From the IMG/VR virus record IMGVR_UViG_3300042922_000542, positions 182,148 through 246,147 of that record: a stretch of 64,000 bases of DNA. One strand, 5' to 3'. Position numbers and translations under genes: made by a program. This document shows, piece by piece, positions 1 through 64,000 of this stretch. Positions within the stretch are counted from its first letter, which is position 1. The number at the start of each line of letters is the position of its first letter. The notes below the pieces were generated by a model, which was given only the letters and a program-made list of their open reading frames with translations, was not told the origin of the DNA and ran no database searches.

Positions 1-73
1 TTATACCCTCATCCACTATATTATGACCTATAAATTTTTGGTTAACACCTTCCACTGATTTATATATCGACAT
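1..73 (-). CDS. 5' end of a gene running off the window; paralogue of the 25330-26430 beta-propeller protein
   Basis: ATG at 73-71 with AAGGAG SD. Reads MSIYKSVEGVNQKFIGHNIVDEGI, versus MAIYKSIDGINKKIISHHIMDVGV at 26430. Confidence 0.75.
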   Translation of the reverse strand, partial: MSIYKSVEGVNQKFIGHNIVDEGI

Positions 74-139
74 ATTTTACTCTCCTTACGTGTTATAACT
101 TATAAACAGGTTTATTAATCATAAAAATGAATAAAAAAA

Positions 140-169
140 ATAAGTTGCCTGAATGACCAGGCAACTTAT
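140..169 (-). terminator. intrinsic terminator
   Basis: ATAAGTTGCCTG/CAGGCAACTTAT inverted repeat with a U tract on the minus strand, just after the 175 stop. Confidence 0.85.
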
Positions 170-174
170 ATGTG

Positions 175-690
175 TTAATTGAGAAATTCTCTTAAAATTA
201 ATGATTCAAAGAACATTTTAAGTCTTGAGTCATCAATAATATTATTCTTACTTGAAAATACAATTTTTAAGAAACCTGGAAAATTTTGTGTACGCATTTC
301 ATCATTGAATTTATACCAATTATTTGATATGAATTTAACAAAGTCTTCTGAACTACCACGTCTCTCCAATCTCTCGATCCAATCATTCTTTAATGTTCGA
401 TCTGGATATATTAATATTGTTTTGATATTATTTTCAGCAAGCGCCCCTCTAACAATATCATGACTGCTAACAAATATTACATCAACTTCACCAATATTTG
501 ATTTAATATGTTCTATGTAGTTATTTGGAAACTCTGGATTCCTTTCTTTGGTATTATTGCCATCTTTATCTTTAATCCAACTAAACTCGCTGCTGTCACT
601 ATCAATCATCTTAAAGAGATCTCCATATTTTTTACAACAATAACTTTTTCCTACTCCAGGAAATCCAGATATTACAAATGTTCTACGCAT
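175..690 (-). CDS. P-loop nucleotide/nucleoside kinase-like protein
   Basis: N-terminal Walker A GFPGVGKS, DSDSS, R-x-x-R-R lid-like motif. Confidence 0.7.
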   Translation of the reverse strand: MRRTFVISGFPGVGKSYCCKKYGDLFKMIDSDSSEFSWIKDKDGNNTKERNPEFPNNYIEHIKSNIGEVDVIFVSSHDIVRGALAENNIKTILIYPDRTLKNDWIERLERRGSSEDFVKFISNNWYKFNDEMRTQNFPGFLKIVFSSKNNIIDDSRLKMFFESLILREFLN

Positions 691-741
691 GATTTATTAT
701 CCCCCACTAAATTTATTATTTTATGTAATTTATTTTATTGA

Positions 742-1776
742 TTAAATATTGAAAACATTACTTGTTATTTTACCTAAAAATTGATCTTCAAGAGTCATAA
801 TATTTTGTAATAATATATTTGCTACATCATCAGATAAATCTTTTCTGATAAATTTATCCAACCCTACTATCATTGCCAATACTTTTCTCTTAGTAGTTTC
901 ACTCTTGTTATCAACATCATTGAACACTATGAGATTCATAAAATACATGAGCAGCAAATTACTCTGTGTATGATATTTCTCTTCTAAATATAGCTTTTCA
1001 AATTGAGCTATTTCCAAAATGAATTTTTCAGAAATCTTCAGCCTGCTTAATTCATTACGCGTTCTTTCAATTATGTATTGAATTTTGCGCGCATCATTGA
1101 ATGTATTTACGATATGACCCATATTCTTTTCATCGACAGCTTCTTTCAAAAAGTCCAAATATTTGAAATAAAAGTGATCGTACAGCTGCTTTTCCATAGA
1201 TGCTTTCTTTTCTGCATCCGTTTCTTGTTCAATAGCAGCTTTTAATTGTTCTATACTTAATTTTTCTCTATCTTCAATTATTTGAGAATATTGTTTAGAT
1301 AGATTATTGAAATCAAACAATGCACGCATATAATTGTAGAATGCTTGAGCTGCCCATTTAACTCTATCGACAGTCTGAGCCTGATCTACTCCAAATATCT
1401 CAGCGTCTTCACCGAATATTTCAATCAATTTTTCTTCGGATATATTATTAATTCCATTTACGAAATCAAAATCTTCTGGATATGTACTAGGATCATCTAA
1501 GTCTATTCCCTCTGGAACAATTCTGTTAGCTTCATTATAATCAATGATTATTCTCATTTGATTACTATTAACATTAAACTCAGATTGAGTTTGTTGCCAA
1601 ATTGATTCCTGATAAGATAGCATTTCCTTTACAGTATGCATTAAAGATTGTAATTCCTGCATTGATGGCATACTTTGATTTTCAACAGGTTCCGGTGTTT
1701 CTACCTCAGTTACAGCGTCAGCTTCACCTACAACTGTTGGTTGTATTTCCATTACTTCATCGTGATTATTTTCCAT
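742..1776 (-). CDS. hypothetical protein
   Basis: 344-aa ORF, GAGG SD, acidic N-terminus, helical. Confidence 0.8.
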   Translation of the reverse strand: MENNHDEVMEIQPTVVGEADAVTEVETPEPVENQSMPSMQELQSLMHTVKEMLSYQESIWQQTQSEFNVNSNQMRIIIDYNEANRIVPEGIDLDDPSTYPEDFDFVNGINNISEEKLIEIFGEDAEIFGVDQAQTVDRVKWAAQAFYNYMRALFDFNNLSKQYSQIIEDREKLSIEQLKAAIEQETDAEKKASMEKQLYDHFYFKYLDFLKEAVDEKNMGHIVNTFNDARKIQYIIERTRNELSRLKISEKFILEIAQFEKLYLEEKYHTQSNLLLMYFMNLIVFNDVDNKSETTKRKVLAMIVGLDKFIRKDLSDDVANILLQNIMTLEDQFLGKITSNVFNI

Positions 1777-1798
1777 ATTAATATACCTCTCTCTTTTT

Positions 1799-2266
1799 TT
1801 AATTTATAATAGTAATATCTTCAATTGCTCCATCCATTAGTTTATCGATTGTAACAATTGCTATATCACTGATATATTTCATATAATATTTTTCTGTTAA
1901 TAAATTATATCGATCCTTTAAAGGGTCGGTATCTTTAAATGACTCAAATACTTCAGTTGATATTTGACCTATTAATTGTTGTATTACAGTTCGACTTAAT
2001 TTAGTCATATCATTATTCATCTTAAATTTCTGAAACTCAATAACTGTAGTTTCGATTATTAAGAATTTTAGAAATTGATGAAATTCTTTGGTACGAATTG
2101 ATAGTGTTGATATATTACATACATCATCAACATGTTGCGACTGCAAAACACGAATTCTAGATTTTAATAATGATAATATTTTTAATCCAAATATTATCAA
2201 TACTAAATATATACCAAGATTAGATATGATGTTATATATAATATATCTTAGTGTAGGTTCAAACAT
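1799..2266 (-). CDS. hypothetical membrane-anchored protein
   Basis: N-terminal hydrophobic segment; AGGAGG SD. Confidence 0.75.
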   Translation of the reverse strand: MFEPTLRYIIYNIISNLGIYLVLIIFGLKILSLLKSRIRVLQSQHVDDVCNISTLSIRTKEFHQFLKFLIIETTVIEFQKFKMNNDMTKLSRTVIQQLIGQISTEVFESFKDTDPLKDRYNLLTEKYYMKYISDIAIVTIDKLMDGAIEDITIIN

Positions 2267-2788
2267 TTAATGTTCCTCCTTTCTTGATAATTCAGCAACG
2301 AACTCATCATGATATGTAATATCGGCTCTATTTCCATAAACAATAGGATTTTTAATAATATTTACCATTTTATTTAGTGAGTCTGACTCTAATAACATTA
2401 TGCTATTATCGGGATTTTTATATTTCCATTGTGTTGCAAAATCTCTTATTTCTAGAATTGATTGCATATCTTTAGAATCAGTTGCGCTAACAATAAAGAA
2501 CGGTAATTCATACTTCGATGCTAACGCTTCAACTTCAAGACAAAATTGTTTAGCTTTATTTATATCGTGTGCTCGTGCCTTAATTGTTTCGATAGCATTC
2601 GGGATACCTATATTTCTATTCATTAATGGAAATGTCATCGGACCTTCTAATAATATCTTAGGTATTCCTGCATTTTCACATATTTGATCTTGTAATGTTT
2701 CTACAAGTGTTTTTGGATTCGGCGGTGCAGGTATTTCAAGAATTGAATTCTTTAATTCAGGACTTATATCATTTAATTTATTATCCAT
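2267..2788 (-). CDS. hypothetical protein
   Basis: 173-aa ORF with AAGGAGG SD. Confidence 0.75.
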   Translation of the reverse strand: MDNKLNDISPELKNSILEIPAPPNPKTLVETLQDQICENAGIPKILLEGPMTFPLMNRNIGIPNAIETIKARAHDINKAKQFCLEVEALASKYELPFFIVSATDSKDMQSILEIRDFATQWKYKNPDNSIMLLESDSLNKMVNIIKNPIVYGNRADITYHDEFVAELSRKEEH

Positions 2789-2930
2789 ATTAACCTCCTT
2801 TATTATTTTTTAGAATGTAATGGGATATATGTATGTCCTTGATTGTCTGAAAAATAAATTTTATTATCAAACATAATAAGTACTAATGTCTGATTATTTA
2901 TTACTTCAATTTTACATGTCATTGATGGCA

Positions 2931-5249
2931 TTATATTGTTAATACCTCCAAGTTACGTTTAAATATATTGATGATATCATCTGTTAAATGTTTCTTCTTA
3001 AATGGTAAATTCTCCATCACATAATCCCAGACCTCATCAAAGTCATTGATCATATTAGGATTATCTTTAATATACCTCTTATACATTTTTGACAATTTCT
3101 TTACATGATACATTTCATTATTAGTGCAGAATATTACTCTATTCTTGACTGTATATGCAATAATTTCTTTGTCGTCGATTTCATCATCTATATATTCATC
3201 TTCATCATGAATTGATTCAATTTTAACACCTAATGACTTTAAGTACACCTGGAGTATTTCTGCAGATCTTGAAGTAAACTTATCTGGTATATTATATTCA
3301 CCGTCTTCTGATATAATAGCTTCATACATGAATCGTCTACCATCAATAGATGAGCGATACAGTGCAGTTATTAAAGCAAAATCTTCAGGACGTGTAATTA
3401 TCATAAAATTAGGTGTTTCATATTCACCGAATCGAATAGGCGTTTCTGAATGCCATAACTTTCCAATTTTATTTTCATTGCTCTTTTCAGGTAAACTCTC
3501 ATCAGATATGGCTCCTGCTGATCTAACACTGAATCCTTTTTCACCGCTTTGTTTTAGTAATAAAATATATTGATATCCAATATGATATTTTCCGACAAAT
3601 ATGTCCCTGCCCCAATTTGGCTTTGGTATAAATAGATTGTACGGTTTAACTATATCATCAAATTCCTTATAAATTCTAATAACTGCATCTCTTATCATAT
3701 TATCATCATCAAATGGTTCGACTTTTATGTATATACCTTTATTAATTGCAGATTTAATAAACTCCCTCTGCTCTCTTTCACTCATTGAATTATATAATTT
3801 TTCAGTGTCTTTGGCCTCTTTAGTATTAAATATTTTTATAACATCAAACATTATTTTCTTCTTATCATTTATACTATCCAATGTGGCCATATATTCTCTT
3901 ACACGTTCTAATATAAATGTTTTACTAGCCTCGAATAATGCCATAGGTATACCTCTATTTATAAAGGCTAATGGATTTGTTATTAATTCAATACGTTTCT
4001 TTTCTCCTTTTGGATGGACTGCACCATATTCATCGACATATGAATCTACTGTTATGTATGGCATTTCCTCGTCTGGTACAATTTTACTAACAACAGTTTT
4101 ATTACCATAACGCCCAGTAATTTTACGCCCAATTCTAATTGGCTCTTTTCGTCTAATTAGTATTTCAACCATCATATTAGAAAATATATTATCGTTAAAT
4201 GCCCACTTAGCATCCTCATCTAAATAATTCATAGCTTTACGCATCCAGTGGTTTATTTCACGATCAATTGATTTTGATCCGCTATTAATTATTTTTTTGC
4301 ATATACGATAAACTTCAGTATAGAATACCTTGGCATCATTATAGTATTGAAACAATTGCCTATTTAAATTGTTAGGTTTTAGTTTATGATTATTACAGTA
4401 TACATTTATATCTATTACTTCACCATCACCATAAAATATTTGATCCGATGAAAAGTTTATTGTTGTTAGTGATATATCACGAAGATCACTAAACATCCTA
4501 GTTTCTTTTATTGTTCGAGTTGCGGCTAGTATACCATTGGTAACAGTATCGCCGATATTTGGTAAACATTGATAATTATTATCATCACCATATAGATTAA
4601 TAAATACTGTATTATCATTCACTGGAATTGTGGTAGTGCTAATTTTATTACTCATCATTCTTTTAGCAAATGATTCTGATATCTTTATAGCGTCATCCTG
4701 AACATATGGATCTACAGCATATAATATTCTACCATTAACACCTATACTCACATTCATATCGTCATCATATGAAGTAGATGTATATAGTACAGTATTTGTT
4801 GGTATTGTATCGCCAATATTTGAATTATCTAAATAATCATTTTTATAGTCAAATCCAAATTTTTCAGTTAAATCTTCACATTCTTTTCTTTCTATTAATC
4901 TATAAGAATCGTCATCTTTACAATATAGAAAATATAATGCGCTATATGTTTTCCCTTTTAATAATTCATTATATTTTTTAACAATGTTTATAACTTTATA
5001 GGTCTTATTAGTTCTATAATAGAAAGATGAATTTGCACCAATGAGGTTTTCATTACCATTATATATGAATGGAAACTCTGGTTTATCTATTGTCAAATGT
5101 TGATTATGATGTTTAATATTCATGGTGGTACGCATCAATGCAGATTTACCTGGAAAATCCCCTTGTCCTACCATTGATAATTTCTTCTTACCGACTAATT
5201 CTTCATTCTTCTTTCTCAGTTCGTTTATTAAATTAAATTTTTCCTTCAT
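2931..5249 (-). CDS. phage multisubunit RNA polymerase beta subunit, C-terminal half (probably non-virion RNAP)
   Basis: QDDAI, GRKITGRYGNKTVVSKIVPDEEMPY, ITNPLAFINR and RFGEYE match the RpoB motifs EDSI, GDKMAGRHGNKGV, NPLGVPSR and RFGEME. Confidence 0.93.
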   Translation of the reverse strand: MKEKFNLINELRKKNEELVGKKKLSMVGQGDFPGKSALMRTTMNIKHHNQHLTIDKPEFPFIYNGNENLIGANSSFYYRTNKTYKVINIVKKYNELLKGKTYSALYFLYCKDDDSYRLIERKECEDLTEKFGFDYKNDYLDNSNIGDTIPTNTVLYTSTSYDDDMNVSIGVNGRILYAVDPYVQDDAIKISESFAKRMMSNKISTTTIPVNDNTVFINLYGDDNNYQCLPNIGDTVTNGILAATRTIKETRMFSDLRDISLTTINFSSDQIFYGDGEVIDINVYCNNHKLKPNNLNRQLFQYYNDAKVFYTEVYRICKKIINSGSKSIDREINHWMRKAMNYLDEDAKWAFNDNIFSNMMVEILIRRKEPIRIGRKITGRYGNKTVVSKIVPDEEMPYITVDSYVDEYGAVHPKGEKKRIELITNPLAFINRGIPMALFEASKTFILERVREYMATLDSINDKKKIMFDVIKIFNTKEAKDTEKLYNSMSEREQREFIKSAINKGIYIKVEPFDDDNMIRDAVIRIYKEFDDIVKPYNLFIPKPNWGRDIFVGKYHIGYQYILLLKQSGEKGFSVRSAGAISDESLPEKSNENKIGKLWHSETPIRFGEYETPNFMIITRPEDFALITALYRSSIDGRRFMYEAIISEDGEYNIPDKFTSRSAEILQVYLKSLGVKIESIHDEDEYIDDEIDDKEIIAYTVKNRVIFCTNNEMYHVKKLSKMYKRYIKDNPNMINDFDEVWDYVMENLPFKKKHLTDDIINIFKRNLEVLTI

Positions 5250-5614
5250 ATAATTATCCCTCCCACCTGTTTTATTATATTATGTAAATATAGAATATCA
5301 TTCTCATCAAATAATAATCCAAATGGGCATTTCCATTGAAACTCAATAGATATTAAATCTAAACCCGCTAAGAACCTCATCCAATTCTCCCATAATATCA
5401 TATGAAAATCATTATTCTCAATATCTAACCCAAATGATTCATTGATCGATGCTTCATATCTATCATTATAAATAAATAACCCATCAGTATTAAATTTATT
5501 GAATAATTCAATGCTCTTTAATATTTCTTTAGCAATAAGATCTACACTAAAATCAGAAACAAGTAGAACTTCTTTATCACTGTAGGTTTTAACAGCATCA
5601 CTTAAATCGAACAT
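5246..5614 (-). CDS. hypothetical protein
   Basis: 122-aa ORF, GGAGG SD, ATGA overlap with the RNAP gene. Confidence 0.75.
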   Translation of the reverse strand: MFDLSDAVKTYSDKEVLLVSDFSVDLIAKEILKSIELFNKFNTDGLFIYNDRYEASINESFGLDIENNDFHMILWENWMRFLAGLDLISIEFQWKCPFGLLFDENDILYLHNIIKQVGGIII

Positions 5615-5626
5615 ACGAATACCTCC

Positions 5627-6049
5627 TCATATAAATTTGGTGATTTTATTTAAATCTTGATATATGACAAGTGTCGTTAATCCATTTAACTCATCTTTAT
5701 ATGAGCAATCAGGCAACTCATTATAAACAAATATCTTTTTATCCTGTCTAAATGCTTCATACATCTCTAACATGGTTGCTCCACCTATATATCCTTCTTG
5801 TCTAATAGGTAAATCAAGATTGAGAACTAATACAGCATCGCATTCTTGGATTTGTTCTGCACTATGTATGAACATTGTTGCTTTCCATGATCGGTGTGTA
5901 ATAGGATCACTAGTATATTCAAATTCCAAATTTGGATTATCATACGAATTTGGATAAATAACCTCATGATTAAAATTATTGATTAATTCATCTGCTATCG
6001 GTTTGATTTCACCGTAACAATATTTACTGCAGATTAAAAATAGTTTCAT
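5627..6049 (-). CDS. nucleoside 2-deoxyribosyltransferase-like protein
   Basis: IQECDAVLVLN...GYIGGATMLEMYEA...KKIF pattern typical of the NDT-like fold. Confidence 0.65.
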   Translation of the reverse strand: MKLFLICSKYCYGEIKPIADELINNFNHEVIYPNSYDNPNLEFEYTSDPITHRSWKATMFIHSAEQIQECDAVLVLNLDLPIRQEGYIGGATMLEMYEAFRQDKKIFVYNELPDCSYKDELNGLTTLVIYQDLNKITKFI

Positions 6050-6128
6050 TTAAAACGCCCTCCCATTTATAGTCTAGTAACATCATAAGAAGAATATATA
6101 ATTATTATGTTAACACGAAACAATAAAT

Positions 6129-6166
6129 GAATATACAGTGTGGCTAAAATGCCACACTGTATATTC
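6129..6166. terminator. intrinsic terminator after tail tube gene
   Basis: 16-bp perfect stem GAATATACAGTGTGGC/GCCACACTGTATATTC. Confidence 0.8.
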
Positions 6167-6178
6167 TAGTTATTTTTA

Positions 6179-7255
6179 TTATCTACCAGCAAATCCTTGC
6201 CAATCGACAGGTGCTTGTCCAATACTTTCTTGGCCTGCTAGTTTACCATCGTTCATCGTCTTAGGAGTAACAATGGATGTTTTAGCATTAGCTGTTTGAT
6301 CGTATGCAGGTAAGTTACCAACATTCGTACCAGTAGCTGAGTCAGATGGTATTTGACCAAGGCTACGATTAAATAGATTAGCATTGCCTGGTGCATATAT
6401 AGCATCCCCAAGTTCAGGATTGAAGTTGTAGCTATTTGATACAATACGATATTGTTTCAATAAATCATTAGCTATACTTGTGATTATTGGAGAACGATAT
6501 ACAACACAGTTGAAGTTAAGATCATATGTAACGATATCATGAGATGGATTGGCATCCATGTTAAGCACCTGTTGTGAAATACCAGTTGGATAACAGTCAG
6601 CAAGTAACACCGCACGTTCAACTTGAGATCCTGAACGATCATGAAGTACATATATAAATTCACAAGTATGATTTGCTTCATTAAATGGTATACCTTCATC
6701 AGATTCATTTTCTCTTCTGTACAATCTCTTTTCTTTACCATCAGCATCTTTTCCGCCAGATATCCAACCACCGTATGTTGCGAGACCTGAGTTTTCATCA
6801 CCGATAGCATTCATCCATCCATCAATTACTGTATAGAATGGTGAGCCTGTAAATTCATATACACCTATTTGTATTGAGTTTGTAGTTTCTTTCGTTACAG
6901 TTGGTATATTGAATTGTCTTCCTGCAAATCCACCTTGTACAGGTGTACTAGCATTTTCAAGAACTTTATCCTGGAAACCAGTTACAGATCTATTCATATA
7001 TTCAAGCATATGTTTTACCTGAATAAATAATGAATCACTACTGTAAATATTATCACCGCCAGCAAACATTTTTGCAATTGCTTTTGGTGGTCTAACCATG
7101 AATAAACGTCCAAATCCATCCATTAATGGCGAATAGTTTGATAATGCATGATGTGTCGCATTAACTCCGCCAACAAATAAGCTATATTTTAGTATATCCG
7201 GGGAATCAAATTGTCTTCCGCCAGTTTGCGCTGTTATAACATTAGGCATTGCCAT
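6179..7255 (-). CDS. tail tube protein
   Basis: Translationally coupled directly after the sheath gene; beta-rich with a C-terminal DCYPTGI...YDLNFNC tube-like pattern. Confidence 0.75.
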   Translation of the reverse strand: MAMPNVITAQTGGRQFDSPDILKYSLFVGGVNATHHALSNYSPLMDGFGRLFMVRPPKAIAKMFAGGDNIYSSDSLFIQVKHMLEYMNRSVTGFQDKVLENASTPVQGGFAGRQFNIPTVTKETTNSIQIGVYEFTGSPFYTVIDGWMNAIGDENSGLATYGGWISGGKDADGKEKRLYRRENESDEGIPFNEANHTCEFIYVLHDRSGSQVERAVLLADCYPTGISQQVLNMDANPSHDIVTYDLNFNCVVYRSPIITSIANDLLKQYRIVSNSYNFNPELGDAIYAPGNANLFNRSLGQIPSDSATGTNVGNLPAYDQTANAKTSIVTPKTMNDGKLAGQESIGQAPVDWQGFAGR

Positions 7256-9666
7256 TATTTACCACCTCCTTGAGAATAGTCTGGTTGATTGATATCAATT
7301 TCCAGAATAATACGCTTATTGATATTACGGAAAGATACAGCTGCATAGCAATGCATCATCATATGTTTTTCTTCATATTCATTTGCTTCAAAGTAGATAT
7401 TTAAATCCTGAACCCAATTTCCAATCCATGGTCTATAAATATCCATTTGAGAATCTGTGTATCCTTTACGTACAACTGGATCACTCCACTCGTATAAGTA
7501 TCCACGATTAGATTTATCTAATCCTTTTTTAAGGATATTGAGTACACGCACATTAGTTTCTTCAAGCAATGCTGATGCATCATTTTGACATGTATTTTGA
7601 ACTGCACGTTGTACCGTAATTCCCTCGTCTAATGTCAGATAATAATTTACACGATTCTTGTATAATTCTTCTTTTACATCCCAGTCGATTAGATCTAATT
7701 CTGGCATGAATGTGTTTTTAATTATGTTTGGTATTTGTGCGTATGAATTTACAAACGGCTTATTAGGGCCATACTTAAGAATATGAGGAATTAATCTTTC
7801 TGCTAAGAAATATGTTACGGTAACTTTTACCTTTCTACCAGATGTAGGATCTATTATTTCATAATATCCAAGATCCACAGAGGTGTTTCTACCGTCGAAA
7901 GGTGCCATAGCATTTATTATAGAATGTAATTCTGAATTTACTTCGATTGATTTCAATCCAATTAATCCAGTATCAAGTTTTAATTCACAACCAGCTCCAG
8001 GTCCTTTAGCTAAAGGCATACCATTCTTATTACGGAATTGATTAAGGTCATACATTGCCTTTTTAACATTAACCTCGTCTGGAGTTATTTCTATAGAACC
8101 AGATGTTAGTATTGCTAAGGCCCTATAATCATCATCAGTTAATACTGTAGATCCATCATAAAGCATCTTTATAGTAGAATCGATATTTAAATCAACATCG
8201 CCAAGTGTCAAGTTATAATTAGCATCGAATATAAAATCAAGGTTTACTCTTGATGGAGAAAGAATGTATCTATCTTTCTTACCACGGAATGCCTTCACAT
8301 ATTCTTTTGATAATAATATCTTTAATTCAGCATTTGTTGGAGCACGATCTACACCCTCAATACTTATTGATTCAAAGTCACCATCAAATCCACCATCTAA
8401 TAGAACGCCTACATCTGTTGCTAAATTTTTACCATCATATTCAGCAGCATCAATTGCTTCTGGAACCCCATCATCATATGTTATTGCACCGTCTGCAGCT
8501 ATAGCAACAATGATATATGCATAACGACCATTATTGTGATCTGGGTCCGCAGTTAATAGAAGTTTCGCTCCAATAAATGCAGTATCCCAAGCAGATGTAT
8601 TAAGAGGTTTTACAGATGCAGTAGACTTATCTGGAACTACATATCCACGACTTTGAATTGTGTAATTCTGATAATAAGGTATTAATTCATCATTACGAGT
8701 ATTCAATTTATAACCGAATACTGGATCAAATGCATCTAAAGTTATCTTTTTAGCAACATCTAATTCATCTAAATCAGCCGTTGTCGGTGTGATTGTACCA
8801 ATATATGCTGCATTAAGTTCTACAATATCACTGTAAGCTTTAAATAACTTATCCATAGAATCTTCAAATGATTTAATTACAACTGGAGTAGTTCCAAGAG
8901 TATATTTATTAATAACATCATCAATCAAAGTTGATTGGTTATATTGAGATCCATTTGATAACGATCCAACAAAGTAATTCTTAGTTGCAGTTGCAATATC
9001 ATTTTCAATAACTCCGAATCCATACGCTTTAACATTGTAATCATATTCGAAATTATAATCACGAGTCAATCTTAATGAATATTGATTTCCATATTTACCT
9101 CTACCTGTTGATCTTACATAGAATAATGGAAGTACTTTATATCCAGTTAATGGGTCCGCAGTTTCGTTTGCTAATGATCTAGCATATTCCTCAATAGCAC
9201 TTTCGGTAATAGCACCGGCAGCAATTGCAGGTGGTTTTGCATATGCTGTTTCAAATTTAATTTCAAGTCTTTTCTTACCGGTCGGCTGTCCGTTTACATC
9301 TAATACATCTCCTGTACGATATTTAGCTAAAACTATTGTATTAGCATATCTCGCATTATCAGGAAGTACCCTCATAAACCATACGTTTGTATATTGATTA
9401 TTCAATAATACATCCGCCTGAAGAGATGACTGACCGTATTTTGTAAAGTTACTTTTTCCAAATAATTGCACCTTAGTTGCATAATCGGTCAATTTCATTA
9501 ATTTATTATCGATACCTTTATCAGCACCAGTTACAACTAATGTGGAATATGGTTTTTCTTCTACACTAAACGCAGCAACGTCTTCACTATAAAAGGTGTT
9601 ATCGTTGATTACAGTATGGACATGAGGCTGTGAATAATATGGAATTATTTGTGCAGTTTGTGGCAT
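7255..9666 (-). CDS. contractile tail sheath protein
   Basis: PHVHTVINDN start, FGKSNFTKYGQ, RVLPDNA, GRGKYGN and C-terminal sheath-like RVNYY...NVRVL; late promoter upstream. Confidence 0.85.
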   Translation of the reverse strand: MPQTAQIIPYYSQPHVHTVINDNTFYSEDVAAFSVEEKPYSTLVVTGADKGIDNKLMKLTDYATKVQLFGKSNFTKYGQSSLQADVLLNNQYTNVWFMRVLPDNARYANTIVLAKYRTGDVLDVNGQPTGKKRLEIKFETAYAKPPAIAAGAITESAIEEYARSLANETADPLTGYKVLPLFYVRSTGRGKYGNQYSLRLTRDYNFEYDYNVKAYGFGVIENDIATATKNYFVGSLSNGSQYNQSTLIDDVINKYTLGTTPVVIKSFEDSMDKLFKAYSDIVELNAAYIGTITPTTADLDELDVAKKITLDAFDPVFGYKLNTRNDELIPYYQNYTIQSRGYVVPDKSTASVKPLNTSAWDTAFIGAKLLLTADPDHNNGRYAYIIVAIAADGAITYDDGVPEAIDAAEYDGKNLATDVGVLLDGGFDGDFESISIEGVDRAPTNAELKILLSKEYVKAFRGKKDRYILSPSRVNLDFIFDANYNLTLGDVDLNIDSTIKMLYDGSTVLTDDDYRALAILTSGSIEITPDEVNVKKAMYDLNQFRNKNGMPLAKGPGAGCELKLDTGLIGLKSIEVNSELHSIINAMAPFDGRNTSVDLGYYEIIDPTSGRKVKVTVTYFLAERLIPHILKYGPNKPFVNSYAQIPNIIKNTFMPELDLIDWDVKEELYKNRVNYYLTLDEGITVQRAVQNTCQNDASALLEETNVRVLNILKKGLDKSNRGYLYEWSDPVVRKGYTDSQMDIYRPWIGNWVQDLNIYFEANEYEEKHMMMHCYAAVSFRNINKRIILEIDINQPDYSQGGGK

Positions 9667-9726
9667 AATTGTATATCTCCTTTACTTTATATTTTTAACG
9701 AAAAAAGCTACATTATTTACTTGCTT

Positions 9727-9738
9727 TAAGAAATTGTT
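9727..9738 (-). promoter_or_regulatory. late promoter AACA-N6-TA (sheath/tube)
   Basis: Minus strand reads AACAATTTCTTA; matches the AR9 late consensus. Confidence 0.7.
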
Positions 9739-9750
9739 ACTATAACAAGT

Positions 9751-10470
9751 TTAATATCTAATAATTTTCTCAAGAGGGGACACTGGTTCTTCTACTCCTT
9801 CAATTGTATTATTAATACCACTTGTTATCATCCTGTTGATGTCTTCATATACTAATCCTGAAAATGTTGATAAGTTTTCAACAATATCTCTAATATTACC
9901 AGTTTTATATCGATAACCACTAATAAATGGCGATTTACCATAGTATTCGCCAAATCTCTGTTTGACATCATTGGGATTTCGATATATACTTGCTATAATG
10001 GATTCATATATTTTTGATGGTACGTTAAATGAAATATTTGCCAATTCAAGATTTTTCCACCATATATCAGCGATTTTTGCATAATCCAATGTTTTTGGCA
10101 ATTTACCATTCATCATATATCGTAAAAATAATTCTGCAACTTCTCTACCTTGAGTTATATATTCAAAGAACATAAATGAATCCTTTACATAATTACAGGA
10201 TAACACATCAATAGTTAGACCATGTATTGTAATGGCAGTTTCTGAAGTTTCATAAATATTAATAGTTAATATAGTTGGTATATTTAAGAGTTTAATACCT
10301 TGTGGTGCGCCATTTTTAAATTCTTGAATATATAATAAACCTAACGTTTCTATAGTTGATCCATTATTTGTTGCGAATCCAGCAGTATCGAAATATGTCG
10401 TCGGTATATAGATTTCACAATATGAATTATTATAAATACGACCATTTGAGTTATATAATAGATTTGACAT
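9751..10470 (-). CDS. small RNA polymerase beta' extreme C-terminal subunit (probably virion RNAP)
   Basis: ISFNVPSKIYESIIASIYR and STFSGLVYEDINRMITSGI...PLEKII align by eye with RpoC VKINDKHIEVIVRQM and SFISAASFQETTRVLTEAA...LKENVI. Confidence 0.65.
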   Translation of the reverse strand: MSNLLYNSNGRIYNNSYCEIYIPTTYFDTAGFATNNGSTIETLGLLYIQEFKNGAPQGIKLLNIPTILTINIYETSETAITIHGLTIDVLSCNYVKDSFMFFEYITQGREVAELFLRYMMNGKLPKTLDYAKIADIWWKNLELANISFNVPSKIYESIIASIYRNPNDVKQRFGEYYGKSPFISGYRYKTGNIRDIVENLSTFSGLVYEDINRMITSGINNTIEGVEEPVSPLEKIIRY

Positions 10471-10511
10471 AACTTACTTGTACCTCCTTTACATTAGTAG
10501 TCATTACGTAT

Positions 10512-10523
10512 TATTTGAATGGT
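10512..10523 (-). promoter_or_regulatory. late promoter variant ACCA-N6-TA
   Basis: ACCATTCAAATA about 40 nt upstream of the start codon. Confidence 0.45.
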
Positions 10524-10544
10524 TTAGTACAATTAAATGAAAAA

Positions 10545-12698
10545 TTAAAACATATTAATTTGATCAAAAAATGATGGTGGTATATCAACTGAGTCATCAA
10601 ATATATTATTGCTGTTAGGACGATTGGAATAGATAGGATCATAGATATTACTATTAACGGCTACTGCATATTTTTGCATTTGTTCCATTTCAATTGTGGT
10701 ACTTATTACAATCTCCTCAAACGTTACATTATCTGATGAGAAAAATTCTATATTACCACCAGATTTAATTTCTACATTCTGTTCATAATTCGGTTCTAAT
10801 GCCCCATAAATAGGATGGTCGGTTTTTCTAATACCAAAAAATTCTAAATTATCTCCGGTATAATAAACATAAATTGCATGATTATATGACATTACACAGT
10901 CATCATGTTCACCCTTAGCTGCTTGGATTTTACCAGTTGATGTTCTAATCAGTTTACACATATCATCGACTAAATATTCAGTATTAAGAATTTGCTTGCA
11001 TTCCTTAATGTGATTAAATAATAATTCAAACATAGCATCACGAACTTTTTTCGATGTATATGTACCATATTTCTTATATTGTTGCGATAATTTCTTTAAT
11101 TCATAATCACTTTCAGATTCATTTGCCATATCTTCCAATTGCTGTAATGAATCGGACCAGTATAAATTATCTTTAATTGAGCTTTCACAGATGGCGTGGA
11201 TTAAATATATACCCATGCTATTACGCTCAGGTATCAATACACCCTTTGGAATATAGTTAATTATAAGATCTATTAATACACGTAATAACTCAGTCCCACT
11301 TATATATGGTGATTTAAATTCTGCAGCAATTTGTAAGTTGTAAGGATTAACTATAGTTATAGATGTATTATCACCGCCACCACCGCCAGAAGGATCCACA
11401 CCTATTAAATACGGAATATTGGAATCCAATAATAATTTTGTATTTTGTTCATGCGGATATGTCAACATACGCCATTTCTTATTAAGTATGATGTCTGTAG
11501 TTGATTTCTGCATATGTGATATTAGGAATTCAAGATCTTCAGGTTCTATTGGTGAATCTGTAGATCCTCTTAGACGTTGCATTAATATTTCACGTCTAAT
11601 TGCCATTTTATCACCAGACAAATTATATTGCTCTTCAACCCACTTATGTGTTTTTCTAAGTTGCCAATACTGATATTCGATATAGAATATTCTTGTAACT
11701 TCTCTACTCTTATCGGTTGTGTCATCTTGATGATATTCATCGCGATATGCACTGATGTAATCTTCAATTTCTGCATCACTCATATCATATATTCGCTCAG
11801 TCCATGGAACCATTGATTTTATAATTGGTGCAGCAGTAGCACCTTCTCTTGTATCAAGATTACCAGGCGTTGTTGTGAAGATTCTACCATAAGGACGTCC
11901 TGCAATGGCAGCATTCTCAGATGCGGTTTTAAATGCAGGAGCAGAGTTGGATAATAATACATCAAAATATGGAGTATGTTCGATCTCGTCAAAATATACT
12001 ATGGACATAGAGTCACCACGGGCCATACCTTGGGCATGGGACATACTCGTGGGTTTTGGATGCATAACAATACGATTACCTCTGACTTTATTTTCAAGTA
12101 TTTCTGTTGCTTGTCGTGTCTTTTTAGTTTTACCGTCATTATCAATGAATCGTTTAAACTGTAACCATTCAGGAAGAACATCAATATCATTCTTTAAGTC
12201 TCTTAGGTTCTTCTTAGTGTTATCTGTGTCCTTACCAAAGAAATTGATATTAGCATTTTGAGATGCCAACTGAAAACACCATGATACGATAGTCGAAATA
12301 CTACCAGTTGTTTTATATGTCTGACGAGGTTCGCATAAACATGAGTCAAATCTTTTCGCAAAGCACCATATCAATGCGGCTAATCCACGATGTAAACAAA
12401 AGTCGACAGTACCCTTATCTGATTGAATCCTAGCAACGGTTCTTGCATAAAACCAAATATTTGATTGCAATTCACGCATTAGAATTTCTATTTCATGTCG
12501 TGTTATATTCTTTTTAAAAGGATCTATATCGCATACACCGGAATTAGGATATTTCACTTCCAACATAAAATAATAATTTTTTATACCGAGTGCTTTTAAT
12601 TCCATGGCGGTTTGCATAAAACTTTCATTTTTTGGTGAAAAGTCATAATATTTATATTCGCCTGTATGCGGATCCATAATTCTTTTGATATCAGCCAT
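10545..12698 (-). CDS. terminase large subunit
   Basis: Walker A PRQTYKT, Walker B VYFDE, coupling motif FTTTP, RNase H-like nuclease GVDPSGG...HDDCVMS. Confidence 0.92.
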   Translation of the reverse strand: MADIKRIMDPHTGEYKYYDFSPKNESFMQTAMELKALGIKNYYFMLEVKYPNSGVCDIDPFKKNITRHEIEILMRELQSNIWFYARTVARIQSDKGTVDFCLHRGLAALIWCFAKRFDSCLCEPRQTYKTTGSISTIVSWCFQLASQNANINFFGKDTDNTKKNLRDLKNDIDVLPEWLQFKRFIDNDGKTKKTRQATEILENKVRGNRIVMHPKPTSMSHAQGMARGDSMSIVYFDEIEHTPYFDVLLSNSAPAFKTASENAAIAGRPYGRIFTTTPGNLDTREGATAAPIIKSMVPWTERIYDMSDAEIEDYISAYRDEYHQDDTTDKSREVTRIFYIEYQYWQLRKTHKWVEEQYNLSGDKMAIRREILMQRLRGSTDSPIEPEDLEFLISHMQKSTTDIILNKKWRMLTYPHEQNTKLLLDSNIPYLIGVDPSGGGGGDNTSITIVNPYNLQIAAEFKSPYISGTELLRVLIDLIINYIPKGVLIPERNSMGIYLIHAICESSIKDNLYWSDSLQQLEDMANESESDYELKKLSQQYKKYGTYTSKKVRDAMFELLFNHIKECKQILNTEYLVDDMCKLIRTSTGKIQAAKGEHDDCVMSYNHAIYVYYTGDNLEFFGIRKTDHPIYGALEPNYEQNVEIKSGGNIEFFSSDNVTFEEIVISTTIEMEQMQKYAVAVNSNIYDPIYSNRPNSNNIFDDSVDIPPSFFDQINMF

Positions 12699-12868
12699 TT
12701 ATTTAATATTACTCCTTTCTTCAGTCTATTACTTAAAAAGTATTATAAATGAGGTAGTAGTTCTTAATTAGAAAAAAACGCATATAACAATTATTGCATG
12801 ATACATTATAATATTATCATAAGGAATATAAATATTAAAAATTAAAATAAATAGGAGGTAATATTAAT

Positions 12869-13243
12869 ATGACTAAAGGTCGACTTGGAAAAAGAATAAC
12901 TGAAAATTATATTAAATTACTAAACAACGGAGGGTCGATTAATATGAGAATGTGGCAAAAGGAAATTGAAGTACATTGTGCACAAAGATGTACATTAAAT
13001 CTATTAGGTTACGAAAATACATCTGAAGCAGTAATGGTGTATGTACAAATCGTAGGAATTCAAAACAAGGTATTGGTTATTAGACCGCGATCTAGCGGGG
13101 GTGGTTATACAATAGAAGTTCATACCAAGAAACCAAAATTCAATGGTGTAATAAGTGTAGAAATGATATATGTCGATGGACTTAGAGAGGTACATAAAAT
13201 TTTAGATGAAATGTCATCTGATGATTTTTCATATTTCTTATAA
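12869..13243 (+). CDS. hypothetical protein (putative early gene)
   Basis: GGAGG SD; a second in-frame SD+ATG lies near 12941. Confidence 0.7.
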   Translation: MTKGRLGKRITENYIKLLNNGGSINMRMWQKEIEVHCAQRCTLNLLGYENTSEAVMVYVQIVGIQNKVLVIRPRSSGGGYTIEVHTKKPKFNGVISVEMIYVDGLREVHKILDEMSSDDFSYFL

Positions 13244-13252
13244 TTAAAGGCG

Positions 13253-13594
13253 GTGAATAAAATGTTAATGATTTATTTCATAACAGAAACAGGTAGACCT
13301 TTACCGAATGATACAGTTATATCAGTGCTTGATCGAATGGTGGAGACTAAAAAAATAGAAAAACCACCATATGCAAGTAGAAACGGTATCATCATTAATA
13401 ATGCAGAATATTTATTTAAAAATATTGCTGATAACTGCAATAATGATTTTGACATCGTGTATTATAATGATAACAATGGTAGTTGGAAGGTACTAACAGA
13501 TTCAGAGTTAATGGATTTCGTTATAACGTTAAATAATATGACGGATCAATCAATATTGTCCAGTAAAGTATTAAATAATATTAATAATAATTAA
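13253..13594 (+). CDS. hypothetical protein, paralogue of 13621-13950
   Basis: MIYFITETGRPLPNDT shared with the next gene. Confidence 0.75.
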   Translation: MNKMLMIYFITETGRPLPNDTVISVLDRMVETKKIEKPPYASRNGIIINNAEYLFKNIADNCNNDFDIVYYNDNNGSWKVLTDSELMDFVITLNNMTDQSILSSKVLNNINNN

Positions 13595-13620
13595 TAAAAA
13601 AATAAGAGGGGGCTAAAAAA

Positions 13621-13950
13621 ATGATGATGATTTATATTATAACAGAAAATGGAAAACGGTTGCCGAATGATACAATTACATCGGTAATAAAAGAAATGGT
13701 GGATACTAACGCAATATCTGAACCGGGATGTTCATTTAAAAGTATTACACATGCAGATGCGCCTAATGATATACTAGAAAATATCAATAGACAGAAGGAT
13801 GGATTTGTAATAATACGTTATGATAATTGCTGTAGTGAATGGACGAAATTCAATGAAAAAGAAACAAATGAATTAATTACAGCATTATCGAACCCATTAT
13901 ATCAACAATTATCGCTCAACATATTGTTGAGTATATTATTCAACAAATAA
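13621..13950 (+). CDS. hypothetical protein, paralogue of 13253-13594
   Basis: MIYIITENGKRLPNDT. Confidence 0.75.
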   Translation: MMMIYIITENGKRLPNDTITSVIKEMVDTNAISEPGCSFKSITHADAPNDILENINRQKDGFVIIRYDNCCSEWTKFNEKETNELITALSNPLYQQLSLNILLSILFNK

Positions 13951-13958
13951 TAAAATAC

Positions 13959-13983
13959 GAGGAGGGGTCATTGACCCCTCCTC
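13959..13983. terminator. bidirectional terminator
   Basis: GAGGAGGGGTC/GACCCCTCCTC between convergent genes. Confidence 0.85.
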
Positions 13984-13993
13984 ATTTTACATT

Positions 13994-16900
13994 CTATCCT
14001 TCATAATTTTTTGGATACTTTATATCAATTATAGGACGATCTGCACTTGGTACAGGCATATCCATTATATTTTTTATTGCAGCTAATAATTGCGTTCTCA
14101 TATCTACCAGATATTGATAAGTATGAGGTACGATATAATTTTTAGTACCCACATCCAAAAGCTCAATATACCATTCAACAATTTCAAGTTTACCATATGC
14201 GTATGATACTATCATCATTTTATCATTAGCAGTTCTAATTGATTCACCCTCAATTGTTATATATGCTACAAGATCTGCTGGTATTTTCTTCAATCTTTTA
14301 ATTTTAACCTTTTCATTGAATACCATTTTATCTTCTATATATTTTTCACATTGTGCATATTCAAATCTGGATGTATATAATTCAATCTCTGTATCGAAAC
14401 CAGAATTATAGAATCTTTCTACGATTTGTGGTAGACTTTGCAATGATCGCACAGTCTCGGTATATGTGACATTAGTAGTTAATTGTGATATCAATGATTT
14501 TAAATCATGTATTATTTTTTTCTTAGACTTTTCAGGAGTTGGGTATGTCTCAACTATATCTGAAATGAATTTATTTACTTTATCAATTAATTCCATATCA
14601 GGGTTGAAAACCTTATTTACTTCTCCATCAACATCTCTGAATACGAGCAGCATACTTAATGTATATATAACGACACCATCGAGAGGTCCAATCAATAACT
14701 TCTTAGTAGGTGTATCGAATTTCATTAAATTCATTGCTATTTTTTCAGCACCTTTGTCTATATTACTATTATAGTATTTAATTGCATTCTCAAAACAATT
14801 TAAGAGATCGTCAGGTGTTTTAAATGTCTTAAATAATTTTTTAGATACTTTAATATTAATTGATCCGCTTCTTCGTAAAAACGTGGTAAATGTTTCATGG
14901 CCATTTATAAACCTATCAACAAATATATTATCGCCATTTTTCTTGATAGATAAATTAGGAGGTATAAATTCAAAATCAATATCACTTTTATCATTAGTAA
15001 ATCCAATTGATATAGCATCAAATTCACTTGCCCATTCTCGCAATGGACCTTCTGATATTAAATTAGCAATTGTATTTAATGTACTTTCACTAACCTTACC
15101 ACTTTTATCTATGATTGATTTGGCCAATGTTAATATGGTTTGCTTTGCGGTAGCAATCTTGGCTTTGTCAATTTTATTTAAGCCCATGGATTCCCCTCTA
15201 CCACCAGGAGTTTTAGTTAATCTATTATCCGGCTGTAAATACCAGCCACAGTTAACACATCTCGCTTGACCCCCACCATATGAGAATGAATGTTCACAAT
15301 TCTCTGGTGCGACAGAAAATGTAGATTCTATATATGGGGTTCCGTTATTAGCATAATCCCAAAGTTTCTTAGCCGCATCATCATCAAATCTGAGTTCAAA
15401 CATATCGATTCCATCATCGGGATCCCCACCAAGAACAATTGTTATACCAGGATATTTCTGTTGGAAATCAACCCTACCATCTTCAAATTCTCTATCAATT
15501 TCTTGAAGTAATAAATAAAGCTCATAATGTAAAAATCTATACGATTTTTGTTCATCCAGGGTCATCTTCTTATATAATTCATATTCCGCATCTTCAAAAT
15601 TAAAAGTTTGCTGTTGATCAGTTACGTATATAACTGCACTATATGAATTATTCTGTGGACTATGTGTAACACTACCACACCCTGTAATCGATGAATATAT
15701 ATATTTCTCGATCTCATCAATTATATGTTTTTCGGATAGTCTACTATATTCAGATTTTTTCACTTTATCCTTGATCTTGGTTAGAATTTGCTTATTTAGA
15801 TCATCAACAAGTGTTGAAATAATTGGTGGTAAGTTATCCTTTGATATGTTAATAGTCTTAGGTTTATTGCTATTATCATTATTGGTAGTAAATATATTAA
15901 ATTTATTTTTAAAACTAGTATTATCAGATTTATGTTTAAGAAATTGCGCGCGCTTGATGTTATAGTTATTGATATCAACTGCTTCTGTTTTAATATGATT
16001 ATCCACTACATTACCACGATTTTTAAACTTATTCCATAATTGTTCAGCAATTTTATCTGATGGATAAACATCGTATCCTTCTAAATTATGCCCATCATTA
16101 AATTCATATTCCAATCTTAAATCATATTTTTTGGATATAATGGGTTTAACTTTATTAAATACTTCGGTGATTAATGTGTGGAATAAATGTGCTTGCGTAT
16201 CATTTCGATCATTTACAACATGTCCTGTAATCTGTATCATACATTGATACTTCCCACTTTCAGTTGGCCAAATTTGGACAGCTTTATTATCATCAATCTC
16301 TGATAATGGCGTACAAAATTTATCAATATATTCTTTACATTTTTCAGATGTTAAAACTGATTTATATTTATCAGTCCTAATCATATGCTGTAAAGTTTCA
16401 ACTATGAATTTATTAGTTTGATTTAATTTTATTTGAAAGACCATTGGTAAATCTTTACGTTGATTATACAACCTAGGTTCAGTTGCTTCATTATAGATAT
16501 TATTAATATTCATATCTATTATATTCTCCTTCCATTCATAAGATTCTTTTTGGATATCAGATGCACTTTCATTTGTTTGTTTCAATTTATTTATAATGTG
16601 GTCAAACTCAGATCGTCCCATTGTAATATATTCATAAATTTTAATAGTCTCATTTATTAAAAGAACTCTTTCTTCCATCGTAAGGGTTTTATTTAATCTT
16701 TTTTTCATAATAATAATTAATATTTCTTTAGGAATTTTATAAAATGCCAATTTACCATATGGCTCATCTTTCCAGTTTTTAGATGGCATAATATGATGCA
16801 TAATATTAATCATATCCATAAAGTCAATATGCATAATATCATTAGCGAGCTTTTCTGGTTTCAAATGATAGTATGCTGCACTTATATTGGATAATTCCTG

Positions 16901-17512
16901 ATCTCTCGCGTTAGCATTATTATCAATAACTGTATTTAATATTGTACCAAACATTCCATTCTTTATTTCATATTCAACACGATCATATATTGATATATCC
17001 TTAATTGTTAATATATGACCAATTTCATGAGATATTATTATTTTTAAATCATCTATTGTTTTATAATTAAACGCAATCATTTTTTTTATATTTATAATCA
17101 TGGCCGGAATACGATTAGTGTCATCTTTAAATTTATCAATATATTGCGATATATTTGTGGATTGACTTATATTATATTTATTCAAATCTTCAATTTTGAT
17201 AGATTTAATCATTATTTTTGCATCAGGATGCATTAGATTCGAGTCATCCTCAATAAATATAACTAGAATATTATATTTTCTAATAAATTCTTCGAGTATC
17301 ATTTTAATATCAGTTTCCGACAAATCAGGTGTCGTATATTTCGTTTTTTCATCATGTATTGTCTTATTATTTAATTTATTATTTAATTTATTATTTATTT
17401 CAATAATTTTCAATGGAGATTTAATCAAATTTTGCATTAATATATCCATATTTTGTAAATTAATTAATAAATCAATATCATTTTTATTTATATGATTTAA
17501 TGCGTTATTCAT
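13994..17512 (-). CDS. multidomain putative head protein with N-terminal zincin (HExxH) domain
   Basis: IISHEIGH...PEKLAND; repeated xxE-S/A motifs; CEH...CVNC; lies directly downstream of the major capsid gene. Confidence 0.65.
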   Translation of the reverse strand: MNNALNHINKNDIDLLINLQNMDILMQNLIKSPLKIIEINNKLNNKLNNKTIHDEKTKYTTPDLSETDIKMILEEFIRKYNILVIFIEDDSNLMHPDAKIMIKSIKIEDLNKYNISQSTNISQYIDKFKDDTNRIPAMIINIKKMIAFNYKTIDDLKIIISHEIGHILTIKDISIYDRVEYEIKNGMFGTILNTVIDNNANARDQELSNISAAYYHLKPEKLANDIMHIDFMDMINIMHHIMPSKNWKDEPYGKLAFYKIPKEILIIIMKKRLNKTLTMEERVLLINETIKIYEYITMGRSEFDHIINKLKQTNESASDIQKESYEWKENIIDMNINNIYNEATEPRLYNQRKDLPMVFQIKLNQTNKFIVETLQHMIRTDKYKSVLTSEKCKEYIDKFCTPLSEIDDNKAVQIWPTESGKYQCMIQITGHVVNDRNDTQAHLFHTLITEVFNKVKPIISKKYDLRLEYEFNDGHNLEGYDVYPSDKIAEQLWNKFKNRGNVVDNHIKTEAVDINNYNIKRAQFLKHKSDNTSFKNKFNIFTTNNDNSNKPKTINISKDNLPPIISTLVDDLNKQILTKIKDKVKKSEYSRLSEKHIIDEIEKYIYSSITGCGSVTHSPQNNSYSAVIYVTDQQQTFNFEDAEYELYKKMTLDEQKSYRFLHYELYLLLQEIDREFEDGRVDFQQKYPGITIVLGGDPDDGIDMFELRFDDDAAKKLWDYANNGTPYIESTFSVAPENCEHSFSYGGGQARCVNCGWYLQPDNRLTKTPGGRGESMGLNKIDKAKIATAKQTILTLAKSIIDKSGKVSESTLNTIANLISEGPLREWASEFDAISIGFTNDKSDIDFEFIPPNLSIKKNGDNIFVDRFINGHETFTTFLRRSGSINIKVSKKLFKTFKTPDDLLNCFENAIKYYNSNIDKGAEKIAMNLMKFDTPTKKLLIGPLDGVVIYTLSMLLVFRDVDGEVNKVFNPDMELIDKVNKFISDIVETYPTPEKSKKKIIHDLKSLISQLTTNVTYTETVRSLQSLPQIVERFYNSGFDTEIELYTSRFEYAQCEKYIEDKMVFNEKVKIKRLKKIPADLVAYITIEGESIRTANDKMMIVSYAYGKLEIVEWYIELLDVGTKNYIVPHTYQYLVDMRTQLLAAIKNIMDMPVPSADRPIIDIKYPKNYEG

Positions 17513-17566
17513 AATATATGCTCCTATAATAAAAGGTATTATACCTTGGTCTATTATGAAAAAAAG

Positions 17567-17602
17567 AAATATAGAGCGGGAATAAGTCCCCGCTCTATAT
17601 TT
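17567..17602 (-). terminator. intrinsic terminator after major capsid gene
   Basis: AAATATAGAGCGGG/CCCGCTCTATATTT. Confidence 0.85.
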
Positions 17603-17623
17603 TTATATAATTAAAGAGGTGTA

Positions 17624-19411
17624 TTAAACAACTTCACCATATACATCAGCACTGTTAAGCATAACAAGTCTTGCCTGAATACCTTGAACAGAGATATCTT
17701 TGTATCTGCTTGTTGCAGTAACAATTGTATATGCTCCGCCAGGTCTATTAGTTGACTCGTACGCTGTTTGACTTTGTGAAGTCATTAAGTGTGAAGTATA
17801 TTTTAAGTGTTTGAAAGAAATATGTTCGTCATCAGTTGGGTAAGCATAGATTCTAAGAACAAGTTCTTTCTTATTTGTTGGAGCTACAGCTGCATCTGTA
17901 TATGCTTTATATACGTTTGATGCAACAACTCTAACCGGTGCACTCATATCTGTTGCAAAACCATATGAGTTGTTTACAGTGATACCACCAACTGATGCTC
18001 CCTGTTGGTAGTTCCATGTTGTCCATTTAGAAATAAGTTGGCAAGCCATTGGGTTACCAGCGATAACAAAGCTTAAGTTATCCAATTTAGCAGCTTCACA
18101 GAGTTTGTATATCAAACCTTTGATGGCAAATTGAACTGCATTTGCTTTGTATATAAATGGATCTCCAGCAAATCCAACCGGTGCTTTAAGATCAACCACA
18201 TGTTCCTGAACAAGTGATTCCAATTTATAGATGTCAGATTTAGTTCCAGCATATTTCTTATATTCATCATCAAGGAATCTAAGAACATTTTGTCCCTCTA
18301 TCATTTCTTGTGTCTTAACTATTTCATCAACCATTCTGTTGTAATAATTAATATCAAGTAATGCAGCAGCATCTTCGATTTCTTCTATTGAGAAAGGCAT
18401 ATTCCATCTTGCACCGTCTTCAATTGTGAATTTTATCAATTCACGTTTTTCTCTAACAGATACAGTTCTTGTATTTAATTCATTTGATAAATATCCTTCG
18501 AATACAACCCCAGTAACTTGAGCGTTGCAAGCAGATACATTAACAGTACCTTTTTTGAAATCAATTTTACCAGATACGCTATCTTTGATTATGGTTCCAT
18601 CATCTGCAACGAAATCAAGATCGCCATTTACAAATGTACCGCCAGTTGAGAATTCAACAGTAATGCCGTTTCCTTTAAGTTTATAAATTTTAGTAGCAAC
18701 TTCAACAGCAACAATTTTGATATTGTATGATAATCTATCTTGACCAGGTATTCCATCAGTAAGATTGTCAATGATATCATATTGATAAGCTGGTACTGCA
18801 ACTACAGTATCTTTTATTACATGACCTTTAGCAGCATCCCAAATCTTTTCCCATGTTCCATCAAATATACATTTTGGATATTCATACTCGTCACCAGTTG
18901 TATTGTCAACAAGATATGTAGTCTTAATGTGTTTTGCAAGGTTAGGAGTCTTAGTAGTTTCCACTTCAATAACATCTTTTATTATTGATTGGAAGAACTG
19001 TTTAGCAAGAGTTGGAAACTCTAATGTAGCGATCGGTAAGAATGAAAGTGTTGAAGCTGATTCATTGTAACTTCTAACTTTAGCATCCCAAAGTCTTTCA
19101 ACGTTTTCAACAAAGCTTTCAATGTGAGGGTCATTTGCAGATGCATTTCTGAATCCCTCGTATATTGGCTGTAATAGGTCTACCTTGTATGATTCCATAA
19201 ATGCTTTGTCGCCTACCATTGCACCTAAGTCACGTTTAATATCAATACCTACGCGGCTTTTGTAAGATTCATATAACTCATTAAAATTTTCCTGGAATGA
19301 TTTCCCAGATCTTGACACCTCAAATGAACTGCGTGAATTTGCAAGGTTTGGTGTTATTGTACCAGCGGATTCTCCGAACCAAGATCCGTTATTATTTCTT
19401 TGATAACTCAT
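17624..19411 (-). CDS. major capsid protein precursor
   Basis: 595 aa; strongly biased codon usage; own late promoter and terminator; ES-rich N-terminal propeptide; jumbo-phage MCP-like SIEEIEDAAAL and IAGNPMACQLI. Confidence 0.75.
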   Translation of the reverse strand: MSYQRNNNGSWFGESAGTITPNLANSRSSFEVSRSGKSFQENFNELYESYKSRVGIDIKRDLGAMVGDKAFMESYKVDLLQPIYEGFRNASANDPHIESFVENVERLWDAKVRSYNESASTLSFLPIATLEFPTLAKQFFQSIIKDVIEVETTKTPNLAKHIKTTYLVDNTTGDEYEYPKCIFDGTWEKIWDAAKGHVIKDTVVAVPAYQYDIIDNLTDGIPGQDRLSYNIKIVAVEVATKIYKLKGNGITVEFSTGGTFVNGDLDFVADDGTIIKDSVSGKIDFKKGTVNVSACNAQVTGVVFEGYLSNELNTRTVSVREKRELIKFTIEDGARWNMPFSIEEIEDAAALLDINYYNRMVDEIVKTQEMIEGQNVLRFLDDEYKKYAGTKSDIYKLESLVQEHVVDLKAPVGFAGDPFIYKANAVQFAIKGLIYKLCEAAKLDNLSFVIAGNPMACQLISKWTTWNYQQGASVGGITVNNSYGFATDMSAPVRVVASNVYKAYTDAAVAPTNKKELVLRIYAYPTDDEHISFKHLKYTSHLMTSQSQTAYESTNRPGGAYTIVTATSRYKDISVQGIQARLVMLNSADVYGEVV

Positions 19412-19484
19412 AATTGGTTTATCTCCTTTGCTTAATAGTTTTTTGGTTTAATATCATAATAGATTTCAATTACTCATCGAATTT

Positions 19485-19496
19485 TAACTAATTGTT
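19485..19496 (-). promoter_or_regulatory. late promoter AACA-N6-TA (major capsid)
   Basis: AACAATTAGTTA. Confidence 0.7.
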
Positions 19497-19511
19497 ACAT
19501 ATTCATTTTAC

Positions 19512-20051
19512 CTATTGCTTTATATTCTTCTCAAAGTTCTTATCTAATAAATTTAATAAATTAAAGCACTTATTGAAAAATAATAAATTTCTAGAATAAT
19601 TGTTATTAATAAAGTTATATGACAAATAAAGGTTAATATTATCACGCAACTTTTTTAATGAATCAATAATACCTAGTGCATTTGGTGATAATGAGTATAT
19701 GATATCGTTATTATCTTTTATTAATGATATGTGATCCGTTATTACACTGATCAGTGATAAAAATTTTTTATAAAGATTTTCATTCATAACAGCTGATATT
19801 TTCTCATTGATATCTAGATTTTCTGATTCATCTTCTATATTATCTTCAGCACCAGTACCATCACCAATATCAGGAAAATCTTCTAATTCAGGTGGTGGTT
19901 CATCAAGAGGTGTATCGTCAGGTTGGGTATCAACTTCGTCTACTCCGATATCAGGGGGACCTTCATTATTAATATTACCATCATTCGATATGTCATCCCC
20001 TTCGGCTTCGAATAATACCCTCTCAAATAAACTAGGCATATTAAGCATCAC
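19512..20051 (-). CDS. putative head/scaffold-associated protein
   Basis: Very acidic, Pro-rich N-terminal half after LFEAE; helical C-terminus; lies upstream of the major capsid gene. Confidence 0.6.
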   Translation of the reverse strand: MMLNMPSLFERVLFEAEGDDISNDGNINNEGPPDIGVDEVDTQPDDTPLDEPPPELEDFPDIGDGTGAEDNIEDESENLDINEKISAVMNENLYKKFLSLISVITDHISLIKDNNDIIYSLSPNALGIIDSLKKLRDNINLYLSYNFINNNYSRNLLFFNKCFNLLNLLDKNFEKNIKQ

Positions 20052-20074
20052 ACTCCTTTACAAGTAATATATAT

Positions 20075-20086
20075 TAATTGGATGGT
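20075..20086 (-). promoter_or_regulatory. late promoter variant ACCA-N6-TA
   Basis: ACCATCCAATTA. Confidence 0.45.
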
Positions 20087-20104
20087 AATATAAATTATAT
20101 CATT

Positions 20105-22855
20105 TTAGATGATTCTAGCAATTTTCTTACCGCCGTCGACACGAAGTAATTTTTTAGTCACTTCACGTTTAATTCTAATTAATTGATATTTTGCAGTATT
20201 ATCACCATTGTTCGCAGCATCTTTAATCTTCTCATCTATAATTTCGAGTTCGGCTTTTAATTCACCGATCATCTCATTACGAATACGAAATTGATTTTTA
20301 TCATTAGTGATTTTGTTGGTGATAGCTAAAAACATAAATACTGGATTGAATAGTAATTTAGCTTTTAATAAAGAGCCGGTCATGATAGCATTCCTAATGG
20401 CTCTATATAAATTCTGCCTTGAACGAGGATCTGCCATTTTTTCTTTCATTTGATTCTCATTCAAATCTTTCCATTGATTAAGCATACCATTTATCCATCC
20501 AACGGTACGAGTTGTTGGTTTCATAAATGTTTTACCAACATTAATTGCACTCTGCACAGTCTTTTTTATTTCCTGTTGCTTTCCACTTAAATTCCTGTCA
20601 ATATCCATCAATGTATCTCTTATCGGATGATCCGATTCTGGTTTAGCAGGTTCTTCAGTTGATTCGATAATCACATCAAATATACTATCGGAATTTGATT
20701 CATTATCGTTTAATAATGGTTCTATATCATCAGAATTGATGATCGATGATTCATTGAATACTTGATTATTTAAAAATGCTTTAGCACTCATAATCATTTG
20801 TACTTCTATGACAGCATATTTTTGTAAAGCTTCATATGCAGTATCATATATACCATCAACATCATCATCTTCATTCATATCCTCAGGACCTTTAGATACC
20901 AACTTAGCATTTATTATATATCGCCAAATTCCACCATTATCATCTCCGGGCAAATCATCACCAAGGTCAACTATTGCAAATGAAATATCATTGGTTGATA
21001 ATTTTTTAAGTGCATTATTAAGTTTAACGATGTTTGATTTTTGAATAACACCTGTTAACATATCGCCTACAAATATTAATGTATCCTCATTATGCATCTC
21101 TTTTTTATCGCCGGCCCAACCGAAATAAGCTTTAATTGGTTCTTCGATTTCAACGCCACCATCAGTGGATTTATAGAAATATTTTAAAATACTATCTGAA
21201 TCAATATTGTCAAAGTGTGTTTGGAAATATTTGCTGGCTAATTCAATATATGGTTTAAGATTCTTTATTGTAGTACCAATTATTTTTGATACCATTTCAC
21301 ATACATATTTGGCCTCTTTTTTAGTCATTACAGCAGCATATGTTATCACACCAACTATTCCAATACCAAATATTACGATGGGTGCAAACAATGTTATCAT
21401 AATTAATGTGGATAATATTGTCATGATAGCACCTTCACTCATAGGTTTAGGTTGAACATCAATACCATCCATTATATCAATAGAAAACATGTCAGTTGAT
21501 TCAGTCTTTGTTTCATCAGATTTGGTATCAACATTATATGACAATGTCGAATGTGTTGAATGATCATCATTACGATGTTTATTAAATGAATTATTATAAG
21601 TATAATAATAATTATTAACTTGACCATCATGTTTTAACGACGGTTTAGAATCATCGTCAACCTTGTCATTATCTTTAACAATAATTTTAGCTGGCGTAAT
21701 ATCATCAGGCACTGGTTGTTTGATATAATCTGTTGGTTTTAAATCAGCATTAATCTCTGTCTCTGGTGCGATAGTAGATTGTTGATCATTATCATCTTCG
21801 CCATATGATAAAATTTGATGCTGTTTCAGATAATCTGGTAATTTACCATATTTTTTATCCCTAGTAGATTCAATTAATCCAGGAATATCTTGTTTAGATA
21901 ATACTTTTTTACTAACAGTTGTTGGGGGTAGCATATCAACGATATCAGCACATGATTCATTTTCAGGAAGTAAACCATCAAATTCTTCATATATCGATAT
22001 TATGTCATCTTCGATTGCTTTGATATCATCAAAATTCTCCAACGTAGTCATATAATATTCTTTAAATGAAATATAATCATGCATATGATTAATTTCTTCT
22101 TCAGTATACTCAATGAATTTCTCTTCATCCATCAGAACTGATTCTTTATGGAGAATAGCATTTTTTAATTTAATTGATTTGACAATACCCTCTAATGACT
22201 CTTCTGTGAATTTCTTTTTTAAGGTATTTAATTTGTCGGAAGGTGATTTAATATCCTTTGATGCTTCCAGCAGCCATTGATATAAGGTTGGATTACCATC
22301 AGAACTATTAACAGCTTCTGATAAAAATTGAAATACTATATCAGCCTTATTATTTCTTTCAGCTGTAATGATAACATCGGGAATCGCAGCTTCACCAAAT
22401 TGAGATAATACCTTAGGTATATTTGAATTGAAATATTCATTATAGTATAATTTAGTATATTCATCATGAGATGCATCCAGTTCATCTTTATATGCCTCAA
22501 ACATAATAAATGAATTTTTATATTCATTCTTAAATGACTCCAACATTTCTTTAGATTCATTATAAATACTAGAATCAATACCACGGTATTTACACTGTTT
22601 GATAGCATTGTCAAATGATTCCATAATACTATCATATTTAATTAACGGGATACCATATTTTTCAATAAATTCTCTAAATGTTTTTACACCATGATTAGAT
22701 GTAATTATATATTCTAGATTTGATGCATAAAGATATGGATCATTTTGTAGAGAATTATTTACGGCTTCAATGTAATTATTAATATCAGATTGCAAGCCTG
22801 AAGATTTAGCTGATTGATACAATAATTTTATATCTTTCAAATTAATCAACTCCAT
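20105..22855 (-). CDS. large putative internal head protein
   Basis: More than 10 xxE-S/A motifs, an internal hydrophobic segment and a C-terminal coiled coil; CACA-N6-TA at 22887-22898. Confidence 0.6.
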   Translation of the reverse strand: MELINLKDIKLLYQSAKSSGLQSDINNYIEAVNNSLQNDPYLYASNLEYIITSNHGVKTFREFIEKYGIPLIKYDSIMESFDNAIKQCKYRGIDSSIYNESKEMLESFKNEYKNSFIMFEAYKDELDASHDEYTKLYYNEYFNSNIPKVLSQFGEAAIPDVIITAERNNKADIVFQFLSEAVNSSDGNPTLYQWLLEASKDIKSPSDKLNTLKKKFTEESLEGIVKSIKLKNAILHKESVLMDEEKFIEYTEEEINHMHDYISFKEYYMTTLENFDDIKAIEDDIISIYEEFDGLLPENESCADIVDMLPPTTVSKKVLSKQDIPGLIESTRDKKYGKLPDYLKQHQILSYGEDDNDQQSTIAPETEINADLKPTDYIKQPVPDDITPAKIIVKDNDKVDDDSKPSLKHDGQVNNYYYTYNNSFNKHRNDDHSTHSTLSYNVDTKSDETKTESTDMFSIDIMDGIDVQPKPMSEGAIMTILSTLIMITLFAPIVIFGIGIVGVITYAAVMTKKEAKYVCEMVSKIIGTTIKNLKPYIELASKYFQTHFDNIDSDSILKYFYKSTDGGVEIEEPIKAYFGWAGDKKEMHNEDTLIFVGDMLTGVIQKSNIVKLNNALKKLSTNDISFAIVDLGDDLPGDDNGGIWRYIINAKLVSKGPEDMNEDDDVDGIYDTAYEALQKYAVIEVQMIMSAKAFLNNQVFNESSIINSDDIEPLLNDNESNSDSIFDVIIESTEEPAKPESDHPIRDTLMDIDRNLSGKQQEIKKTVQSAINVGKTFMKPTTRTVGWINGMLNQWKDLNENQMKEKMADPRSRQNLYRAIRNAIMTGSLLKAKLLFNPVFMFLAITNKITNDKNQFRIRNEMIGELKAELEIIDEKIKDAANNGDNTAKYQLIRIKREVTKKLLRVDGGKKIARII

Positions 22856-22895
22856 TTCTAAATTATTTTATTATAAGTTAAACTATTAATATTCT

Positions 22896-24644
22896 GTGAG
22901 AGAGGAAATACAAGCAATGGTTAAGACAACTAAAAACAAAAATGAAATCTCTAAGATTAATGAAATTCAAATGCAAAAAATTAAAGTCTTTTATAAGAGA
23001 TCAATTCTTAAATCGATTATGAAGATTCTATTAATGGAGCACTCTGGATATAGAACCGTAAAATCCGTCAAGAATATAAATAGAGTATTTTCAAATCTCG
23101 ATTTAGATTTATACAATAAATCTGCAGAGTTAATTTCTTATATATGGTGTATAAGCAATATAAGTAAAAAATGGTTGGAGGGCATAGTAAATACCGACTT
23201 AATAATTGAATGGTGCAAACGACAAACGGATTTTGATAACATTAAGGAAAATATCATACAGGCATGCATAGATGATCCTCAAATAATATCGGAGCCTGAG
23301 GCAAAGATGATATTTGATCTAATATCAGAGGCGTTACAATTTGGATTTCTGGCTGGAATTAAAAATGAATATTTAGCATTATTAGATGATATTAATTTAG
23401 ATCAACCTGGTGCATTTAAAGAGTTAGCTGAAAGATTATTTTCAATATCCAATTCCGTAATTGATATTAAACATAATACAAATTTCGTATCAAATAAAGT
23501 TACATTTAATACATCTGATATTGATAGTGTTAAACATGCTATATCTCAAACGATTGGTTCTTTATCAGCATCGAATAGTATGCTTAAGACTGGTATACGA
23601 CGTTTAAATACTCTATTATCACCAGCTTATATGAATGGGAGAATTTACATATATTTGGGATTGCCGGCATCATTTAAATCAGGTATTTTATTAAAATCTG
23701 CATTAGATATTCGTAAATATAACCCGGATTTTAAAACAAAGACCCCAGGTCTGAAACCTGCAGTATTATACATAACAATGGAAAATGGATTTACCGAAAC
23801 AATCGAACGTATTTGGAATATGACATTTGATGATGACATTTCAAATTATACGCCAGAAGAAGCTAGTTCTAAAATAATGGAAGAGCTTGGTATCGGCGTA
23901 CCAACTACATATAATCTTGATGACGGTCCAGATAAGATGGCAAAATTAGAAACCGATGGAGCGTCTAATATTGAAATAGTAATAAAATATTTTTCATATA
24001 GAGAAATATGCACTGATGATATATTTACGATTATACAGGATTTGAGAGATAGCGGCCTTGAAGTATGTGCACTTGTATTTGATTATATTAAAAGAATTAG
24101 GCCTAATGTATCTGCAGCAGATAATGTTAAATTGGAACTTGATAGAATATGTAATGAACTAAAAGCAATGTCTGTTATATTAGATATACCTGTTATAACA
24201 GCACACCAGATGAATCGTAGTGCAGCATCGACAGTAGATAATGCAGTCCGAGCTGGAAAAGCCGATGTAACAAAAATGGTTGGCCGTGAAAATGTCGGTA
24301 GTGCATGGGAAGTTATTGAGGTTGCAGACTGGGCATGTGTATTAAATATAGAATATAAACCGGGAACCGATGATAAATATTTAGTATTCAATGTAGTTAA
24401 ACGAAGGAGAATCGATTCTACCGCAGGTGATGTTGCAAAATATACATACTTAGCACATCCATTTGCCAAGGATAACGGATTGCGATTATTAGATGATATT
24501 CACTTGGATAAAGTATTATCATTGCAATCATTAATTAATGACATCGATAATATAGTCGGTAAGGATAAAACAAATGCAGTTCCTAGAGTAAATAAGATAG
24601 AGCAACGAGATTTTATTGAAGATGTTGAATACGATATTGATTAA
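22896..24644 (+). CDS. DnaB-like replicative helicase (start probably ATG 22917)
   Basis: Walker A GLPASFKSG, YITMEN, VFDYI and ITAHQMNR SF4 motifs. Confidence 0.9.
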   Translation: MREEIQAMVKTTKNKNEISKINEIQMQKIKVFYKRSILKSIMKILLMEHSGYRTVKSVKNINRVFSNLDLDLYNKSAELISYIWCISNISKKWLEGIVNTDLIIEWCKRQTDFDNIKENIIQACIDDPQIISEPEAKMIFDLISEALQFGFLAGIKNEYLALLDDINLDQPGAFKELAERLFSISNSVIDIKHNTNFVSNKVTFNTSDIDSVKHAISQTIGSLSASNSMLKTGIRRLNTLLSPAYMNGRIYIYLGLPASFKSGILLKSALDIRKYNPDFKTKTPGLKPAVLYITMENGFTETIERIWNMTFDDDISNYTPEEASSKIMEELGIGVPTTYNLDDGPDKMAKLETDGASNIEIVIKYFSYREICTDDIFTIIQDLRDSGLEVCALVFDYIKRIRPNVSAADNVKLELDRICNELKAMSVILDIPVITAHQMNRSAASTVDNAVRAGKADVTKMVGRENVGSAWEVIEVADWACVLNIEYKPGTDDKYLVFNVVKRRRIDSTAGDVAKYTYLAHPFAKDNGLRLLDDIHLDKVLSLQSLINDIDNIVGKDKTNAVPRVNKIEQRDFIEDVEYDID

Positions 24645-24663
24645 AGATTATAGGAGATGAAAG

Positions 24664-24972
24664 ATGAAGGAAACCATATTAGTACTACTATTCATAGTTA
24701 TAATATTAATGGCATTTAATTCGACAATGACTCTATTTTCAAACGTAAGAATACGGAAACAAATCAATCATATTATTTCAAATCATAATGACCTTATACA
24801 TATAATGGAAGAAGAAAATAGACAACTACAAAATCGATTATTAATAATACCAAATGAAATTATAACATCGATTGAGAAAGTAATTCAAAAACATAACGTG
24901 TCCGATGAGAATATGAAGATATTTACGGATGTAACTTCAGCTCATAAAGATGAAGATATAGAAATAAAATAA
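24664..24972 (+). CDS. small membrane protein with coiled coil
   Basis: N-terminal TM segment ILVLLFIVIILMAF; GGAG SD. Confidence 0.7.
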   Translation: MKETILVLLFIVIILMAFNSTMTLFSNVRIRKQINHIISNHNDLIHIMEEENRQLQNRLLIIPNEIITSIEKVIQKHNVSDENMKIFTDVTSAHKDEDIEIK

Positions 24973-24981
24973 TAGAATAAA

Positions 24982-25013
24982 TTATCATAGGGATACTGAT
25001 ATCCCTATGATAA
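24982..25013. terminator. bidirectional terminator
   Basis: TTATCATAGGGATA/TATCCCTATGATAA between convergent genes. Confidence 0.85.
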
Positions 25014-25024
25014 CTATTTTTTTA

Positions 25025-25315
25025 TTATAATTCAGTATCTAAAAAATTACTTAATTCAGAATTAGAATCTTCATATGGAAATTCATCTAATTCGTCCATA
25101 TCTATATCATCTAATAAATCATCATCACCAACTTTATTCTTATAAATATTGATTAGACGTGCCTCCATAATTGATGCTTGTTCTGCTATAAATTCGAATG
25201 TTTCGCGATTTTCACTATCTTCATTTTTTAATTCACATATATCTTGTATAAATGAATCGATTTTCATTATCGACTGTTTTAATATGCACTCATTCATTAT
25301 ATTATTCCTCCTCAA
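25025..25315 (-). CDS. small acidic hypothetical protein
   Basis: Follows the propeller gene; GAGGAGG SD before the internal ATG (MNECILK). Confidence 0.65.
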   Translation of the reverse strand: MRRNNIMNECILKQSIMKIDSFIQDICELKNEDSENRETFEFIAEQASIMEARLINIYKNKVGDDDLLDDIDMDELDEFPYEDSNSELSNFLDTEL

Positions 25316-25329
25316 TTTATATAAATTGT

Positions 25330-26430
25330 CTATCTAGAATAGCGTATACCAGCAGTCGAAGAACTAGCTACCCACATCCCATTATCATAACAACAATATA
25401 CAAAATTACCAGTTGTTATATTACTTTGTGTCCATGTCATACCATCTATAGAGTAATACAATCCTACAGAACTACCCGCAATCCATATACCATTTGCATA
25501 TGTACAATATGGAAAACTATTAGTGGTAATATTACTTTGTATCCAAGTCATACCATCGGTAGAATAATAAATACCCCTACCAGCATAACCACCTGCAATC
25601 CATATACCATTACTACCATAACAACTCATAAATCCACCGGTGGTTATATTACTCGGAGTCCATGTTATGCCATCTGTAGAATATCTCATACCAGAACCAT
25701 TGACACTAGCAAGCATATATATATTATTGTAATATGATACCGCCGCCCAATTAAGACTTGTGATGTTACCTCGAGCCCAAGTAATCCCATCAGTGGAATA
25801 CCATACACCATTATTAGAAGAAGCTACATTGCTAGCAGCAGCAACCCATTTTCCGTCTCCATAACAACAATCATTAAAATTACCAGTTTTGATATTACTC
25901 TGAGTCCAAGTTATACCATCAGTAGAATAATAAATACCCTTACCGTTAGTATCCATAACACCACTATGACCGATTGTAACCCAAACACCATTTGCATATT
26001 GAGCCCAAATAAACCTACCTGTCGTTACATTACTCTGAGTCCAATTTATACCGTCAGTTGAATAAAAGAGTCCGGTGCTAGCAGCACAAGCAACCCATAT
26101 ATTATTTGCATAATAACAATAAGCCATACTCGCGGTTGCTCCGTTACACATGTACCAGGTCTCTCCATCCGTTGAGTAACGTAAGCCACCAGTGCCCGTA
26201 TAACCACAGGAAACCCACACACCAGTACCATAACGACAATTTCTAAAATATCCAGTAGTTAAATTAGATTGATTCCAAATCATACCCGGTATCATTTGTC
26301 CGTGTACCCTTCTGTTTATACCAGCATCAGCTGTATATATTTCATATACATTCCTATTTACACCAACATCCATAATATGGTGACTTATTATTTTTTTATT
26401 AATTCCATCGATTGATTTATATATAGCCAT
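25330..26430 (-). CDS. Asp-box/BNR-repeat beta-propeller protein, putative receptor-binding or tail adhesin
   Basis: About 8 repeats of WVA...GxYYSTDGITWTQSNIT. Confidence 0.75.
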   Translation of the reverse strand: MAIYKSIDGINKKIISHHIMDVGVNRNVYEIYTADAGINRRVHGQMIPGMIWNQSNLTTGYFRNCRYGTGVWVSCGYTGTGGLRYSTDGETWYMCNGATASMAYCYYANNIWVACAASTGLFYSTDGINWTQSNVTTGRFIWAQYANGVWVTIGHSGVMDTNGKGIYYSTDGITWTQSNIKTGNFNDCCYGDGKWVAAASNVASSNNGVWYSTDGITWARGNITSLNWAAVSYYNNIYMLASVNGSGMRYSTDGITWTPSNITTGGFMSCYGSNGIWIAGGYAGRGIYYSTDGMTWIQSNITTNSFPYCTYANGIWIAGSSVGLYYSIDGMTWTQSNITTGNFVYCCYDNGMWVASSSTAGIRYSR

Positions 26431-26448
26431 ATCATTATGCCCCCCCCA

Positions 26449-27936
26449 TTATAGATCTATTACAGTAAATTTCTTAGATTTTCTTTTTAATAATTCGGCC
26501 CTACTAGAACCCCATGCTCTCAATTGTGGTACAGATGCATCAACTATATCGTACATATATGTATCTTTGCCATCGGATCGTCTTCGTAGCCTACCAGAAA
26601 CCTGTTCAGCCAATATCGGAGATTTAAATTGTTCAGCACATACTAAAACCGATAAATCCTTTACATCAAATCCGGTTCCACTGGATTTAACAGTTGATAT
26701 CAAAATATCAGCTTTACTTTTTACGGCATCATTAACTTCTTTACTATTATGCGAATGTATTGTTCCAACAAAATATTTCGGAAACATCTTTTGAATATGG
26801 TCCGCTAATATTTCAACTGATTCAATTGTAGGGGATAATATCAACATTCTACCGTATGGTATCTTAGATGCAATTTTAACAATTTCTAATATTTTATTAA
26901 CGAATACAGTCTTCCTATTAGGTGGAATGACTAATGCAGTATACTTCGGTATACTAATTCCATATCGCATCCATTTCTTATCTCTTTCATTATATCGCTT
27001 TGATGTAGAAACGCTTTTAATTTCATCATCAGTCAATTCGGATGTAGCCCAATACATAAAACAATTCATATGAGGTTTATGCCCATAAATATTGCCAGGT
27101 TTCCTATTAAATACTGTAGGATCTTTATCTTTAACTCTAAATATTTCTATCGCACTAAACATCTGATGATACAATTTATTTTCTTCTTCTGCAGATCTAC
27201 CGAATGTCGCTGTCAAATACCAGTTATTTTTTATATTTGAGCTTCCATCTATTTTAATTGTATTATGAAAATACATGTGTACTTCATCTATTACCTTAAC
27301 TCCAAATTTATTAGCTTTCATTATTTTTTCTAGATCATATTTTCTATTTAAGCTACTTAGTGTTGCTTGAAGAACTATCGTGAAATCAGTCTTGATATTA
27401 AAGAATTTATTTGGGCTATCGACTTCAGTAATATTACTTTCAGGCACATTAAACATTCTGATCAACGATTCTTTCCACTGTCCCCTGATATTTGTTGTTG
27501 GGACGATTATTAAAGATCTCATACCAATTTCAAGAAGGCATGAAATAGTCATACTTGTTTTACCCGTACCAGGCCCAGCTATAATACCAATATTATTTCC
27601 CTTCTTCGCATTTTCAATTGTAAATCCAATTACATCTTTTTGTAATTGATCCCTTGGCGTAAAGGAGCCACTATCAGGTTTTTTTATAGTTGCATAATCC
27701 CAGTATGTATTAGACTTATCTTCGATTGTAATCTTAAATAAATTTGTCACGATTTTTTCCAATCCGGTTGGTAAATATATAATTTCCTTATCATCATCTC
27801 TATAGATAAAAATGTTATCCATTGTTGAGACTAATTTCTCAATTTCATGGTCTTCAGTTTCAGTATATTCAGTGACTATTAATCTAGATCGCTCTTTAAC
27901 AATTTTCATTTTTAGCACCTTCTTTAATTTATTCAT
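26449..27936 (-). CDS. superfamily 2 DNA helicase (UvsW/ResIII-like; start probably near 27909)
   Basis: PRDQLQ, GPGTGKT, DEVH, LTAT, GTGFD and QVSGRLRR motifs. Confidence 0.9.
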   Translation of the reverse strand: MNKLKKVLKMKIVKERSRLIVTEYTETEDHEIEKLVSTMDNIFIYRDDDKEIIYLPTGLEKIVTNLFKITIEDKSNTYWDYATIKKPDSGSFTPRDQLQKDVIGFTIENAKKGNNIGIIAGPGTGKTSMTISCLLEIGMRSLIIVPTTNIRGQWKESLIRMFNVPESNITEVDSPNKFFNIKTDFTIVLQATLSSLNRKYDLEKIMKANKFGVKVIDEVHMYFHNTIKIDGSSNIKNNWYLTATFGRSAEEENKLYHQMFSAIEIFRVKDKDPTVFNRKPGNIYGHKPHMNCFMYWATSELTDDEIKSVSTSKRYNERDKKWMRYGISIPKYTALVIPPNRKTVFVNKILEIVKIASKIPYGRMLILSPTIESVEILADHIQKMFPKYFVGTIHSHNSKEVNDAVKSKADILISTVKSSGTGFDVKDLSVLVCAEQFKSPILAEQVSGRLRRRSDGKDTYMYDIVDASVPQLRAWGSSRAELLKRKSKKFTVIDL

Positions 27937-28032
27937 TAATAATACGGTAAAAACGCATATTGTTTAATTATTAATATATATTATAAAGGTAATAGATAAG
28001 AATGATAATGATAAATTTATTGGAGGGATATT

Positions 28033-28146
28033 ATGTTATATAATATTATAATGGTTATACTAAAAATTTTAGAAGTCATGGCACTATGGTGCATATATAC
28101 AGTAATGGTGGATAATTTCAATTATAACGGTTGGAGAAAAAATTAA
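28033..28146 (+). CDS. 37-aa hydrophobic micropeptide (not in ORF track)
   Basis: GGAGG SD; MLYNIIMVILKILEVMALWCIYTVMVDNFNYNGWRKN. Confidence 0.6.
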   Translation: MLYNIIMVILKILEVMALWCIYTVMVDNFNYNGWRKN

Positions 28147-28163
28147 ATATCGGAGGGAATAAT

Positions 28164-28277
28164 ATGTTTAATAATATATTTACGATACTTTTAATAGCCG
28201 TAATCGGCTATGAGATTAAAATGATTGTCGATGGAATAAAAGAAGTATATCATGAAGTTATAAATTGGACCGAATAA
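28164..28277 (+). CDS. 37-aa hydrophobic micropeptide (not in ORF track)
   Basis: GGAGG SD; MFNNIFTILLIAVIGYEIKMIVDGIKEVYHEVINWTE. Confidence 0.65.
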   Translation: MFNNIFTILLIAVIGYEIKMIVDGIKEVYHEVINWTE

Positions 28278-28298
28278 AATAATAGGGAGGATAATAAT

Positions 28299-28430
28299 AT
28301 GATGAATTTAGTATTAACATTTTTAGTAGTAGCTGTGATTGGTATATTCGTAGGGACTTTAATTACTGAAGTAATTGATAATCACAAACGAGGAATATAT
28401 AATAAAATAAATAATAGTGAAATACACTAA
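28299..28430 (+). CDS. 43-aa single-TM micropeptide (not in ORF track)
   Basis: GGAGG SD; MMNLVLTFLVVAVIGIFVGTLITEVIDNHKRG... Confidence 0.65.
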   Translation: MMNLVLTFLVVAVIGIFVGTLITEVIDNHKRGIYNKINNSEIH

Positions 28431-28770
28431 ATTAGTTTAGATGATCGGGAATTCTACATACGTTTATAAGTAGAAACCGTTATGGTTATTAAATAACAAT
28501 GTGCGGATAAATTAAATGAAAGGAGGATTCGGACAAAAAATATTTAATAAACCATAAATAAACCCGGTTGCTAATATAGATCGCATTTACAATACATTGT
28601 CATTAATTAATATTTACTTTGGGGACGAGTAAACATTAGGTGAACGGATGAGTTATTTAATAAACCTAATCGACAACTGTATTGAATGTAAATCTCATCT
28701 AGGGGTAGTATGAATTAAAAGAGGGATTCTATTTGGGGAATAAAAGGGGTTTATATAAACCCCTTTTATT
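28431..28770 (+). ncRNA. candidate structured non-coding RNA of unknown family
   Basis: ORF-free 340 nt with two nested multi-stem domains, ending in a terminator. Confidence 0.5.
28739..28770 (+). terminator. intrinsic terminator
   Basis: AATAAAAGGGGTTTA/TAAACCCCTTTTATT followed by a T tract. Confidence 0.85.
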
Positions 28771-28832
28771 TTTTATATATTTTGAATACAATGACTCTTT
28801 TATAAAACACAATTTACGGAAGGTGGAATAAT

Positions 28833-31800
28833 ATGTATATTAATTTAAAAATAAATAATTCAGCTGAAGCATCAATAAAAGACTCTCAATGGAAAAATCC
28901 AGGAGCCAGTTTATATGATAAATTATTAGATTCATTTTACTATCCAAGTGATGATGTTGATGATCCTAAAAATCTATACCCATCACATTATTTAAAGGAA
29001 GCATATTTAATAGCCCCAATTAATAAAATTAAAAATAGTCCATATGGTAGAACCCCTTACTCTAGGAGTGGATGTAAATACCCCCATCACAATATTAGGA
29101 ATAATGAATTAGTTCTTGATATAAATGGTGTGAAGGCTGCATATGTAAGGGCCAGACAAATGGGAATATTCAAAGGTGACGTAAAAGAACATCTAATGGG
29201 ACACATTGAGGAATTAAATCTTATGGAAGTATTACATATCAAAAATGATGATATTATAGAGGAAAATTTTAATTTTATTGAATCTCATTTGTATATATCT
29301 GAATCAGTAAACAACCCTAATACTGGGGATACTAAAAAATTTTATGAAATTTTTAATATGCTAAATGGTGTTCATTATGGAATGTATAATACAAAGCTTA
29401 AAAAAGTTTTGTATTCTGAGATAATTGATGATGAAATAAATTTATTAGATTATTTAGATCAGCATGGTGATTCAGAATTTATTATCATGAAACCAGATGA
29501 TGTAATTAAATATAAGGCTGGAACTTGTTGGGATACATCATTATTCATATATGCTAAATTAATTGAAAACGGATTTAATCCACAAGTGGTATTCTACGTT
29601 ATTAATGATAATAATCACATAATTACACATTCAACTATAGTTGTTGAAGATTCGAATCGAGTAAAGTATAATATTGAATATAGTCATAGTGTTAGACGCG
29701 GTATTCATCAAATTGATAAAATAGAAGATGTATACGGCAATGAAGATGATATCATCTTTGTCAATAATAATGTTGACGTTACTAAATTATTGAAGAAGAA
29801 TGAAATTAAACCAGATGATTTTATCAAGGCTACAGAATGGAATCCAAATAAATCTATAGTTGAGTCTACCACATATTATGATTTCTTTAATGAAACATCT
29901 CACGGATTACTTAAATCATCATTTAGGTATGGTGTTAACATAGAAAATGGGCATAGAATAAAAATTGTATTTGATCTTGATGTTGCTAATATTAAATTCA
30001 CCGGACATGACTTTGGTGGAGATGCAACAAATAAGACATACGACGCTAATAAAAATATTTCTAAAAAAGGAAATAATGATTTTGTATCGATTGGAACTGT
30101 GAAAGCTATTATAGATGAAGATACTAATGAACGTTTACAATCTGTAAAAATAGTAGGTTCATTAAATAAATATATGATGAACATTGGACCTTTTATTGAA
30201 CCAGAGGGTGGACCGGTATGGAATATTGCTAAAGAAGAAAGAGCTAAAGAATCATTTGAATTAAACTCACTGCGTCTAAGAGAAATGATGGTAAAATCTA
30301 AAAATTGGAATCCACCATCAAATATCGTTAATAGCTATAAGGTCGGTCAGAAAGAAGATGATCCGACATATAAGGCTACAAGACCTGCGGCAAATATTTT
30401 CGATCTGGCATCCAATATAAATTCACATGTTAGATCTCCTCGTTTTAATGCCAAAGGGGTTCCAGATGATACCAAGACAATTAAAAGAAAAATCCATAGT
30501 ACCTATAATGAGTTTAAAATTATTTATAATGCAGCGTTTAATATTGCTAAAAAAAATAATGATGTTGAAGCTGGTGAGCAATTGAAGAAGTTATTGGATA
30601 CATTTGGAAGTAATGTTAAAAATGGTGTGAAATACATTTCATCAAATGAAGTTAATTCAGCATTAGATATACAAAATGAATTAATTAATATTAAAAGTGA
30701 AGCTAGAAAAATTCTCGATTCATTAAAATCTAAATATAAAACTGAAAGTGCATCTGAAATTATGATGAAAGATAATTTTGCTTTTATTGAATCATTTGTA
30801 TATTCTGCGCAATCAATACAAGAAGATACATCTATAAATGAGTCATATGTATTTTCACAAGATAATCTAGAAATTGATTTAGATCAGTGGTCGGCAACAC
30901 ACGGTAAAAATTTATTATTTATTACTGGTCAGGCAGGCTCAGGTAAATCAACTCTAGCTAGAAGTATGGCTAAACAGCATCATGCCGTATGGTTCGGACT
31001 TGACTTTTTTGAACAAACTGATCCTACATTAAAAAATATCAGCGAGTGGAATAAAAAATATGATGACGGAGATATTGAATTTCAATGTGTACCATTTATG
31101 TTAGAATACTATAAGGTCAGACCTGAATTGTTAACAAACTGGAATACCATAGTGAAAGATGAAGTTAAATTTCATCACGAATTTCTTCTATTTTTGAGAT
31201 GGTTAATTAATCGATTATATAAAATTAATCAACTATTTATTATTGAGGGCGTGCAATTAGCATTTTATGTTGACTATGCAGAATATGAAAAATATCCATT
31301 AATAATAATGGGGTCATCCATGTTAAAATCAACAGTTAGAAGAATAAAAAGAGCTGAAGAAAAGCATGGTATTAAAAGTGCTATTCGCAATTTGATGTTA
31401 TCATTTAAGAGAAATAAAATGTTTATTGATGATGAAAAAGTGTTAGATGATTTAAGAGATTCGGCTAATGCATCTAAAACTATGACTGCCGATGATAAAT
31501 CTATGCAAAAGATTATAATATCAAAAGGGACATATTTGCAGAGGCTTACTACAAGCAAAAATGAAAGTAATGATGAACGCCACATATATGTATCTCAGAC
31601 GAAAATGGATAATGATAAATATTTAGTTGAATGGGGTAACCGAGGATACAGAGTAACTTTAGAAGTTACAAATGATATCATTATGCCAATATATAAAGAA
31701 CGTTTTTCTGCATTTATGAGAGCTATAGAGGGAGCAGACGTTGATAGGGTAGCAAACGATATTTCAAATTTAAAGTATAGAAATAATGGTGAAAAATTTT

Positions 31801-32648
31801 TAAACGAATGGAAGAATAGAAATACCAAAGAGGTTAGTAAAGAGAGTTATATATCTTTTATATCATCTTTAACAAGTTCTGATTATAACAGACAAATATT
31901 TTTTAAAGAACTTAAATTGCGCGGATATAATGCCACAATAGATGATAATGATGCTGCCGAATGGACGGATAAACCAATAATTATTTTTGAAAGAAATAAA
32001 AATATCAAACAAACTGAGTGCATCAAAATTGATAGCGCGATGATAGATGACGCTAAAGAAAGGTTGTCAAAAGAAAAAAATATGGGTATTATGGAACATG
32101 CTATATATGAAGAAGTAAATATCGAAAGGGATGAAAAGATAGAAGTCGAAAAGGAAGTAACCGATGAACCTAAAGAAGAATCCCTACCCAAACAAACTGA
32201 TGCTAAAGAAGCTAATAAAAACGGCGTTAAACGTAAGGAATTATATATGAAATTTATTGAATATGCAAAATCAATAAATTCAAATAATCTATTTGGTAGC
32301 GTATTCGATAAAGATGCATTCAATATATATTCATTTGTACCACATGAAATGCGATATTTCTATAGGTTATCGAATCCATTATTATGTGTATTAAAAGATT
32401 CATTAGCATTCTTTGCATTATCGGAATTGAAAAAGATAAATAAGGATAATAAAAATATCAATACATTATTAATATTCGCCGCAGATAAGTCTAATAAAGT
32501 TATTGTATTTAATAATAATGATAAAGCAATTTATGAAGGCGCACAAAAGAATAATGAAATAATAGAATTAAATAAAATTGCGAACTCATTTGATAAGTAC
32601 ATAGAGAATTTAATTGGTATAACCATTCTCGAAGAATCCTTTTTATAA
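28833..32648 (+). CDS. polyvalent multidomain protein (transglutaminase/Cys-protease-like, P-loop kinase-like and ART-like domains), putative head cargo
   Basis: GTCWD...THS...IEYS; ITGQAGSGKST...IIEG; LQR...YVS...GYNATIDDND; domains separated by xxES linkers. Confidence 0.65.
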   Translation: MYINLKINNSAEASIKDSQWKNPGASLYDKLLDSFYYPSDDVDDPKNLYPSHYLKEAYLIAPINKIKNSPYGRTPYSRSGCKYPHHNIRNNELVLDINGVKAAYVRARQMGIFKGDVKEHLMGHIEELNLMEVLHIKNDDIIEENFNFIESHLYISESVNNPNTGDTKKFYEIFNMLNGVHYGMYNTKLKKVLYSEIIDDEINLLDYLDQHGDSEFIIMKPDDVIKYKAGTCWDTSLFIYAKLIENGFNPQVVFYVINDNNHIITHSTIVVEDSNRVKYNIEYSHSVRRGIHQIDKIEDVYGNEDDIIFVNNNVDVTKLLKKNEIKPDDFIKATEWNPNKSIVESTTYYDFFNETSHGLLKSSFRYGVNIENGHRIKIVFDLDVANIKFTGHDFGGDATNKTYDANKNISKKGNNDFVSIGTVKAIIDEDTNERLQSVKIVGSLNKYMMNIGPFIEPEGGPVWNIAKEERAKESFELNSLRLREMMVKSKNWNPPSNIVNSYKVGQKEDDPTYKATRPAANIFDLASNINSHVRSPRFNAKGVPDDTKTIKRKIHSTYNEFKIIYNAAFNIAKKNNDVEAGEQLKKLLDTFGSNVKNGVKYISSNEVNSALDIQNELINIKSEARKILDSLKSKYKTESASEIMMKDNFAFIESFVYSAQSIQEDTSINESYVFSQDNLEIDLDQWSATHGKNLLFITGQAGSGKSTLARSMAKQHHAVWFGLDFFEQTDPTLKNISEWNKKYDDGDIEFQCVPFMLEYYKVRPELLTNWNTIVKDEVKFHHEFLLFLRWLINRLYKINQLFIIEGVQLAFYVDYAEYEKYPLIIMGSSMLKSTVRRIKRAEEKHGIKSAIRNLMLSFKRNKMFIDDEKVLDDLRDSANASKTMTADDKSMQKIIISKGTYLQRLTTSKNESNDERHIYVSQTKMDNDKYLVEWGNRGYRVTLEVTNDIIMPIYKERFSAFMRAIEGADVDRVANDISNLKYRNNGEKFLNEWKNRNTKEVSKESYISFISSLTSSDYNRQIFFKELKLRGYNATIDDNDAAEWTDKPIIIFERNKNIKQTECIKIDSAMIDDAKERLSKEKNMGIMEHAIYEEVNIERDEKIEVEKEVTDEPKEESLPKQTDAKEANKNGVKRKELYMKFIEYAKSINSNNLFGSVFDKDAFNIYSFVPHEMRYFYRLSNPLLCVLKDSLAFFALSELKKINKDNKNINTLLIFAADKSNKVIVFNNNDKAIYEGAQKNNEIIELNKIANSFDKYIENLIGITILEESFL

Positions 32649-32690
32649 ACTAATAAATTTGTTAACCTTACTGGAAGGGAGGTAGAATAT

Positions 32691-32885
32691 GTGGAACCGT
32701 ATTCACTATTTACAACATGTTTACAATGGGGCGGAATTATAACGTTATTTGCATTATCGTTTAATACATTAATAAATGTTACTAAAGTAAGACGAATAAC
32801 GTTAAGGATTAATAGAATTAGGAGTATTGGTGTGAGTCCTGAAGTTATAAAGCAGACTGTTAATGGTTATGTAATTTTAAGGTAG
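32691..32885 (+). CDS. small membrane protein
   Basis: GGAGG SD, GTG start, hydrophobic N-terminal half. Confidence 0.6.
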   Translation: MEPYSLFTTCLQWGGIITLFALSFNTLINVTKVRRITLRINRIRSIGVSPEVIKQTVNGYVILR

Positions 32886-32905
32886 GAGGGTTAAACCCTC
32901 CTACC
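32881..32905 (+). terminator. intrinsic terminator
   Basis: GGTAGGAGGGT/ACCCTCCTACC followed by a T tract. Confidence 0.85.
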
Positions 32906-33001
32906 ATTTTTTTATCGTATGTAATTTCGATTTACTTATATATTCTAATATTGTAAGTTGGAAAATGTATATATCGACAGACTAATATTTGGAGGTAAGT
33001 A

Positions 33002-33253
33002 ATGAAAAGAACTAATAGCCGCATTAATAAATATGACGGTGATAGTATGTTAGATCTTATTGATCTAGCATATAGTGATGCAATTGTTGATGATGAATTA
33101 ACACGCGGCAGAATACGGGCTATATACGTTAGAGTTAAATACGGTAAAGAATCTATAGGATCTATAGCCGAGTATTATGGTGTTCCTGAAACATTTATCC
33201 GCGATCTCAGTAAAGGAAAAATATTTGCTGATATAACACAAGCCAATCAATAA
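33002..33253 (+). CDS. small HTH-like protein
   Basis: SIGSIAEYYGVPETFIRDL resembles an HTH; GGAGG SD. Confidence 0.6.
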   Translation: MKRTNSRINKYDGDSMLDLIDLAYSDAIVDDELTRGRIRAIYVRVKYGKESIGSIAEYYGVPETFIRDLSKGKIFADITQANQ

Positions 33254-33287
33254 TCTAAATATTTAACATCATAAGGAGGAATTATCT

Positions 33288-33410
33288 ATGTCTAACAAAA
33301 ATAAAGATGAGAAGGAGCCAAAAAATATTAAGAAACCTATAAATAGCAATTGCGCTCGTGACACATATGACACTGACTTTATCACATACATCGAAAAGGA
33401 GACTAAATAA
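33288..33410 (+). CDS. 40-aa peptide (not in ORF track)
   Basis: AAGGAGG SD; MSNKNKDEKEPKNIKKPINSNCARD... Confidence 0.5.
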   Translation: MSNKNKDEKEPKNIKKPINSNCARDTYDTDFITYIEKETK

Positions 33411-33493
33411 TGGACGACATGAAAGACATATGGTTTGTGGAACAAGATTGCCCAGAACAATCTAATGATGATTCATCATATGATAATGATTAG
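33410..33493 (+). CDS. 27-aa acidic peptide (not in ORF track)
   Basis: AAGGAG SD and TAATG coupling; MDDMKDIWFVEQDCPEQSNDDSSYDND. Confidence 0.45.
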   Translation: MDDMKDIWFVEQDCPEQSNDDSSYDND

Positions 33494-33651
33494 GAGGTAA
33501 TAAAATATCAATTACAAATGATAAAAAACTATTTAAAGTTAAAATGCGTATTATTAATATACGCTTATAATAGAGCATGTTATAAATCGGACGAATTATA
33601 TAAAATAACAACATCTAAATCAAATTGGTTATAGTATAATAAAACATTAGA

Positions 33652-33685
33652 AATAAAACGATGCCGAAATAAGCATCGTTTTATT
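33652..33685 (+). terminator. intrinsic terminator
   Basis: AATAAAACGATGC/GCATCGTTTTATT followed by a T tract. Confidence 0.8.
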
Positions 33686-33784
33686 TTTTTATTTATATTT
33701 CATTATAAACATTCTTTTTTAAGTTGATTATACATTGTAATATTATATATGGTAAAAAATATATTAGGGGGGTAATCAACAAAA

Positions 33785-34066
33785 ATGGAATCATATTATA
33801 AAATGAGAATGTTCATAGAACTTGGTGTCAGTCTATTAGTTATAATTATATTAATCTCGTGGGTTATATTTATAATTATAAAATCCTGGTTCGATAAGAA
33901 ATTTAAAAGAAACTGTTTCAATTGTATACATTACAATCTTTACAATGTTGCATCGGTAGGTGATGGATGTCGATATAAATGTGATAAATTTAATAGAATT
34001 GATGGGTCACATTCTATGAATGTTAAATATAAATATGTGAGATGTAATGGTTTTGAATCTAAATAA
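33785..34066 (+). CDS. membrane protein with Cys-rich domain
   Basis: TM helix followed by CFNC...C...C...C. Confidence 0.7.
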   Translation: MESYYKMRMFIELGVSLLVIIILISWVIFIIIKSWFDKKFKRNCFNCIHYNLYNVASVGDGCRYKCDKFNRIDGSHSMNVKYKYVRCNGFESK

Positions 34067-34087
34067 CTTTTATGGAGGCAACACAAT

Positions 34088-35809
34088 ATGTTGAAATATC
34101 TTAATCAATTACCAAATGATTACGTTGATCAATTAAATACCGGATTAATGAATAAGGAGTATGATAGGGATTTAATTGAATTACTAGTCGATAGCTTTAA
34201 GGGTTTGGAAATTCTGCCAAATATTAAAATTCTCGGATATACGTGGGAGCCTGAAGAAGACAAGTATGATGTAAATGATCACGTTGTCAGAAGAAATGTA
34301 AATAAAAATAAGGCAATTAAAAATATTACTGAAACACGATGTGGTGTTTTATATATTGATATTGAAATATCAGGCCCGGATAAAACAGGTAAGCATAAAG
34401 TCCACTACATCAAAAAGCCAATAATAGTACCGATCCAAGATGAACGCGGTTATTATCGTATTAAAGGAAAAGATTATTTTCTAATATATCAGATGGTCGA
34501 TAAAATGATGTACCCCTCTATAGGAGCTGTAACAATTAAATCATTAATGCCAATTTGTGTTAAAACTGTTAAAGAAGATATATCGGATGTTAATGAAAAT
34601 ACATATACTATTCCGATATACAATATTCAAATATTTAAATCTGCAATAAATATTCTTTTATTATACAGCAATTTGACAATAACTAAATCATTGAATTTTA
34701 TGGAAGTTAATAGATTTATCAAAATATTACAAAAAGATGATTATACACCTAACCATGAAACATCATTATATTTTGAATGCGGTAAGAAATCTGATATCGT
34801 TGTTTCGGTATTAAAAGATCCATTTGAAAAATTTATTTATGTAAAATCAATTGTAGGTTGCCTAATAAAACTATTTGAAGAAACTAAAATCCCATTTAAG
34901 GATATTGATAATTGGGAAGAATGGATGATTATAGTTGGTGGCAAGAATACAATTCGCAGGGGAATGTATCAGCATGTATTTTTCAATAGATTATTGGATG
35001 ATGTTACTCGTAAAGAATTAAAGATAAATGATTACGATAAACAAAATATCTACTATTTATTACGATGGATCGTACAAAATTATCATGTATTATGGGAAAA
35101 AGATAATTTATCGATGGTCAACAAAAGATTGCGCTGTAATGAATATGTTGGAAGTTTAATGACTGCAGAAATAAGTAAGCGAATTAATCGTCTTGTATCA
35201 TTAGGTGATAAAGCCACTATTAAGGAATATTTAGCAGCATTTAAATTTCCAGAGGATATTTTTGTTAGCAAGATGTATGGAAGCGGCATCCTTCGATATA
35301 ATGAAACGAATAATGATATGGATTTCCATAGTAAATGGAAGATAACAAAGAAGGGGCCTAACTCACTTGGAAACTCAAATCAAAAGAGAATTCCTGTAAG
35401 ACAAAGATTATTACATCCATCGATGTTGGGGTATATTGATATTGCAAGTACTAGTTCATCAGAACCAGGTCAAGGTGGGGATTTATCACCATGGAATGAT
35501 ATGAATAGTTTATATTTTGATAGTTCATTAGCCGAAAATGAAATGCATTATAAAATAAAACAATATCTAGATGAAAATCCACTAGATGATGAATGGGAAG
35601 AGTTGATAATTAAATGTGATAACATGGAACAATACAATTCAATTCTAGACTCATTATTGCATTATTCTGATGGAAAAATTCGAATATATGCAACCACTAA
35701 TAATGATACCGAAATCATAGTTATGGAAGACCCAAGAAACAATTACAGGAAATTTGATGAAAAGAATCTTACGGGTAATTCCAATACGGATAATAATGAT
35801 ACCAAATAA
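34088..35809 (+). CDS. phage multisubunit RNA polymerase beta subunit, N-terminal half (probably non-virion RNAP)
   Basis: GYYRIKGKDYFLIYQ, KRLR, KGPNSLG and RLLHPSMLGYID..TS..EPG match RpoB GTFVINGTERVIVSQ and RDVHPTHYGRVCPIETPEG. Confidence 0.9.
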   Translation: MLKYLNQLPNDYVDQLNTGLMNKEYDRDLIELLVDSFKGLEILPNIKILGYTWEPEEDKYDVNDHVVRRNVNKNKAIKNITETRCGVLYIDIEISGPDKTGKHKVHYIKKPIIVPIQDERGYYRIKGKDYFLIYQMVDKMMYPSIGAVTIKSLMPICVKTVKEDISDVNENTYTIPIYNIQIFKSAINILLLYSNLTITKSLNFMEVNRFIKILQKDDYTPNHETSLYFECGKKSDIVVSVLKDPFEKFIYVKSIVGCLIKLFEETKIPFKDIDNWEEWMIIVGGKNTIRRGMYQHVFFNRLLDDVTRKELKINDYDKQNIYYLLRWIVQNYHVLWEKDNLSMVNKRLRCNEYVGSLMTAEISKRINRLVSLGDKATIKEYLAAFKFPEDIFVSKMYGSGILRYNETNNDMDFHSKWKITKKGPNSLGNSNQKRIPVRQRLLHPSMLGYIDIASTSSSEPGQGGDLSPWNDMNSLYFDSSLAENEMHYKIKQYLDENPLDDEWEELIIKCDNMEQYNSILDSLLHYSDGKIRIYATTNNDTEIIVMEDPRNNYRKFDEKNLTGNSNTDNNDTK

Positions 35810-35898
35810 GGAAATAATAAATGGTATATTATTATATTAAATATGATATAGCGATTCAATTTGAAATATACATAACGACTTAACAAGATCTAATAACA

Positions 35899-35910
35899 AA
35901 CAATAATCTA
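35899..35910 (+). promoter_or_regulatory. late-type promoter AACA-N6-TA
   Basis: AACAATAATCTA just before the SD. Confidence 0.5.
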
Positions 35911-35929
35911 TTTAGGAGGCATACATTTA

Positions 35930-36604
35930 ATGAAACAACAAGTAAAATATCAGCTAGTCTCAGTTCCAGGAAAACTAAGATTTGAATTAAAATTATTTAT
36001 GGATGATTCAAATGATAAAACTGAATTTATTTCTAATATAAACGGTGATAAATATACGACCGTATCATTATATCCGATAATGTCATTAACAATAATCCGC
36101 CTGGGAGAATTAAATGAAAGTGGTATTCGAACAAAGGTACCTTATAATCCAAATGACACACTATCGATGGGTCGATATAATTATCCAATATTTGTAAATG
36201 AATTAAATACAATACATAAGGATTTCAAAACTCCTGAGTTATATTCATATACAAATAAACGTTTAGAAATGAATGAAGAACTGGCATCAAAATTTAGAAG
36301 AGTGTTCATGGTTGGTAACACAGTCGTTGAAATGGTTCCTGTAGTAATAATTCAACCTGATGAAAATAAGGTTGAGGGCGTAAAAATTAAATTTAATAAT
36401 GAACAATCATCCGTGTTATTAACATTAAATGACATGGAATCATTATTATTTACAATGGAAAGAGTCAATATAGATTCAATAACAATGGATTTATATAATT
36501 CATATATTAAAACTGGGGTAAAAAATCACACTGTTGATGCATCATCATTTGCAGGTGCTAAAAAGGTTGACATCGATATTATCCCTAAAGATAATACAAT
36601 ATAA
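35930..36604 (+). CDS. hypothetical protein
   Basis: 224-aa ORF, GGAGG SD. Confidence 0.8.
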   Translation: MKQQVKYQLVSVPGKLRFELKLFMDDSNDKTEFISNINGDKYTTVSLYPIMSLTIIRLGELNESGIRTKVPYNPNDTLSMGRYNYPIFVNELNTIHKDFKTPELYSYTNKRLEMNEELASKFRRVFMVGNTVVEMVPVVIIQPDENKVEGVKIKFNNEQSSVLLTLNDMESLLFTMERVNIDSITMDLYNSYIKTGVKNHTVDASSFAGAKKVDIDIIPKDNTI

Positions 36605-36636
36605 AAATATAAATAATTAAATGGAGGAAATATAAT

Positions 36637-37248
36637 ATGATACAACCAATATCGACCGCAAAATCAATGATGGTTATTGCAATTGCTGAAGAACTTACTA
36701 ATATCCGTAAGAGACTTGACGATATATATTGCGCTGATACCAAAGAATTTGATGTAGCAGGAAATTATAGTATAGAAGATATAACTAACATAATTATTAC
36801 ATTGAATTCATTATCTAATATATTTGATATAACAAATAATGTTGTATTCCAATCAAAAGCATTATATGAAACAAAAATTAATCATCCGGTAATATCTGCC
36901 TTATGGGAATTAATAAATAATACATTGATATTGATTGATGATAGCAAAATAAATTTAAATGTATTAGATCATCGATATAGCACGGATGTATTTAAAGTGT
37001 TTGGGAAAGTAATTGCAAATGTTCAACAAAGAGCAGATATCGTATATTATGCAGATAAGCCTCCAAGAGAATGTGAGAATGAAAGATCTGGCGCAATATT
37101 AAATGAATTAATACCCATAATAAGAATATGTGAAAAAATAAATATTAAACAGGCATCATATAATGAAGCATATAAAATATATGATTTCAGTAATAGTGGA
37201 AAAAAAGGTTATGCGCTAGTAGATGGTAAAATAATAAAAGTGGAGTGA
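36637..37248 (+). CDS. hypothetical protein
   Basis: 203-aa ORF, GGAGG SD. Confidence 0.75.
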   Translation: MIQPISTAKSMMVIAIAEELTNIRKRLDDIYCADTKEFDVAGNYSIEDITNIIITLNSLSNIFDITNNVVFQSKALYETKINHPVISALWELINNTLILIDDSKINLNVLDHRYSTDVFKVFGKVIANVQQRADIVYYADKPPRECENERSGAILNELIPIIRICEKINIKQASYNEAYKIYDFSNSGKKGYALVDGKIIKVE

Positions 37249-37255
37249 AAAATAA

Positions 37256-38131
37256 ATGATTGGAATAATCCCAGCAGCTTCAAAAATATTCGAAGTATAT
37301 GGAACATTCGATCATAAAAATTTAGTTGATAATAAATTGTATGTAGGTCCGGATGGTCGGATCTACATATATTCTTTGACTGAAACAAGATCGAATCCAA
37401 ATACAGGTTTCTTCCCAATATGGGATGGAAAAAATATATACATTTCGAAGTTTTCAAATGAAAAATATCTCAATAAAGATGTAATCAAAACAGATATAGC
37501 CAGTATGTCCTCAAAAATAGATAATGAAATCGCAAATAAGATTTTATACATGCAGCGACGTGCAGAAAACGATGCGATACTAAAGCCAATAATACAGGAA
37601 AATGATAATATGTTTACTCAGTGTATTAAAGGAATATTTGATTTAAAAACATTAACTTTGATAGATTTAGTTGATCTGTCTGGATTAAATGAAAAACTAA
37701 TTGCAAGTTATTATTCAGCATTAACTAAAATAGCATTTATGCGTTTAGAGCGATGGTATATATGGATAAATGTAATATTTCATCTTGATTACGATGTAGT
37801 GGTCATGCAAGATGATAGAGTATTATTACGATATACGCATTCAACTAATAATTTCGATGTCGACAATTCGAAATATAATGATATCATTAAATCGAAAGAT
37901 GACTTCCTAAAAAAGATTGTAAAGATTATTATGAAAATGGAAAATATTAATAAAGATGATTTGAGATCAGATCAGGTTGATGATTATACGATCAATAATA
38001 TGATGATAATATTGAATACGGATAAAATGTTATCGGCACAACTATTCAGTAGATTTACATCCATGTCAAATTTATCTTATACGGTAACATTGTATGAGAA
38101 TGGAAATGACATATTTCAGTATACCGAATAA
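37256..38131 (+). CDS. hypothetical protein with a tandem, possibly DNA-binding, domain
   Basis: Internal repeat (DNMFTQCIKGIF.../DDFLKKIVKII...). Confidence 0.7.
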   Translation: MIGIIPAASKIFEVYGTFDHKNLVDNKLYVGPDGRIYIYSLTETRSNPNTGFFPIWDGKNIYISKFSNEKYLNKDVIKTDIASMSSKIDNEIANKILYMQRRAENDAILKPIIQENDNMFTQCIKGIFDLKTLTLIDLVDLSGLNEKLIASYYSALTKIAFMRLERWYIWINVIFHLDYDVVVMQDDRVLLRYTHSTNNFDVDNSKYNDIIKSKDDFLKKIVKIIMKMENINKDDLRSDQVDDYTINNMMIILNTDKMLSAQLFSRFTSMSNLSYTVTLYENGNDIFQYTE

Positions 38132-38151
38132 AAAATAAGGAGTAATTAAAT

Positions 38152-39126
38152 ATGAAAAAAATTTATCAAATGAATACAGAAAATAAAAGCTTCTTAGATT
38201 TTTCATTATTGTTAAAAGAAGAAGGTATAAAAAATCATTTATTCATGTTGGAATTAAAAAATGAAAATCTATTATACATTGATCCATGGGATGGTTATAA
38301 AACAGAACAACAACAGCAACAAATCATTGATGAAGCATGCAATAATTTCTGGTATTTCGCTAGGGAAGTTATTAAATGGCGAGATTTAGATGGTTCATTG
38401 TATCATACTAAATTAGATAGAGGCAATTGCGCAATGTATTTTAATAGCTTAAACAATATTAGTACATGGAGATCGAACATTAGACAAACTTATTCTAGTA
38501 TAAGCGTAATTACATTTCTAATATGGCGTTGGTTATCAGGGTATTATACTGATATGGATGCTATAACAAGAGATATATCAGCATCAAAGCAGTTGAAGAC
38601 GGTGGTATCAAATATCATTAATAGTCTACCAGAATATTTTAATATTAAAAAACATGAATCATATAAATATTTTGGCATCATTGATAATGATAAAAATAAG
38701 ATACACTTTAATAGTTCTCGAGTTATAATTAAAAATGGATCAAATATTGATTCGGATATTGCATTTTTTGACGGTGGTGAATTTATACCAAATTTAAAAT
38801 CACTAATTGAAAATAGGAATCTTAATACACGTGAAATTAATAATACCAAATTCACTATAGTTAACTCTGTAATTGGCGATGACAAAGCACCATCTAGTCT
38901 ATTTGCGGAGGGATATATAGATTCAATGTTAAAATGGAAGGACACATTTTATGATACGGATATATCTATAAATAATGTGATAATCAATAATTATCACAAT
39001 AGGTCTGTATACATATGCCACCCTTACAATCTCCTTGGATTTAGTGAAGAATGGTTTAAAAATTATAGTAACATGATTGACGATGAAAATATAATTAGGC
39101 GTGAATTGTTGGCACAAAGAAGATAA
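38152..39126 (+). CDS. truncated, degenerate terminase-large-subunit paralogue (ATPase domain only)
   Basis: NKSF..GIKNHLFMLE..IDPW..NFWYFARE..RQTY..RRELLAQR is colinear with the TerL at 10545-12698. Confidence 0.8.
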   Translation: MKKIYQMNTENKSFLDFSLLLKEEGIKNHLFMLELKNENLLYIDPWDGYKTEQQQQQIIDEACNNFWYFAREVIKWRDLDGSLYHTKLDRGNCAMYFNSLNNISTWRSNIRQTYSSISVITFLIWRWLSGYYTDMDAITRDISASKQLKTVVSNIINSLPEYFNIKKHESYKYFGIIDNDKNKIHFNSSRVIIKNGSNIDSDIAFFDGGEFIPNLKSLIENRNLNTREINNTKFTIVNSVIGDDKAPSSLFAEGYIDSMLKWKDTFYDTDISINNVIINNYHNRSVYICHPYNLLGFSEEWFKNYSNMIDDENIIRRELLAQRR

Positions 39127-39165
39127 TATAAATAATTTCAGATTAACAGAAAGGGGGACATATTA

Positions 39166-39672
39166 ATGAAATATTTAGATAAAAACGGTAATAGATATGA
39201 TAGTTTATTATCAGCTTATATTGCAGATATTAAAAATATATTTGCTGAGAAAAAATCTAAAACAGAATCAAAGATTAATATATCCAGAAATTACAATACT
39301 ATGGATAAAATCGAATATTCATGCGATGATAATGAGCAAGACAACATTACTGATGATGCGGCTGAACCAGTTATATCAACAGGCATGCTTGATACATCTT
39401 TAGAAACGATCAACATTAATAATGACTTACATGCAGATACTTATGACAAGTTAGATAAACTTGTGAAAGATCTAAATGTCATGGAAATTAAATCAGTATC
39501 CAATAGTATAAATACTGATATTAAGCCAGCTATAAATCCATCAGGATTTGTTATCAAAGTATTAGATAAGATGAATAATTATATAACTGAGAATAAAGAT
39601 GAAATAGAAACTGATCTTAGAACATCTATCACAGATGTATTTACTAAGGCAACTGATAAGTTTAAAAAATAA
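39166..39672 (+). CDS. hypothetical protein
   Basis: 168-aa ORF with SD. Confidence 0.7.
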   Translation: MKYLDKNGNRYDSLLSAYIADIKNIFAEKKSKTESKINISRNYNTMDKIEYSCDDNEQDNITDDAAEPVISTGMLDTSLETININNDLHADTYDKLDKLVKDLNVMEIKSVSNSINTDIKPAINPSGFVIKVLDKMNNYITENKDEIETDLRTSITDVFTKATDKFKK

Positions 39673-39702
39673 TATGTAGGGGATTCATATCCCCTACATA
39701 TT
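39671..39702. terminator. bidirectional terminator
   Basis: AATATGTAGGGGAT/ATCCCCTACATATT. Confidence 0.85.
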
Positions 39703-39714
39703 TATTTATTTTTT

Positions 39715-40530
39715 TTATTTTGTTTCTTCAGCTGCTTCAACTTCTTCTTTAGTAGGCAGCTCAACCTCTTTAACATCTTCTCTCTTAGTATCAACTACGA
39801 GAATATATCCGAAGCCATCTGCACCTTTTGCTTTTTTACCATAAAAATCAGGCAATGTTAATCCACACTTAATTGCATTAAATGTTAAATCCCCAATTTG
39901 ATCTGCAAATTTTTGTTTGTAATGTTCAATTGCTTCAGCTGTTTCATTTTCATGACAGAAGAAAACTCCACACATTTGCCATACGACTGGATTTATTTTA
40001 GAAATTCCTGTCCATTTTCTCTGAATGCCTTTACCGGAGCTACCAACATAAGCTCTAGCATAGATATATGATAAAACTGAAATAGGTTTTAATGAATATT
40101 TATTATCCTTGGCACCATTATCAATAATGTCTTTGATTTTCGCAACAGCATCCTTAATTTTTTCTTTATTTTCTTTAGTTGCAGATTCATAATATGGACC
40201 GCTGCAATATGATTCCATTATTGCAGATTCCGTAAATCTCATCTGTTTGTCTTCAACAGTTTCAGCAACTGGGCGTACTGTCTTTAATGTATCAAAAGCT
40301 TCATTAAAACTTTTCTTAATGTCATCAATAGCCTTATTGTAAACATCTTCTGAAATTTCTGTTTTAGCAGGTACATTGATTGATACATCCAGTCCAAAAT
40401 TTTCCTTTAATTCTGGATTACCGCTTGACAAGTTCTCTTTTGTTTCAGGTATAGTAGATTCTAATATATTAATAGAAAATATATCGTCAGTCATACCATC
40501 TTGGTTTAAATTAACATTATTATTACTCAT
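39715..40530 (-). CDS. putative internal head protein
   Basis: ILEST, FTESAIMESY and YYESAT motifs; CACA-N6-TA at 40594-40605. Confidence 0.6.
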   Translation of the reverse strand: MSNNNVNLNQDGMTDDIFSINILESTIPETKENLSSGNPELKENFGLDVSINVPAKTEISEDVYNKAIDDIKKSFNEAFDTLKTVRPVAETVEDKQMRFTESAIMESYCSGPYYESATKENKEKIKDAVAKIKDIIDNGAKDNKYSLKPISVLSYIYARAYVGSSGKGIQRKWTGISKINPVVWQMCGVFFCHENETAEAIEHYKQKFADQIGDLTFNAIKCGLTLPDFYGKKAKGADGFGYILVVDTKREDVKEVELPTKEEVEAAEETK

Positions 40531-40628
40531 AATTATAGACTCCTTTTTTCACTTTTTTTTGTATAATTTGTATTACTTTTTTTGTTATCACATTAATAGA
40601 ATGTGTGACTCTAAATACTTTAATAAAA

Positions 40629-41948
40629 TCATTCAAAATCATATATCCTTTTAATCATCTCATTTATATAATCATGAGATACCGTAATTAATAGACGGTA
40701 TGTTTTATGTGGATTTGGATTAAGGATATGTAATATTCGTTCGTTCCAATCTATATAGAATGATTCACTATTTACAATGGCACCGTTCTCCCTGAACTGA
40801 AATTGTATGAACCGATCAATCGGTATACCTAATTTTAGGTGATAATCTAATACCGTCCTAAGAGAATTATTTAATATTTCATTTATCGATATTGTGTTTT
40901 CGTTTTGGGCTAATTTAAATATTGGAAATCCCAGTATAGACCATCCTACAGGAAGATGAAAATCATCTAAAGCAATAGTATCTGTAAATATTGGAACTAT
41001 GGCTTTATCTGCCGGACATGTTATATTTACATTCTCTTTAAGTTCTGGAGCATTCAACATGAAATACCCAATTGTATTAAACTCACATCTTACCGTAAAG
41101 GCAATATCAAAGTTACGTCTAATCTGACCGTCTTTGATACCTTGATTTGCTACAGGCTCTTGTACAACTGTATCAATATCAGATAAATAATACATGAAGA
41201 ACTCATCCGAATTGGATCCGCCCTTTAATTTATATGTGATCGGATGATACCATATTGAATTCATATAAGTTAAATATTTATAAACTGAATTTTCATCTTG
41301 GTCATTAACAGGAACACCTGCTAAGTTTGACAATAATGCATTAAATTCATCTGGGATATATAATTCTAATGGTGCTTTAATGAAGAAGTTATGACCAATA
41401 GGGATCATGTTGTGTATAAATGACATCCAATTAGTTTGCTCCATAAATGTATGAAACCCTAATACGACATCAATATACATTACGGCTCTATTATAATGTC
41501 CATGCACATGAATTCTGTTATATTTATCATTTGCCAATGGTATTAAAGAACTTTCACCCCATGTATTAAATGTATTGGTAATTCTTGAATTTATAATTGT
41601 ATTTGCTAAAAATCTATTATCGTCTTGACCAAAACTGATTCTAGGCGCTAATACCATAGATGGCATTTCCATTTTGACAATTTGACTTGGCGTATGTCTC
41701 AGTTGTCGACTAGCCAGCGTGGTAGTTGCAGTAACAGTTTTAAATAAATCTTTAGGGAATAAGTCGAGAATATATTTCTCAACAACTGATAATACATTGC
41801 CGTATGTATGCGCCGCTGATGTATTGCATACCGCGGCAGTATTCTTAATATGATCACCAAATTCAGCTCCTGGATTTCGTTCATACTGCACGCCTGCATA
41901 ATGAATATCTGGGTTTGCTACTGAAGGATTTGTATTATATTCTCGCAT
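40629..41948 (-). CDS. putative virion structural protein (neck/tail-completion-like)
   Basis: 439 aa, beta-rich, in an operon with the baseplate gene; specific function not assignable. Confidence 0.5.
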   Translation of the reverse strand: MREYNTNPSVANPDIHYAGVQYERNPGAEFGDHIKNTAAVCNTSAAHTYGNVLSVVEKYILDLFPKDLFKTVTATTTLASRQLRHTPSQIVKMEMPSMVLAPRISFGQDDNRFLANTIINSRITNTFNTWGESSLIPLANDKYNRIHVHGHYNRAVMYIDVVLGFHTFMEQTNWMSFIHNMIPIGHNFFIKAPLELYIPDEFNALLSNLAGVPVNDQDENSVYKYLTYMNSIWYHPITYKLKGGSNSDEFFMYYLSDIDTVVQEPVANQGIKDGQIRRNFDIAFTVRCEFNTIGYFMLNAPELKENVNITCPADKAIVPIFTDTIALDDFHLPVGWSILGFPIFKLAQNENTISINEILNNSLRTVLDYHLKLGIPIDRFIQFQFRENGAIVNSESFYIDWNERILHILNPNPHKTYRLLITVSHDYINEMIKRIYDFE

Positions 41949-41966
41949 CTGTGTTTACACACCACC

Positions 41967-43151
41967 TTATACCACTTTTTTCCCGGGACTAGGGTCCAAT
42001 ATACCGTGAATTATACTATATATTGTAGTTTTAGCTTTAATTGCCCAAGCTCTATCATCAATATATTGCTTAGTAAATTCAATAACTTCAGCAGACATCG
42101 TTTGAAATACTGTAGTTAACTTTGTAACAGCGGAGATATATCTAGCATATAATTCAGCATTATCATTAATTTTAGCTAAAGCTTCTTCTTCCATATATTC
42201 TTTATCTTCACCAGGTCGAATCTGATAGTAGTCATGTGATAAATAATATTCAATCGTGATATTATTGTGTTTCATATAATCAATCCCGATTGTTCCCTTT
42301 ACTATCTTTTTTCGAGCCGCTTCAATTTCTGTAATTAATGCATTAATATTATTTATAACCTTATTAGCATTATCAGGGTCAATACGAATTATATCTATAA
42401 ATTTATAATCTATATTTATTGGATCGGTCTGACTTCCACCATTCTTACTCCATAATGTTTTTCTGAATTTATCCAGGTAGTTAGAAAAATCATGAACTGT
42501 TTCCGGCGCATCAATGATTACATGATCCTTAATTAATTCATCTAATATAGGTACTAACCTTTGACCAGCAGCATCCATCTTTCCCGTTAAACGTTCAATA
42601 TTTTGTTGTAATTTATCTATCTCCTTATTCTTAGCACTAATATTGTGGAAGTGTTCATCTTTTAGTATTTGTTTAAAACGTTCAGATTCTCTTAATTCTG
42701 AGAGAGCCTTCCTTAACTTTCCATTCACCTCTACCATGTCTTCAAAATGTTCTTCACGCACTTTTTCCAATAATGCTAACAGTGAATCATGTTCTATCTG
42801 CAATGTTTTAATTTGTTCATTTTGTTGATTTGTAAATACATTTATTATATTATGCCAGAATGTTTTTAATGATAATACAATACGTTTCCACATAGCAGCA
42901 ATTTTATCAACAAGATTTTTTTTACGAGTTTCTATTTTACTTTTAAATACTGACATATTGGTTGATTCATTCATATTAGTTAATAATAAATCATCAGTGC
43001 TACATATATTAGCACACCTATGCATATAATCTAAAGACGTAATTTCAAATTCTAGACATTCTCTTTGTAACTGATAATTGCTATCACTATGCTCAAATGC
43101 TAATGACTCTTTAATGTAATCTCCTAGAGATAACATTGATACATTTTCCAT
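41967..43151 (-). CDS. putative internal head protein
   Basis: IKES and MNES motifs, then amphipathic helix VDKIAAMWKRIVLSLKTFW and a coiled coil. Confidence 0.6.
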   Translation of the reverse strand: MENVSMLSLGDYIKESLAFEHSDSNYQLQRECLEFEITSLDYMHRCANICSTDDLLLTNMNESTNMSVFKSKIETRKKNLVDKIAAMWKRIVLSLKTFWHNIINVFTNQQNEQIKTLQIEHDSLLALLEKVREEHFEDMVEVNGKLRKALSELRESERFKQILKDEHFHNISAKNKEIDKLQQNIERLTGKMDAAGQRLVPILDELIKDHVIIDAPETVHDFSNYLDKFRKTLWSKNGGSQTDPINIDYKFIDIIRIDPDNANKVINNINALITEIEAARKKIVKGTIGIDYMKHNNITIEYYLSHDYYQIRPGEDKEYMEEEALAKINDNAELYARYISAVTKLTTVFQTMSAEVIEFTKQYIDDRAWAIKAKTTIYSIIHGILDPSPGKKVV

Positions 43152-43169
43152 GTTGGGGCCTCCATTTTT

Positions 43170-43562
43170 TTAAAATATTTTTTGTTCTCGTTTAAAAAAT
43201 ATTTGAATCAATTCATGAACTTTATCTGGTTGATAAACTTTAATAATATTTCCTTTGAATTCTGTTATGTTTCTCATCTTATTCAATCTCAATAAAGCCA
43301 ACCACAATTCAGTAGTTCCGTATAATTCTAGACTCACTGATTTTGGTTTATACATATATAAATTTGGTAATACATAATATTGCGCAGCATCATCAAATTC
43401 TTTTTGATATTTTAAGAAAATATCATTATATGGTATTCTATAGATACTATCACGACTGTTATTATTTGTAACAAGAATCGTATCATACATTTTTTTGAGA
43501 TTTATCAATGCACTTTGACCATCGCTAATATACATACTTAGATCTGTCTTATTTGGTTCCAT
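43170..43562 (-). CDS. baseplate wedge LysM-like protein (T4 gp53-like)
   Basis: YKPKSVSLELYGTTELWLALLRLN pattern. Confidence 0.7.
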   Translation of the reverse strand: MEPNKTDLSMYISDGQSALINLKKMYDTILVTNNNSRDSIYRIPYNDIFLKYQKEFDDAAQYYVLPNLYMYKPKSVSLELYGTTELWLALLRLNKMRNITEFKGNIIKVYQPDKVHELIQIFFKREQKIF

Positions 43563-43591
43563 TTAAATCATCTCCTTCGTCCAAAAAAATA

Positions 43592-44002
43592 TTATATGTG
43601 TATGGTACCATTTGTAAAATTATCACCGCGTATAACATCATTAGTACCAAAGAATCGATACTGATATGATGGATCGCAATTCACACAAATTAATTGAAAT
43701 TGTCGTCCTATCTTAGTTTTAGGTCCATAATATTCTAATGGGGCACGACCAACAAAATGGGTTGTTAAATAATTTTGGACTTGAATTTGAGAATCAAATG
43801 TTAATTTATTATCTGCGTCATTTATGAATATAGATTTATCTATGCTATTCGGGATGATTTTGGCTTGTTCAAATGGAATGTTTGGCATCAACGAAGTAGA
43901 GTGGATTTTATAATCTCCAACTGATAGCATATAATAATCTTCACTTATTCGACAACAAGATTGTTCAACTACACGTGGAATACTAATTGATCCTATAAAC
44001 AT
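43592..44002 (-). CDS. hypothetical protein (true start probably ATG 44002)
   Basis: AGGAGG SD precedes MFIGSISIPR; the track's longer N-terminus overlaps the opposite-strand gene. Confidence 0.65.
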   Translation of the reverse strand: MFIGSISIPRVVEQSCCRISEDYYMLSVGDYKIHSTSLMPNIPFEQAKIIPNSIDKSIFINDADNKLTFDSQIQVQNYLTTHFVGRAPLEYYGPKTKIGRQFQLICVNCDPSYQYRFFGTNDVIRGDNFTNGTIHI

Positions 44003-44084
44003 ATTATCGTATCCCCTCCTATATGAATGATATATTATTATAATATAAGTAAAACGAAATTTATTTAAAAAGGAGATAAAAATA

Positions 44085-44426
44085 ATGGGTATTAAGAAGA
44101 AACATTCATTATTAGAACGTTTCATCACTAGAATTGAAACTGACACATCAGTAATTTTTCAATTAAAGGGTAAGCCCGAATATCCAATCGGTGTAGTAAA
44201 AGTAGTTAGACCATTAGAATACAGTAAAATGATGGGAGCAAAAGATTCAATAATTGAATCTCAGAAATCTGAAATTGAAAGGTTAAAAATAATTATATCT
44301 GATAAAGAATCGATAATATCAGATAAAGATTGTAACATTAGAACGTTACAAAATCAAATTGAAGATTTAGAAGATGAAATACGTTTAGAATCTATGACGC
44401 AGCCTAAACCTAAAGAACTTACATAA
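44085..44426 (+). CDS. coiled-coil hypothetical protein
   Basis: AAGGAG SD; heptad repeat IISDKES/IISDKDC. Confidence 0.7.
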   Translation: MGIKKKHSLLERFITRIETDTSVIFQLKGKPEYPIGVVKVVRPLEYSKMMGAKDSIIESQKSEIERLKIIISDKESIISDKDCNIRTLQNQIEDLEDEIRLESMTQPKPKELT

Positions 44427-44442
44427 TGAAATATTAATAAAA

Positions 44443-44476
44443 AAATAGCATAGGGACATGATTCCCTATGCTATTT
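44443..44476. terminator. bidirectional terminator
   Basis: AAATAGCATAGGGA/TCCCTATGCTATTT. Confidence 0.85.
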
Positions 44477-44487
44477 ATTTTTTTTAT

Positions 44488-45462
44488 TTATTTCTTTAGT
44501 ATTCCTGCAAGTCCTACTATAACTTGCATTCTGTAGTTATTTACGGCAGTGTATAAAGCTATACAGTGCGCCATAGTTGAACTTGTATCTTCAAAGAATT
44601 TCTGACCTAACTCTGACATTTTACCTTTGTAATCTTTGTCAAGATTTAAGTTTTCAATTTTGAATCTATAAGCTTCAAGCTGTTTAATTAATTCATCAAT
44701 AGTTCCTGAATCAGCACTAACTACGATACCGCGTGTACGGCTTTCATTTATGTATCTTTCAAGAACCTTTTGAAGTGTTTCTACACCTTTTTCATTGTCT
44801 TCGGTTAAATTTTTAGCAACTTTATCGAAGAATTTATTGATATGTCTTTCAGCGATAGCCATGTTATAAGGTCCATCTGATGCTATAGTAGTTTGAATCT
44901 TTCTGTTAACAAGAGCTGCAGCTAATTTGTCTTTAATTGCATTATCATTCCACTTTAATATGTTGCTTGGCAACTTATGGAATCCTTCAACTTGTTTTTC
45001 AGAAATTGGAGCTCCAGATGTTTCAATAGCAGCTTCAACAACTTTCTTTATAGCTTCTTTGTCTGCATCAGTAACTTCATTTAAAGCAGTTAATTTTCTA
45101 ACAACATCTTCTGCCTTAGCTGATACATCTTTCATCTTCTTGCCTAAGTTCTTTAAGAATGAAATGAATCCATTCCATATCTTTAGTATCCATGCTTTCG
45201 CATCACCCATGAACTTTTTAGCTTTATCAGTATATTTAGATTCTAATAATGCAATAGCATCATTTCCTTGTGATTCAAATAAGAATCCTTCAGTTAAATA
45301 TGATGCTGATTCTGTAACTAATGTTGCATTTTCTGCAAGGAACTTCTGACTATCAATGTATCCCTCCATCAATGTTAATTCACTAGCTTCCTTCATGAAC
45401 TTATAATTTTCCTGACTGTGCTTAAATAACTCACACTCAACCATGAAATCTTTAATTGTCAT
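44488..45462 (-). CDS. abundant putative internal head protein
   Basis: VTESASYLTEGFLFESQ..LLES followed by an amphipathic helix; leader nearly identical to the major capsid leader. Confidence 0.65.
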   Translation of the reverse strand: MTIKDFMVECELFKHSQENYKFMKEASELTLMEGYIDSQKFLAENATLVTESASYLTEGFLFESQGNDAIALLESKYTDKAKKFMGDAKAWILKIWNGFISFLKNLGKKMKDVSAKAEDVVRKLTALNEVTDADKEAIKKVVEAAIETSGAPISEKQVEGFHKLPSNILKWNDNAIKDKLAAALVNRKIQTTIASDGPYNMAIAERHINKFFDKVAKNLTEDNEKGVETLQKVLERYINESRTRGIVVSADSGTIDELIKQLEAYRFKIENLNLDKDYKGKMSELGQKFFEDTSSTMAHCIALYTAVNNYRMQVIVGLAGILKK

Positions 45463-45524
45463 AATTTGTTTATCTCCTTTACTTATAATAGTTTTTTTAT
45501 TATTACCGTGTAATTCAATGGAAT

Positions 45525-45536
45525 TAACTTAATGTT
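45525..45536 (-). promoter_or_regulatory. late promoter AACA-N6-TA
   Basis: AACATTAAGTTA. Confidence 0.7.
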
Positions 45537-45550
45537 ACTAGTGAAATTTA

Positions 45551-46171
45551 TTAATTTTCATCGATTAAACTTGATGCTGCATTTCTTGCAATAGATGATA
45601 AGCTAGTTTCTTTTACCTTATCTAAATAGTTTTTAGCAAGTGCTACTGCATCGGTATGCTCATTTTTCTGAATGCGTAATTTCATATCTTTTGATATTTG
45701 AGATGCTTGCTTATATGCTTTATATTCCTCGGTATCTTTTTTTCTGGATAATAATAAAGCACAAACACTAACTAATTGAGCAAATTTAGTGTCGCGGTCA
45801 AATTTAATAATATTTCTTTCTAATAAAACATTATCGCTAGAGCATGCTTCAGTGATTTGATCAGATAAATCACCTTCGAGCTCTTGGGTAACCAAGATTG
45901 GTGTATATATTTTATTTAGCTCTTCTAATAGATCATTATTATTCACATTTCTTGGAGCTAAACTTATAGCATCTATGGAATCATTATCATCTTCTAATGA
46001 ATCGAAACTTTCTATCAGTGTATTGAATGCTGACACAAATTCCTTAAATGTTTTCGGTTTTTGATTCTGCATATCGGATCGATATATTGAAATACCTAGC
46101 TTATTAATATCATCAGCTGATAACTCTTTACCATTTTTTTTGATCACGATATCGTTATTACCTGTATTCAT
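45551..46171 (-). CDS. putative head protein
   Basis: LIES, ITEA and LLER motifs; downstream of portal; late promoter. Confidence 0.6.
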   Translation of the reverse strand: MNTGNNDIVIKKNGKELSADDINKLGISIYRSDMQNQKPKTFKEFVSAFNTLIESFDSLEDDNDSIDAISLAPRNVNNNDLLEELNKIYTPILVTQELEGDLSDQITEACSSDNVLLERNIIKFDRDTKFAQLVSVCALLLSRKKDTEEYKAYKQASQISKDMKLRIQKNEHTDAVALAKNYLDKVKETSLSSIARNAASSLIDEN

Positions 46172-46199
46172 AAACGATTCTCCTTTACTATTAATTTAT

Positions 46200-46211
46200 T
46201 ATTAGCTTGTT
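46200..46211 (-). promoter_or_regulatory. late promoter AACA-N6-TA
   Basis: AACAAGCTAATA. Confidence 0.65.
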
Positions 46212-46231
46212 TCAGTGCATCATAATTAGAT

Positions 46232-48505
46232 TTACTTCTTGGCTATCAATTCAATTTCTTCACTGCTAATAGTTTTATCTTTTGTTTGCTGTTTTAAAGT
46301 CATTTGATTTGCTTCAATTCTGATTGCTTCAGCTATTGTATCCATTTTGCCATAGTCTAGTTGAGGTAAGTATTCTTCAGCTAATTTACGTTTTAATACT
46401 ATTGCTAGATTTGAAGGTTTACCATCTTCAGTTTCCAATTCTTTTTGAGAGAAATAAATATTACTTACCAATTCAGCCAATACATTATAATCACTAATCA
46501 TTTGATTTGTAATATTTAATGTCGGCTGTTTAATAGTATTAAACTTAAATAAGAATGAATTTATTTCAGCATCACCAATATTACTATTGTATTTCATTAG
46601 TATCTTATACATATTCGTCAATGAATGATTAAAATCGATTTTATATGATGATACTGTTGATAAATACCTGGTGTTTGCTAATTCTAATGTCTTTGCAAAA
46701 TCAACATCATCTAATGCATTTATAACCATCAACGCTGGAACTCCAGTACCAGATATGGCCTGACGGCGTTGTTGTTCTAAGAACTCTGTATCTATAGGTT
46801 TGTCAACTGCAGAAATGGTATCAGTTTCAATCGCCTTATAATCACCACGACCTGATGGGAGTACCATTTCTCCCATACCACCGACTTTATTTATTACACC
46901 GCTATATGAATATATATCGTCGATAGTAATTCTTCTAGATTGGAACTTCCTCATTGCACGCTGAACTTGTGAAGCATAATCTTTATTTAATCCTGATGAT
47001 TTTAAATAATGTATACGAGTCGTATTATTATTCAATGTGTATAGCATATTGTATGCTGTTAATAGCATATACATTCTTGCAGGAAATAATGATGGTTCAA
47101 TTATAGAATGACCTTTACCATTTTCATCTTCATTTATTATAAATCTAACAACTTCGTTTTCAGGAATAAATACAAATGACAGACGACTCTCTGCAAATTT
47201 ATGACTCATAACAATATCTGCAATCTCACTCTTTAATTCAATATTATTATCTAACATTTTTTTATCAAAAGATCTTATTATAATTTCAGCAAGTGAATTT
47301 ACAACTTGTTTATCTCTAGTATAATGAGCTATTGATACATCAACGACCCCATTAGGCTGTATAGGATTTGTTTTGGAATTAACTTTCGATGAAGCATAAC
47401 AGTAACCAATTACGCGTCTATCAATTCGAACAGGTATGATTCTAAGAGGATCTAGATATTTAATATAGCATCCTTTGATATGATTATATTTTTTATATGG
47501 GATATCGCCCGGTTCAATATCTTTTTCTAATTTTTCATAATCATCATATCCATTAATAACACTCTCAAAAAATGAGACATCGGTATTAGACTTAAATACG
47601 CCATCTCTTTCTTTTTCTAATAATGTGCTTAAACCCGGTGCACCTAATTCTTGTAATAGCACAGTAGATCCATCTGGATATACAGATATATTTTTTAACA
47701 ATATATCTATATCGGCACTATCAACTTTAGCATCCTTAATTTTACTACTACCATCATCCTTATATTCACTCACAATTTTGATAGTGTCGTTAGAAACACT
47801 TTCCTTGATACATTTTATATTTTCTTCATTGTCTATAGAATACTCTATTGATTTAGTAGTGGATTCAGTTAACGATGTCTTACTTCTATTTGTCGATGAT
47901 TTTGCGTTTAATTTTCTATTATATGCATCCAATTCCGCAAATAGTTTACTGTATGGAACTATGTTTACATAAAATTCTCCACCCATTAGTGTTTGGGGTA
48001 TTATAAAATTTTTTATTGCTTTTTGTAAATCAAATTGTTTTTCAAGCTCTTTGACAATAGTTTGATTATCGGCAGCTTCAGAATTCTGAAATATAAGAGA
48101 TCTGGCAATTTCACCGGTTACAACATCGGACTCTATAATGGAATCTCTAACTGTAAATATTACATCACGCATTTCAGGCATTTGAGTGCAAATATTAAAT
48201 ATGTCTCGCTTAAGTAGTATTTCGTTAGTATTGATGCTATTAATTCCAGCATGATCTGTTTTAATTTCATTGAGGATACGTTTTATCATATCCGAATCAT
48301 TTTTATTTCCTGTCGTAAAATCAGAGAAACGTCTAATAAATCCATCTTTATCAAAATTAGATGAATTAAAATCTTCTATATTATCTTTAAGGATCTTATA
48401 GAAACTTTGATTAAGTTCCTTTAATTCATTACTCTCAAGATTTCCTACATCTGATGCAATATCATCGGATAATCGTTGCATTATATCCTCTTTATTAGTT
48501 GGCAT
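46232..48505 (-). CDS. portal protein
   Basis: T4-gp20-like pattern: PEMRDVIFTVRDSII, GEFYV, GHSIIEPSLFPARMY..TRIHY, AISGTGVP. Confidence 0.8.
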   Translation of the reverse strand: MPTNKEDIMQRLSDDIASDVGNLESNELKELNQSFYKILKDNIEDFNSSNFDKDGFIRRFSDFTTGNKNDSDMIKRILNEIKTDHAGINSINTNEILLKRDIFNICTQMPEMRDVIFTVRDSIIESDVVTGEIARSLIFQNSEAADNQTIVKELEKQFDLQKAIKNFIIPQTLMGGEFYVNIVPYSKLFAELDAYNRKLNAKSSTNRSKTSLTESTTKSIEYSIDNEENIKCIKESVSNDTIKIVSEYKDDGSSKIKDAKVDSADIDILLKNISVYPDGSTVLLQELGAPGLSTLLEKERDGVFKSNTDVSFFESVINGYDDYEKLEKDIEPGDIPYKKYNHIKGCYIKYLDPLRIIPVRIDRRVIGYCYASSKVNSKTNPIQPNGVVDVSIAHYTRDKQVVNSLAEIIIRSFDKKMLDNNIELKSEIADIVMSHKFAESRLSFVFIPENEVVRFIINEDENGKGHSIIEPSLFPARMYMLLTAYNMLYTLNNNTTRIHYLKSSGLNKDYASQVQRAMRKFQSRRITIDDIYSYSGVINKVGGMGEMVLPSGRGDYKAIETDTISAVDKPIDTEFLEQQRRQAISGTGVPALMVINALDDVDFAKTLELANTRYLSTVSSYKIDFNHSLTNMYKILMKYNSNIGDAEINSFLFKFNTIKQPTLNITNQMISDYNVLAELVSNIYFSQKELETEDGKPSNLAIVLKRKLAEEYLPQLDYGKMDTIAEAIRIEANQMTLKQQTKDKTISSEEIELIAKK

Positions 48506-48554
48506 TATATCACTCCTTAAGATAGAACGGTTGTTTATTACTTTAGATTTAATA

Positions 48555-48582
48555 AATAGAGAGGCGTATAATCCTCTCTATT
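48555..48582 (-). terminator. intrinsic terminator
   Basis: AATAGAGAGG/CCTCTCTATT. Confidence 0.7.
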
Positions 48583-48593
48583 ATTTAATTGAG

Positions 48594-49460
48594 CTATATA
48601 TGTTTTTTAATGTTTTCTTTTAGATCTAATATACCTTTATTAAGCTTATCCAATTTATCCATAAGCTTCATTTTCGCATCAGCTGGGTCATCAGCAACTG
48701 GAGTAGATTCAACATCATTTACCTTATCGATGACAGTATTTGTTAAATCATTCGTATCTTCAACTTTGCCATCATCTGTAGCAGCATCTTTATTGATGGA
48801 ATCGTCAGTTTTTGATGTATCAGCCGCATCTATATTAATAGACTCTGTAAAGATATCTGCGGGAAGTTTTTTACCCTTATGATTTTGCAATAAGATATAA
48901 CCGACATTTTCACCTTTACCATTATTTTTATAACTCAAACGAAATATAGCAGCCTCACGAACGGTAAGTTTTTGACCATTTATCAGCTTATTTTGAATAT
49001 CTTTTAAATATGATTTGTCATCATTATAATTAGTACAAAGTAAATTTGCATATTCCTCTTCACTGAGTGCAAGAGTTGATGCTTCAGTGAATCCGTCATC
49101 AATTTCGGCATCCAATATATCATTAGATATTATTACATCTTTGGCATTCACTGGTGGGACTGGCAATACATCTGTTAACGTGTTTGTCTTACTATCAATT
49201 GTTACATTTAACAAATCACAAATGTCAGTTAGATCTTCAGCCGACTTATCCTCAATCGTATCATCTTCCACAGGTTGAGTTTTTACAGGTTCAATAGTTT
49301 CTGGATCTTTAGTATCAGTATCATCTAATACAATATCATCCCCATCTTCATCTTCAGTTATATATTTCTCTATGTCATCCATTACATCTTCATATATAAC
49401 TGCAGCTGATTCTAAAAATTCCTCTTTTTGTTCAATCATGCTTTTAATTGTTTTTAACAT
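48594..49460 (-). CDS. acidic putative head/scaffold protein
   Basis: FLESAA, FTEAS and FTESI motifs; adjacent to portal; late promoter. Confidence 0.6.
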   Translation of the reverse strand: MLKTIKSMIEQKEEFLESAAVIYEDVMDDIEKYITEDEDGDDIVLDDTDTKDPETIEPVKTQPVEDDTIEDKSAEDLTDICDLLNVTIDSKTNTLTDVLPVPPVNAKDVIISNDILDAEIDDGFTEASTLALSEEEYANLLCTNYNDDKSYLKDIQNKLINGQKLTVREAAIFRLSYKNNGKGENVGYILLQNHKGKKLPADIFTESINIDAADTSKTDDSINKDAATDDGKVEDTNDLTNTVIDKVNDVESTPVADDPADAKMKLMDKLDKLNKGILDLKENIKKHI

Positions 49461-49483
49461 AATACGCTCCTTTATTTAAATAA

Positions 49484-49495
49484 TATTTTTTTGTT
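49484..49495 (-). promoter_or_regulatory. late promoter AACA-N6-TA
   Basis: AACAAAAAAATA. Confidence 0.5.
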
Positions 49496-49585
49496 ATTAG
49501 TATATATTGATTTGATTCTAATCATTATTAAAAAGTAGTGTTGATTTATTCTAACTACTAATATTATATAAGTTGGTTTAACTCA

Positions 49586-49597
49586 AACAAATTCTTA
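49586..49597 (+). promoter_or_regulatory. late promoter AACA-N6-TA (endolysin)
   Basis: AACAAATTCTTA. Confidence 0.7.
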
Positions 49598-49619
49598 AAA
49601 TTATAAATAGGAGGTACTT

Positions 49620-50660
49620 ATGTCAATAGTAAAGAATTTAGGATTCAGAGAAAGCCCTAATCATTTAAAAGGTCGTGGAAAATGGGATAATAAAGCCGAT
49701 GTTATTGTTATGCATGTTACTGAAGGTGCATTCATTGGCGCATGTGATTGGTTATGCAATCCTGCATCACAAGCTTCTGCAACTTTTGTTACATCACAAA
49801 AGGGTGAATTTCGTCAATTAGTCGATTTAAAAAATATGGCATGGTGTAATGGGAATAGTCCAGAAACAATTCATGAAGCAACTAATAGTATTGTTAAGGC
49901 GCGTCCAAATGACAATGCGAATCTATATAGTTTCTCAATTGAAAATGAAGGATGGTCATATAAAGGTAATTATGGTATACCTACAGAAGCACAAATGGAA
50001 GCAATATATACAGTTTGTAAAATAATTGTTGATTATATTTTAACATATAACCCTACATGGAGAGCTTCTAGAGAAAATATAATAGGACATTGTCATATAC
50101 GTAAGATTGAAAAACCATCTTGCCCTACAGCAAATTATGGAGAAAAATTTCCATTTGATAAAATAATCAATGAAATCAATCTATATATTGATAAAAAGCT
50201 TGGAGTTACAACACCACCAATAGAAGTGATTATTCCATCTACACCTAAACCTATAGATACAGTGGCTGCTGCAGGTATGAAGGTGGGAACATTTGTTAGA
50301 GTTCGTAATGGTGCTAAAACATACAGTGGTGGTAGGGTAGCATCATTTATTTATCAAAATAAATATCCAATATCAGTATATAGTGGTGATAGAGTTGTAT
50401 TGGACAAAGATGGAATATGTACACCATTCAATGTAAAAGATTTATATATTGATACAATTATCGAGAAAAAAGAATTTAAAATAGGCAGCTACGTTAGGAT
50501 TAAAAAAGGTGCAATGTGGAATACTAATCCACCAAGAGCTGTACCAGAATGGGTTCGAAACAGTGTCCATATAATCGATGAACTAAAAGGTACCAGGGCT
50601 TTAATAGATAAGAAAGGTATTTGTAGTCCAATTGATATAAAATATTTGACGTTGGAATAG
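49620..50660 (+). CDS. N-acetylmuramoyl-L-alanine amidase (Amidase_2) endolysin with two C-terminal cell-wall-binding repeats
   Basis: IVMHVTEG, AWCNG, SIENEG, IGHC, CP; repeats KVGTFVRV.../KIGSYVRI... Confidence 0.88.
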   Translation: MSIVKNLGFRESPNHLKGRGKWDNKADVIVMHVTEGAFIGACDWLCNPASQASATFVTSQKGEFRQLVDLKNMAWCNGNSPETIHEATNSIVKARPNDNANLYSFSIENEGWSYKGNYGIPTEAQMEAIYTVCKIIVDYILTYNPTWRASRENIIGHCHIRKIEKPSCPTANYGEKFPFDKIINEINLYIDKKLGVTTPPIEVIIPSTPKPIDTVAAAGMKVGTFVRVRNGAKTYSGGRVASFIYQNKYPISVYSGDRVVLDKDGICTPFNVKDLYIDTIIEKKEFKIGSYVRIKKGAMWNTNPPRAVPEWVRNSVHIIDELKGTRALIDKKGICSPIDIKYLTLE

Positions 50661-50661
50661 A

Positions 50662-50697
50662 AAAATAAAGGGAGTCCTAAGAGACTCCCTTTATTTT
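50662..50697. terminator. bidirectional terminator
   Basis: AAAATAAAGGGAGTC/GACTCCCTTTATTTT. Confidence 0.85.
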
Positions 50698-50699
50698 AT

Positions 50700-50900
50700 T
50701 TAAAATTTATAAGGAATGCCAGTCATGCGTTCAAATTCATCATCACTTATTTTGCCACTACTGCGATACTCTTGTAGATGATCAGCTCGCTCTAATGGTA
50801 AATATGTATTTTGAATTATCTGCAGAGCTGCTTTTTCAGCATCGGTTAGATCAGATCTAGTGCTGAAATCCACATAGTAATCTGCTGGGTTGTATTTCAT
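50700..50900 (-). CDS. small hypothetical protein
   Basis: GGAG SD; C-terminal GKISDDEFERMTG resembles XkdX-like small tail proteins. Confidence 0.6.
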   Translation of the reverse strand: MKYNPADYYVDFSTRSDLTDAEKAALQIIQNTYLPLERADHLQEYRSSGKISDDEFERMTGIPYKF

Positions 50901-50904
50901 AATG

Positions 50905-51630
50905 TTATTCTCCCTGTATTATTTTTTTAAATTCGGTATAATCTTTATTTACTATTTTTAGATATTTGACAAATGTTGTATTACTCTTCATCAGTTCTTC
51001 CTTGATCTTATCCTTCTCTCTACTATCTTTATTAATGTTTAATGCTGACCCATCATCCTTAATTTCAATCTCCATATTTAATGATGGTATGAAAAAATCA
51101 GGTATATAAAAACGATCCTTATCCCCATATTTATAAGTGTATATATGCGGCGATGGGGCTAGAATATCAGATGATGTCCAGTTTAATATTGTATCTAAAT
51201 ATTTTAAGAAATCTAGTTCATATGATCCAGTATAATTAAAATAGCCAGAACCATCACTCCACTTATAACTTCCACTTATTTTACGATTAGCCAACATTTC
51301 TTTTTGTTTTTCTGGATCATCCAATAAATGAATTTTTCCATATCTAGATATCATTCGATTTTTAAATTGTTCTCTGTATTGTTGTTTACATGCCGGATTA
51401 TTGCAAAATCTCGAATACTTCATTGTCTGTTCATTGAAGTCGGTGGTACTTTTACACATTACACATGAACCATGATCTTTACCCGTTAATAAAAAATAAA
51501 ACCATTGATAGCCCGTCAGATCAGGTCGTATTAAATTTTTATGTTTTAATTCATAATGTTGACCCATCTTTCGTTTATCAGAATTAGTATATTTACAGAA
51601 TTGACATCTGTACACTTTCACTTTTACCAA
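50905..51630 (-). CDS. Zn-finger PD-(D/E)xK nuclease (TnsA/T4 gp4 head-completion-like)
   Basis: C2H2 (CQFC..HYELKH), CVMC..FC..C, SYE, YIPDFFIPSLNMEIEIK. Confidence 0.75.
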   Translation of the reverse strand: MVKVKVYRCQFCKYTNSDKRKMGQHYELKHKNLIRPDLTGYQWFYFLLTGKDHGSCVMCKSTTDFNEQTMKYSRFCNNPACKQQYREQFKNRMISRYGKIHLLDDPEKQKEMLANRKISGSYKWSDGSGYFNYTGSYELDFLKYLDTILNWTSSDILAPSPHIYTYKYGDKDRFYIPDFFIPSLNMEIEIKDDGSALNINKDSREKDKIKEELMKSNTTFVKYLKIVNKDYTEFKKIIQGE

Positions 51631-51756
51631 CCACCTTTTTAATAAAATAAAAATAACGATATAATTATGATCGTATCAAATACATTTTATAATAAATGTA
51701 TATTATACCGAAGAGTAATTAATAATGTAAAAAATCAATGAAGGAGATATGAAAAT

Positions 51757-54351
51757 ATGAAAACATTTAATATGTGCAATTTGAATCAATCAATATTGCC
51801 ATTAATCCAAAAAGGTAACACACTAAAATATGAAATTATTAAAAATAAAGTATTTTCGAAACCTATTAACAAATCAGAAATATCACTGTTTAAAAATTCA
51901 CTAGATGCTTTTCTTAATGAATGGACAGGATACACTGTTGAAATTAAGAATGCATTGATCGATGCAAAAAATATTGAAGCAACTGCTGGTAATCGAGTAT
52001 TAGAATATGATTATGCCAAAAAATTTATATTTAGTAAATGCGACTATGAATCAGTTTATGATTTACTGGATGGTATAATGCAAGGGATTAATGACAATAA
52101 TATGCAGAAGCCATCCCATGTGAAGTTATATTTTCAACACATGCTCGATATGGCATTCAAAACAGAATCAACTTCAATTAGTGAATTGATTGATTCACGC
52201 TCTTATAAGATCTTTAATTTATATTATTCAAATATAAATTTATATGAGATAAAAATGTTTAACAGTATCCGTACATATGATGATATGTTTAATAGAGAAG
52301 ATCGAATTGACATATATAAGTCAGCATGTGATGTATTGGATATTATACTTAAATCCGATTTACAAAAGCCTCTCCATAGTGCTATGGGTAAATTTGCGGA
52401 TCAGTATAATTCATCAAAAATGTGGACTGCAATAATATCTCATGTTATAGATTATATCATCTATACTGCTGCTGAATATGCATCTAGAATATATGTTATT
52501 GGTACATATATAAATACGTTTAAAGGTCCATCAGTGGTTACTGAATCTACGAATAATACTATGATTGGATTAGATTCAATGGAAGTATCTGAAGATGTCA
52601 GTGCAGGTGATCTTTCTAGTATATGTAAAACTACTGATGAATTATTAGTTCGTGATATTAATGAAAATTTAACAGTGTTTGGCCGCTATAATGAATTCTT
52701 AACGTTAATCGGAGTTCAAAACATATCACCAGACAATATACATCAAATAACACCAAATGAGAATAATAAAATAATAGATAGCATTAAGTATAATGATGTT
52801 ATTAAATTAATACAATCTGCATATTTTAATGGTGAGGACTATTATGGTCAAAATAATAAATTAAATGAGTTTCATCATAATTTAAAGTATTTATTGACAA
52901 ATCCATTACATGGATTGGCTAGTAGTGAAAATCCAAAAAATGAAATATTACATTTAATTCGTAAAAATGATTATTATGGTCAGCCTAAGACTATTGCTAC
53001 ATACACAAAATTGGCTGAAGATTTATATTATGCAAGTATATATTTATCCAGAATAATTATTCAAGCAATGAATGAACTCAGGACGGTATCAAATGTAGTA
53101 TCAAATACAAATGATATAAACCCTCGTTTGCCAAGAAGAAATGGAGGAATTAATCTAATCGGAGAGAAAAAACATATCGACGAATGTTCATCTTTACTTT
53201 TAGGGCTATATAAAGAATTAATGGTGGCAGTGCATCAGAAATTTATGTATATCGAGTCATGTATAAATAATATTCATAATATCAATAATAAAGATTTGGA
53301 AACTAAATTTGATTTAAATGATCCAATTATATCTAATCGAGAATTAGCCGGTATAACGTCAATAGCTGTACCAGAAACATTAAGAATTCCAATGAGCTCA
53401 CAGGATCTATTTGTATTGACTACATTTGAAGAAGCTTGTTTAGAAAATGAAATTCTTAGATTAACACCTGGATTCGAAAATAGTTTATATTTAAGCGAAG
53501 CTGGTGGTTCAAAAATTATTGAAATGGTGATCAGTTTAGTGCAAGGATTGACTAACTCAGCATCAATATTTTTCTTTAAGAATTTTAAACCTGCTTCACA
53601 ATGGGTTATCAAAAATAAAGATACCCTATTGAAAATGAATTTTTCTAAAGATGATACGATATCAAATGTATACAAATATAATTTAGATATTAAATCTGAT
53701 GATACAATAAATGGAATAAGTATTAAACAATTACGTGATACATTAAAGAATTTTAATGAAGAAGAAGTTGCTAAAGATCCAGGTAAATGGATATCATCAT
53801 TATATCCAAGTGAAGAAATATACGAGTGGTTTAAAGCTGATGAGAAAACTGCAGCAATAAAATATCAGAATAAAATATTATTTGGTACAGATTCGGATAA
53901 GCCAACTGCACGAATAGAATTATCTGGAGCTGAATTGAAAACTGAATTTGATTCATGGGTAAATGATATGACGCATGCTGATACAATTGCAAAATTATTG
54001 GTTGACTATGCTAAAGCTATCGATATAGCTATCAAAGATATTAAAAAGAAAGCAATAGTTGAATCTGCTATAATTGAAGCAACCGGTGATGAACCACCAA
54101 TAATGGATACAAATGATAAAAAGGATCCGAATAATAAAGTAGATGATCCTAAAGTACAGATAAATGGAAATGCATCAACCGTTCCATTGAACGAAATAAC
54201 ATCTGTCATTTCAAGAACATGGAAACCATTATTCAGTGGAATTATACAAATCTTTACTGATGAATATAAAAATATAAAGGCTATATATCAACAAAGCATA
54301 ATAAGTAATACTGATAAACAAGATGATGCTAAACAAAATACTCCTAAATAA
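51757..54351 (+). CDS. large putative virion (internal head) protein
   Basis: VTEST, YLSEAG followed by an amphipathic helix, IVESAIIEAT. Confidence 0.6.
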   Translation: MKTFNMCNLNQSILPLIQKGNTLKYEIIKNKVFSKPINKSEISLFKNSLDAFLNEWTGYTVEIKNALIDAKNIEATAGNRVLEYDYAKKFIFSKCDYESVYDLLDGIMQGINDNNMQKPSHVKLYFQHMLDMAFKTESTSISELIDSRSYKIFNLYYSNINLYEIKMFNSIRTYDDMFNREDRIDIYKSACDVLDIILKSDLQKPLHSAMGKFADQYNSSKMWTAIISHVIDYIIYTAAEYASRIYVIGTYINTFKGPSVVTESTNNTMIGLDSMEVSEDVSAGDLSSICKTTDELLVRDINENLTVFGRYNEFLTLIGVQNISPDNIHQITPNENNKIIDSIKYNDVIKLIQSAYFNGEDYYGQNNKLNEFHHNLKYLLTNPLHGLASSENPKNEILHLIRKNDYYGQPKTIATYTKLAEDLYYASIYLSRIIIQAMNELRTVSNVVSNTNDINPRLPRRNGGINLIGEKKHIDECSSLLLGLYKELMVAVHQKFMYIESCINNIHNINNKDLETKFDLNDPIISNRELAGITSIAVPETLRIPMSSQDLFVLTTFEEACLENEILRLTPGFENSLYLSEAGGSKIIEMVISLVQGLTNSASIFFFKNFKPASQWVIKNKDTLLKMNFSKDDTISNVYKYNLDIKSDDTINGISIKQLRDTLKNFNEEEVAKDPGKWISSLYPSEEIYEWFKADEKTAAIKYQNKILFGTDSDKPTARIELSGAELKTEFDSWVNDMTHADTIAKLLVDYAKAIDIAIKDIKKKAIVESAIIEATGDEPPIMDTNDKKDPNNKVDDPKVQINGNASTVPLNEITSVISRTWKPLFSGIIQIFTDEYKNIKAIYQQSIISNTDKQDDAKQNTPK

Positions 54352-54360
54352 TAATTGAGT

Positions 54361-54390
54361 AAATGGAGGGGTATTAATACCCCTCCATTT
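54361..54390 (+). terminator. intrinsic terminator
   Basis: AAATGGAGGGGTA/TACCCCTCCATTT. Confidence 0.85.
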
Positions 54391-54462
54391 TATTCTTTAA
54401 ATTAAATTATATATTCTTTATATATGAATAACATTTATCTATAGAAGAGAGGCTGATAGATT

Positions 54463-55869
54463 ATGGCAAAAGACGATATACTCGGAATGTATAATGAATT
54501 AATGAATGAAATTAATAATAGTAATATGATGAATTTTAATTCTAATAAAAAGCAGTATAATAATAATAAAAAATTTAATGACAATGATGAAGATACTGAA
54601 GTATTTATGACCAGTGAAGAAAAAGTAAAAGAGGAGCAAAAGGCTGATGAAATACTAGCAGATAAAAGGGGTTATGTACCAGGTGAAATAGAAGAGTCTG
54701 CAGTATTTAAAAGATACACCCAAAAGCGACAACATAAATACACTGCACAAGAAATGGAATTAATTGAAGACTCTTGTAGGAGGGTAATCGTTCACGACTA
54801 TGCGGAAAATGATTTCTATCATATCTCAGATGAAGAACGTTCGAAGCACGATCAATTGGCGGAGGTCGCAATAAAATTAGGTAGTGTTAAGCGTATATAC
54901 CGTCGTATAGACCAGTACATCGAGGCAATGCGAATAGTATATAAAGCATGGGATATTTTGGCAACAAGTAATTATCTACACACACGTGAAGAATTCTTTG
55001 GTTCAGTGGCATCTGGGAATATAGTATCCAATAGAATAATCCAACCTAAAATGAAACGAATCGATGATTATAATAAGGATAAAATAATTCAATATATTAG
55101 TGATGAAACTCTTGATCCGAAAGATCTATTACCTAATGAAGTGGATCCTTATGATCAGTTCTACACTGATGAAGAATATGAAGAGGAGCAAGCCAGATTA
55201 TTATCTTCTGATGAAATTGAATATATGATTAATTATGATGAAAACCATGCTGATGGAATGTCGATTAAAGACATTGATTGGAAATATATCAAGCAAAATG
55301 AATCTAGCTCATTCAATATTAAAAAGAAGAAGAAAAAATCGAAAAAGAAGATTAAAAAATCTGAAAAGAAATTGAGAGAGTCCGTATCAGCATTAGTATC
55401 AAAAATATCAAATGGTAATCATTATAAAACTTATGGTCATTCATTTGGATTAACTGAAGATATATTTAAAGAAATTAAAGAGAAATCTATATATGATGCA
55501 GTTAAGTTTAATGGTAGTTGGCAAGACAAAGACGCAGTTAAGATATATGATTTAGTTTTAACTGAGGCGATGTTAAGTGACCATCCAGATAATGAAAGGC
55601 ATATGACCTATGGTGATAAAGAACTTCAGACATTCTACAATACTATGGAAAGACATGGTATGAATACGGTTGAATTAAGACGTAGAATTAGTGGCGAGGC
55701 TCATACATATGATGTCGCAAAGCAGAAGGCTAATAGAAAAGAAAATAAAAGAATTGAATCTGCATTGATAAATCGTATTAATGGTTTATCTAAAGATCCT
55801 AAGTTTAAGAAACTTGTAACAAAAGCTGAAAAGAAATTGGATGAATACCGTAAGAATGAAAATGATTAA
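54463..55869 (+). CDS. hypothetical protein with acidic and poly-Lys tracts
   Basis: 468-aa ORF; KKKKKKSKKKIKK. Confidence 0.8.
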   Translation: MAKDDILGMYNELMNEINNSNMMNFNSNKKQYNNNKKFNDNDEDTEVFMTSEEKVKEEQKADEILADKRGYVPGEIEESAVFKRYTQKRQHKYTAQEMELIEDSCRRVIVHDYAENDFYHISDEERSKHDQLAEVAIKLGSVKRIYRRIDQYIEAMRIVYKAWDILATSNYLHTREEFFGSVASGNIVSNRIIQPKMKRIDDYNKDKIIQYISDETLDPKDLLPNEVDPYDQFYTDEEYEEEQARLLSSDEIEYMINYDENHADGMSIKDIDWKYIKQNESSSFNIKKKKKKSKKKIKKSEKKLRESVSALVSKISNGNHYKTYGHSFGLTEDIFKEIKEKSIYDAVKFNGSWQDKDAVKIYDLVLTEAMLSDHPDNERHMTYGDKELQTFYNTMERHGMNTVELRRRISGEAHTYDVAKQKANRKENKRIESALINRINGLSKDPKFKKLVTKAEKKLDEYRKNEND

Positions 55870-55872
55870 TAA

Positions 55873-55899
55873 AAATAGCGGTATAAAGTGCCGCTATTT
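55873..55899 (+). terminator. intrinsic terminator
   Basis: AAATAGCGGTA/TGCCGCTATTT. Confidence 0.65.
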
Positions 55900-55928
55900 A
55901 TAATTTAAATTTAAAGAGGGGTATAATA

Positions 55929-56450
55929 ATGAAAAATAATCAACTATTAATATTGATGCCGGATGGTATTAATAATGTTAAAGAAATATTTGAATCTACT
56001 AATACTGTAGGTCTTCATACTCTGTCAGAACATTATTGGGTAGTTAAAAGTGATCATGTTTCAAATTGTCATCTGTGTACTATTCCCGATATTATGATAA
56101 CTGAATTACAAGATCTGGACGACAATGATACATATTGTAATTTATTAGATACATATGGAAATGTAATGGTGAATAAATTTATACATCACGATATCGATGT
56201 AATAAAAGATAAGCTTGAAAAACTTATAAACTATTATTTGAAAACCATTTGTGAAACTGATACAACCGATATAATTATATTCAATGATATGAGTGGTTCT
56301 AAAGACTACATATATGACATCATCAATGAATGCTTCGGTCCCGCAGGAAGTAATTTAATAACTGATGTTGAAGAATGCGGCCTCAAAAAATGTTTTAAAT
56401 TTGCAAATTTTCATAATATACATAAGGTGAGTGCATATGAGAGAATTTGA
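55929..56450 (+). CDS. hypothetical protein
   Basis: 173-aa ORF with SD. Confidence 0.7.
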   Translation: MKNNQLLILMPDGINNVKEIFESTNTVGLHTLSEHYWVVKSDHVSNCHLCTIPDIMITELQDLDDNDTYCNLLDTYGNVMVNKFIHHDIDVIKDKLEKLINYYLKTICETDTTDIIIFNDMSGSKDYIYDIINECFGPAGSNLITDVEECGLKKCFKFANFHNIHKVSAYERI

Positions 56451-56892
56451 TTCATGCATAATCGATAGCGGGGATAATCATATATTAGTACTTAGAGATA
56501 CTTTTTCAACAGCAGTAATTACATTTAATAGAACTCAATGTGTTGAAACTCTTGGTGATGTACTAGTAAAAACTCATCTTACATATGAGAAAAACTTTGT
56601 TGTATACAATCAAACAATTGGCATGATTTCATCTATAGTTGAACATCCAGAGCATGAAGTATACAAAACATATTTTGATCCATTAAATGCATCTGAACAA
56701 TGGCTTGTCGAAGTAGAAGATGATCTTAAAATCTATAATATTGATAATGGCACTGAGCATATATACGTCACCTGGGATGAATATAACAGTATCGATGGTT
56801 CTCGTAAAGGTCATGTAAATACCTGTAAAAATAATATCAAATCGTTAATACAATTATTCACATATCGTAGACGCACCTGTAATACTATTTAA
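56437..56892 (+). CDS. hypothetical protein
   Basis: AAGGTG SD before ATG 56437. Confidence 0.7.
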   Translation: MREFDSCIIDSGDNHILVLRDTFSTAVITFNRTQCVETLGDVLVKTHLTYEKNFVVYNQTIGMISSIVEHPEHEVYKTYFDPLNASEQWLVEVEDDLKIYNIDNGTEHIYVTWDEYNSIDGSRKGHVNTCKNNIKSLIQLFTYRRRTCNTI

Positions 56893-56939
56893 TCTGTATA
56901 TTACCTTAATATAAAAATATTACAATATAGGAGGGTGTT

Positions 56940-57056
56940 ATGGATGAAAAAGGTATTGTGGTAATAACTGATCCGAATCCAATCGAGCAACCTGTTATCT
57001 ATGATCCTGAAAAGGAAATGGAATGGAATCCAGAAGAAGTTGATAAAGACGTTTAG
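56940..57056 (+). CDS. 38-aa acidic peptide (not in ORF track)
   Basis: AGGAGG SD; MDEKGIVVITDPNPIEQPVIYDPEKEMEWNPEEVDKDV. Confidence 0.6.
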   Translation: MDEKGIVVITDPNPIEQPVIYDPEKEMEWNPEEVDKDV

Positions 57057-57071
57057 AAGGAGGCCAATAAA

Positions 57072-57218
57072 ATGAATTACAATGATTTATTGATGCTGCC
57101 AAAACTTAACGGATGTACCATTATAGGAGATCGAACATTTGCTGACTATGGCATTGTGCCACTATCATCAAGTGACATAACCGAGATGCAATTGGAAATT
57201 TTTGGATATGTACTTTAA
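57072..57218 (+). CDS. 48-aa peptide resembling a tail-fibre repeat unit (not in ORF track)
   Basis: AAGGAGG SD; MNYNDLLMLPKLNGCTIIGDRTFADYGIVPLS. Confidence 0.6.
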   Translation: MNYNDLLMLPKLNGCTIIGDRTFADYGIVPLSSSDITEMQLEIFGYVL

Positions 57219-57223
57219 TGAAG

Positions 57224-57254
57224 TATTAGTGTGTGGGAGTCCCACACACTAATA
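57224..57254 (+). terminator. intrinsic terminator
   Basis: TATTAGTGTGTGGG/CCCACACACTAATA. Confidence 0.8.
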
Positions 57255-57285
57255 TTAATTTTTATAAATTATAGGGGTAAATTGT

Positions 57286-57588
57286 ATGACAAAGTTAAAG
57301 TTATTGAGAGATGAAACAAATGAAATTATGACGGAATCGGATTTAATAAAATACTTAGAAATCGGGCCTGCACCATCAAACCTCATTAATGCAATACGTA
57401 CATTAAATGATGTTATTACATTAACTAATGAGCTAATCGATGTGGTCAATAAATCAATTATAATTATCGATAAACAAAATCAGAATATAAAAGAATTAGA
57501 AGGCGAAATTAAAAAGTTAAGAGATGATTATGAAAGTAGAATTAATAAATTAGAAATTGATCATGTAACGAGGGATCTAAAATTTTAA
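57286..57588 (+). CDS. coiled-coil hypothetical protein
   Basis: 100-aa ORF with SD. Confidence 0.7.
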   Translation: MTKLKLLRDETNEIMTESDLIKYLEIGPAPSNLINAIRTLNDVITLTNELIDVVNKSIIIIDKQNQNIKELEGEIKKLRDDYESRINKLEIDHVTRDLKF

Positions 57589-57612
57589 AAAAAATAAACG
57601 GGAGACGTTAAA

Positions 57613-58230
57613 ATGGAAAATAAAATTATTGAATTATATACAGATGGGTCATCATTAGGAAATCCGGGACCATCTGGTTTAGGTTATGTAATTAGATATT
57701 GGGAATCTAAAAAAGAAGGGGAACCTCCAGTTGCAAATAATATCGAGGGAAGTCAGGGTTTCAAATTAAGTACTAATAATCGTATGGAAATTATGGCCGG
57801 CATATATGGAATTGAATATATATTGGAACTCATCTCTGTTAAAATGCTTAACGGTGTTGAAAAAATCCAGTTGTCTACGGATTCTAAATATTTTTGTGAT
57901 GCTGTAGTACGCGGTTGGTTAGATAAATGGCAACAAAATAATTGGATTACATCATCTCAAACACCTGTTAAAAATAAGGATCTATGGGAGAAAGTAGTAG
58001 CCGTTTTAAATAAACTTAAACAGCAAAATATATCTCTTAACATTAGTTATATTCCAGGTCACCAAGGTTACGAATTCAATGAGCTTGCTGACAAATTATG
58101 TACTGCGGCATCAAATGATAGTCAAAATCATATGATTGATGAAGTATATGAATCAACAATGAGTAAACCTGCATTCGGTGGTTATAAAAAATATAATAAC
58201 TATAATAATTATAAGAGCTATAATAAATAA
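57613..58230 (+). CDS. rnhA: ribonuclease HI
   Basis: YTDGSSLGNPGP, TNNRME, TDSKY, KNKDLW, GHQG..NELAD. Confidence 0.95.
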   Translation: MENKIIELYTDGSSLGNPGPSGLGYVIRYWESKKEGEPPVANNIEGSQGFKLSTNNRMEIMAGIYGIEYILELISVKMLNGVEKIQLSTDSKYFCDAVVRGWLDKWQQNNWITSSQTPVKNKDLWEKVVAVLNKLKQQNISLNISYIPGHQGYEFNELADKLCTAASNDSQNHMIDEVYESTMSKPAFGGYKKYNNYNNYKSYNK

Positions 58231-58293
58231 ATCAAGAATGATCTGGAATCTAAATATAATATAAAATATGATTTAATCAAGGGAGCCGAAAAT

Positions 58294-58770
58294 ATGAGTA
58301 TGATTAAAAGAAAAATATCTAAAGGAAATATCGAAGATTACGTCGGTGTAGTGAAAGAATTCATAGAAACATATGGCGGTGCAAATCAAAAGGAATCAGG
58401 ATTATATGGTGGCCTTGCAAAACCTGAATTAATATTAGCATCAAGAAAAGCTGAAAATCCTATTCGCATAATTGATAGAACTAATGATCGTGTATATTAT
58501 ATTACTATAAATGAAGTATCGAATACATATTTTGATACTGATGATGTAGTTTATACCATGTCCGATCTTGCCGCAAAACAATCTAAAGAAGTATGCCAAC
58601 GCCCCAGTGGTATCATAGAAGGTGATGGTGCTACAATGAATGTACATGTTAAATTATATAATGATGAAGATAAAATGAAGATGTCGAATATAATAACATA
58701 TGCCTTTAAGGGTGATGAAGATAATATTTTCATACAGTTATTATCAGGGATATTTATAGTACATGATTAA
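58294..58770 (+). CDS. hypothetical protein
   Basis: 158-aa ORF with SD. Confidence 0.75.
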   Translation: MSMIKRKISKGNIEDYVGVVKEFIETYGGANQKESGLYGGLAKPELILASRKAENPIRIIDRTNDRVYYITINEVSNTYFDTDDVVYTMSDLAAKQSKEVCQRPSGIIEGDGATMNVHVKLYNDEDKMKMSNIITYAFKGDEDNIFIQLLSGIFIVHD

Positions 58771-58777
58771 TATAAAA

Positions 58778-58808
58778 AAATAGATGGGGTTTTATACCCC
58801 ATCTATTT
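58778..58808. terminator. bidirectional terminator
   Basis: AAATAGATGGGGT/ACCCCATCTATTT. Confidence 0.85.
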
Positions 58809-58821
58809 ATTTTTTTTATAA

Positions 58822-59631
58822 TTAATATGCATAGAAATCCTGTTGGTCATCCAATCTAAGAGCGCATAAGTTAAACGGATTTATACGATTACCGTTCTTA
58901 TCAAACTTTAAACCTGCGCATCCAATATCAATGTTTATAAATTTTATATTCATAGATTGCCACGTTATAACTTCTGCACTATAATCTGATTTAATCGGTA
59001 ATTTACCATTCATAACTGGTGTATGCCCATGCACTATTATTTTACCGGCATAATTATCTCTCAATTTATTTAAATCAATATTGGCATCATATATAGGTTC
59101 CTTATTTTTATTAATACCTATTGTGCGGGCCCATGTAGATTGGTATAATAATAGATCTGGTCGGCAATTACTTGAAACAGTATTCGTTGGCATCGAATGA
59201 CATAACGTATATTCCACCCCATTAAGTTCAACTGACGCCTCAGCAATAAGGTCATTGAAAAATTCCCCAACTATCTTTTGTTCAAATATATCTATATGAT
59301 CTAATTCTTGAATTGTTTTATCCCCGCCATTATTTAACCATATTGATAGATGCGATGTTTTATTTTTAGGCATAGGCTTTTTATTAACGGCTGTTTCTAT
59401 TAATTCAAGTGAATCCATCATTAATAATTCATGATTACCGATTAACGTTGTGACATTACATTTAGATTTTAATTCAGTTATGTATTTAATGACACCCATA
59501 GAATCAGGTCCACGGTCGATATAATCCCCTAGAAATATTATATGATCTTCACTCTTTATGTCTAATTTATTAATCAATCTGATTAGTGTACTCAATTGAC
59601 CATGGATATCTCCTATTGCATATATCGCCAT
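58822..59631 (-). CDS. PPP-family Ser/Thr protein phosphatase (lambda NinI-like metallophosphoesterase)
   Basis: GDIHG, GDYIDRG, GNHE, HGHTP, NIDIGC. Confidence 0.92.
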   Translation of the reverse strand: MAIYAIGDIHGQLSTLIRLINKLDIKSEDHIIFLGDYIDRGPDSMGVIKYITELKSKCNVTTLIGNHELLMMDSLELIETAVNKKPMPKNKTSHLSIWLNNGGDKTIQELDHIDIFEQKIVGEFFNDLIAEASVELNGVEYTLCHSMPTNTVSSNCRPDLLLYQSTWARTIGINKNKEPIYDANIDLNKLRDNYAGKIIVHGHTPVMNGKLPIKSDYSAEVITWQSMNIKFINIDIGCAGLKFDKNGNRINPFNLCALRLDDQQDFYAY

Positions 59632-59659
59632 AAAATGACCCCCTTCTTTATTTTTTTAT

Positions 59660-60157
59660 TTAGTCTGCAAAATATTCAAATGTATGATTGATAAACTTCA
59701 TCCATGCACTACCATTATGCAATATTTGCATAGATCCTATAATTGGATCTATCATGAAATTATAATCAACACCGGTCGGTATTACAGTGCCTTCTTGAAT
59801 TTGAATATTGGATCGGTCTGAGAATATTTCAATAAATTTTAATATACATGCAGCTGCATCATTATTAAAAATATCTTTTATATTATTATCACCCATACCA
59901 ATACGTCTACATTTCTGAATAAGACCTTTAGCACCACCAAAGAAATGATTTCCCTGAATGATTGCACCATTTGCATCAAGACCACCAATTTGAAAGAAAT
60001 AACCTCTAAGCGGATATATATAACAACAGCTTGTTTCATTAGTCGATACATCAGTCATTGTAATTGCGATCTGAGGAAAATCTTTACCGGCATCGCTAAC
60101 TCTAGAAAGTTCTTCTCCTGTTAAATCTCTTACTGATAATTTAATAGTTTTTTGCAT
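59660..60157 (-). CDS. hypothetical protein (putative early)
   Basis: GGAGG SD. Confidence 0.75.
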   Translation of the reverse strand: MQKTIKLSVRDLTGEELSRVSDAGKDFPQIAITMTDVSTNETSCCYIYPLRGYFFQIGGLDANGAIIQGNHFFGGAKGLIQKCRRIGMGDNNIKDIFNNDAAACILKFIEIFSDRSNIQIQEGTVIPTGVDYNFMIDPIIGSMQILHNGSAWMKFINHTFEYFAD

Positions 60158-60199
60158 AATTTTATTTCCTCCATTTTATTTTTTATAATTATTTTTTTA

Positions 60200-60532
60200 T
60201 TAATAAGCCATAGTAATAACTTTATCAGTCATATTTAATAGATTCTGAAACCTGCGTTTTAATGCGCCTTCCAATTCATTCTGACAATACGGTTGAGTAT
60301 AACCTATTTTTTCTACCCTAGCATAATTAGTACGTCTACGTTTACCAAGGAATCCTATAGGTCTTATAACAAAATATGTACCATTTCTATCAGCTTCATA
60401 TGGATCTACAATATTACCCTCAGCATCAACTAGCTGTGGGATTCGACAATCGTCATCATAACCATTTCTGGCCCATTCTCGCTCCTCTCTACGCTCTAAT
60501 GCAATGAATTGTTCAATTGTGAATTTTCTCAT
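60200..60532 (-). CDS. hypothetical protein (putative early)
   Basis: GGAGG SD; TACATTAT upstream. Confidence 0.75.
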   Translation of the reverse strand: MRKFTIEQFIALERREEREWARNGYDDDCRIPQLVDAEGNIVDPYEADRNGTYFVIRPIGFLGKRRRTNYARVEKIGYTQPYCQNELEGALKRRFQNLLNMTDKVITMAY

Positions 60533-60620
60533 AATGTTTTAGCCTCCAAAAATATTTATTATTTATCTATATTTATAATGTATAAGATAATATCATTAAT
60601 ATACTATTTATATAAAAAAT

Positions 60621-60650
60621 AAATATGATGGGAATTAACCCATCATATTT
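60621..60650 (-). terminator. intrinsic terminator overlapping the sbcD stop
   Basis: AAATATGATGGG/CCCATCATATTT. Confidence 0.75.
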
Positions 60651-61782
60651 TTAATTCTTCATTAATTAAACTACTCAATTCTTCTATGGATATATCAACA
60701 TCGTAATTTTTATTTATGTATCTATGTATTTTATCTTCCAAACATAATGATGCATCCAATATAAAATCAAATTCAGTTTCAATTTCATCTTCTTTTATTA
60801 TAGCATTCAACGACGGTTCATTAAATATGCATGTTATTGATTTATCTTCAATTAATAGTGATTTTATATTTTCCTTAAATGAAGCGTCAATATTATTTGG
60901 GAATTTAAATTTCAATCGAATCTTACCAATTTTATTACCATTGAATATATCTTCATGCATCGATTTGATTTTATTTACTTCGCTAACAAGTTTATTCATA
61001 TCACTATATAATTCGGAATCTTCATCAAATGTATATGTTTTGTATAAATACGCTTCATTATTTTCAACAAAAGTAAATTTATTATCTTCAATTATACCAT
61101 AACCCTTGGCTTCCTCTTCACCAAATGAATTCCTAAATAAAGATCCGACATAATAACATTCATCATTCATATCACAATATGTATGATAATGACCAAATAA
61201 ACATATGTCTGATATTGATGATAATTCATTCGACTTAAATATCGGAACTTTTTTCTCCTTAGATGTTGAAGCATATTCAACGGGATTCACCATGGTCATA
61301 CCTTCGGCTATCACACCATGCCCAAATATATAATTATATCTTTTATCGGAATAAAGATAATCTTTATAATATTCAAATTTATCATCAACATATTCCTCAG
61401 GTAAATATAATACATTGATATTTGGATATATTTCTTCTTCAGTAACAGTAGTTATTAATTTAATATCAATTGATTTATTGGTAAAATGATAATTGAATAA
61501 ACGATATTGTTGCATTTCATGGCTTTCAGTCCCATATACAATTCTTATTTTTGTTTTTGATTTTTTACATAACCTGATAAGGTATGACATAACGTTTATA
61601 GCTAATGATGTGCAATCATCATTAACCTTAAACAACTTATCAAAATAATCACCTAATATTACAACTACATCTGTATGATTAAATACTAATTCTTTATCTA
61701 ATATATCTGTAATTATATTATACACATAATTCGTATCTTTTATGGATCCGATATGAATATCTGCAAAGTTCAAAATTCTCAT
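60643..61782 (-). CDS. sbcD: SbcD/Mre11-like nuclease (T4 gp47-like)
   Basis: ADIHIG, LGDYFD, GTESHE, FGHG, FGHYH, YVGS..FGE. Confidence 0.88.
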   Translation of the reverse strand: MRILNFADIHIGSIKDTNYVYNIITDILDKELVFNHTDVVVILGDYFDKLFKVNDDCTSLAINVMSYLIRLCKKSKTKIRIVYGTESHEMQQYRLFNYHFTNKSIDIKLITTVTEEEIYPNINVLYLPEEYVDDKFEYYKDYLYSDKRYNYIFGHGVIAEGMTMVNPVEYASTSKEKKVPIFKSNELSSISDICLFGHYHTYCDMNDECYYVGSLFRNSFGEEEAKGYGIIEDNKFTFVENNEAYLYKTYTFDEDSELYSDMNKLVSEVNKIKSMHEDIFNGNKIGKIRLKFKFPNNIDASFKENIKSLLIEDKSITCIFNEPSLNAIIKEDEIETEFDFILDASLCLEDKIHRYINKNYDVDISIEELSSLINEELKI

Positions 61783-61844
61783 TTATATAACACTCTCCCC
61801 TTCACATTTATAATATATCGTTAATTTATTAAAGGGAATAAAAA

Positions 61845-61879
61845 AAATAAATGAGGGGATTAAAACCCCTCATTTATTT
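61845..61879 (-). terminator. intrinsic terminator
   Basis: AAATAAATGAGGGG/CCCCTCATTTATTT. Confidence 0.8.
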
Positions 61880-62057
61880 CTCTTGGTATATCATTAATAT
61901 TTTTTACTACTCGTTTTATACGGGGTGCAGTCCAGCTATGTGATAATCCATGTTCTTTATCACATATGATCTCACGATCAGTTACGAATTTGGTATCATA
62001 TTGATCAAGATCATCAGATGTTATGGTATCCGGTTTATCATCATTAATCATTTCCAT
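61860..62057 (-). CDS. small hypothetical protein
   Basis: GGAGG SD. Confidence 0.65.
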   Translation of the reverse strand: MEMINDDKPDTITSDDLDQYDTKFVTDREIICDKEHGLSHSWTAPRIKRVVKNINDIPREINEGF

Positions 62058-62106
62058 AATTAATTACCTCCCTATTTATATTAATATAATATATAATTTG
62101 GGGATG

Positions 62107-63543
62107 TTAATATACCTTAAAATTACCATAGTCGACAACTACCATTTTACCATTAATAAAACCAACATTGTCTTCATGCATATCAGCAGTTTGTAATCTT
62201 ATATTTTTATTCTTAAGTGATTTTTCTAATTGCTGTTCAAATTTTCTCATATCATCAAAATCAATATTACGTCGAATTGAAGCTTTTGGAACAATTACAT
62301 ATATACCGCTTTCTGAACTTTCATCTGTCGGTAATGCAAATTTATCAGCAACATCAATATCCTTAGATACAATATTTTTTATCTTTAGATCAAGTTTATT
62401 GTCAAATATACCTTTTCTGTTCCAAGCATATTTATAAACAAATTTATCCCGATCATTAGTTAAAACTGCAATACGGGTTGCTCCACTTGGTGCATCTGAA
62501 ACATCTCTGATCCATTTCTTCGTTTTACATGTTATTATGATAAAAGGTTTAACGATGCTATATGCTCGCATGGTATTTTTAATATCAGAATGTAATATGA
62601 TATGTTCTATTATATCACCGAGCATCTTTCGATCCCGTATTGCAGCTAATTCGAAGTTATCAAATGGATTTTGATATTTAAATGCTATGCATAAATCTAT
62701 ATCTCTTAATACAATATTAATCATATTAAGTGCTGTAGCTAATCCATTTAATATATCAGAAAAATATGGATCGATATTTGGATCATTTTCCATTTCTTTT
62801 ACTTCGGGCATATTTAAGATATTTACAATATGTTCAGTTAACTCATTAGCTTCAGGAAAAAATTCGGCAGTATCTATAGTAAAGTCATAAGAACCTTTAC
62901 GGAATATAGGTATTGTCCTACCAGTGTCACCTAATCTCAATCTTGCTGCTTGAATTAATCCAACATTATCAAATTTAGATTTGATTAATGGTACAACATA
63001 TCGATCAACGATCTTTTTATATTCAGCGATATTGATAATTAGACTACGATCTAATTCAATTATAGCCTCTCCGTTCGACATTTTTATAATGGTTCCAGGT
63101 CCACTGCTATTTACAGTATCTTTGATATCAAAACCATCTTTCGCCTTATTTGCAAAATCTTCAGCTTTCATATTTTTGTATTCAACAGGAATAGCACGTT
63201 TTCTAAAAGGCTTGCGTTCATGTTTAATACCAACTGAATCTAATGCACTTATGACTGTATTTTCGGTTTCTTCCATTTCCTTAATCTGTTTTTCTGCCTT
63301 AGGTTTAAATATATTTTTAATAGAATCACGGATTCGTTTAGCCAATTCAATGATCTTTTTAATTAACCATTTGATTCCTTTAGCTATACTATCGACTCCT
63401 TTACTTATATTTTTACCAATAGTTGATTCCTCAAGTAACATGAGTTCGGCGTCAATATAAGAGAAGTGCTCAGTTATTAAAGAATCATATTCTGTAGATA
63501 GGGATGACTCCTCTGCATCCCTTAAATAAAATTTGTAGCACAC
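62107..63543 (-). CDS. head-protein-type ORF with C-terminal protein-kinase-like domain; probably made as a -1 frameshift extension of the upstream gene
   Basis: SGATRIAV, VYKY, DMHEDN, DYG; no good SD or start codon; overlaps the upstream stop in the -1 frame. Confidence 0.75.
   Translation of the reverse strand: MCYKFYLRDAEESSLSTEYDSLITEHFSYIDAELMLLEESTIGKNISKGVDSIAKGIKWLIKKIIELAKRIRDSIKNIFKPKAEKQIKEMEETENTVISALDSVGIKHERKPFRKRAIPVEYKNMKAEDFANKAKDGFDIKDTVNSSGPGTIIKMSNGEAIIELDRSLIINIAEYKKIVDRYVVPLIKSKFDNVGLIQAARLRLGDTGRTIPIFRKGSYDFTIDTAEFFPEANELTEHIVNILNMPEVKEMENDPNIDPYFSDILNGLATALNMINIVLRDIDLCIAFKYQNPFDNFELAAIRDRKMLGDIIEHIILHSDIKNTMRAYSIVKPFIIITCKTKKWIRDVSDAPSGATRIAVLTNDRDKFVYKYAWNRKGIFDNKLDLKIKNIVSKDIDVADKFALPTDESSESGIYVIVPKASIRRNIDFDDMRKFEQQLEKSLKNKNIRLQTADMHEDNVGFINGKMVVVDYGNFKVY
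63460..63534 (-). promoter_or_regulatory. programmed -1 ribosomal frameshift signal (slippery heptamer plus H-type pseudoknot)
   Basis: A_AAU_UUU (63534-63528), 5-nt spacer, S1 AGGGAUG/CAUCCCU, S2 AGAGGAGU/ACUUCUCU. Confidence 0.75.
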
Positions 63544-64000
63544 TCTGTCAATGTTGATTCATTAATAACAATGCCTTTCCCTAAACGAAGTCTTGTTGTA
63601 TATTCATTCAGTGATGCACCTTTTTGTCTAAACATATCATCAAACTGATTCAATGTAGATTCTCTTATTGCTAATCCAATAGTTTCATCTTGGGATCCAA
63701 CATCTTGTGAATTTTTCATAGACCATTCTGATATATAATCCATTGCAACTTTAAAACTGGAGGATTCAGTTTTAATATTAAAGGACATATCACTCTCATC
63801 CTTCTTATCTTTTAACAACTCAGAAATATCAGCAACAATTTTATTTACAGTTTTCTTCTTTAATTTTTCAATAAAATCTTCATATTCAACGTCTTTCTTA
63901 ACATCAATAAGCTGATTTTCCATATCATCATCTTGATCAGAAATCGGTTCAGGTGGGACATCTAAACCATCATCAGCATCTTCTTTTAATTTTTCCATAG
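63522..64000 (-). CDS. 3' part of a putative head protein (probably begins beyond the window)
   Basis: Acidic, with KTESS, IREST and INEST motifs. Confidence 0.7.
   Translation of the reverse strand, partial: MEKLKEDADDGLDVPPEPISDQDDDMENQLIDVKKDVEYEDFIEKLKKKTVNKIVADISELLKDKKDESDMSFNIKTESSSFKVAMDYISEWSMKNSQDVGSQDETIGLAIRESTLNQFDDMFRQKGASLNEYTTRLRLGKGIVINESTLTECATNFI

What the first reader, a model, noticed from the sequence alone, without database searches (positions are those of the whole stretch)
13994..64000. Window-wide hydrophobic-x-E|S/A motif marks a modular, protease-released capsid cargo system
Seen: motifs such as YNES, FTES, IMES, VTES, LFES, INES, IIES, FLES and LSEA cluster in the major capsid N-terminus, the portal insertion and ORFs 13994, 20105, 28833, 39715, 41967, 44488, 45551, 48594, 51757, 62107 and 63522. 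By eye they are rarer in the sheath, helicases, RNase H and phosphatase. In the large ORFs they fall at apparent domain boundaries. Established: T4 gp21 and phiKZ gp175 prohead proteases cut after Glu in short motifs and process many internal head proteins. Inference: this phage strings exchangeable effector domains between cleavage sites, so head maturation releases a toolkit of enzymes for ejection. The protease gene was not recognised in this window.
Basis: partly seen in the sequence, partly recalled or inferred. Interest (0 to 1): 0.82.

Follow-up and report, generated by a model that had tools for sequence, protein, structure and literature searches.

The report
Head-protease cut sites mark phage polyproteins
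A short motif (bulky hydrophobic residue, any residue, Glu, then Ser or Ala) is truly over-represented in the head genes of this uncultured 246-kb phage; it is most likely the cutting site of the phage's own T4-type head-maturation protease, whose gene lies 10 kb outside the window, and in two large mosaic proteins the sites bracket swappable domains.

Summary
[FILVYM]xE[SA] occurs 97 times in 53 window ORFs against 51 expected (z 6.5). Among 749 comparable patterns, hydrophobic-x-E-S ranks first. Reversed, shifted and Asp/Gln/Lys controls are flat, and the enrichment recurs in every related phage locus fetched.

The excess sits in specific places: the first 117 residues of the major capsid protein, a portal linker (one site kept in 45 of 46 portals), a scaffold-like protein, four fast-evolving small proteins beside the portal gene, and two large proteins flanking the capsid gene. 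Sheath, terminase, helicases and RNase H are at expectation.

It is a Peptidase_S77 (T4 gp21-like) gene 10 kb left of the window, and its family is the most motif-rich of all.

The "modular cargo" reading is partly supported. ORF 20105 belongs to a family of over 900 clusters with a fixed C-terminal domain that avoids the motif, a near-invariant site just before that domain, and a variable motif-rich N-terminal part. In relatives that part carries NUDIX cassettes bracketed by sites. The ORF 13994 family carries zincin and SUKH modules.

Most sites in the window, however, lie in ordinary propeptides. No cleavage, packaging or ejection has been measured.

The parts
17624..19411 (-). Major capsid protein precursor (595 aa), with a predicted propeptide of residues 1-117
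   Evidence: PHROG major head protein 9e-27, aligned from residue 120. AR9 capsid protein homologue. Four sites lie in residues 12-118.
19058..19069 (-). Predicted capsid maturation site Y115-N-E117|S118, directly before the conserved FLPIATLEFP block
   Evidence: Y-[TSN]-E-S is present at the homologous position in nearly all capsid orthologues.
19367..19378 (-). Capsid N-terminal site F12-G-E14|S15
   Evidence: F-[YG]-E-[SA] is conserved near residues 8-24 in the orthologues.
19512..20051 (-). Small protein with an acidic N-terminal half and a helix-rich-looking C-terminal half, scaffold-like by position. It has one conserved site, L13-F-E15|A16
   Evidence: It lies between ORF 20105 and the capsid gene. 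A hydrophobic-x-E-A site occurs at residues 9-25 in all 11 orthologues, 14 vs 5.9 overall. Sequence.
20105..22855 (-). 916-aa mosaic head polyprotein candidate: N-terminal region with many sites, variable middle, conserved C-terminal domain
   Evidence: 11 sites vs 2.9 expected. Orthologues give 64 vs 25. The family has 908 clusters with the domain always C-terminal.
22262..22774 (-). Cluster of eight sites in residues 28-198 of ORF 20105
   Evidence: 7 sites in a 120-aa span, none of 2000 shuffles reaching that. Six of the eight keep hydrophobic-x-E in L004.
20660..20671 (-). Junction site I729-I-E731|S732 just before the C-terminal domain
   Evidence: A site lies within 20 aa upstream of the domain in 8 of 10 orthologues against 2.4 expected. 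Hydrophobic-x-E lies within 20 aa in 96 of 110 family members, 65 of them at a fixed spacing.
20108..20659 (-). Conserved C-terminal domain of ORF 20105 after the junction cut (about 184 aa), depleted of the motif
   Evidence: 9 sites vs 49.8 expected over 139 family members. Alignment A6.
13994..17512 (-). 1172-aa mosaic protein: HExxH module (1-342), module B (353-559), its tandem copy (560-785), conserved C-terminal domain (789-1172)
   Evidence: Module map from BLAST against relatives. Orthologues are 389-894 aa long and share only the C-terminal domain. Family sites 40 vs 14.7.
17015..17029 (-). H162-E-I-G-H166 zincin-type metal-binding signature in ORF 13994
   Evidence: Read from the sequence. 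Pfam finds no family. AR9 has a gene annotated 'zincin protease' at the syntenic position.
16484..16495 (-). Site Y340-N-E342|A343 between the HExxH module and module B
   Evidence: The confident AlphaFold segment of module B starts at residue 347. BLAST modules end at 312 and start at 353.
46232..48505 (-). Portal protein (757 aa)
   Evidence: AR9 g128 portal homologue, 1.6e-34. 212 homologues at E <= 1e-10, one of them named portal protein by its source.
47798..47872 (-). Portal site cluster, residues 212-236 (LTE|S, IKE|S), in a variable linker
   Evidence: [IL]-x-E|S-V is present in 45 of 46 portals, and F-[RK]-E|S in 31 of 46. Residues 202-222 have low confidence in the model.
39715..40530 (-). 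271-aa fast-evolving protein with a predicted propeptide of residues 1-115
   Evidence: 5 sites vs 1.1 expected. Orthologues at about 27% identity give 17 vs 5.1. The alignment shows a conserved N-terminal leader ending in a site, a spacer of variable length, and 2-3 sites just before the conserved C-terminal domain.
44488..45462 (-). 324-aa fast-evolving protein with four sites in residues 23-75
   Evidence: 6 vs 1.5 expected. Orthologues 24 vs 7.2. Alignment.
45551..46171 (-). 206-aa protein with a site (ITE|A, residues 106-109) just before its conserved C-terminal domain
   Evidence: PHROG 'virion structural protein' 2e-5. Orthologues 13 vs 3.3. Alignment.
48594..49460 (-). 288-aa acidic protein with a conserved 17-residue N-terminal leader ending F-L-E|S
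   Evidence: 4 vs 0.8 expected. The leader and its site are conserved in all five family members.
51757..54351 (+). 864-aa protein with mild enrichment; its status as a substrate is uncertain
   Evidence: 6 vs 2.5 expected, p 0.03. Relatives 46 vs 28.3. No family hit.

Best explanation
The window is the last 64 kb of a 246-kb uncultured jumbo phage. Its capsid, portal, sheath, tube and terminase genes are distantly related to Bacillus phage AR9/PBS1.

The tetrapeptide (bulky hydrophobic, mainly F/Y/L/M) - x - Glu | (Ser/Ala preferred) is most likely the recognition site of the phage's own T4 gp21-type serine prohead protease (Peptidase_S77). That gene lies 10 kb to the left of the window.

During head maturation the protease would do the following.
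- Remove and shred N-terminal propeptides of the major capsid protein (cut after Glu117), the portal (cuts around residues 212-236), a scaffold-like protein, and several fast-evolving internal head proteins encoded next to the portal gene.
- Trim itself after its catalytic domain.
- Cut two large mosaic proteins that flank the capsid gene (ORFs 20105 and 13994).

Each mosaic protein has a conserved, motif-poor C-terminal domain preceded by a conserved site. Upstream of that site is a variable, site-rich region into which whole domains have been inserted between sites. These are NUDIX hydrolase in relatives of ORF 20105, and SUKH-5 and a zincin-type module in the ORF 13994 family.

Shown here: the enrichment, its specificity, its conservation, its positions, the protease gene, and the domain swaps.

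Inferred: that the protease cuts these sites, that the proteins are in the head, and that any released domain is delivered to the host.
For: Enrichment and specificity.
- 97 vs 51.2 sites. The pattern ranks first of 749 and all controls are flat.
- It replicates in 14 of 14 related loci.

Enrichment is confined to particular orthologue families, even at 25-30% identity.
- Enriched families: 39715, 17 vs 5.1; 44488, 24 vs 7.2; 45551, 13 vs 3.3; 48594, 17 vs 7.7; 20105, 64 vs 25; 13994, 40 vs 15.
- Control families: sheath 3 vs 8.9; terminase 12 vs 13; DnaB helicase 14 vs 12.

Positionally conserved sites.
- Capsid protein Y-x-E|S directly before the conserved core.
- Portal [IL]-x-E|S-V in 45 of 46 portals.
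- N-terminal leaders ending in a site.
- 11 of 53 window ORFs have a site in their first 30 residues against 4.0 expected.

The protease.
- An S77 HMM scores 1.8e-32 on L061:10022-10885. This is contig position 171,222-172,085, and the window starts at 182,148.
- The GEIDHP and FSARV blocks, which align with the blocks of AR9-type S77 proteases thought to hold the catalytic His and Ser, are conserved.
- The protease family has the strongest enrichment of all, 49 vs 10. Conserved sites lie right after the catalytic domain. This matches the known C-terminal self-cleavage of SPN3US gp245 and phiKZ gp175 (PMC5694885, PMC10052503).

Mosaic proteins.
- 908 family members carry the domain at the extreme C-terminus and are 87-1758 aa long.
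- The N-terminal parts give 1142 vs 334 sites; the C-terminal domain gives 9 vs 49.8.
- A junction site is present in 96 of 110 members.
- A 184-191-aa NUDIX cassette is bracketed by F-x-E|S at five different positions.
- The SUKH_5 insert (2.2e-13) lies between two sites.
- Inter-site fragment lengths are bimodal compared with random placement.
Against: - No proteomic or biochemical datum exists for this phage or any member of its clade. Cleavage, packaging and ejection are all inferred.
- P1' is not strict. At conserved positions it is also D, E, K, R, Q, C or T, so some counted sites may not be cut and some real sites are not counted.
- The window's own ORF 13994 has only 3 sites against 2.6 expected, and no site within 20 aa of its C-terminal domain.
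- Orthologue counts are not independent events.
- The folds and functions of the conserved C-terminal domains, and of most inserted modules, could not be identified.
- The HExxH module is not confirmed by any profile.
Confidence: 0.75

Rival explanations
1. The sites are real prohead-protease sites, but they only mark disposable propeptides and scaffold or core proteins. These would be shredded and expelled, as happens to T4 gp22, gp67 and gp68. On this view nothing is released as functional cargo, and the variable regions of ORFs 20105 and 13994 are fast-evolving filler.
For: - Eight sites within 170 residues of ORF 20105, and 4-5 sites within about 100 residues of 39715 and 44488, would yield short peptides.
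- Fragments of 10-20 aa are in excess.
- ORF 20105 sits where T4 keeps its core and scaffold genes, upstream of a scaffold-like gene and the capsid gene.
- This is the documented behaviour in T4 and SPN3US (PMC5694885, PMC10052503).
- No enzyme domain is recognised in ORF 20105 of the window.
Against: - Complete NUDIX and SUKH-5 domains sit between sites in relatives, with bracketing sites conserved as part of the cassette.
- Fragments longer than 160 aa are in excess and fragments of 80-160 aa are in deficit relative to random placement.
- A folded enzyme domain is an odd choice for filler.
Confidence: 0.3
2. The sites are cut by the zincin-type metalloprotease module of ORF 13994 (autoprocessing of polyvalent proteins, as proposed by Iyer et al. 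2017), not by the serine prohead protease.
For: - An HExxH signature lies in ORF 13994, next to the capsid gene.
- AR9 has a gene annotated 'zincin protease' at the syntenic place.
- Zincin peptidase domains are the hub domain of polyvalent proteins and are predicted to autoprocess (PMC5512222).
Against: - Some relatives lack the N-terminal region altogether (the L004 and L007 orthologues are 389 aa, C-terminal domain only), yet their genomes keep the motif enrichment and the conserved capsid and portal sites.
- Cutting after Glu with a P3 determinant is the documented signature of the gp21/gp175/gp245 protease lineage (PMC10052503, PMC5694885).
- The S77 protease family itself carries the densest and best-conserved sites.
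Confidence: 0.04
3. The enrichment is a by-product of composition or secondary structure (acidic, helix-rich, low-complexity proteins) and has no function as a site.
For: Motif-rich proteins are acidic and look helix-rich. Shuffles ignore local structure.
Against: - The reversed motif, Asp, Gln or Lys at P1, and P3 shifted by one residue are all at expectation in the same proteins.
- Individual sites are conserved inside otherwise variable segments.
- The conserved C-terminal domain is five-fold depleted.
- The protease family is the most enriched.
Confidence: 0.02

Closest known systems
Bacteriophage T4 head maturation by gp21 (Peptidase_S77): cuts after Glu in (L/I)-x-E motifs, N-terminal capsid-targeting leaders on internal proteins, shredding of core proteins
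   Same: - A protease of the same Pfam family is present.
- Glu at P1 and a hydrophobic P3.
- A multiply cut capsid propeptide.
- Short N-terminal leaders ending in a site.
- A site-rich protein encoded upstream of the scaffold-like and capsid genes.
The T4 facts are taken from PMC5694885 and from general knowledge.
   Different: - P3 here favours F, Y, L and M rather than L and I.
- The portal carries a conserved site cluster. T4 gp20 is not among the gp21 substrates listed in PMC5694885.
- Substrates include 900-1700-aa mosaic proteins with a C-terminal conserved domain.
phiKZ gp175 / SPN3US gp245 / 201phi2-1 giant-phage prohead proteases (MEROPS S80) and their substrates
   Same: - Long N-terminal propeptides (20-254 aa), including those of the portal and the capsid protein.
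- Several cuts per propeptide.
- A preference for Ser at P1'.
- C-terminal self-cleavage of the protease.
- Many internal or ejection proteins among the substrates (PMC10052503).
   Different: - The motif there is A-x-E or S/A/G-x-E. That pattern is not enriched here (z -2.0).
- No Pfam phiKZ internal-head-protein family is detected.
- The protease here scores as S77 of the AR9 type.
Polyvalent proteins of phages and conjugative elements (Iyer, Burroughs, Anand, de Souza, Aravind 2017, PMC5512222)
   Same: - Large multi-module proteins encoded among virion genes.
- A zincin-type HExxH module.
- Conflict-type domains (NUDIX, SUKH) swapped between relatives.
- A predicted release of domains by proteolysis.
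   Different: - Release there is proposed to be autoproteolytic, through the zincin domain.
- Here the modules are bracketed by the head protease's own motif, and the proteins end in a fixed C-terminal domain.
- SUKH is not mentioned in that paper.
- Membership is not established for the window ORFs.
Herpesvirus assemblin (same protease fold as gp21)
   Same: Hydrophobic P3 and Ser at P1' (assemblin cuts (V/L/I)-x-A|S; recalled from general knowledge, not tested here).
   Different: P1 is Ala there and Glu here. Assemblin acts only on itself and on the scaffold protein.

Membership tests
gp21/gp175-type prohead-protease maturation system | A gp21-family serine protease gene in the same genome | tested here: met
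   L061:10022-10885 is contig position 171,222-172,085 of the window's own contig. S77 HMM 1.8e-32. It is not inside the window: HMM and profile-profile searches of all window ORFs were negative.
gp21/gp175-type prohead-protease maturation system | Conserved sequence blocks around the catalytic His and Ser | tested here: met
   GEIDHP and FSARV are invariant in seven clade proteases and present in the window genome's copy. They align with the AR9-type GEAGHP and FSMRG blocks. Assignment of the catalytic residues is by homology. The third catalytic residue was not examined.
gp21/gp175-type prohead-protease maturation system | A short motif ending in Glu, enriched in head proteins and absent from or at expectation in tail and replication proteins | tested here: met
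gp21/gp175-type prohead-protease maturation system | A site at the boundary between the propeptide and the mature capsid protein | tested here: met
   Y-x-E|S at residues 115-118, conserved and directly before the region that aligns to capsid profiles. This is a sequence inference only.
gp21/gp175-type prohead-protease maturation system | A self-cleavage site after the catalytic domain of the protease | tested here: met
   Conserved I-Q-E|S / L-T-E|S and L-C-E|S downstream of the catalytic domain. Family total 49 vs 10. This is a sequence inference only.
gp21/gp175-type prohead-protease maturation system | Substrates actually cut in virions | not testable with these tools
   There is no cultured member and no proteome.
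Polyvalent proteins (PMC5512222) | Two or more distinct effector-type domains in one polypeptide | tested here: inconclusive
   Window ORF 13994 has an HExxH module plus three unidentified modules. Relatives carry NUDIX or SUKH_5. No single protein was seen with two recognised effector domains.
Polyvalent proteins (PMC5512222) | A zincin-like metallopeptidase domain | tested here: inconclusive
   HEIGH at residues 162-166. There is no Pfam, PDB or fold support, and the AlphaFold confidence for this part is low.
Polyvalent proteins (PMC5512222) | Encoded among virion, portal or terminase genes | tested here: met
   The gene order is 20105, scaffold-like gene, capsid, 13994, then three small opposite-strand ORFs, terminase, sheath, tube. 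The order capsid, 13994/zincin, terminase, g125 homologue, sheath, tube is collinear with AR9.
Polyvalent proteins (PMC5512222) | [quoted passage not shown] | not testable with these tools
   -
phiKZ-like internal head proteins (Pfam phiKZ_IP) | A match to the family profile | tested here: not met
   No Pfam hit at E <= 0.01 for 20105, 39715, 41967, 44488, 45551 or 48594. The only trace is a weak structural lead (TM 0.41).
T4-type capsid-targeting leader | A short N-terminal peptide ending in the protease motif | tested here: met
   11 of 53 ORFs have a site within the first 30 residues against 4.0 expected, p 0.0005. The leader is conserved in the 48594, 39715 and 19512 families. A targeting function was not tested.

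The most novel reading that the evidence does not exclude
ORF 20105 represents a widespread family (over 900 clusters at 50% identity) of head polyproteins built as a delivery platform. Each has a conserved N-terminal region, a fixed C-terminal domain that resists the protease and may anchor the protein in the prohead, and between them a hypervariable slot. Whole conflict-type domains (NUDIX hydrolase; in the sister family SUKH immunity-type and zincin modules; many unknown ones) are inserted into that slot as cassettes that bring their own prohead-protease sites. Head maturation would then turn one gene product into several free proteins inside the capsid, ready for injection.
Probability: 0.4. 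Interest if true: 0.75.

Novelty: new variant of a known kind. Interest (0 to 1): 0.6.

Why it matters
Prohead-protease motifs have been mapped by mass spectrometry in only a few phages (T4, phiKZ, 201phi2-1, SPN3US). Here the motif, its substrates and the protease of a large uncultured clade can be read from sequence alone. That gives predicted mature ends for the capsid protein, the portal and the internal proteins.

If the cassette reading is right, it links two ideas that have been treated separately: head maturation proteolysis, and multi-domain 'polyvalent' effector proteins. It would also give a simple rule (domain between two F/Y/L/M-x-E|S sites, upstream of a fixed C-terminal domain) for finding injected phage proteins of unknown function in metagenomes.

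The prediction can be tested directly with a recombinant protease and substrates.

Tried and rejected
- ORF 20105 as the portal: rejected. AR9 portal homology belongs to 46232.
- ORF 19512, ORF 25330, or the truncated ORF 63522 as the protease: rejected. 25330 is a beta-propeller repeat protein. 63522 is the C-terminal 158 aa of a 288-aa protein completed from a Logan contig, and only its tail aligns weakly to the S77 profile.
- Protease inside the window: phmmer with the AR9 exons, an S77 HMM built from 38 sequences, and hhalign against every window ORF family were all negative.
- Walking the contig with exact-protein look-ups: judged too costly. It was replaced by finding the protease in relatives and scanning back.
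- A repeated k-mer to fish out the rest of the contig: none found.
- Function of the conserved C-terminal domains and of the variable middle of ORF 20105: Pfam, PHROGs, PDB sequence search, ESM Atlas, and AlphaFold plus Foldseek gave nothing usable.
- The AlphaFold portal model was mediocre (pLDDT 59.5). It is used only for the low-confidence linker.
- phiKZ-type [SAG]xE motif: not enriched.
- ORF 28833 as cargo: not established. It has 7 sites vs 4.1 and lies among replication genes. One of its modules does recur in a 20105-family protein of L008.
- Megablast of the window against cultured phages: no match.
- tRNA and Rfam scans: empty.
- Read laying and the look-up of sequencing runs were not used, because reads cannot show protein cleavage.

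Full report
WHAT THE WINDOW IS

The window is the last 64 kb (contig positions 182,148-246,147) of JGI contig Ga0456363_0000124, also held as IMGVR_UViG_3300042922_000542. The contig is 246,147 bp long with about 30% G+C. No cultured phage matches it at the DNA level.

At the protein level its capsid protein is 22-24% identical to those of Bacillus phage AR9/PBS1 and the Staphylococcus jumbo phages. phmmer against AR9 proteins, together with Pfam and a Fusobacterium phage comparison, assigns these genes:
- Portal: 46232-48505.
- Sheath: 7255-9666.
- AR9 g125 homologue: 9751-10470.
- Tail tube: 6179-7255.
- Large terminase: 10545-12698.
- RNA polymerase beta fragment: 2931-5249.

The gene order capsid, ORF 13994, terminase, g125 homologue, sheath, tube is collinear with AR9. 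More than 200 portal homologues at 50% identity or more exist in metagenomes, so this is a large uncultured clade.

IS THE MOTIF REAL?

[FILVYM]xE[SA] occurs 97 times in the 53 ORFs of 100 aa or more. Within-protein shuffles give 51.2 +/- 7.0.

I scored all 749 patterns of the form (P3 hydrophobic or not) - x - (P1 residue) - (P1' residue) that had an expectation of at least 3.
- Hydrophobic-x-E-S is the single most enriched (61 vs 30, z 6.0).
- Hydrophobic-x-E-A is also high (z 3.4).
- The reversed motif, Asp/Gln/Lys at P1, P3 moved by one residue, a non-hydrophobic P3, and the phiKZ-type [SAG]xE are all at or below expectation.

So this is not a composition or helix-periodicity effect.

The 'rare' set (sheath, two helicases, RNase H, phosphatase) gives 8 vs 5.8, which is expectation rather than depletion.

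I fetched about 60 loci from related phages.
- All 14 loci large enough to test show the enrichment, with flat controls.
- The enrichment follows orthologue families even at 25-30% identity.

WHERE THE SITES ARE

Capsid protein. Two sites are conserved.
- F-x-E|S lies near residue 14.
- Y-x-E|S at residues 115-118 lies immediately before the strongly conserved FLPIATLEFP block. This is also where the PHROG capsid profile starts to align.

Portal. The sites cluster in a variable linker at residues 212-236.
- Across 46 portals, [IL]-x-E|S-V is present in 45 and F-[RK]-E|S in 31.
- These portals average 2.6 motif matches in that 40-residue stretch, against 1.8 in the remaining 512 residues.
- The AlphaFold model has low confidence for residues 202-222.

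ORF 19512. This is an acidic, scaffold-like protein between ORF 20105 and the capsid gene. It has one site at residues 13-16, conserved in all 11 orthologues.

ORFs 39715, 44488, 45551 and 48594. They lie beside the portal gene and evolve fast. They share one plan: a conserved N-terminal leader ending in a site, a spacer of variable length, a cluster of 2-3 sites, then a conserved C-terminal domain.

N-terminal sites in general. Eleven of 53 window ORFs have a site within their first 30 residues, against 4.0 expected.

Refining the motif against control families shows that F, Y, L and M at P3 carry the signal, while I and V do not. Ser or Ala at P1' is preferred but not obligatory.

This is the pattern that mass spectrometry has established for T4 and for SPN3US, phiKZ and 201phi2-1 (PMC10052503, PMC5694885). 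That pattern comprises:
- Propeptides of 20-254 residues, including those of the portal and capsid proteins.
- Several cuts per propeptide.
- Short N-terminal targeting leaders.
- A preference for Ser at P1'.

THE PROTEASE

AR9 encodes a gp21-type protease (g114, interrupted by an intron) close to its capsid gene. Neither its exons, nor an HMM of 38 relatives (Pfam PF03420), nor profile-profile comparison finds anything in the window.

The HMM did hit ORFs of about 290 aa in related phages, 6-7 kb from the ORF 54463 homologue. An alignment of those ORFs, scanned back against the viral contigs, recovered the window's own contig.

The gene is L061:10022-10885, which is contig position 171,222-172,085. 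It encodes 287 aa, lies about 10 kb left of the window, and scores 1.8e-32 against the S77 HMM. It contains the GEIDHP and FSARV blocks.

It carries L-T-E|S just after the catalytic domain and L-C-E|S further on, both conserved in relatives. The protease family is the most motif-rich of all, at 49 vs 10. C-terminal self-cleavage at the enzyme's own motif is documented for gp245 and gp175 (PMC5694885, PMC10052503). The genes flanking the protease are also enriched.

THE LARGE ORFS AND THE 'MODULAR CARGO' IDEA

BLAST against relatives shows that ORFs 13994 and 20105 are mosaics.

ORF 13994 has four parts:
- An N-terminal module with an HEIGH signature (residues 1-342).
- A module at residues 353-559.
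- A tandem copy of that module at residues 560-785.
- A C-terminal domain (residues 789-1172), which is the only part shared by all orthologues. Those orthologues are 389-894 aa long.

The Y-N-E|A site at residues 340-343 lies 4 residues before the first confidently modelled residue of the next module. The HExxH module recurs inside 20105-family proteins of two relatives. A module of ORF 28833 does so in one relative.

Two pairs of near-identical relatives differ by clean insertions.
- One is 203 aa long and ends in I-F-N-E|S.
- The other is 136 aa long, is a SUKH_5 domain (PF14567, 2.2e-13), and lies between L-V-E|S and Y-Q-E|S.

A site lies within 20 aa upstream of the conserved C-terminal domain in 8 of 10 members of the 20105 family (2.4 expected) and in 5 of 7 members of the 13994 family (1.6 expected).

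An exhaustive profile search with the C-terminal domain of ORF 20105 found 908 cluster representatives. The domain is always at the extreme C-terminus, in proteins of 87-1758 aa. In 139 members with an N-terminal extension:
- The N-terminal part has 1142 sites against 334 expected.
- The C-terminal domain has 9 against 49.8.
- Hydrophobic-x-E lies within 20 residues of the conserved P-x-S-D-[HNQ]-P start in 96 of 110 members, and at a fixed 9-residue spacing in 65.

Pfam recognises NUDIX in 5 of the 39 longest members. In five proteins at five different positions, the NUDIX box sits in a fragment of 184-191 aa bracketed on both sides by conserved F-x-E|S sites. Distances between consecutive sites are bimodal compared with random placement. 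There is an excess at 10-20 aa and above 160 aa, and a deficit at 80-160 aa.

For the window itself the support is thinner.
- The eight N-terminal sites of ORF 20105 would give only peptides.
- Its 373-residue middle fragment has no recognisable function.
- ORF 13994 has only three sites.
- The zincin assignment rests on one signature.

WHAT IS SHOWN AND WHAT IS INFERRED

Shown:
- The enrichment, its specificity and its replication.
- Positional conservation of individual sites.
- Depletion of the motif in the conserved C-terminal domain.
- The protease gene in the same genome.
- Domain gain and loss between sites.

Inferred:
- That the S77 protease cuts these sites. This rests on the known Glu specificity of its relatives and on the enzyme's own conserved sites.
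- That the motif-bearing proteins are head components. This rests on gene neighbourhood, weak PHROG hits and analogy.
- That released modules are delivered to the host.

Caveats:
- Orthologue counts share ancestry.
- ORF starts in relatives were taken as the first start codon.
- P1' is looser than the counted motif.

COMPARISON AND VERDICT

The system works like T4 gp21 maturation, with a hydrophobic P3 and Glu at P1. It also works like the SPN3US/phiKZ giant-phage version, with long portal and capsid propeptides and many processed internal proteins. It is a member of that kind on every feature that sequence can test.

The mosaic proteins resemble the polyvalent proteins of Iyer et al. (PMC5512222). 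They differ in using the head protease's motif rather than autoproteolysis, and in ending with a fixed C-terminal domain.

I rate it a new variant of a known kind.

The nearest cultured carriers of the C-terminal domain are Fusobacterium phages JD-Fnp1/4/6/7. They show the same local gene order and have an S77 protease close by. They offer a possible experimental entry point and a hint about the host.

Noticed in passing
window 25330-26430 (-): A 366-aa protein made almost entirely of a repeat of about 40 residues (YYSTDGITWTQSNITTG...), which looks like a beta-propeller or BNR-type repeat. It has no family hit and no motif sites.
   Followed up: partly
window 10545-12698 (-) and 38152-39126 (+); L008, L011, L012: The large terminase is one ORF here, but in three relatives it is split into two ORFs (about 275 aa and about 450-500 aa) separated by 0.9-1.7 kb. 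This suggests an intron or a homing element, as in AR9, whose terminase is joined from five pieces. ORF 38152 is a paralogue of the terminase N-terminal half (25% identity).
   Followed up: partly
window 63522-63998 (-); L026:9156-10022: ORF 63522 is cut by the end of the JGI contig. A near-identical Logan contig (SRR35179700_19466, 72.5 kb) runs on past that end and shows the full protein is 288 aa, followed by ORFs of 939, 637 and 1248 aa and a 5'-3' exonuclease gene.
   Followed up: partly
L014:5727-8708 and L014:8660-9313: In one relative the 20105-type protein is split exactly at the junction. A 993-aa ORF lacks the C-terminal domain, and an overlapping 217-aa ORF carries it, with I-A-E|A at residue 28. 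This could be a frameshift, a sequencing error, or a real two-gene version.
   Followed up: no
window 20105-22855 (-), about residues 415-425 and 520-545: ORF 20105 and its family share a conserved low-complexity block (N-N-Y-Y-Y-Y-T-Y-N-N-S). The window copy also has a 25-residue hydrophobic, membrane-span-like stretch in its variable middle.
   Followed up: no
L065 (Fusobacterium phage JD-Fnp1, ON464759.1 23832-42287): The only cultured phages with the C-terminal domain of ORF 20105 are Fusobacterium nucleatum phages of about 180 kb (26% identity). They have the same local gene order and an S77 protease 4 kb away. Together with the 30% G+C this is a weak lead to a low-G+C host.
   Followed up: partly
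window 13253-13594 and 13621-13950 (+): Two adjacent small ORFs are paralogues (31% identity) on the strand opposite to the surrounding structural genes. No function was found.
   Followed up: no
window 49620-50660 (+): An Amidase_2 (N-acetylmuramoyl-L-alanine amidase) protein carries F-R-E|S at residues 9-12. The lysin might therefore have a cleavable N-terminal leader and be virion-associated, or the match may be chance.
   Followed up: no
window 28833-32648 (+): A 1271-aa protein with weak transglutaminase-like (residues 216-272) and P-loop/STAND NTPase (residues 684-808) matches, plus a PHROG of unknown function (residues 885-1080). Its residues 350-679 recur inside a 20105-family head protein of relative L008.
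   Followed up: partly
L061 (contig 161,201-182,076): genes at 7069-8925, 8950-10002 and 10888-11451: The genes flanking the protease just outside the window are also motif-rich (relatives 52 vs 21.7 and 51 vs 20.0). They are probably further head or core proteins.
   Followed up: partly

Follow-up and report, generated by a model that had tools for sequence, protein, structure and literature searches.

We find that the gene at 28833..32648 (+) encodes a polyvalent protein of 1271 aa (P0001) whose two ends are constant and whose middle is variable: an N-terminal domain with an attached helix on one side and a SUKH-1 domain on the other frame a slot that, from one family member to the next, holds zero to many cassettes. 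In P0001 the order is N domain, helix, Cys peptidase, module U, a second copy of the helix, P-loop NTPase, ADP-ribosyltransferase (ART)-like domain, acidic linker and SUKH-1. The protein combines multiple unrelated domains, is phage-encoded and has relatives of mosaic architecture, and we hold with high confidence that it is a variable-cassette polyvalent protein. We observe directly its domain content, its conserved catalytic-type residues, a repeated linker and, at a syntenic locus, a middle that varies. As an account of the whole, our best explanation, to which we give about an even chance, is that a bracketed multi-effector protein would be packaged, processed and ejected. Literature searches on DUF7211, YonD and SUKH in connection with polyvalent phage proteins turned up no account of the bracketed family, which on this basis is, within the polyvalent proteins, not previously described.

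The source phage is a 246-kb jumbo phage of 30% G+C whose nearest isolates are jumbo phages, with AR9 (Bacillus) and S6 (Staphylococcus) as distant relatives. The 64-kb stretch of its DNA analysed here (the window) also codes for the major capsid protein, tail sheath, terminase and RNA polymerase beta-like proteins. The P0001 gene sits among replication genes, with helicases upstream and a polymerase-like gene downstream, and not in a head module. The gene starts with ATG, is the sole long open reading frame (ORF) in its interval and has a ribosome-binding site, GGAAGGTGG, 6 nt 5' of the ATG (28818..28826, +). A terminator-like hairpin just upstream (28734..28775, +; a 19-pair stem, then a T run) ends the preceding cluster of tiny ORFs, and a second one (32881..32905, +; an 11-pair stem with 7 G-C pairs, then a T run) lies downstream of the gene and one 64-aa ORF. 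The reading frame and motifs listed in a preliminary description of this DNA are all real and lie where it placed them. The chance that the long frame is an assembly or annotation artefact fusing separate genes is negligible in our view: its unusual length, and nothing else, suggests the idea, and it is opposed by the uninterrupted frame, the strong ribosome-binding site and the dozens of independent contigs that code for proteins with the same N and C ends.

A megablast search of isolate phages with the gene gave no match, and tblastn matched the ART-like domain only, plus a single fecal phage record for the N domain. PDB sequence searches, with the whole of P0001 or with alignment profiles (N+C, U, ART), returned nothing useful. 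A sigma-70 promoter scan (55 found, 53 expected from shuffles) is left out as evidence because its counts are no better than those of the shuffles. We worked with per-domain alignments; a single alignment of residues 1-660 (A2) misplaced low-identity domain fragments. Structure models cover two regions, the ART domain and, via a proxy protein (P0027), the N and SUKH ends; the proxy is 58% identical to P0001 across the N domain and 69% across the C-terminal domain.

Maps made with BLASTP and phmmer show conserved N (1-140) and C (1105-1271) regions flanking a variable middle. Across 89 representative relatives, which range in length from 324 to 1923 aa, the N and SUKH domains are kept and 39 to 1647 residues of differing cassettes lie between them. 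The combination N-TG-U-PL-ART-C is unique to P0001 among these representatives, and the relatives' precomputed Pfam annotations include GNAT, HD, NUDIX, HAD, SNF2 and kinases. The gene is divergent from a DEAD-type helicase gene in the window and at the related loci L004, L008 and L009, where it encodes 1271, 1485, 367 and 945 aa, respectively. The preliminary description had proposed that orthologues would differ in the middle, and these positional orthologues exclude an invariant domain content. Its suggestion of cassette-wise accretion, drawn from a duplicated linker, now has differing cassettes at a syntenic locus beside it, and we consider it well supported because product length at this helicase-flanked position varies from 367 to 1485 aa among four positional orthologues.

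The conserved N domain spans residues 1-142 (28833..29258, +). Its KYPHH motif (residues 82-86) belongs to a longer element, SGCKYPHH, that is invariant across the family, as is HxxxHxxEL (alignment A1). A Pfam scan of the N alignment yielded nothing recurrent, and the P0027 model of the domain matches YonD_N by shape (104 aa at 2.2 A, Atlas). The domain is also 37% identical (E 1e-21) to residues 204-307 of a 554-aa protein whose gene lies directly 3' of a portal gene; a small ORF follows, and then a 363-aa ORF occupying the position of the major capsid gene in related phages. From its N-terminus, the 554-aa protein consists of a YonD-like region (a weak match to YonD, E 0.007), a YIKENF linker-like motif, the N-domain homologue and an acidic coiled-coil tail. 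In SPbeta it is yonD that fills the same portal-adjacent slot, which in other phages is annotated 'prohead protease' or 'structural protein'. This sequence homology indicates that the N domain, to which the preliminary description gave no identity, is related to a portal-adjacent head-assembly protein.

At the other end lies a conserved domain (residues about 1112-1271; 32166..32645, +) that we assign at the level of its predicted fold to SUKH-1 (SMI1/KNR4), an identity absent from the preliminary description. The Pfam match to SMI1_KNR4 (PF09346) has 19.1 bits and E 0.002, below the gathering score of 25.4. The proxy model matches seven structures at VIA Z 9.2-10.3 (3d5p, FBXO3, 2pag, 2icg, YobK, Knr4 and Syd), with a Foldseek PDB E of 7e-4, more than 20 Knr4/Smi1 clusters in AFDB and agreement from the Atlas; YobK, Tdi1 and RhsPI are among its structural matches. 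The domain is preceded by an acidic/lysine-rich low-complexity linker (residues 1095-1140; 32115..32252, +), whose equivalent in P0027 is disordered (pLDDT <50).

SUKH domains are known as immunity proteins of nuclease toxins, and this, together with the invariant C...HH...HxxxH pattern of the family's N domains, could make the constant ends a fused toxin-immunity pair in which N is a His-Me (HNH-like) nuclease inhibited by SUKH and the cassettes are passengers. The best solved-structure match of the N domain, though weak, is indeed a retron HNH nuclease. However, its Z of 3.8 is within noise, no HNH family is found in the domain by Pfam or PDB profiles, and the model does not pack N against SUKH with confidence (pTM 0.59, disordered linker). 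The closest homologue outside the family lacks the Cys, and an Enterocloster phage counterpart apparently lacks the HH pair, the alignment behind the latter falling short of significance (E 11). We keep an HNH-like N domain only as a low-probability rival because of this Z value and because the Cys, and apparently the HH pair, are not kept outside the family; a toxin-immunity pair we regard as very improbable.

The helix that follows the N domain occurs twice in P0001. Copy 1, the amphipathic helix IIEENFNFIESHLYISES (residues 139-164; 29247..29324, +), contains EENFNFIES..ISES (residues 141-158, nt 29253-29306, +), and copy 2, MMKDNFAFIESFVYSAQSIQEDTSINES (residues 641-671; 30753..30845, +), contains KDNFAFIES..INES (residues 644-671, nt 30762-30845, +). 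An HMM built from 105 linker copies of other proteins detects them at E 8.6e-8 and 4.9e-4, respectively, and finds nothing else significant over all ORFs of the window. Copy 1 is likewise identified by a position-specific profile, and BLASTP aligns the copies with 8 of 19 positions identical and 16 of 19 similar, so that the duplication noted earlier exceeds chance. The P0027 model has a long helix (144-172) at the linker position, and 55% of linker copies carry [IL]-x-E at a fixed position. By eye, the capsid N-terminus (QENFNELYESYKSRVGIDI) resembles the linker, and it is kept in an orthologue; we do not use this likeness as evidence because its linker HMM score is -0.3, which is not significant.

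The preliminary description had also read ES dipeptides, among them that of IVES (residues 341-345, +), as joints between domains, a claim that holds in part. P0001 contains 11 ES dipeptides against 7.1 expected, and five of the 11 sit at domain borders defined by homology, which make up 10% of the residues (binomial P 0.003, with borders drawn after seeing the sites), whereas E911-S and E1004-S lie inside the modelled ART fold. In 161 family proteins the observed/expected ratio is 1.62 for ES versus 0.93 for SE, h-x-E-S occurs 671 times versus 236 for h-x-S-E, and 20 of 23 P-loop repeats start with h-x-E-S/G, tandem-repeat borders included. In the window, the highest ES enrichment is seen in the major capsid protein (7 versus 2.7 expected), the 916-aa gene beside the capsid gene (12 versus 5.1 expected) and a late-promoter gene, and the dipeptide is absent from the DnaB-like helicase and the polymerase; the window's remaining proteins already show a baseline ratio of 1.25. 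A structural role could also explain why Glu is conserved at module starts.

Downstream of the first helix is a transglutaminase-like/papain-like Cys peptidase domain (residues 166-346; 29328..29870, +). It matches Pfam DUF553 (PF04473) above the cut-off of 20.5, with 21.1 bits in the whole protein and 23.5 in the excised piece. The triad seen earlier, C232 (29526-29528, within GTCWD, residues 230-234, nt 29520-29534), H266 (29628-29630, in THS) and E282 (29676-29678, in IEY), all on the plus strand, is invariant in 15 homologues, as are G230, D234 and G290. With such an intact Cys-His-Glu triad, and with autoproteolytic peptidase domains proposed in other polyvalent proteins (PMC5512222), P0001 could cut itself and need no head protease. 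This is improbable in our judgement: the domain occurs in only 20 of the 161 family proteins, whereas the linker element and the ES excess are family-wide, and it could equally be an effector.

Module U (residues 347-645; 29871..30767, +) is the commonest cassette of the family and is often repeated. It is found only in phages and starts with F-x-E-x-SHG(K/L)LK, the E being present in at least 90% of copies. In line with the preliminary description, which gave it no assignment, searches of Pfam (including a scan with the alignment), PDB sequences and the Atlas gave no match, the best Atlas feature score being 0.53. The kinase-like P-loop NTPase (residues 673-880; 30849..31472, +) has Walker A GQAGSGKST (residues 699-707, including K705; 30927-30953, +), exactly as first noted, and Walker B LFIIEG (E805; 31233-31250, +). 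Both are conserved in 23 copies, as GxxGSGK[ST]T and hhhhEG; G699, G704, K705, D724, G806 and R840 are invariant in them and E805 is present in at least 90%. AAA_22 reaches 27.7 bits (cut-off 27) on the excised P-loop piece only, and Zeta_toxin, AAA_33, CPT and other P-loop families match below their cut-offs.

The last cassette, phrog_7502 (residues 886-1094; 31488..32114, +), is the one for which an ART-like fold had been suggested, and the model (pLDDT 90.3) agrees. Its best 14 solved-structure matches are all of the ART fold (Z 4.8-6.8), with the next unrelated match at Z 3.3; the matches include Tse6, the diphtheria toxin C domain, KptA, NatT and Arr (VIA Z 5-6.8), and AFDB matches at a probability of about 1.0 include clusters named ART-PolyVal-like, RES and DUF3990. 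Support for the assignment to the ART split beta-sheet fold is moderate because all Z values are below 8. The candidate site comprises R904, Y919/S921 and D1037/D1040; in 107 sequences R904, Y919 and D1037 are invariant or nearly so, and strand order, rather than residue-level superposition, places them at or beside their counterparts. GYNATIDD starts at nt 31923 and PIIIF is at residues 1048-1052 (both +). IMEHAIYEE (residues 1086-1094, +), earlier read as a linker, is present and forms the last helix of this domain, the true linker being the acidic stretch after it. Residues 880-1115 have no Pfam match at E <=10, ART-PolyVal (PF18760) included; strand 1 carries Arg, not the His of ART-PolyVal, and the likeness to that family is at the level of fold only (TM 0.47/0.48; AFDB E 7.7e-4). 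Compared with members of the RES, ART-PolyVal and Arr types, the predicted fold matches and, by strand order, conserved polar residues lie at or beside strands 1, 2 and 5, whereas phrog_7502 is a separate sequence family with a helical insertion of about 75 residues between strands 4 and 5, and its stand-alone members have an N-terminal DUF7211 peptide (HYGVKGMKWGVRR). Stand-alone homologues lie between the terminase and portal genes in Arthrobacter phages. The predicted enzyme could be an NADase or phosphorylase instead of a transferase.

How might these parts work together? We propose that the N domain and helix would form a propeptide that targets the prohead, comparable to the long propeptides at the N-terminus of giant-phage ejection proteins. 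The prohead protease would then cut after Glu at h-x-E|S sites on cassette borders, freeing the cassettes inside the capsid, and the pieces, ejected with the DNA, would target host proteins, nucleotides or NAD+ as infection begins, in host take-over or counter-defence. In SPN3US the prohead protease cleaves behind A-X-E, prefers Ser at P1' and takes off N-terminal propeptides of 111-254 residues (PMC10052503). Virion packaging, which the preliminary description had offered as an inference, and cutting at h-x-E|S sites have indirect support from three sides: the homology of the N domain to part of a portal-adjacent head-assembly protein, the excess of ES in the family and in this phage's head proteins, and the cleavage after Glu practised by giant-phage prohead proteases. 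We put virion packaging together with prohead-protease processing of P0001 a little short of an even chance. No prohead protease was recognised with PHROGs and Pfam among the unassigned ORFs of the 64-kb window of the 246-kb contig.

The main competitor is a P0001 that never enters the virion, made after infection from an early or middle gene of the replication region and acting as an intact cytoplasmic multi-enzyme with the helix and ES sites as spacers. The neighbouring helicases and polymerase-like gene fit this, as do nucleotide-metabolism genes in relatives, and a terminator on either side sets the gene apart as its own unit; upstream of it, and of the L004, L008 and L009 orthologues, no late-promoter-like motif of the capsid type was found. 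On the other hand, the L002/L003 orthologue has a promoter 12-mer of the capsid type (AACAATTAGTTA) 53 nt upstream, and the same 12-mer precedes the capsid gene in the window and in L004. Furthermore, a portal-adjacent head-assembly protein contains a homologue of the N domain, and the family-wide excess of h-x-E-S over h-x-S-E is hard to square with plain spacers. Overall we consider an unpackaged P0001 rather unlikely. Extending the packaging proposal to the clade, we suggest, more tentatively than for P0001 itself, a cargo-loading device in which the targeting domain and the reusable helix would let any cassette enter the precursor, be cut out and be ejected as part of a cocktail, SUKH being the ancestral cargo. 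If true, this would be a polyprotein strategy for the injected arsenal of a DNA phage, and its loading logic could serve to put chosen proteins into phage capsids.

In the current view, polyvalent proteins are a phage's first weapons on entry into the cell, and to our knowledge few have been tied to a mechanism of delivery or processing. The family described here is a natural experiment in this respect: one syntenic locus with constant ends and a middle that goes from nothing to eight or more cassettes across related phages. It makes testable which piece gives entry to the capsid, whether the head protease releases the cassettes and what each cassette does to the host. The analysis further delimits four phage modules, so far uncharacterised, namely the N domain, the ENF helix, module U and, with its DUF7211 leader, the phrog_7502 ART-like family, and adds to the phage repertoire a SUKH domain as the constant partner of variable enzymes.

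The closest known system is that of the polyvalent proteins of phages and conjugative elements (Iyer, Burroughs, Anand, de Souza, Aravind 2017; PMC5512222). Like them, P0001 joins several unrelated enzymatic or effector domains in one phage-encoded polypeptide with extensive mosaicism between relatives, has ART-fold, peptidase and kinase-type domains (and GNAT in relatives), and is predicted to travel with the DNA. Unlike them, its family has constant YonD_N-like N and SUKH-1 C brackets with variation only in between, and a repeated ENFxFIE helix of about 30 aa; the term 'SUKH' is absent from the main text of PMC5512222. Its ART domain differs as well, with no Pfam ART-PolyVal match and R-Y-D in place of that family's H-Y-D.

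Two further systems bear on the proposed loading. Giant-phage ejection (E) proteins and the T4 internal proteins and Alt are processed by a prohead protease (T4 gp21, phiKZ gp175, SPN3US gp245). P0001 resembles these in having a putative targeting region at its N-terminus and candidate sites for cleavage behind Glu, Ser being at P1', resembles Alt in its predicted ART-type cargo, and shares with the giant-phage E-protein systems a jumbo phage as host phage, with multisubunit RNA polymerase genes. It differs in that its precursor would free several different enzymes, where those proteins lose one propeptide from one protein, and in a candidate motif of h-x-E-S rather than the A-X-E of SPN3US. 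In MuF-type polymorphic toxins of temperate phages, a head-morphogenesis domain is fused to variable toxin domains. P0001 likewise joins a constant domain, head-associated by homology, to variable effector domains; unlike the MuF-type toxins, it has no MuF domain by Pfam, many cassettes instead of a single C-terminal toxin, and a constant SUKH end.

The polyvalent protein is encoded by a single uninterrupted ORF of 1271 aa (28833-32648, + strand), which by sequence is preceded by a strong ribosome-binding site and has terminator-like hairpins upstream (28734-28775) and downstream (32881-32905). All of the motifs listed in the preliminary description are found where it placed them. The window is phage DNA (27-35% G+C) with genes for a major head protein, a tail sheath, a terminase, a multisubunit-type RNA polymerase beta subunit, DnaB-like and DEAD-type helicases and a polymerase-like protein, and the identical protein in the protein collection lies on the 246-kb contig. 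The isolates closest in capsid protein are the Staphylococcus jumbo phages S6, PALS_2 and MarsHill, Bacillus AR9 and Listeria LPJP1; because identity to them is only 22-24%, we take the phage to be an uncultivated, distant relative of AR9/PBS1-like jumbo phages. The interval from the helicase gene to the polyvalent gene contains three very small ORFs in tandem (37, 48 and 43 aa; 28033-28430, +), a cluster closed by the terminator at 28734; each has a good ribosome-binding site, and at least the last two encode a hydrophobic helix. There are also two ORFs that match large-terminase families, of 717 aa (10545-12698, -) and 324 aa (38152-39126, +); the shorter aligns with residues 1-374 of the longer (26% identity, E 5e-21) and is a diverged paralogue of its N-terminal (ATPase) region.

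With residues 1-1200 as the query, an exhaustive search finds 990 representatives when E values up to 1e-3 are allowed and 133 under the stricter limit of 1e-30. We mapped six pieces of the protein onto the best 160 of the 990, where counts refer to representatives at 50% identity that are still mutually related. Among these best 160, 89 have the N domain at the start and a SUKH domain at the end, with lengths from 324 to 1923 aa and a stretch of 39-1647 residues between the ends. The shortest members consist of N domain, helix, disordered linker and SUKH alone (e.g. the 367-aa relative P0027), and the cassettes of longer ones, from precomputed Pfam annotation, include GNAT acetyltransferases, HD, NUDIX, HAD, transglutaminase, kinases and more; the combination in our protein is unique among the representatives mapped. 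The same variation is seen at a single locus: in three contigs besides the window the polyvalent gene stands head-to-head with the same DEAD-type helicase gene as it does here, and these four true positional orthologues encode products of 1271, 1485, 367 and 945 aa, which is the variable middle that the preliminary description proposed as a check. One of those three contigs encodes a capsid protein 62% identical to that of the window. The helicase beside the polyvalent gene has 495 aa in the window; in two relatives (L008:7055-9601 and L009:7205-9754) it carries a LAGLIDADG domain and is 848-849 aa long, suggesting that an intein or a homing endonuclease has been inserted. On L009, a related jumbo-phage contig, two further genes within 10 kb of the polyvalent gene encode a protein resembling PemK toxin (L009:568-1173) and one that weakly matches the phiKZ internal head protein PF12699 (L009:16318-17334).

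The N domain (residues 1-142) is very well conserved in relatives, with SGCKYPHH and HxxxHxxEL invariant in the alignment, and has no match in Pfam, PHROG or PDB sequences; its fold and that of the SUKH end are read from a model of the proxy P0027. It is followed in nearly all family members by a conserved element of ~30 aa (consensus SEEKIEENFDDIESYIEESTGIDLFED), here at residues 139-164. The profile of its copies has the hydrophobic spacing of an amphipathic helix, and the equivalent of copy 1 in the model of a close relative is a long helix after the N domain. A second copy at residues 641-671 (HMM E 4.9e-4, and BLASTP against copy 1) confirms the duplication first noticed as an NFxFIES repeat; the notion of a loose linker gives way to that of a conserved element. 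In some members the element is internal or tandem and in others it stands ahead of the N domain, a placement that fits recombination at linker copies. At the opposite end, residues about 1112-1271 match SUKH-1 (SMI1/KNR4) in Pfam at E 0.002 only, and in the model (of a relative 69% identical here) this region matches seven SUKH structures at Z 9.2-10.3. Immunity proteins match it with lower scores (Tdi1 Z 6.5, RhsPI Z 5.5), and we give very little credence to a reading of the two ends as a fused nuclease-immunity pair. The true linker ahead of this C-terminal part is an acidic stretch (residues 1095-1140); IMEHAIYEE, previously proposed for that role, falls in the model at the end of the last helix of the ART-like domain.

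Now we consider the enzyme cassettes between the ends. The Cys peptidase (residues 166-346) matches Pfam DUF553 (transglutaminase-like) above the gathering score, and its C232, H266 and E282 do not vary among 15 homologues, in agreement with the original Cys-protease/transglutaminase call. This domain could in principle process the protein itself, but only 20 of the 161 mapped proteins carry it, so self-processing is not general and we regard it as improbable. Module U (residues 347-645), which opens with F-x-E-x-SHG(K/L)LK, occurs in 51 of the 161, often in two to four copies per protein; it has no relative in Pfam, PDB or the Atlas structure collection and so keeps its earlier designation as an unknown domain. 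The P-loop NTPase (residues 673-880) has a Walker A (K705), a conserved D724, a Walker B LFIIEG (E805) and GTS...R (R840), a pattern that resembles small P-loop kinases; only generic families match in Pfam, so that from the earlier label of P-loop kinase the P-loop stands and the kinase is a resemblance.

The ART-like domain (residues 886-1094; phrog_7502) is modeled confidently from an alignment of 107 relatives (pLDDT 90.3, pTM 0.84). Its 14 best matches among solved structures all have the ADP-ribosyltransferase fold, as the preliminary description had suspected: Tse6, an Rhs toxin tip and the diphtheria toxin catalytic domain (139 residues aligned) lead at Z 6.8 each, followed by KptA, NatT and Arr, and the next unrelated structure falls to Z 3.3. 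Matches in the AlphaFold DB at probability ~1.0 include clusters named ART-PolyVal-like, RES and DUF3990; in the Atlas, RES reaches TM 0.63/0.58 and ART-PolyVal TM 0.47/0.48. Alignment and model place conserved residues on strand 1 (R904), strand 2 (Y919/S921) and at the end of strand 5 (D1037/D1040). Published polyvalent-protein ART domains have H-Y-D at those strand positions (PMC5512222), so by strand order R904-Y919-D1037 would be an R-Y-D variant. The domain is not matched by Pfam ART-PolyVal, and from its modeled fold we file it in the ART superfamily and not in the ART-PolyVal family. SPbeta yopC (L010:31586-32914), annotated as a RES domain protein, is another ART-superfamily member in a Firmicutes phage.

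Where might such a protein act? Outside the family the N domain has one clear relative, a 554-aa protein from a 75-kb fecal phage whose residues 204-307 are 37% identical to it (E 1e-21). Its gene is directly 3' of the portal gene and is followed by a small ORF and a 363-aa ORF (phrog_4088), in the slot of the major capsid protein in related phages. Residues 1-190 of the 554-aa protein belong to phrog_3313, a family that takes the position of the 554-aa gene in Bacillus, Enterocloster, Lactococcus and SPbeta-like phages, under the depositor labels 'prohead protease', 'prohead core protein peptidase' or 'structural protein'; in the 554-aa protein the N-like domain comes after a linker-like YIKENF and ahead of an acidic coiled-coil tail. 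In SPbeta the gene at this position is yonD, and the N domain model matches YonD_N by shape (104 residues at 2.2 A, Atlas). Taken together, the homology, the head-gene slot and the shape match make the N domain a relative of a head-assembly domain, and capsid targeting is therefore a reasonable role for it. Arthrobacter phages also encode stand-alone homologues of the ART-like domain in the interval from terminase to portal (gene 9 of phage Tokki, L001:5779-6627). Ahead of the stand-alone domain, in Tokki gene 9 as in P0110, P0144 and P0163, stands DUF7211, a 25-aa N-terminal peptide (xLxHYGVKGMKWGVRR), for which we found no literature; the pair occurs in hundreds of small actinophage proteins of the terminase-portal interval, some also fused to GNAT, and the peptide may be a targeting or processing signal.

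Cleavage after Glu is the rule for prohead proteases of T4-like and giant phages; the SPN3US enzyme recognizes A-X-E, prefers Ser at P1' and removes N-terminal propeptides of 111-254 residues that may serve in targeting (PMC10052503). In our family, 55% of the linker copies carry [IL]-x-E at one fixed position, and h-x-E-(x)-S (h, hydrophobic) opens module U as well as 20 of the 23 P-loop repeats, tandem-repeat borders included. The concentration of ES at the domain borders of our protein (5 of 11 ES, binomial P 0.003) was calculated with borders drawn after the fact. Over the 161 proteins the observed/expected ratio is 1.62 for ES and 0.93 for SE (671 h-x-E-S against 236 h-x-S-E); the ES baseline of all other window proteins is 1.25. 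Within the window ES is most in excess in the capsid protein, in the 916-aa product encoded next to the capsid module and in a gene that has the capsid-type candidate promoter; the DnaB-like helicase and the polymerase contain no ES. The 916-aa protein (20105-22855, -) has the strongest excess (12 ES against 5.1 expected, six h-x-E-S) and no family match. L004 and L008 have a counterpart at the syntenic place, and the protein is a candidate for a head or ejection protein that undergoes processing. In the capsid protein (17624-19411, -), QENFNELYESYKSRVGIDI (residues 40-62) and DPHIESFVEN (residues 94-103) are possible maturation cleavage sites; both are kept in the L004 orthologue, and residues 1-40 are not. 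A likeness of the capsid N-terminus to a linker copy was not significant with the HMM.

A shared upstream motif bears on timing. GTAACA-N6-TA occurs on the - strand at 9727-9740, 19485-19498 and 45525-45538, 74-87 nt upstream of the genes for the tail sheath and the major capsid protein and of gene 44488-45462. The late promoter of phage AR9 is reportedly AACA-N6-TW, and by this resemblance the motif is a candidate late promoter. The L004 capsid gene has an identical AACAATTAGTTA at -76, and the same 12-mer as at the capsid genes lies 53 nt upstream of the polyvalent orthologue in L002/L003; the 12-mer was not found upstream of the window's own polyvalent gene or three other orthologues.

Head kinship of the N domain, ES sites, timing motif and ART-like homologues between terminase and portal together make one model the best, and we favor it tentatively: the polyvalent protein would be a precursor targeted to the capsid, where the head protease would cut it at h-x-E|S sites into separate effectors that would then be ejected. 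Against packaging we count that the polyvalent gene sits among replication genes without the late motif, that the search of the 64-kb window gave no prohead protease, and that a structural role could account for the conserved Glu residues. The main rival, an unpackaged multi-enzyme protein acting in the cytoplasm, is the less likely reading in our estimate, if one to be taken seriously.

Literature searches found no paper describing this bracketed family, and none of the isolate phages in the August 2025 collection carries it. In descriptive terms the protein is a polyvalent protein as defined by Iyer et al. (2017). It is set apart from the proteins described there by the confinement of all family variation between two constant brackets, by its constant SUKH end and reusable linker element, and by an ART domain that belongs to a different family.

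Follow-up and report, generated by a model that had tools for sequence, protein, structure and literature searches.

The DNA analysed here is a stretch of 64,000 nt (the window) from the virus record IMGVR_UViG_3300042922_000542. Near its end, two open reading frames on the minus strand, ORF1 and ORF2, follow one another in different frames. The contig has a 127-bp terminal overlap and ORF1 is cut by the contig end in the window; joined across the overlap, the gene encodes about 289 aa, starts with an ATG behind a strong Shine-Dalgarno sequence (AAGGAGA) and aligns over its full length with ORF1 of the related locus L003 (287 aa). Read from the sequence, ORF1 ends with GCU ACA AAU UUU AUU UAA. 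The -1 frame is open only from 63558 and stops at 62107-62109, with about 475 codons counted from the slippery heptamer. The original prediction had proposed a programmed -1 frameshift with a pseudoknot at this place; the heptamer in its correct phase, the stop codon, stem 1 and the complementarity claimed as stem 2 were all found where it had put them. The features are collected in Table 1.

Table 1. Features of the ORF1-ORF2 locus, in window positions.
Feature	Positions	Strand	Remarks
ORF1, 3' part, 0 frame, last 158 codons and stop	63522..64000	-	gene runs on across the circular junction
Slippery heptamer A_AAU_UUU	63528..63534	-	in X_XXY_YYZ phase of ORF1
Spacer AUUUA, 5 nt, between heptamer and stem	63523..63527	-	overlaps the 0-frame codons AUU and UAA
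0-frame stop UAA of ORF1	63522..63524	-	one codon past the heptamer
Putative stimulatory hairpin, 7-bp stem and 9-nt loop	63500..63522	-	AGGGAUG (63522-63516) pairs with CAUCCCU (63506-63500), starting 5 nt past the heptamer
3' arm of the claimed stem 2, ACUUCUCU	63460..63467	-	complementarity present; functional role not supported
ORF2 as it would be read after the slip, about 473 codons and stop	62107..63528	-	N-terminal two thirds helical, C-terminus kinase-like
-1-frame linker (YLRDAEE...IDAEL), about 29 codons, no start codon	63442..63528	-	conserved as protein
Kinase-like domain, about residues 345-478 of the 478-aa ORF	62110..62511	-	from motifs and predicted fold

ORF1 encodes an all-helical protein of about 290 aa which is conserved in AR9-like jumbo phages. 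Its best predicted-structure match was AR9 gp210 (276 aa; BFVD A0A172JIA4), with a TM of 0.52-0.54 and a probability of 1.0; at the sequence level the match was marginal (hhalign E 0.007, probability 5%). The window and AR9 also agree in gene order: a tail-tube-like virion protein (phrog_21400 and phrog_45 in the window) is followed by a phrog_18960 protein of about 900-950 aa and then by ORF1 or gp210, which places ORF1 two genes downstream of the tube-like gene. AR9 gp210 is annotated 'hypothetical protein' and its neighbours in AR9 'virion structural protein', and a literature search for gp210 returned nothing relevant. Unlike ORF1 of the window, gp210 has neither a frameshift extension nor kinase-like cargo. 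Searches of ORF1 against Pfam and PHROGs revealed no head-protein family and no chaperone, the fold search against the PDB returned generic helical bundles alone (E of 1 or more), and the major capsid protein was located elsewhere in the window (17624-19411). ORF1 had been called a head protein in the original prediction; these results and the annotation of gp210 do not support that name.

The AlphaFold2 model of ORF2 had a mean pLDDT of 75.6, and the C-terminus of ORF2 matches phrog_4301. When the predicted model was compared with the PDB by Foldseek, the top 50 matches were all kinases (probability about 1, E 0.007-0.04), among them Lpg2603, Mps1, Rio2, DYRK1A, Bud32 and NleH2; the alignments spanned about 140-150 columns, with a TM of about 0.2 when normalised to the query and of 0.48 when normalised to NleH2. 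Weak sequence matches to KSR kinases were found at profile positions 421-482, and, as Foldseek gives no query range, the kinase match was placed at the interval of Table 1 through the motifs and weak sequence matches. The conserved residues of ORF2 are G354, R357, K371, D454-x4-N459 and D471-Y-G. K371, D454-x4-N459 and D471-Y-G are invariant or nearly so among 6 close and 34 distant sequences and stand in kinase-like order and spacing.

In its conserved Lys, its D-x4-N and D-Y-G spacing and, tentatively, its predicted fold, the ORF2 C-terminus resembles the minimal kinases Rio, Bud32, NleH and Legionella Lpg2603, whereas it differs from them in having no match to the Pfam kinase models and no usual C-lobe after D-Y-G. 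The chain ends 7 residues past this DFG-like motif, and the C-lobe may be missing or may be supplied by the preceding helices. For the 'kinase-carrying' extension described earlier, the motifs and the predicted fold speak in favour, while the missing Pfam match and the early chain end reduce it to a C-terminus for which a kinase-like nature is moderately supported. A stand-alone kinase-like relative gave a tblastn match in Sphingobium phage Lacusarx, close to a 'DNA transfer protein', but at E 7e-3 this match was too weak to build on. Two other relationships were considered and rejected. The 'kinase' gp209 of AR9, which adjoins gp210, was rejected as a relative of ORF2 on comparison. ORF2 of the window did not match the phiKZ-like internal head proteins (PF12699), two distant ORF2-like proteins scored 20.7 and 15.1 bits, below the cut-off of 27, and hhalign of the ORF2 family against phiKZ gp95 and gp96 gave a probability <1%.

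The 0 and -1 frames overlap by 12 codons, and the overlap holds a single in-phase heptamer, A_AAU_UUU. In the genes of the window, in-phase X_XXY_YYZ heptamers account for 0.57% of codons and in-phase AAAUUUU for 0.03%, so that about 0.004 would be expected in an overlap of 12 codons. In each lineage, the residues x-Asn-Phe together with an AT-rich codon choice would give the heptamer by chance about one time in four, so that protein constraint accounts for part of its conservation. The motifs H_HH.U_UU.Y and R_RR.U_UU.Y are listed among the efficient frameshift motifs of E. coli (PMC4066793). A_AA.U_UU.U belongs to the H_HH.U_UU.Y class and would be shift-prone by that standard, though the tRNA pool and the shift efficiency of the phage's own host may differ. 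The region 63300-63700 matched no Rfam family. Transcriptional slippage is unlikely as the cause of the frame change, because the runs are just A3 and U4.

As the original prediction held, the 478-aa ORF2 has no convincing Shine-Dalgarno sequence or start. The candidate starts showed Shine-Dalgarno pairing of +0.4 (GTG at 63543) and +0.1 kcal/mol (ATG at 63441), against a median of -8.75 kcal/mol for 52 ORFs in the window. The linker aligns with the -1-frame leaders of the loci L002, L003, L020 and L004, and with internal linker residues of the single-frame L005 and L019. About 70 positions of ORF2, including the catalytic-type motifs, are invariant across the lineages in which the gene is split, which indicates that ORF2 is still under selection.

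The identical heptamer was found in phase and at the homologous position in L002, L003, L020, L004/L008, L018 and L019. The split -1 arrangement, with the 0-frame stop 1-4 codons past the heptamer, occurs in L002, L003/L020 and L004/L008, that is, in three other diverged lineages with an ORF2 identity of 38-45%. Together with the window these make 6 independent assemblies from different samples and two well-separated ORF1 clades, and about four independent lineages in the databases searched; all of the split loci use the -1 frame and the same heptamer. The -1 frame of L002 and L003 becomes open right at the heptamer, and with the 0-frame stop one codon further on there are no more than 10 nt in which the shift can take place. 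A Shine-Dalgarno-like GGUGA lies 8-9 nt upstream of the heptamer in L002, L003, L018 and L020 and is weak in the window.

In GC-rich relatives the fusion protein is encoded in a single frame. The single-frame homologues P0005, P0006 and P0095 (757-aa, 707-aa) are contiguous through the junction, P0125 is another such version, and L005, L023 and L025 are in frame with no heptamer at the junction. L019 is an in-frame fusion which keeps the in-phase heptamer and a stem, and there a -1 slip meets UAA at once; L018 keeps the heptamer but shows both decay and deletion of ORF2, which can thus be lost. Distant ORF2-like proteins of about 500 aa, such as P0007 (L021), are encoded by stand-alone genes with their own Shine-Dalgarno sequence. 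Most ORF1 homologues stand alone, with a terminator next and no frameshift, and within the ORF1 family the frameshift is restricted to one small subclade. Searches of GenBank phages by megablast and tblastn (region, ORF1 and ORF2) gave no match, IMG/VR scans with ORF2 returned the source contig alone, and the metagenome scan found L008 alone, which is the same phage as L004. The genome-contig scan revealed no relatives, and a further word-index search of proteins, run with the aligned ORF2 sequences, added none. Pieces in the 0 frame and in the -1 frame went into every search as separate queries.

The hairpin of the window has a folding energy of -10.5 kcal/mol (z = -2.2), and 19 of 500 shuffles were equally good. 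The corresponding stems reached -15.2 kcal/mol in L002 (z = -3.8) and -14.0 kcal/mol in L003 (z = -3.1), both with a spacer of 5 nt, and -19.5 kcal/mol in L004 (z = -5.1), where the spacer is about 6 nt and the sequence is unrelated to that of the window. L019 has a stem of 15 bp (-21.7 kcal/mol, z = -7.5) with a different sequence at the same place and a spacer of just 3 nt. The window hairpin is the weakest among the lineages compared. When the hairpins of the window, L002, L003, L020 and L018 were aligned, 95.5% of cells were paired, against at most 61% in slid controls, and 2 pairs showed compensatory double changes between the window and the L002/L003 group.

The original prediction had seen an H-type pseudoknot here, of which stem 1 and its 5-nt spacing stand, while the pseudoknot itself is not supported. 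A real frameshift stimulated by this pseudoknot instead of a simple hairpin could draw on the complementarity of the loop AGAGGAGU (63514-63507) to ACUUCUCU (63467-63460), which extends over 8 bp with one G-U, and on a geometry that is possible, in which loop 1 would have 1 nt, loop 3 would have 32 nt and the junction would be coaxial. However, when the 9-nt loop was compared with the 100 nt that follow, a match of 8 bp or longer turned up in 10.9% of dinucleotide shuffles, and in the minimum-free-energy fold of RNAfold the 3' arm sits within a competing local hairpin. In L002, L003 and L020 the stems have 9 bp and the loops 5 nt, so that no counterpart of stem 2 can form, and their best loop-to-downstream matches were equalled by 72-89% of shuffles; the extended stems of L004 and L019 are unrelated. 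The shuffles and the loops of the relatives speak against the pseudoknot as the signal, and this reading is improbable; the conserved stimulator is, judged from the aligned loci, a plain hairpin. Another explanation dispenses with recoding: ORF1 would end normally and ORF2 would be a separate gene starting at the Met codon at 63441 or the GTG at 63543, perhaps through termination-reinitiation, the heptamer and hairpin being incidental. Gene callers do list the ORF2 homologues as genes in their own right, with a variety of Met codons as starts, stand-alone ORF2-like genes such as P0007 exist, and most ORF1 homologues are single genes before a terminator. We consider two genes quite improbable all the same, since neither start has a Shine-Dalgarno sequence whereas almost all genes of the genome have a strong one, the position of the first Met of ORF2 differs between lineages, the roughly 29 codons upstream of it are conserved as protein and align inside single-frame homologues, and every split locus is -1 with the same heptamer.

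A frameshift mutation or assembly error might also have split a gene that was once in a single frame, with ORF2 now decaying or rescued by low-level spontaneous slippage. Such an origin would fit the single-frame versions (P0005, P0006, P0095 and P0125), the indel-prone context of a junction in a short A3U4 run, and the decay and deletion of ORF2 in the L018 lineage. It is nevertheless very unlikely: the same split recurs in the 6 assemblies and both ORF1 clades, ORF2 keeps its invariant positions across the split lineages, and these lineages keep a stable stem, of differing sequence, at the right distance from the heptamer. The 1-nt assembly error, named as an alternative in the original prediction, was ruled out because independent assemblies from different samples share the split. 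The site has finally a likeness to the tail assembly chaperone (G/GT-type) frameshift of tailed phages, as in lambda, where a -1 frameshift in a dsDNA phage likewise yields a short and a C-terminally extended product, and the gene is two downstream of a tail-tube-like virion protein. Yet the recoded gene comes after the protein of about 950 aa instead of separating tube from tape measure; with about 290 aa for ORF1 and about 475 aa for the kinase-like ORF2, the two are far larger than G and T; the protein families differ, with no chaperone match in Pfam or PHROGs; and the ORF1 frameshift is confined to its small subclade and is not universal. A G/GT-type frameshift is thus extremely unlikely.

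ORF1 and ORF2 are, in our reading, very likely one gene recoded by a programmed -1 frameshift in an uncultured jumbo phage, a distant relative of AR9. The argument is a comparative one made on sequences: heptamer, phase, spacer and stem are kept in diverged relatives, single-frame homologues run contiguously through the junction, and ORF2 has no initiation signal. In this the original prediction of a frameshift fusing the two ORFs is supported; the relatives it had suggested searching carried the heptamer and the stem, with compensatory pairs, and no counterpart of stem 2.

Under a programmed frameshift, a ribosome translating ORF1 would, on arriving at A_AAU_UUU, have its P site occupied by tRNA-Asn and its A site by tRNA-Phe, while the hairpin starting 5 nt downstream would sit at the mRNA entrance. 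Most ribosomes would probably keep the frame, read AUU and terminate at UAA, which would make the ORF1 protein of about 289 aa the major product. A fraction may slip one base back, with AAU re-paired to AAA and UUU to UUU, read UAU next and go on for about 473 codons to a predicted protein of about 760 aa in which ORF1 and ORF2 are joined (...ATNF-YLRD...). This product would bring in a helical region and the C-terminal kinase-like domain, and the site would set the ratio of the bare ORF1 protein to its cargo-bearing form. The original prediction went further and proposed that the payload would be carried into the capsid, with the slip setting its copy number.

Several known recoding systems can be compared with this site. 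In E. coli dnaX, tau and gamma are produced at A_AAA_AAG with a downstream hairpin and an upstream Shine-Dalgarno-like element. The window site would share with dnaX a bacterial-type heptamer, a simple stem-loop that begins a few nt further on, and two isoforms at a set ratio. The upstream element has a counterpart in the GGUGA described above, and the logic of dnaX itself is seen in L019, where a slip would run straight into a stop and cut the product short. The two differ in the heptamer, in the effect of the slip, which would extend the protein in the window, L002, L003 and L004, and in the proteins, which are unrelated. T7 gene 10 (10A/10B) encodes a major capsid protein with a short -1 extension. 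There and in other -1 extensions of phage structural proteins, as proposed for the window, a -1 slip close to the gene end lengthens a minority of the product at its C-terminus, whereas ORF1 cannot be recognised as a capsid protein, and its extension would exceed the base protein in size and bring an enzyme-like domain with it. In the IS3/IS911-family transposase frameshift (orfA-orfAB), as proposed for the window site, a bacterial heptamer and a downstream structure fuse overlapping ORFs and the downstream ORF has no start of its own; the proteins are unrelated, and the window locus does not belong to a mobile element. The heptamers of IS elements are mainly A_AAA_AAG or A_AAA_AAA, often with a pseudoknot (PMC4066793). 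A literature search on frameshifting in jumbo phages returned nothing relevant.

We might tentatively view the heptamer and hairpin as a reversible recoding switch at a module boundary of an AR9-like jumbo-phage core protein, a boundary that would act both as a dosage controller and as a site of cargo exchange between phages; this wider view is possible, and rather less likely than the frameshift itself. Among the relatives, the slip would add the kinase-like cargo in some and remove the cargo in L019, and others are in frame, have swapped C-terminal modules or have no cargo.

If real, the frameshift at the ORF1-ORF2 junction would have comparatively good support for one that falls outside the familiar phage examples (tail chaperones, capsid extensions and IS transposases), and it occurs in an uncultured jumbo-phage group without a cultured close relative. 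On this reading, annotation pipelines split the recoded gene and give ORF2 a wrong start. The relatives form a rare natural series, namely extension by slip, truncation by slip, in frame without a signal, cargo deleted and cargo replaced, and this series bears on the origin and the polarity flips of frameshift signals. The counterpart of AR9 gp210 is also flagged as a conserved uncharacterised jumbo-phage protein, which offers an entry to a core gene, and the kinase-like extension that some members have hints at a role in regulation or in manipulating the host. Should the site indeed work as a switch, jumbo phages would deliver a fixed, sub-stoichiometric signalling enzyme wherever ORF1 acts.

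By sequence comparison, a programmed -1 frameshift quite probably joins ORF1, the upstream 0-frame gene on the minus strand, to ORF2, a 475-codon extension in its -1 frame. The comparative evidence for this shift, which the original prediction had proposed, was strong: the heptamer, its phase and the stem are conserved, and the linker aligns to single-frame homologues. The frameshift into a kinase-like extension was upheld, with a hairpin as its stimulator; the pseudoknot and the head protein were not upheld.

The window is the final 64 kb of a 246,147-bp IMG/VR contig, which carries genes for a beta subunit of a multisubunit RNA polymerase, a tail sheath, a terminase and a major capsid protein ~23% identical to its counterparts in Bacillus phage AR9/PBS1 and Staphylococcus jumbo phages. 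Its two ends share 127 identical bp as an overlap; therefore, the 246-kb genome is circular in the assembly and the artificial cut falls inside ORF1. Rejoined over the contig ends, ORF1 encodes ~289 aa with a strong Shine-Dalgarno sequence before the start, and the ATG at 63998, an internal Met, is only an apparent start.

ORF1 ends with GCU ACA AAU UUU AUU UAA, and its codon phase up to the stop places A_AAU_UUU in the X_XXY_YYZ phase. All proposed coordinates were correct when checked in the window sequence, and the in-phase heptamer, stem 1 and the complementarity of its loop to a downstream segment (stem 2) are all present. Slippage on the heptamer would give ...ATNF followed by YLRDAEE.... 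In the window's genes, in-phase X_XXY_YYZ heptamers were found at 0.57% of codon positions and AAAUUUU at 0.03%, so that ~0.004 of the latter is expected in the 12-codon overlap; the hairpin has -10.5 kcal/mol (z = -2.2). ORF2 was also rightly said to have no convincing Shine-Dalgarno sequence: its two possible starts gave pairing energies of +0.4 and +0.1 kcal/mol, whereas nearly all 52 window ORFs have strong, GGAG-type sequences (median -8.75 kcal/mol). Five mechanically listed ORFs of the window also start without one; their true starts are probably elsewhere, or the genes are expressed differently.

Coordinates and properties of the features at the probable shift site, in the window and at related loci
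Feature	Position	Strand	Remarks
ORF1 stop	63524-63522	minus	
Slippery heptamer A_AAU_UUU	63534-63528	minus	X_XXY_YYZ phase of ORF1
Stem 1, AGGGAUG + CAUCCCU	63522-63516 with 63506-63500	minus	9-nt loop; 5 nt after heptamer
Stem 2 candidate 3' arm	63467-63460	minus	complementary to eight stem 1 loop bases
ORF2, open stretch of -1 frame	63558 to stop 62107-62109	minus	TGA at 63561-63559 shuts frame upstream
L002 stem			-15.2 kcal/mol; z = -3.8
L003 stem			-14.0 kcal/mol; z = -3.1
L004 stem			-19.5 kcal/mol; z = -5.1; sequence unrelated to window's stem
Shine-Dalgarno-like element	L002:663-668; L003:2374-2378; window 63535-63560		weak in window
L019 junction	L019:4870-4925		
L018 junction	L018:934-1339		
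End of ORF2	62110-62130		
Small gene and metallophosphoesterase region	window 60643-61782, 61860-62057; L019:6386-7639; L018:1229-1339		
AR9 gp210	L026:8624-9454		
Major capsid protein	17624-19411		
Terminal overlap	63874-64000		equals L012:3883-4009 (contig's other end)
ORFs listed without Shine-Dalgarno	20105-22855, 22896-24644, 26449-27936, 43592-44146, 13253-13594		

Close relatives of ORF2 formed only five clusters among 5.8 billion proteins. P0002, P0003 and P0004 (38-45% identity to ORF2) each lie in the -1 frame of an ORF1 homologue directly upstream. In 3/3 of these split loci (L002, L003 and L004) the homologous codons hold an in-phase AAAUUUU, with the 0-frame stop 1-4 codons past it and the start of a stable stem 5-6 nt past it. 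The stem of L002 and L003 can be aligned to that of the window with two compensatory double changes (A-U to G-C, G-C to A-U), and 95.5% of the aligned cells are paired versus at most 61% in slid controls; the check in related phage genomes thus found the heptamer kept in phase and the stem covarying. In L002 and L003 a -1-frame TGA abuts the heptamer on its 5' side and the 0-frame stop follows one codon after it, which confines the frame change to 10 nt. An assembly artefact was ruled out, since L008 and L020, which were assembled independently from other samples and represent the L004 and L003 phages, respectively, have the same architecture.

Two 757-aa proteins of GC-rich phages, P0005 and P0006, combine an ORF1-like and an ORF2-like part in a single frame, and no heptamer was found at their junction. 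The leader read in the -1 frame at the split loci (~29-33 codons, no conserved start codon) aligns with their internal linker, and the first Met of ORF2 varies in position among lineages, being replaced by Ile in L020. This indicates that the stretch from the heptamer to the annotated start is translated and can be reached only from ORF1.

The H-type pseudoknot was rejected. The stem 2 complementarity was equalled or exceeded in 10.9% of shuffles, and in the minimum-free-energy fold of the window its 3' arm sits within a competing hairpin. In L002, L003 and L020 the stem is 9 bp long and closes a 5-nt loop, for which no downstream pairing partner better than chance was found; the long stems of L004 and L019 differ in sequence. 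What is conserved as the stimulator is a hairpin rather than a pseudoknot. Most relatives also carry a GGUGA/GGUGG element upstream of the heptamer, with dnaX-like spacing: 8-9 nt upstream, L002, L003, L018 and L020 have a Shine-Dalgarno-like GGUGA and L019 has GGUGGAUC, whereas the window and L004 have only a weak form of the element.

ORF2 matched only phrog_4301, a family annotated without function. Through exhaustive profile search we found 89 relatives, most of ~500 aa with the C-terminal domain in common; the gene of the one checked stands alone and has a Shine-Dalgarno sequence of its own. Invariant or nearly invariant are G354, R357, K371, D454, N459 (in close relatives) and D471-Y472. 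The AlphaFold2 model (pLDDT 75.6, above 85 across most of the C-terminal third) had protein kinases as all of its top 50 PDB matches (probability ~1, E 0.007-0.04), including the minimal kinases Rio2, Bud32 and NleH2, yet Pfam kinase models gave no match. The chain stops 7 residues after the DFG-like D-Y-G, and all relatives end 5-10 residues past it; the kinase-like domain therefore has no usual C-lobe downstream of D-Y-G, and the helical region before it (residues ~225-341) may replace the missing lobe. Of the proposed kinase, "kinase-like" is thus reasonable on the predicted fold, but "kinase" itself is unproven. Downstream of ORF2 lie a small gene (53-68 aa) and one for a calcineurin-like metallophosphoesterase, an order conserved in several relatives.

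The ORF1 family is large, with over 115 clusters, and its contigs reach 293 kb; tblastn gave no match in GenBank phages. Most members are stand-alone (~300 aa) and followed by an intrinsic terminator, and some bear different in-frame C-terminal modules (P0096-P0098, P0163, P0164, P0188; L023:459-1889). These extensions include a Cys-rich module of ~75 aa, the leucine-rich repeat PF13306, PF09234 and the SUKH/SMI1-type domains PF14567, PF09346 and PF14568. ORF1 resembles a carrier module whose cargo can be exchanged. Its AlphaFold2 model is all-helical (pLDDT 77.5) and had no match in PDB; the best viral match was the 276-aa gp210 of AR9 (TM 0.52-0.54), whose sequence is marginally similar to the ORF1 profile. 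The AR9 order of gp212 (a tube-like virion protein), gp211 (homologue of the 954-aa neighbour) and gp210 mirrors that of the window, and gp210 is the counterpart of ORF1 both by synteny and as the best match in predicted fold. Since ORF1 has no Pfam or PHROGs assignment and no PDB match, and gp210 carries the annotation hypothetical rather than virion protein, the "head protein" label was without support, and the "capsid payload" and "copy number" readings are unsupported speculation.

The junction had other fates in L019 and L018. In L019, which groups with the window, L002 and L003 in the ORF1 tree (support 100/100), P0095 (707 aa) has ORF1 fused in frame to a more distant ORF2-like domain; L004 falls in a separate clade amid stand-alone and differently extended forms. 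L019 has retained A_AAU_UUU, in phase and in the same place, with a 15-bp hairpin 3 nt past it (-21.7 kcal/mol, z = -7.5). The -1 reading there, AAA UUU UAA, stops immediately; the same signal would thus yield a short, ORF1-only form, resembling dnaX in that a -1 slip would truncate the protein. In L018, whose ORF1 is 88% identical to that of L003, ORF2 was lost by deletion, and what is left of the junction leader now continues into the C-terminal half of the small gene that normally comes after ORF2; the frame has become +1, and the altered heptamer region reads AAAUUUUUUAUAGGGAU. This variant may be a decaying relic or may reflect low-coverage assembly.

The recoding signal is of a known type and the gene family that carries it is new; AR9 gp210 offers a cultivable system for the study of this family. 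The evolutionary series is unusual: one signal serves in both polarities, and the cargo downstream of it can be swapped.
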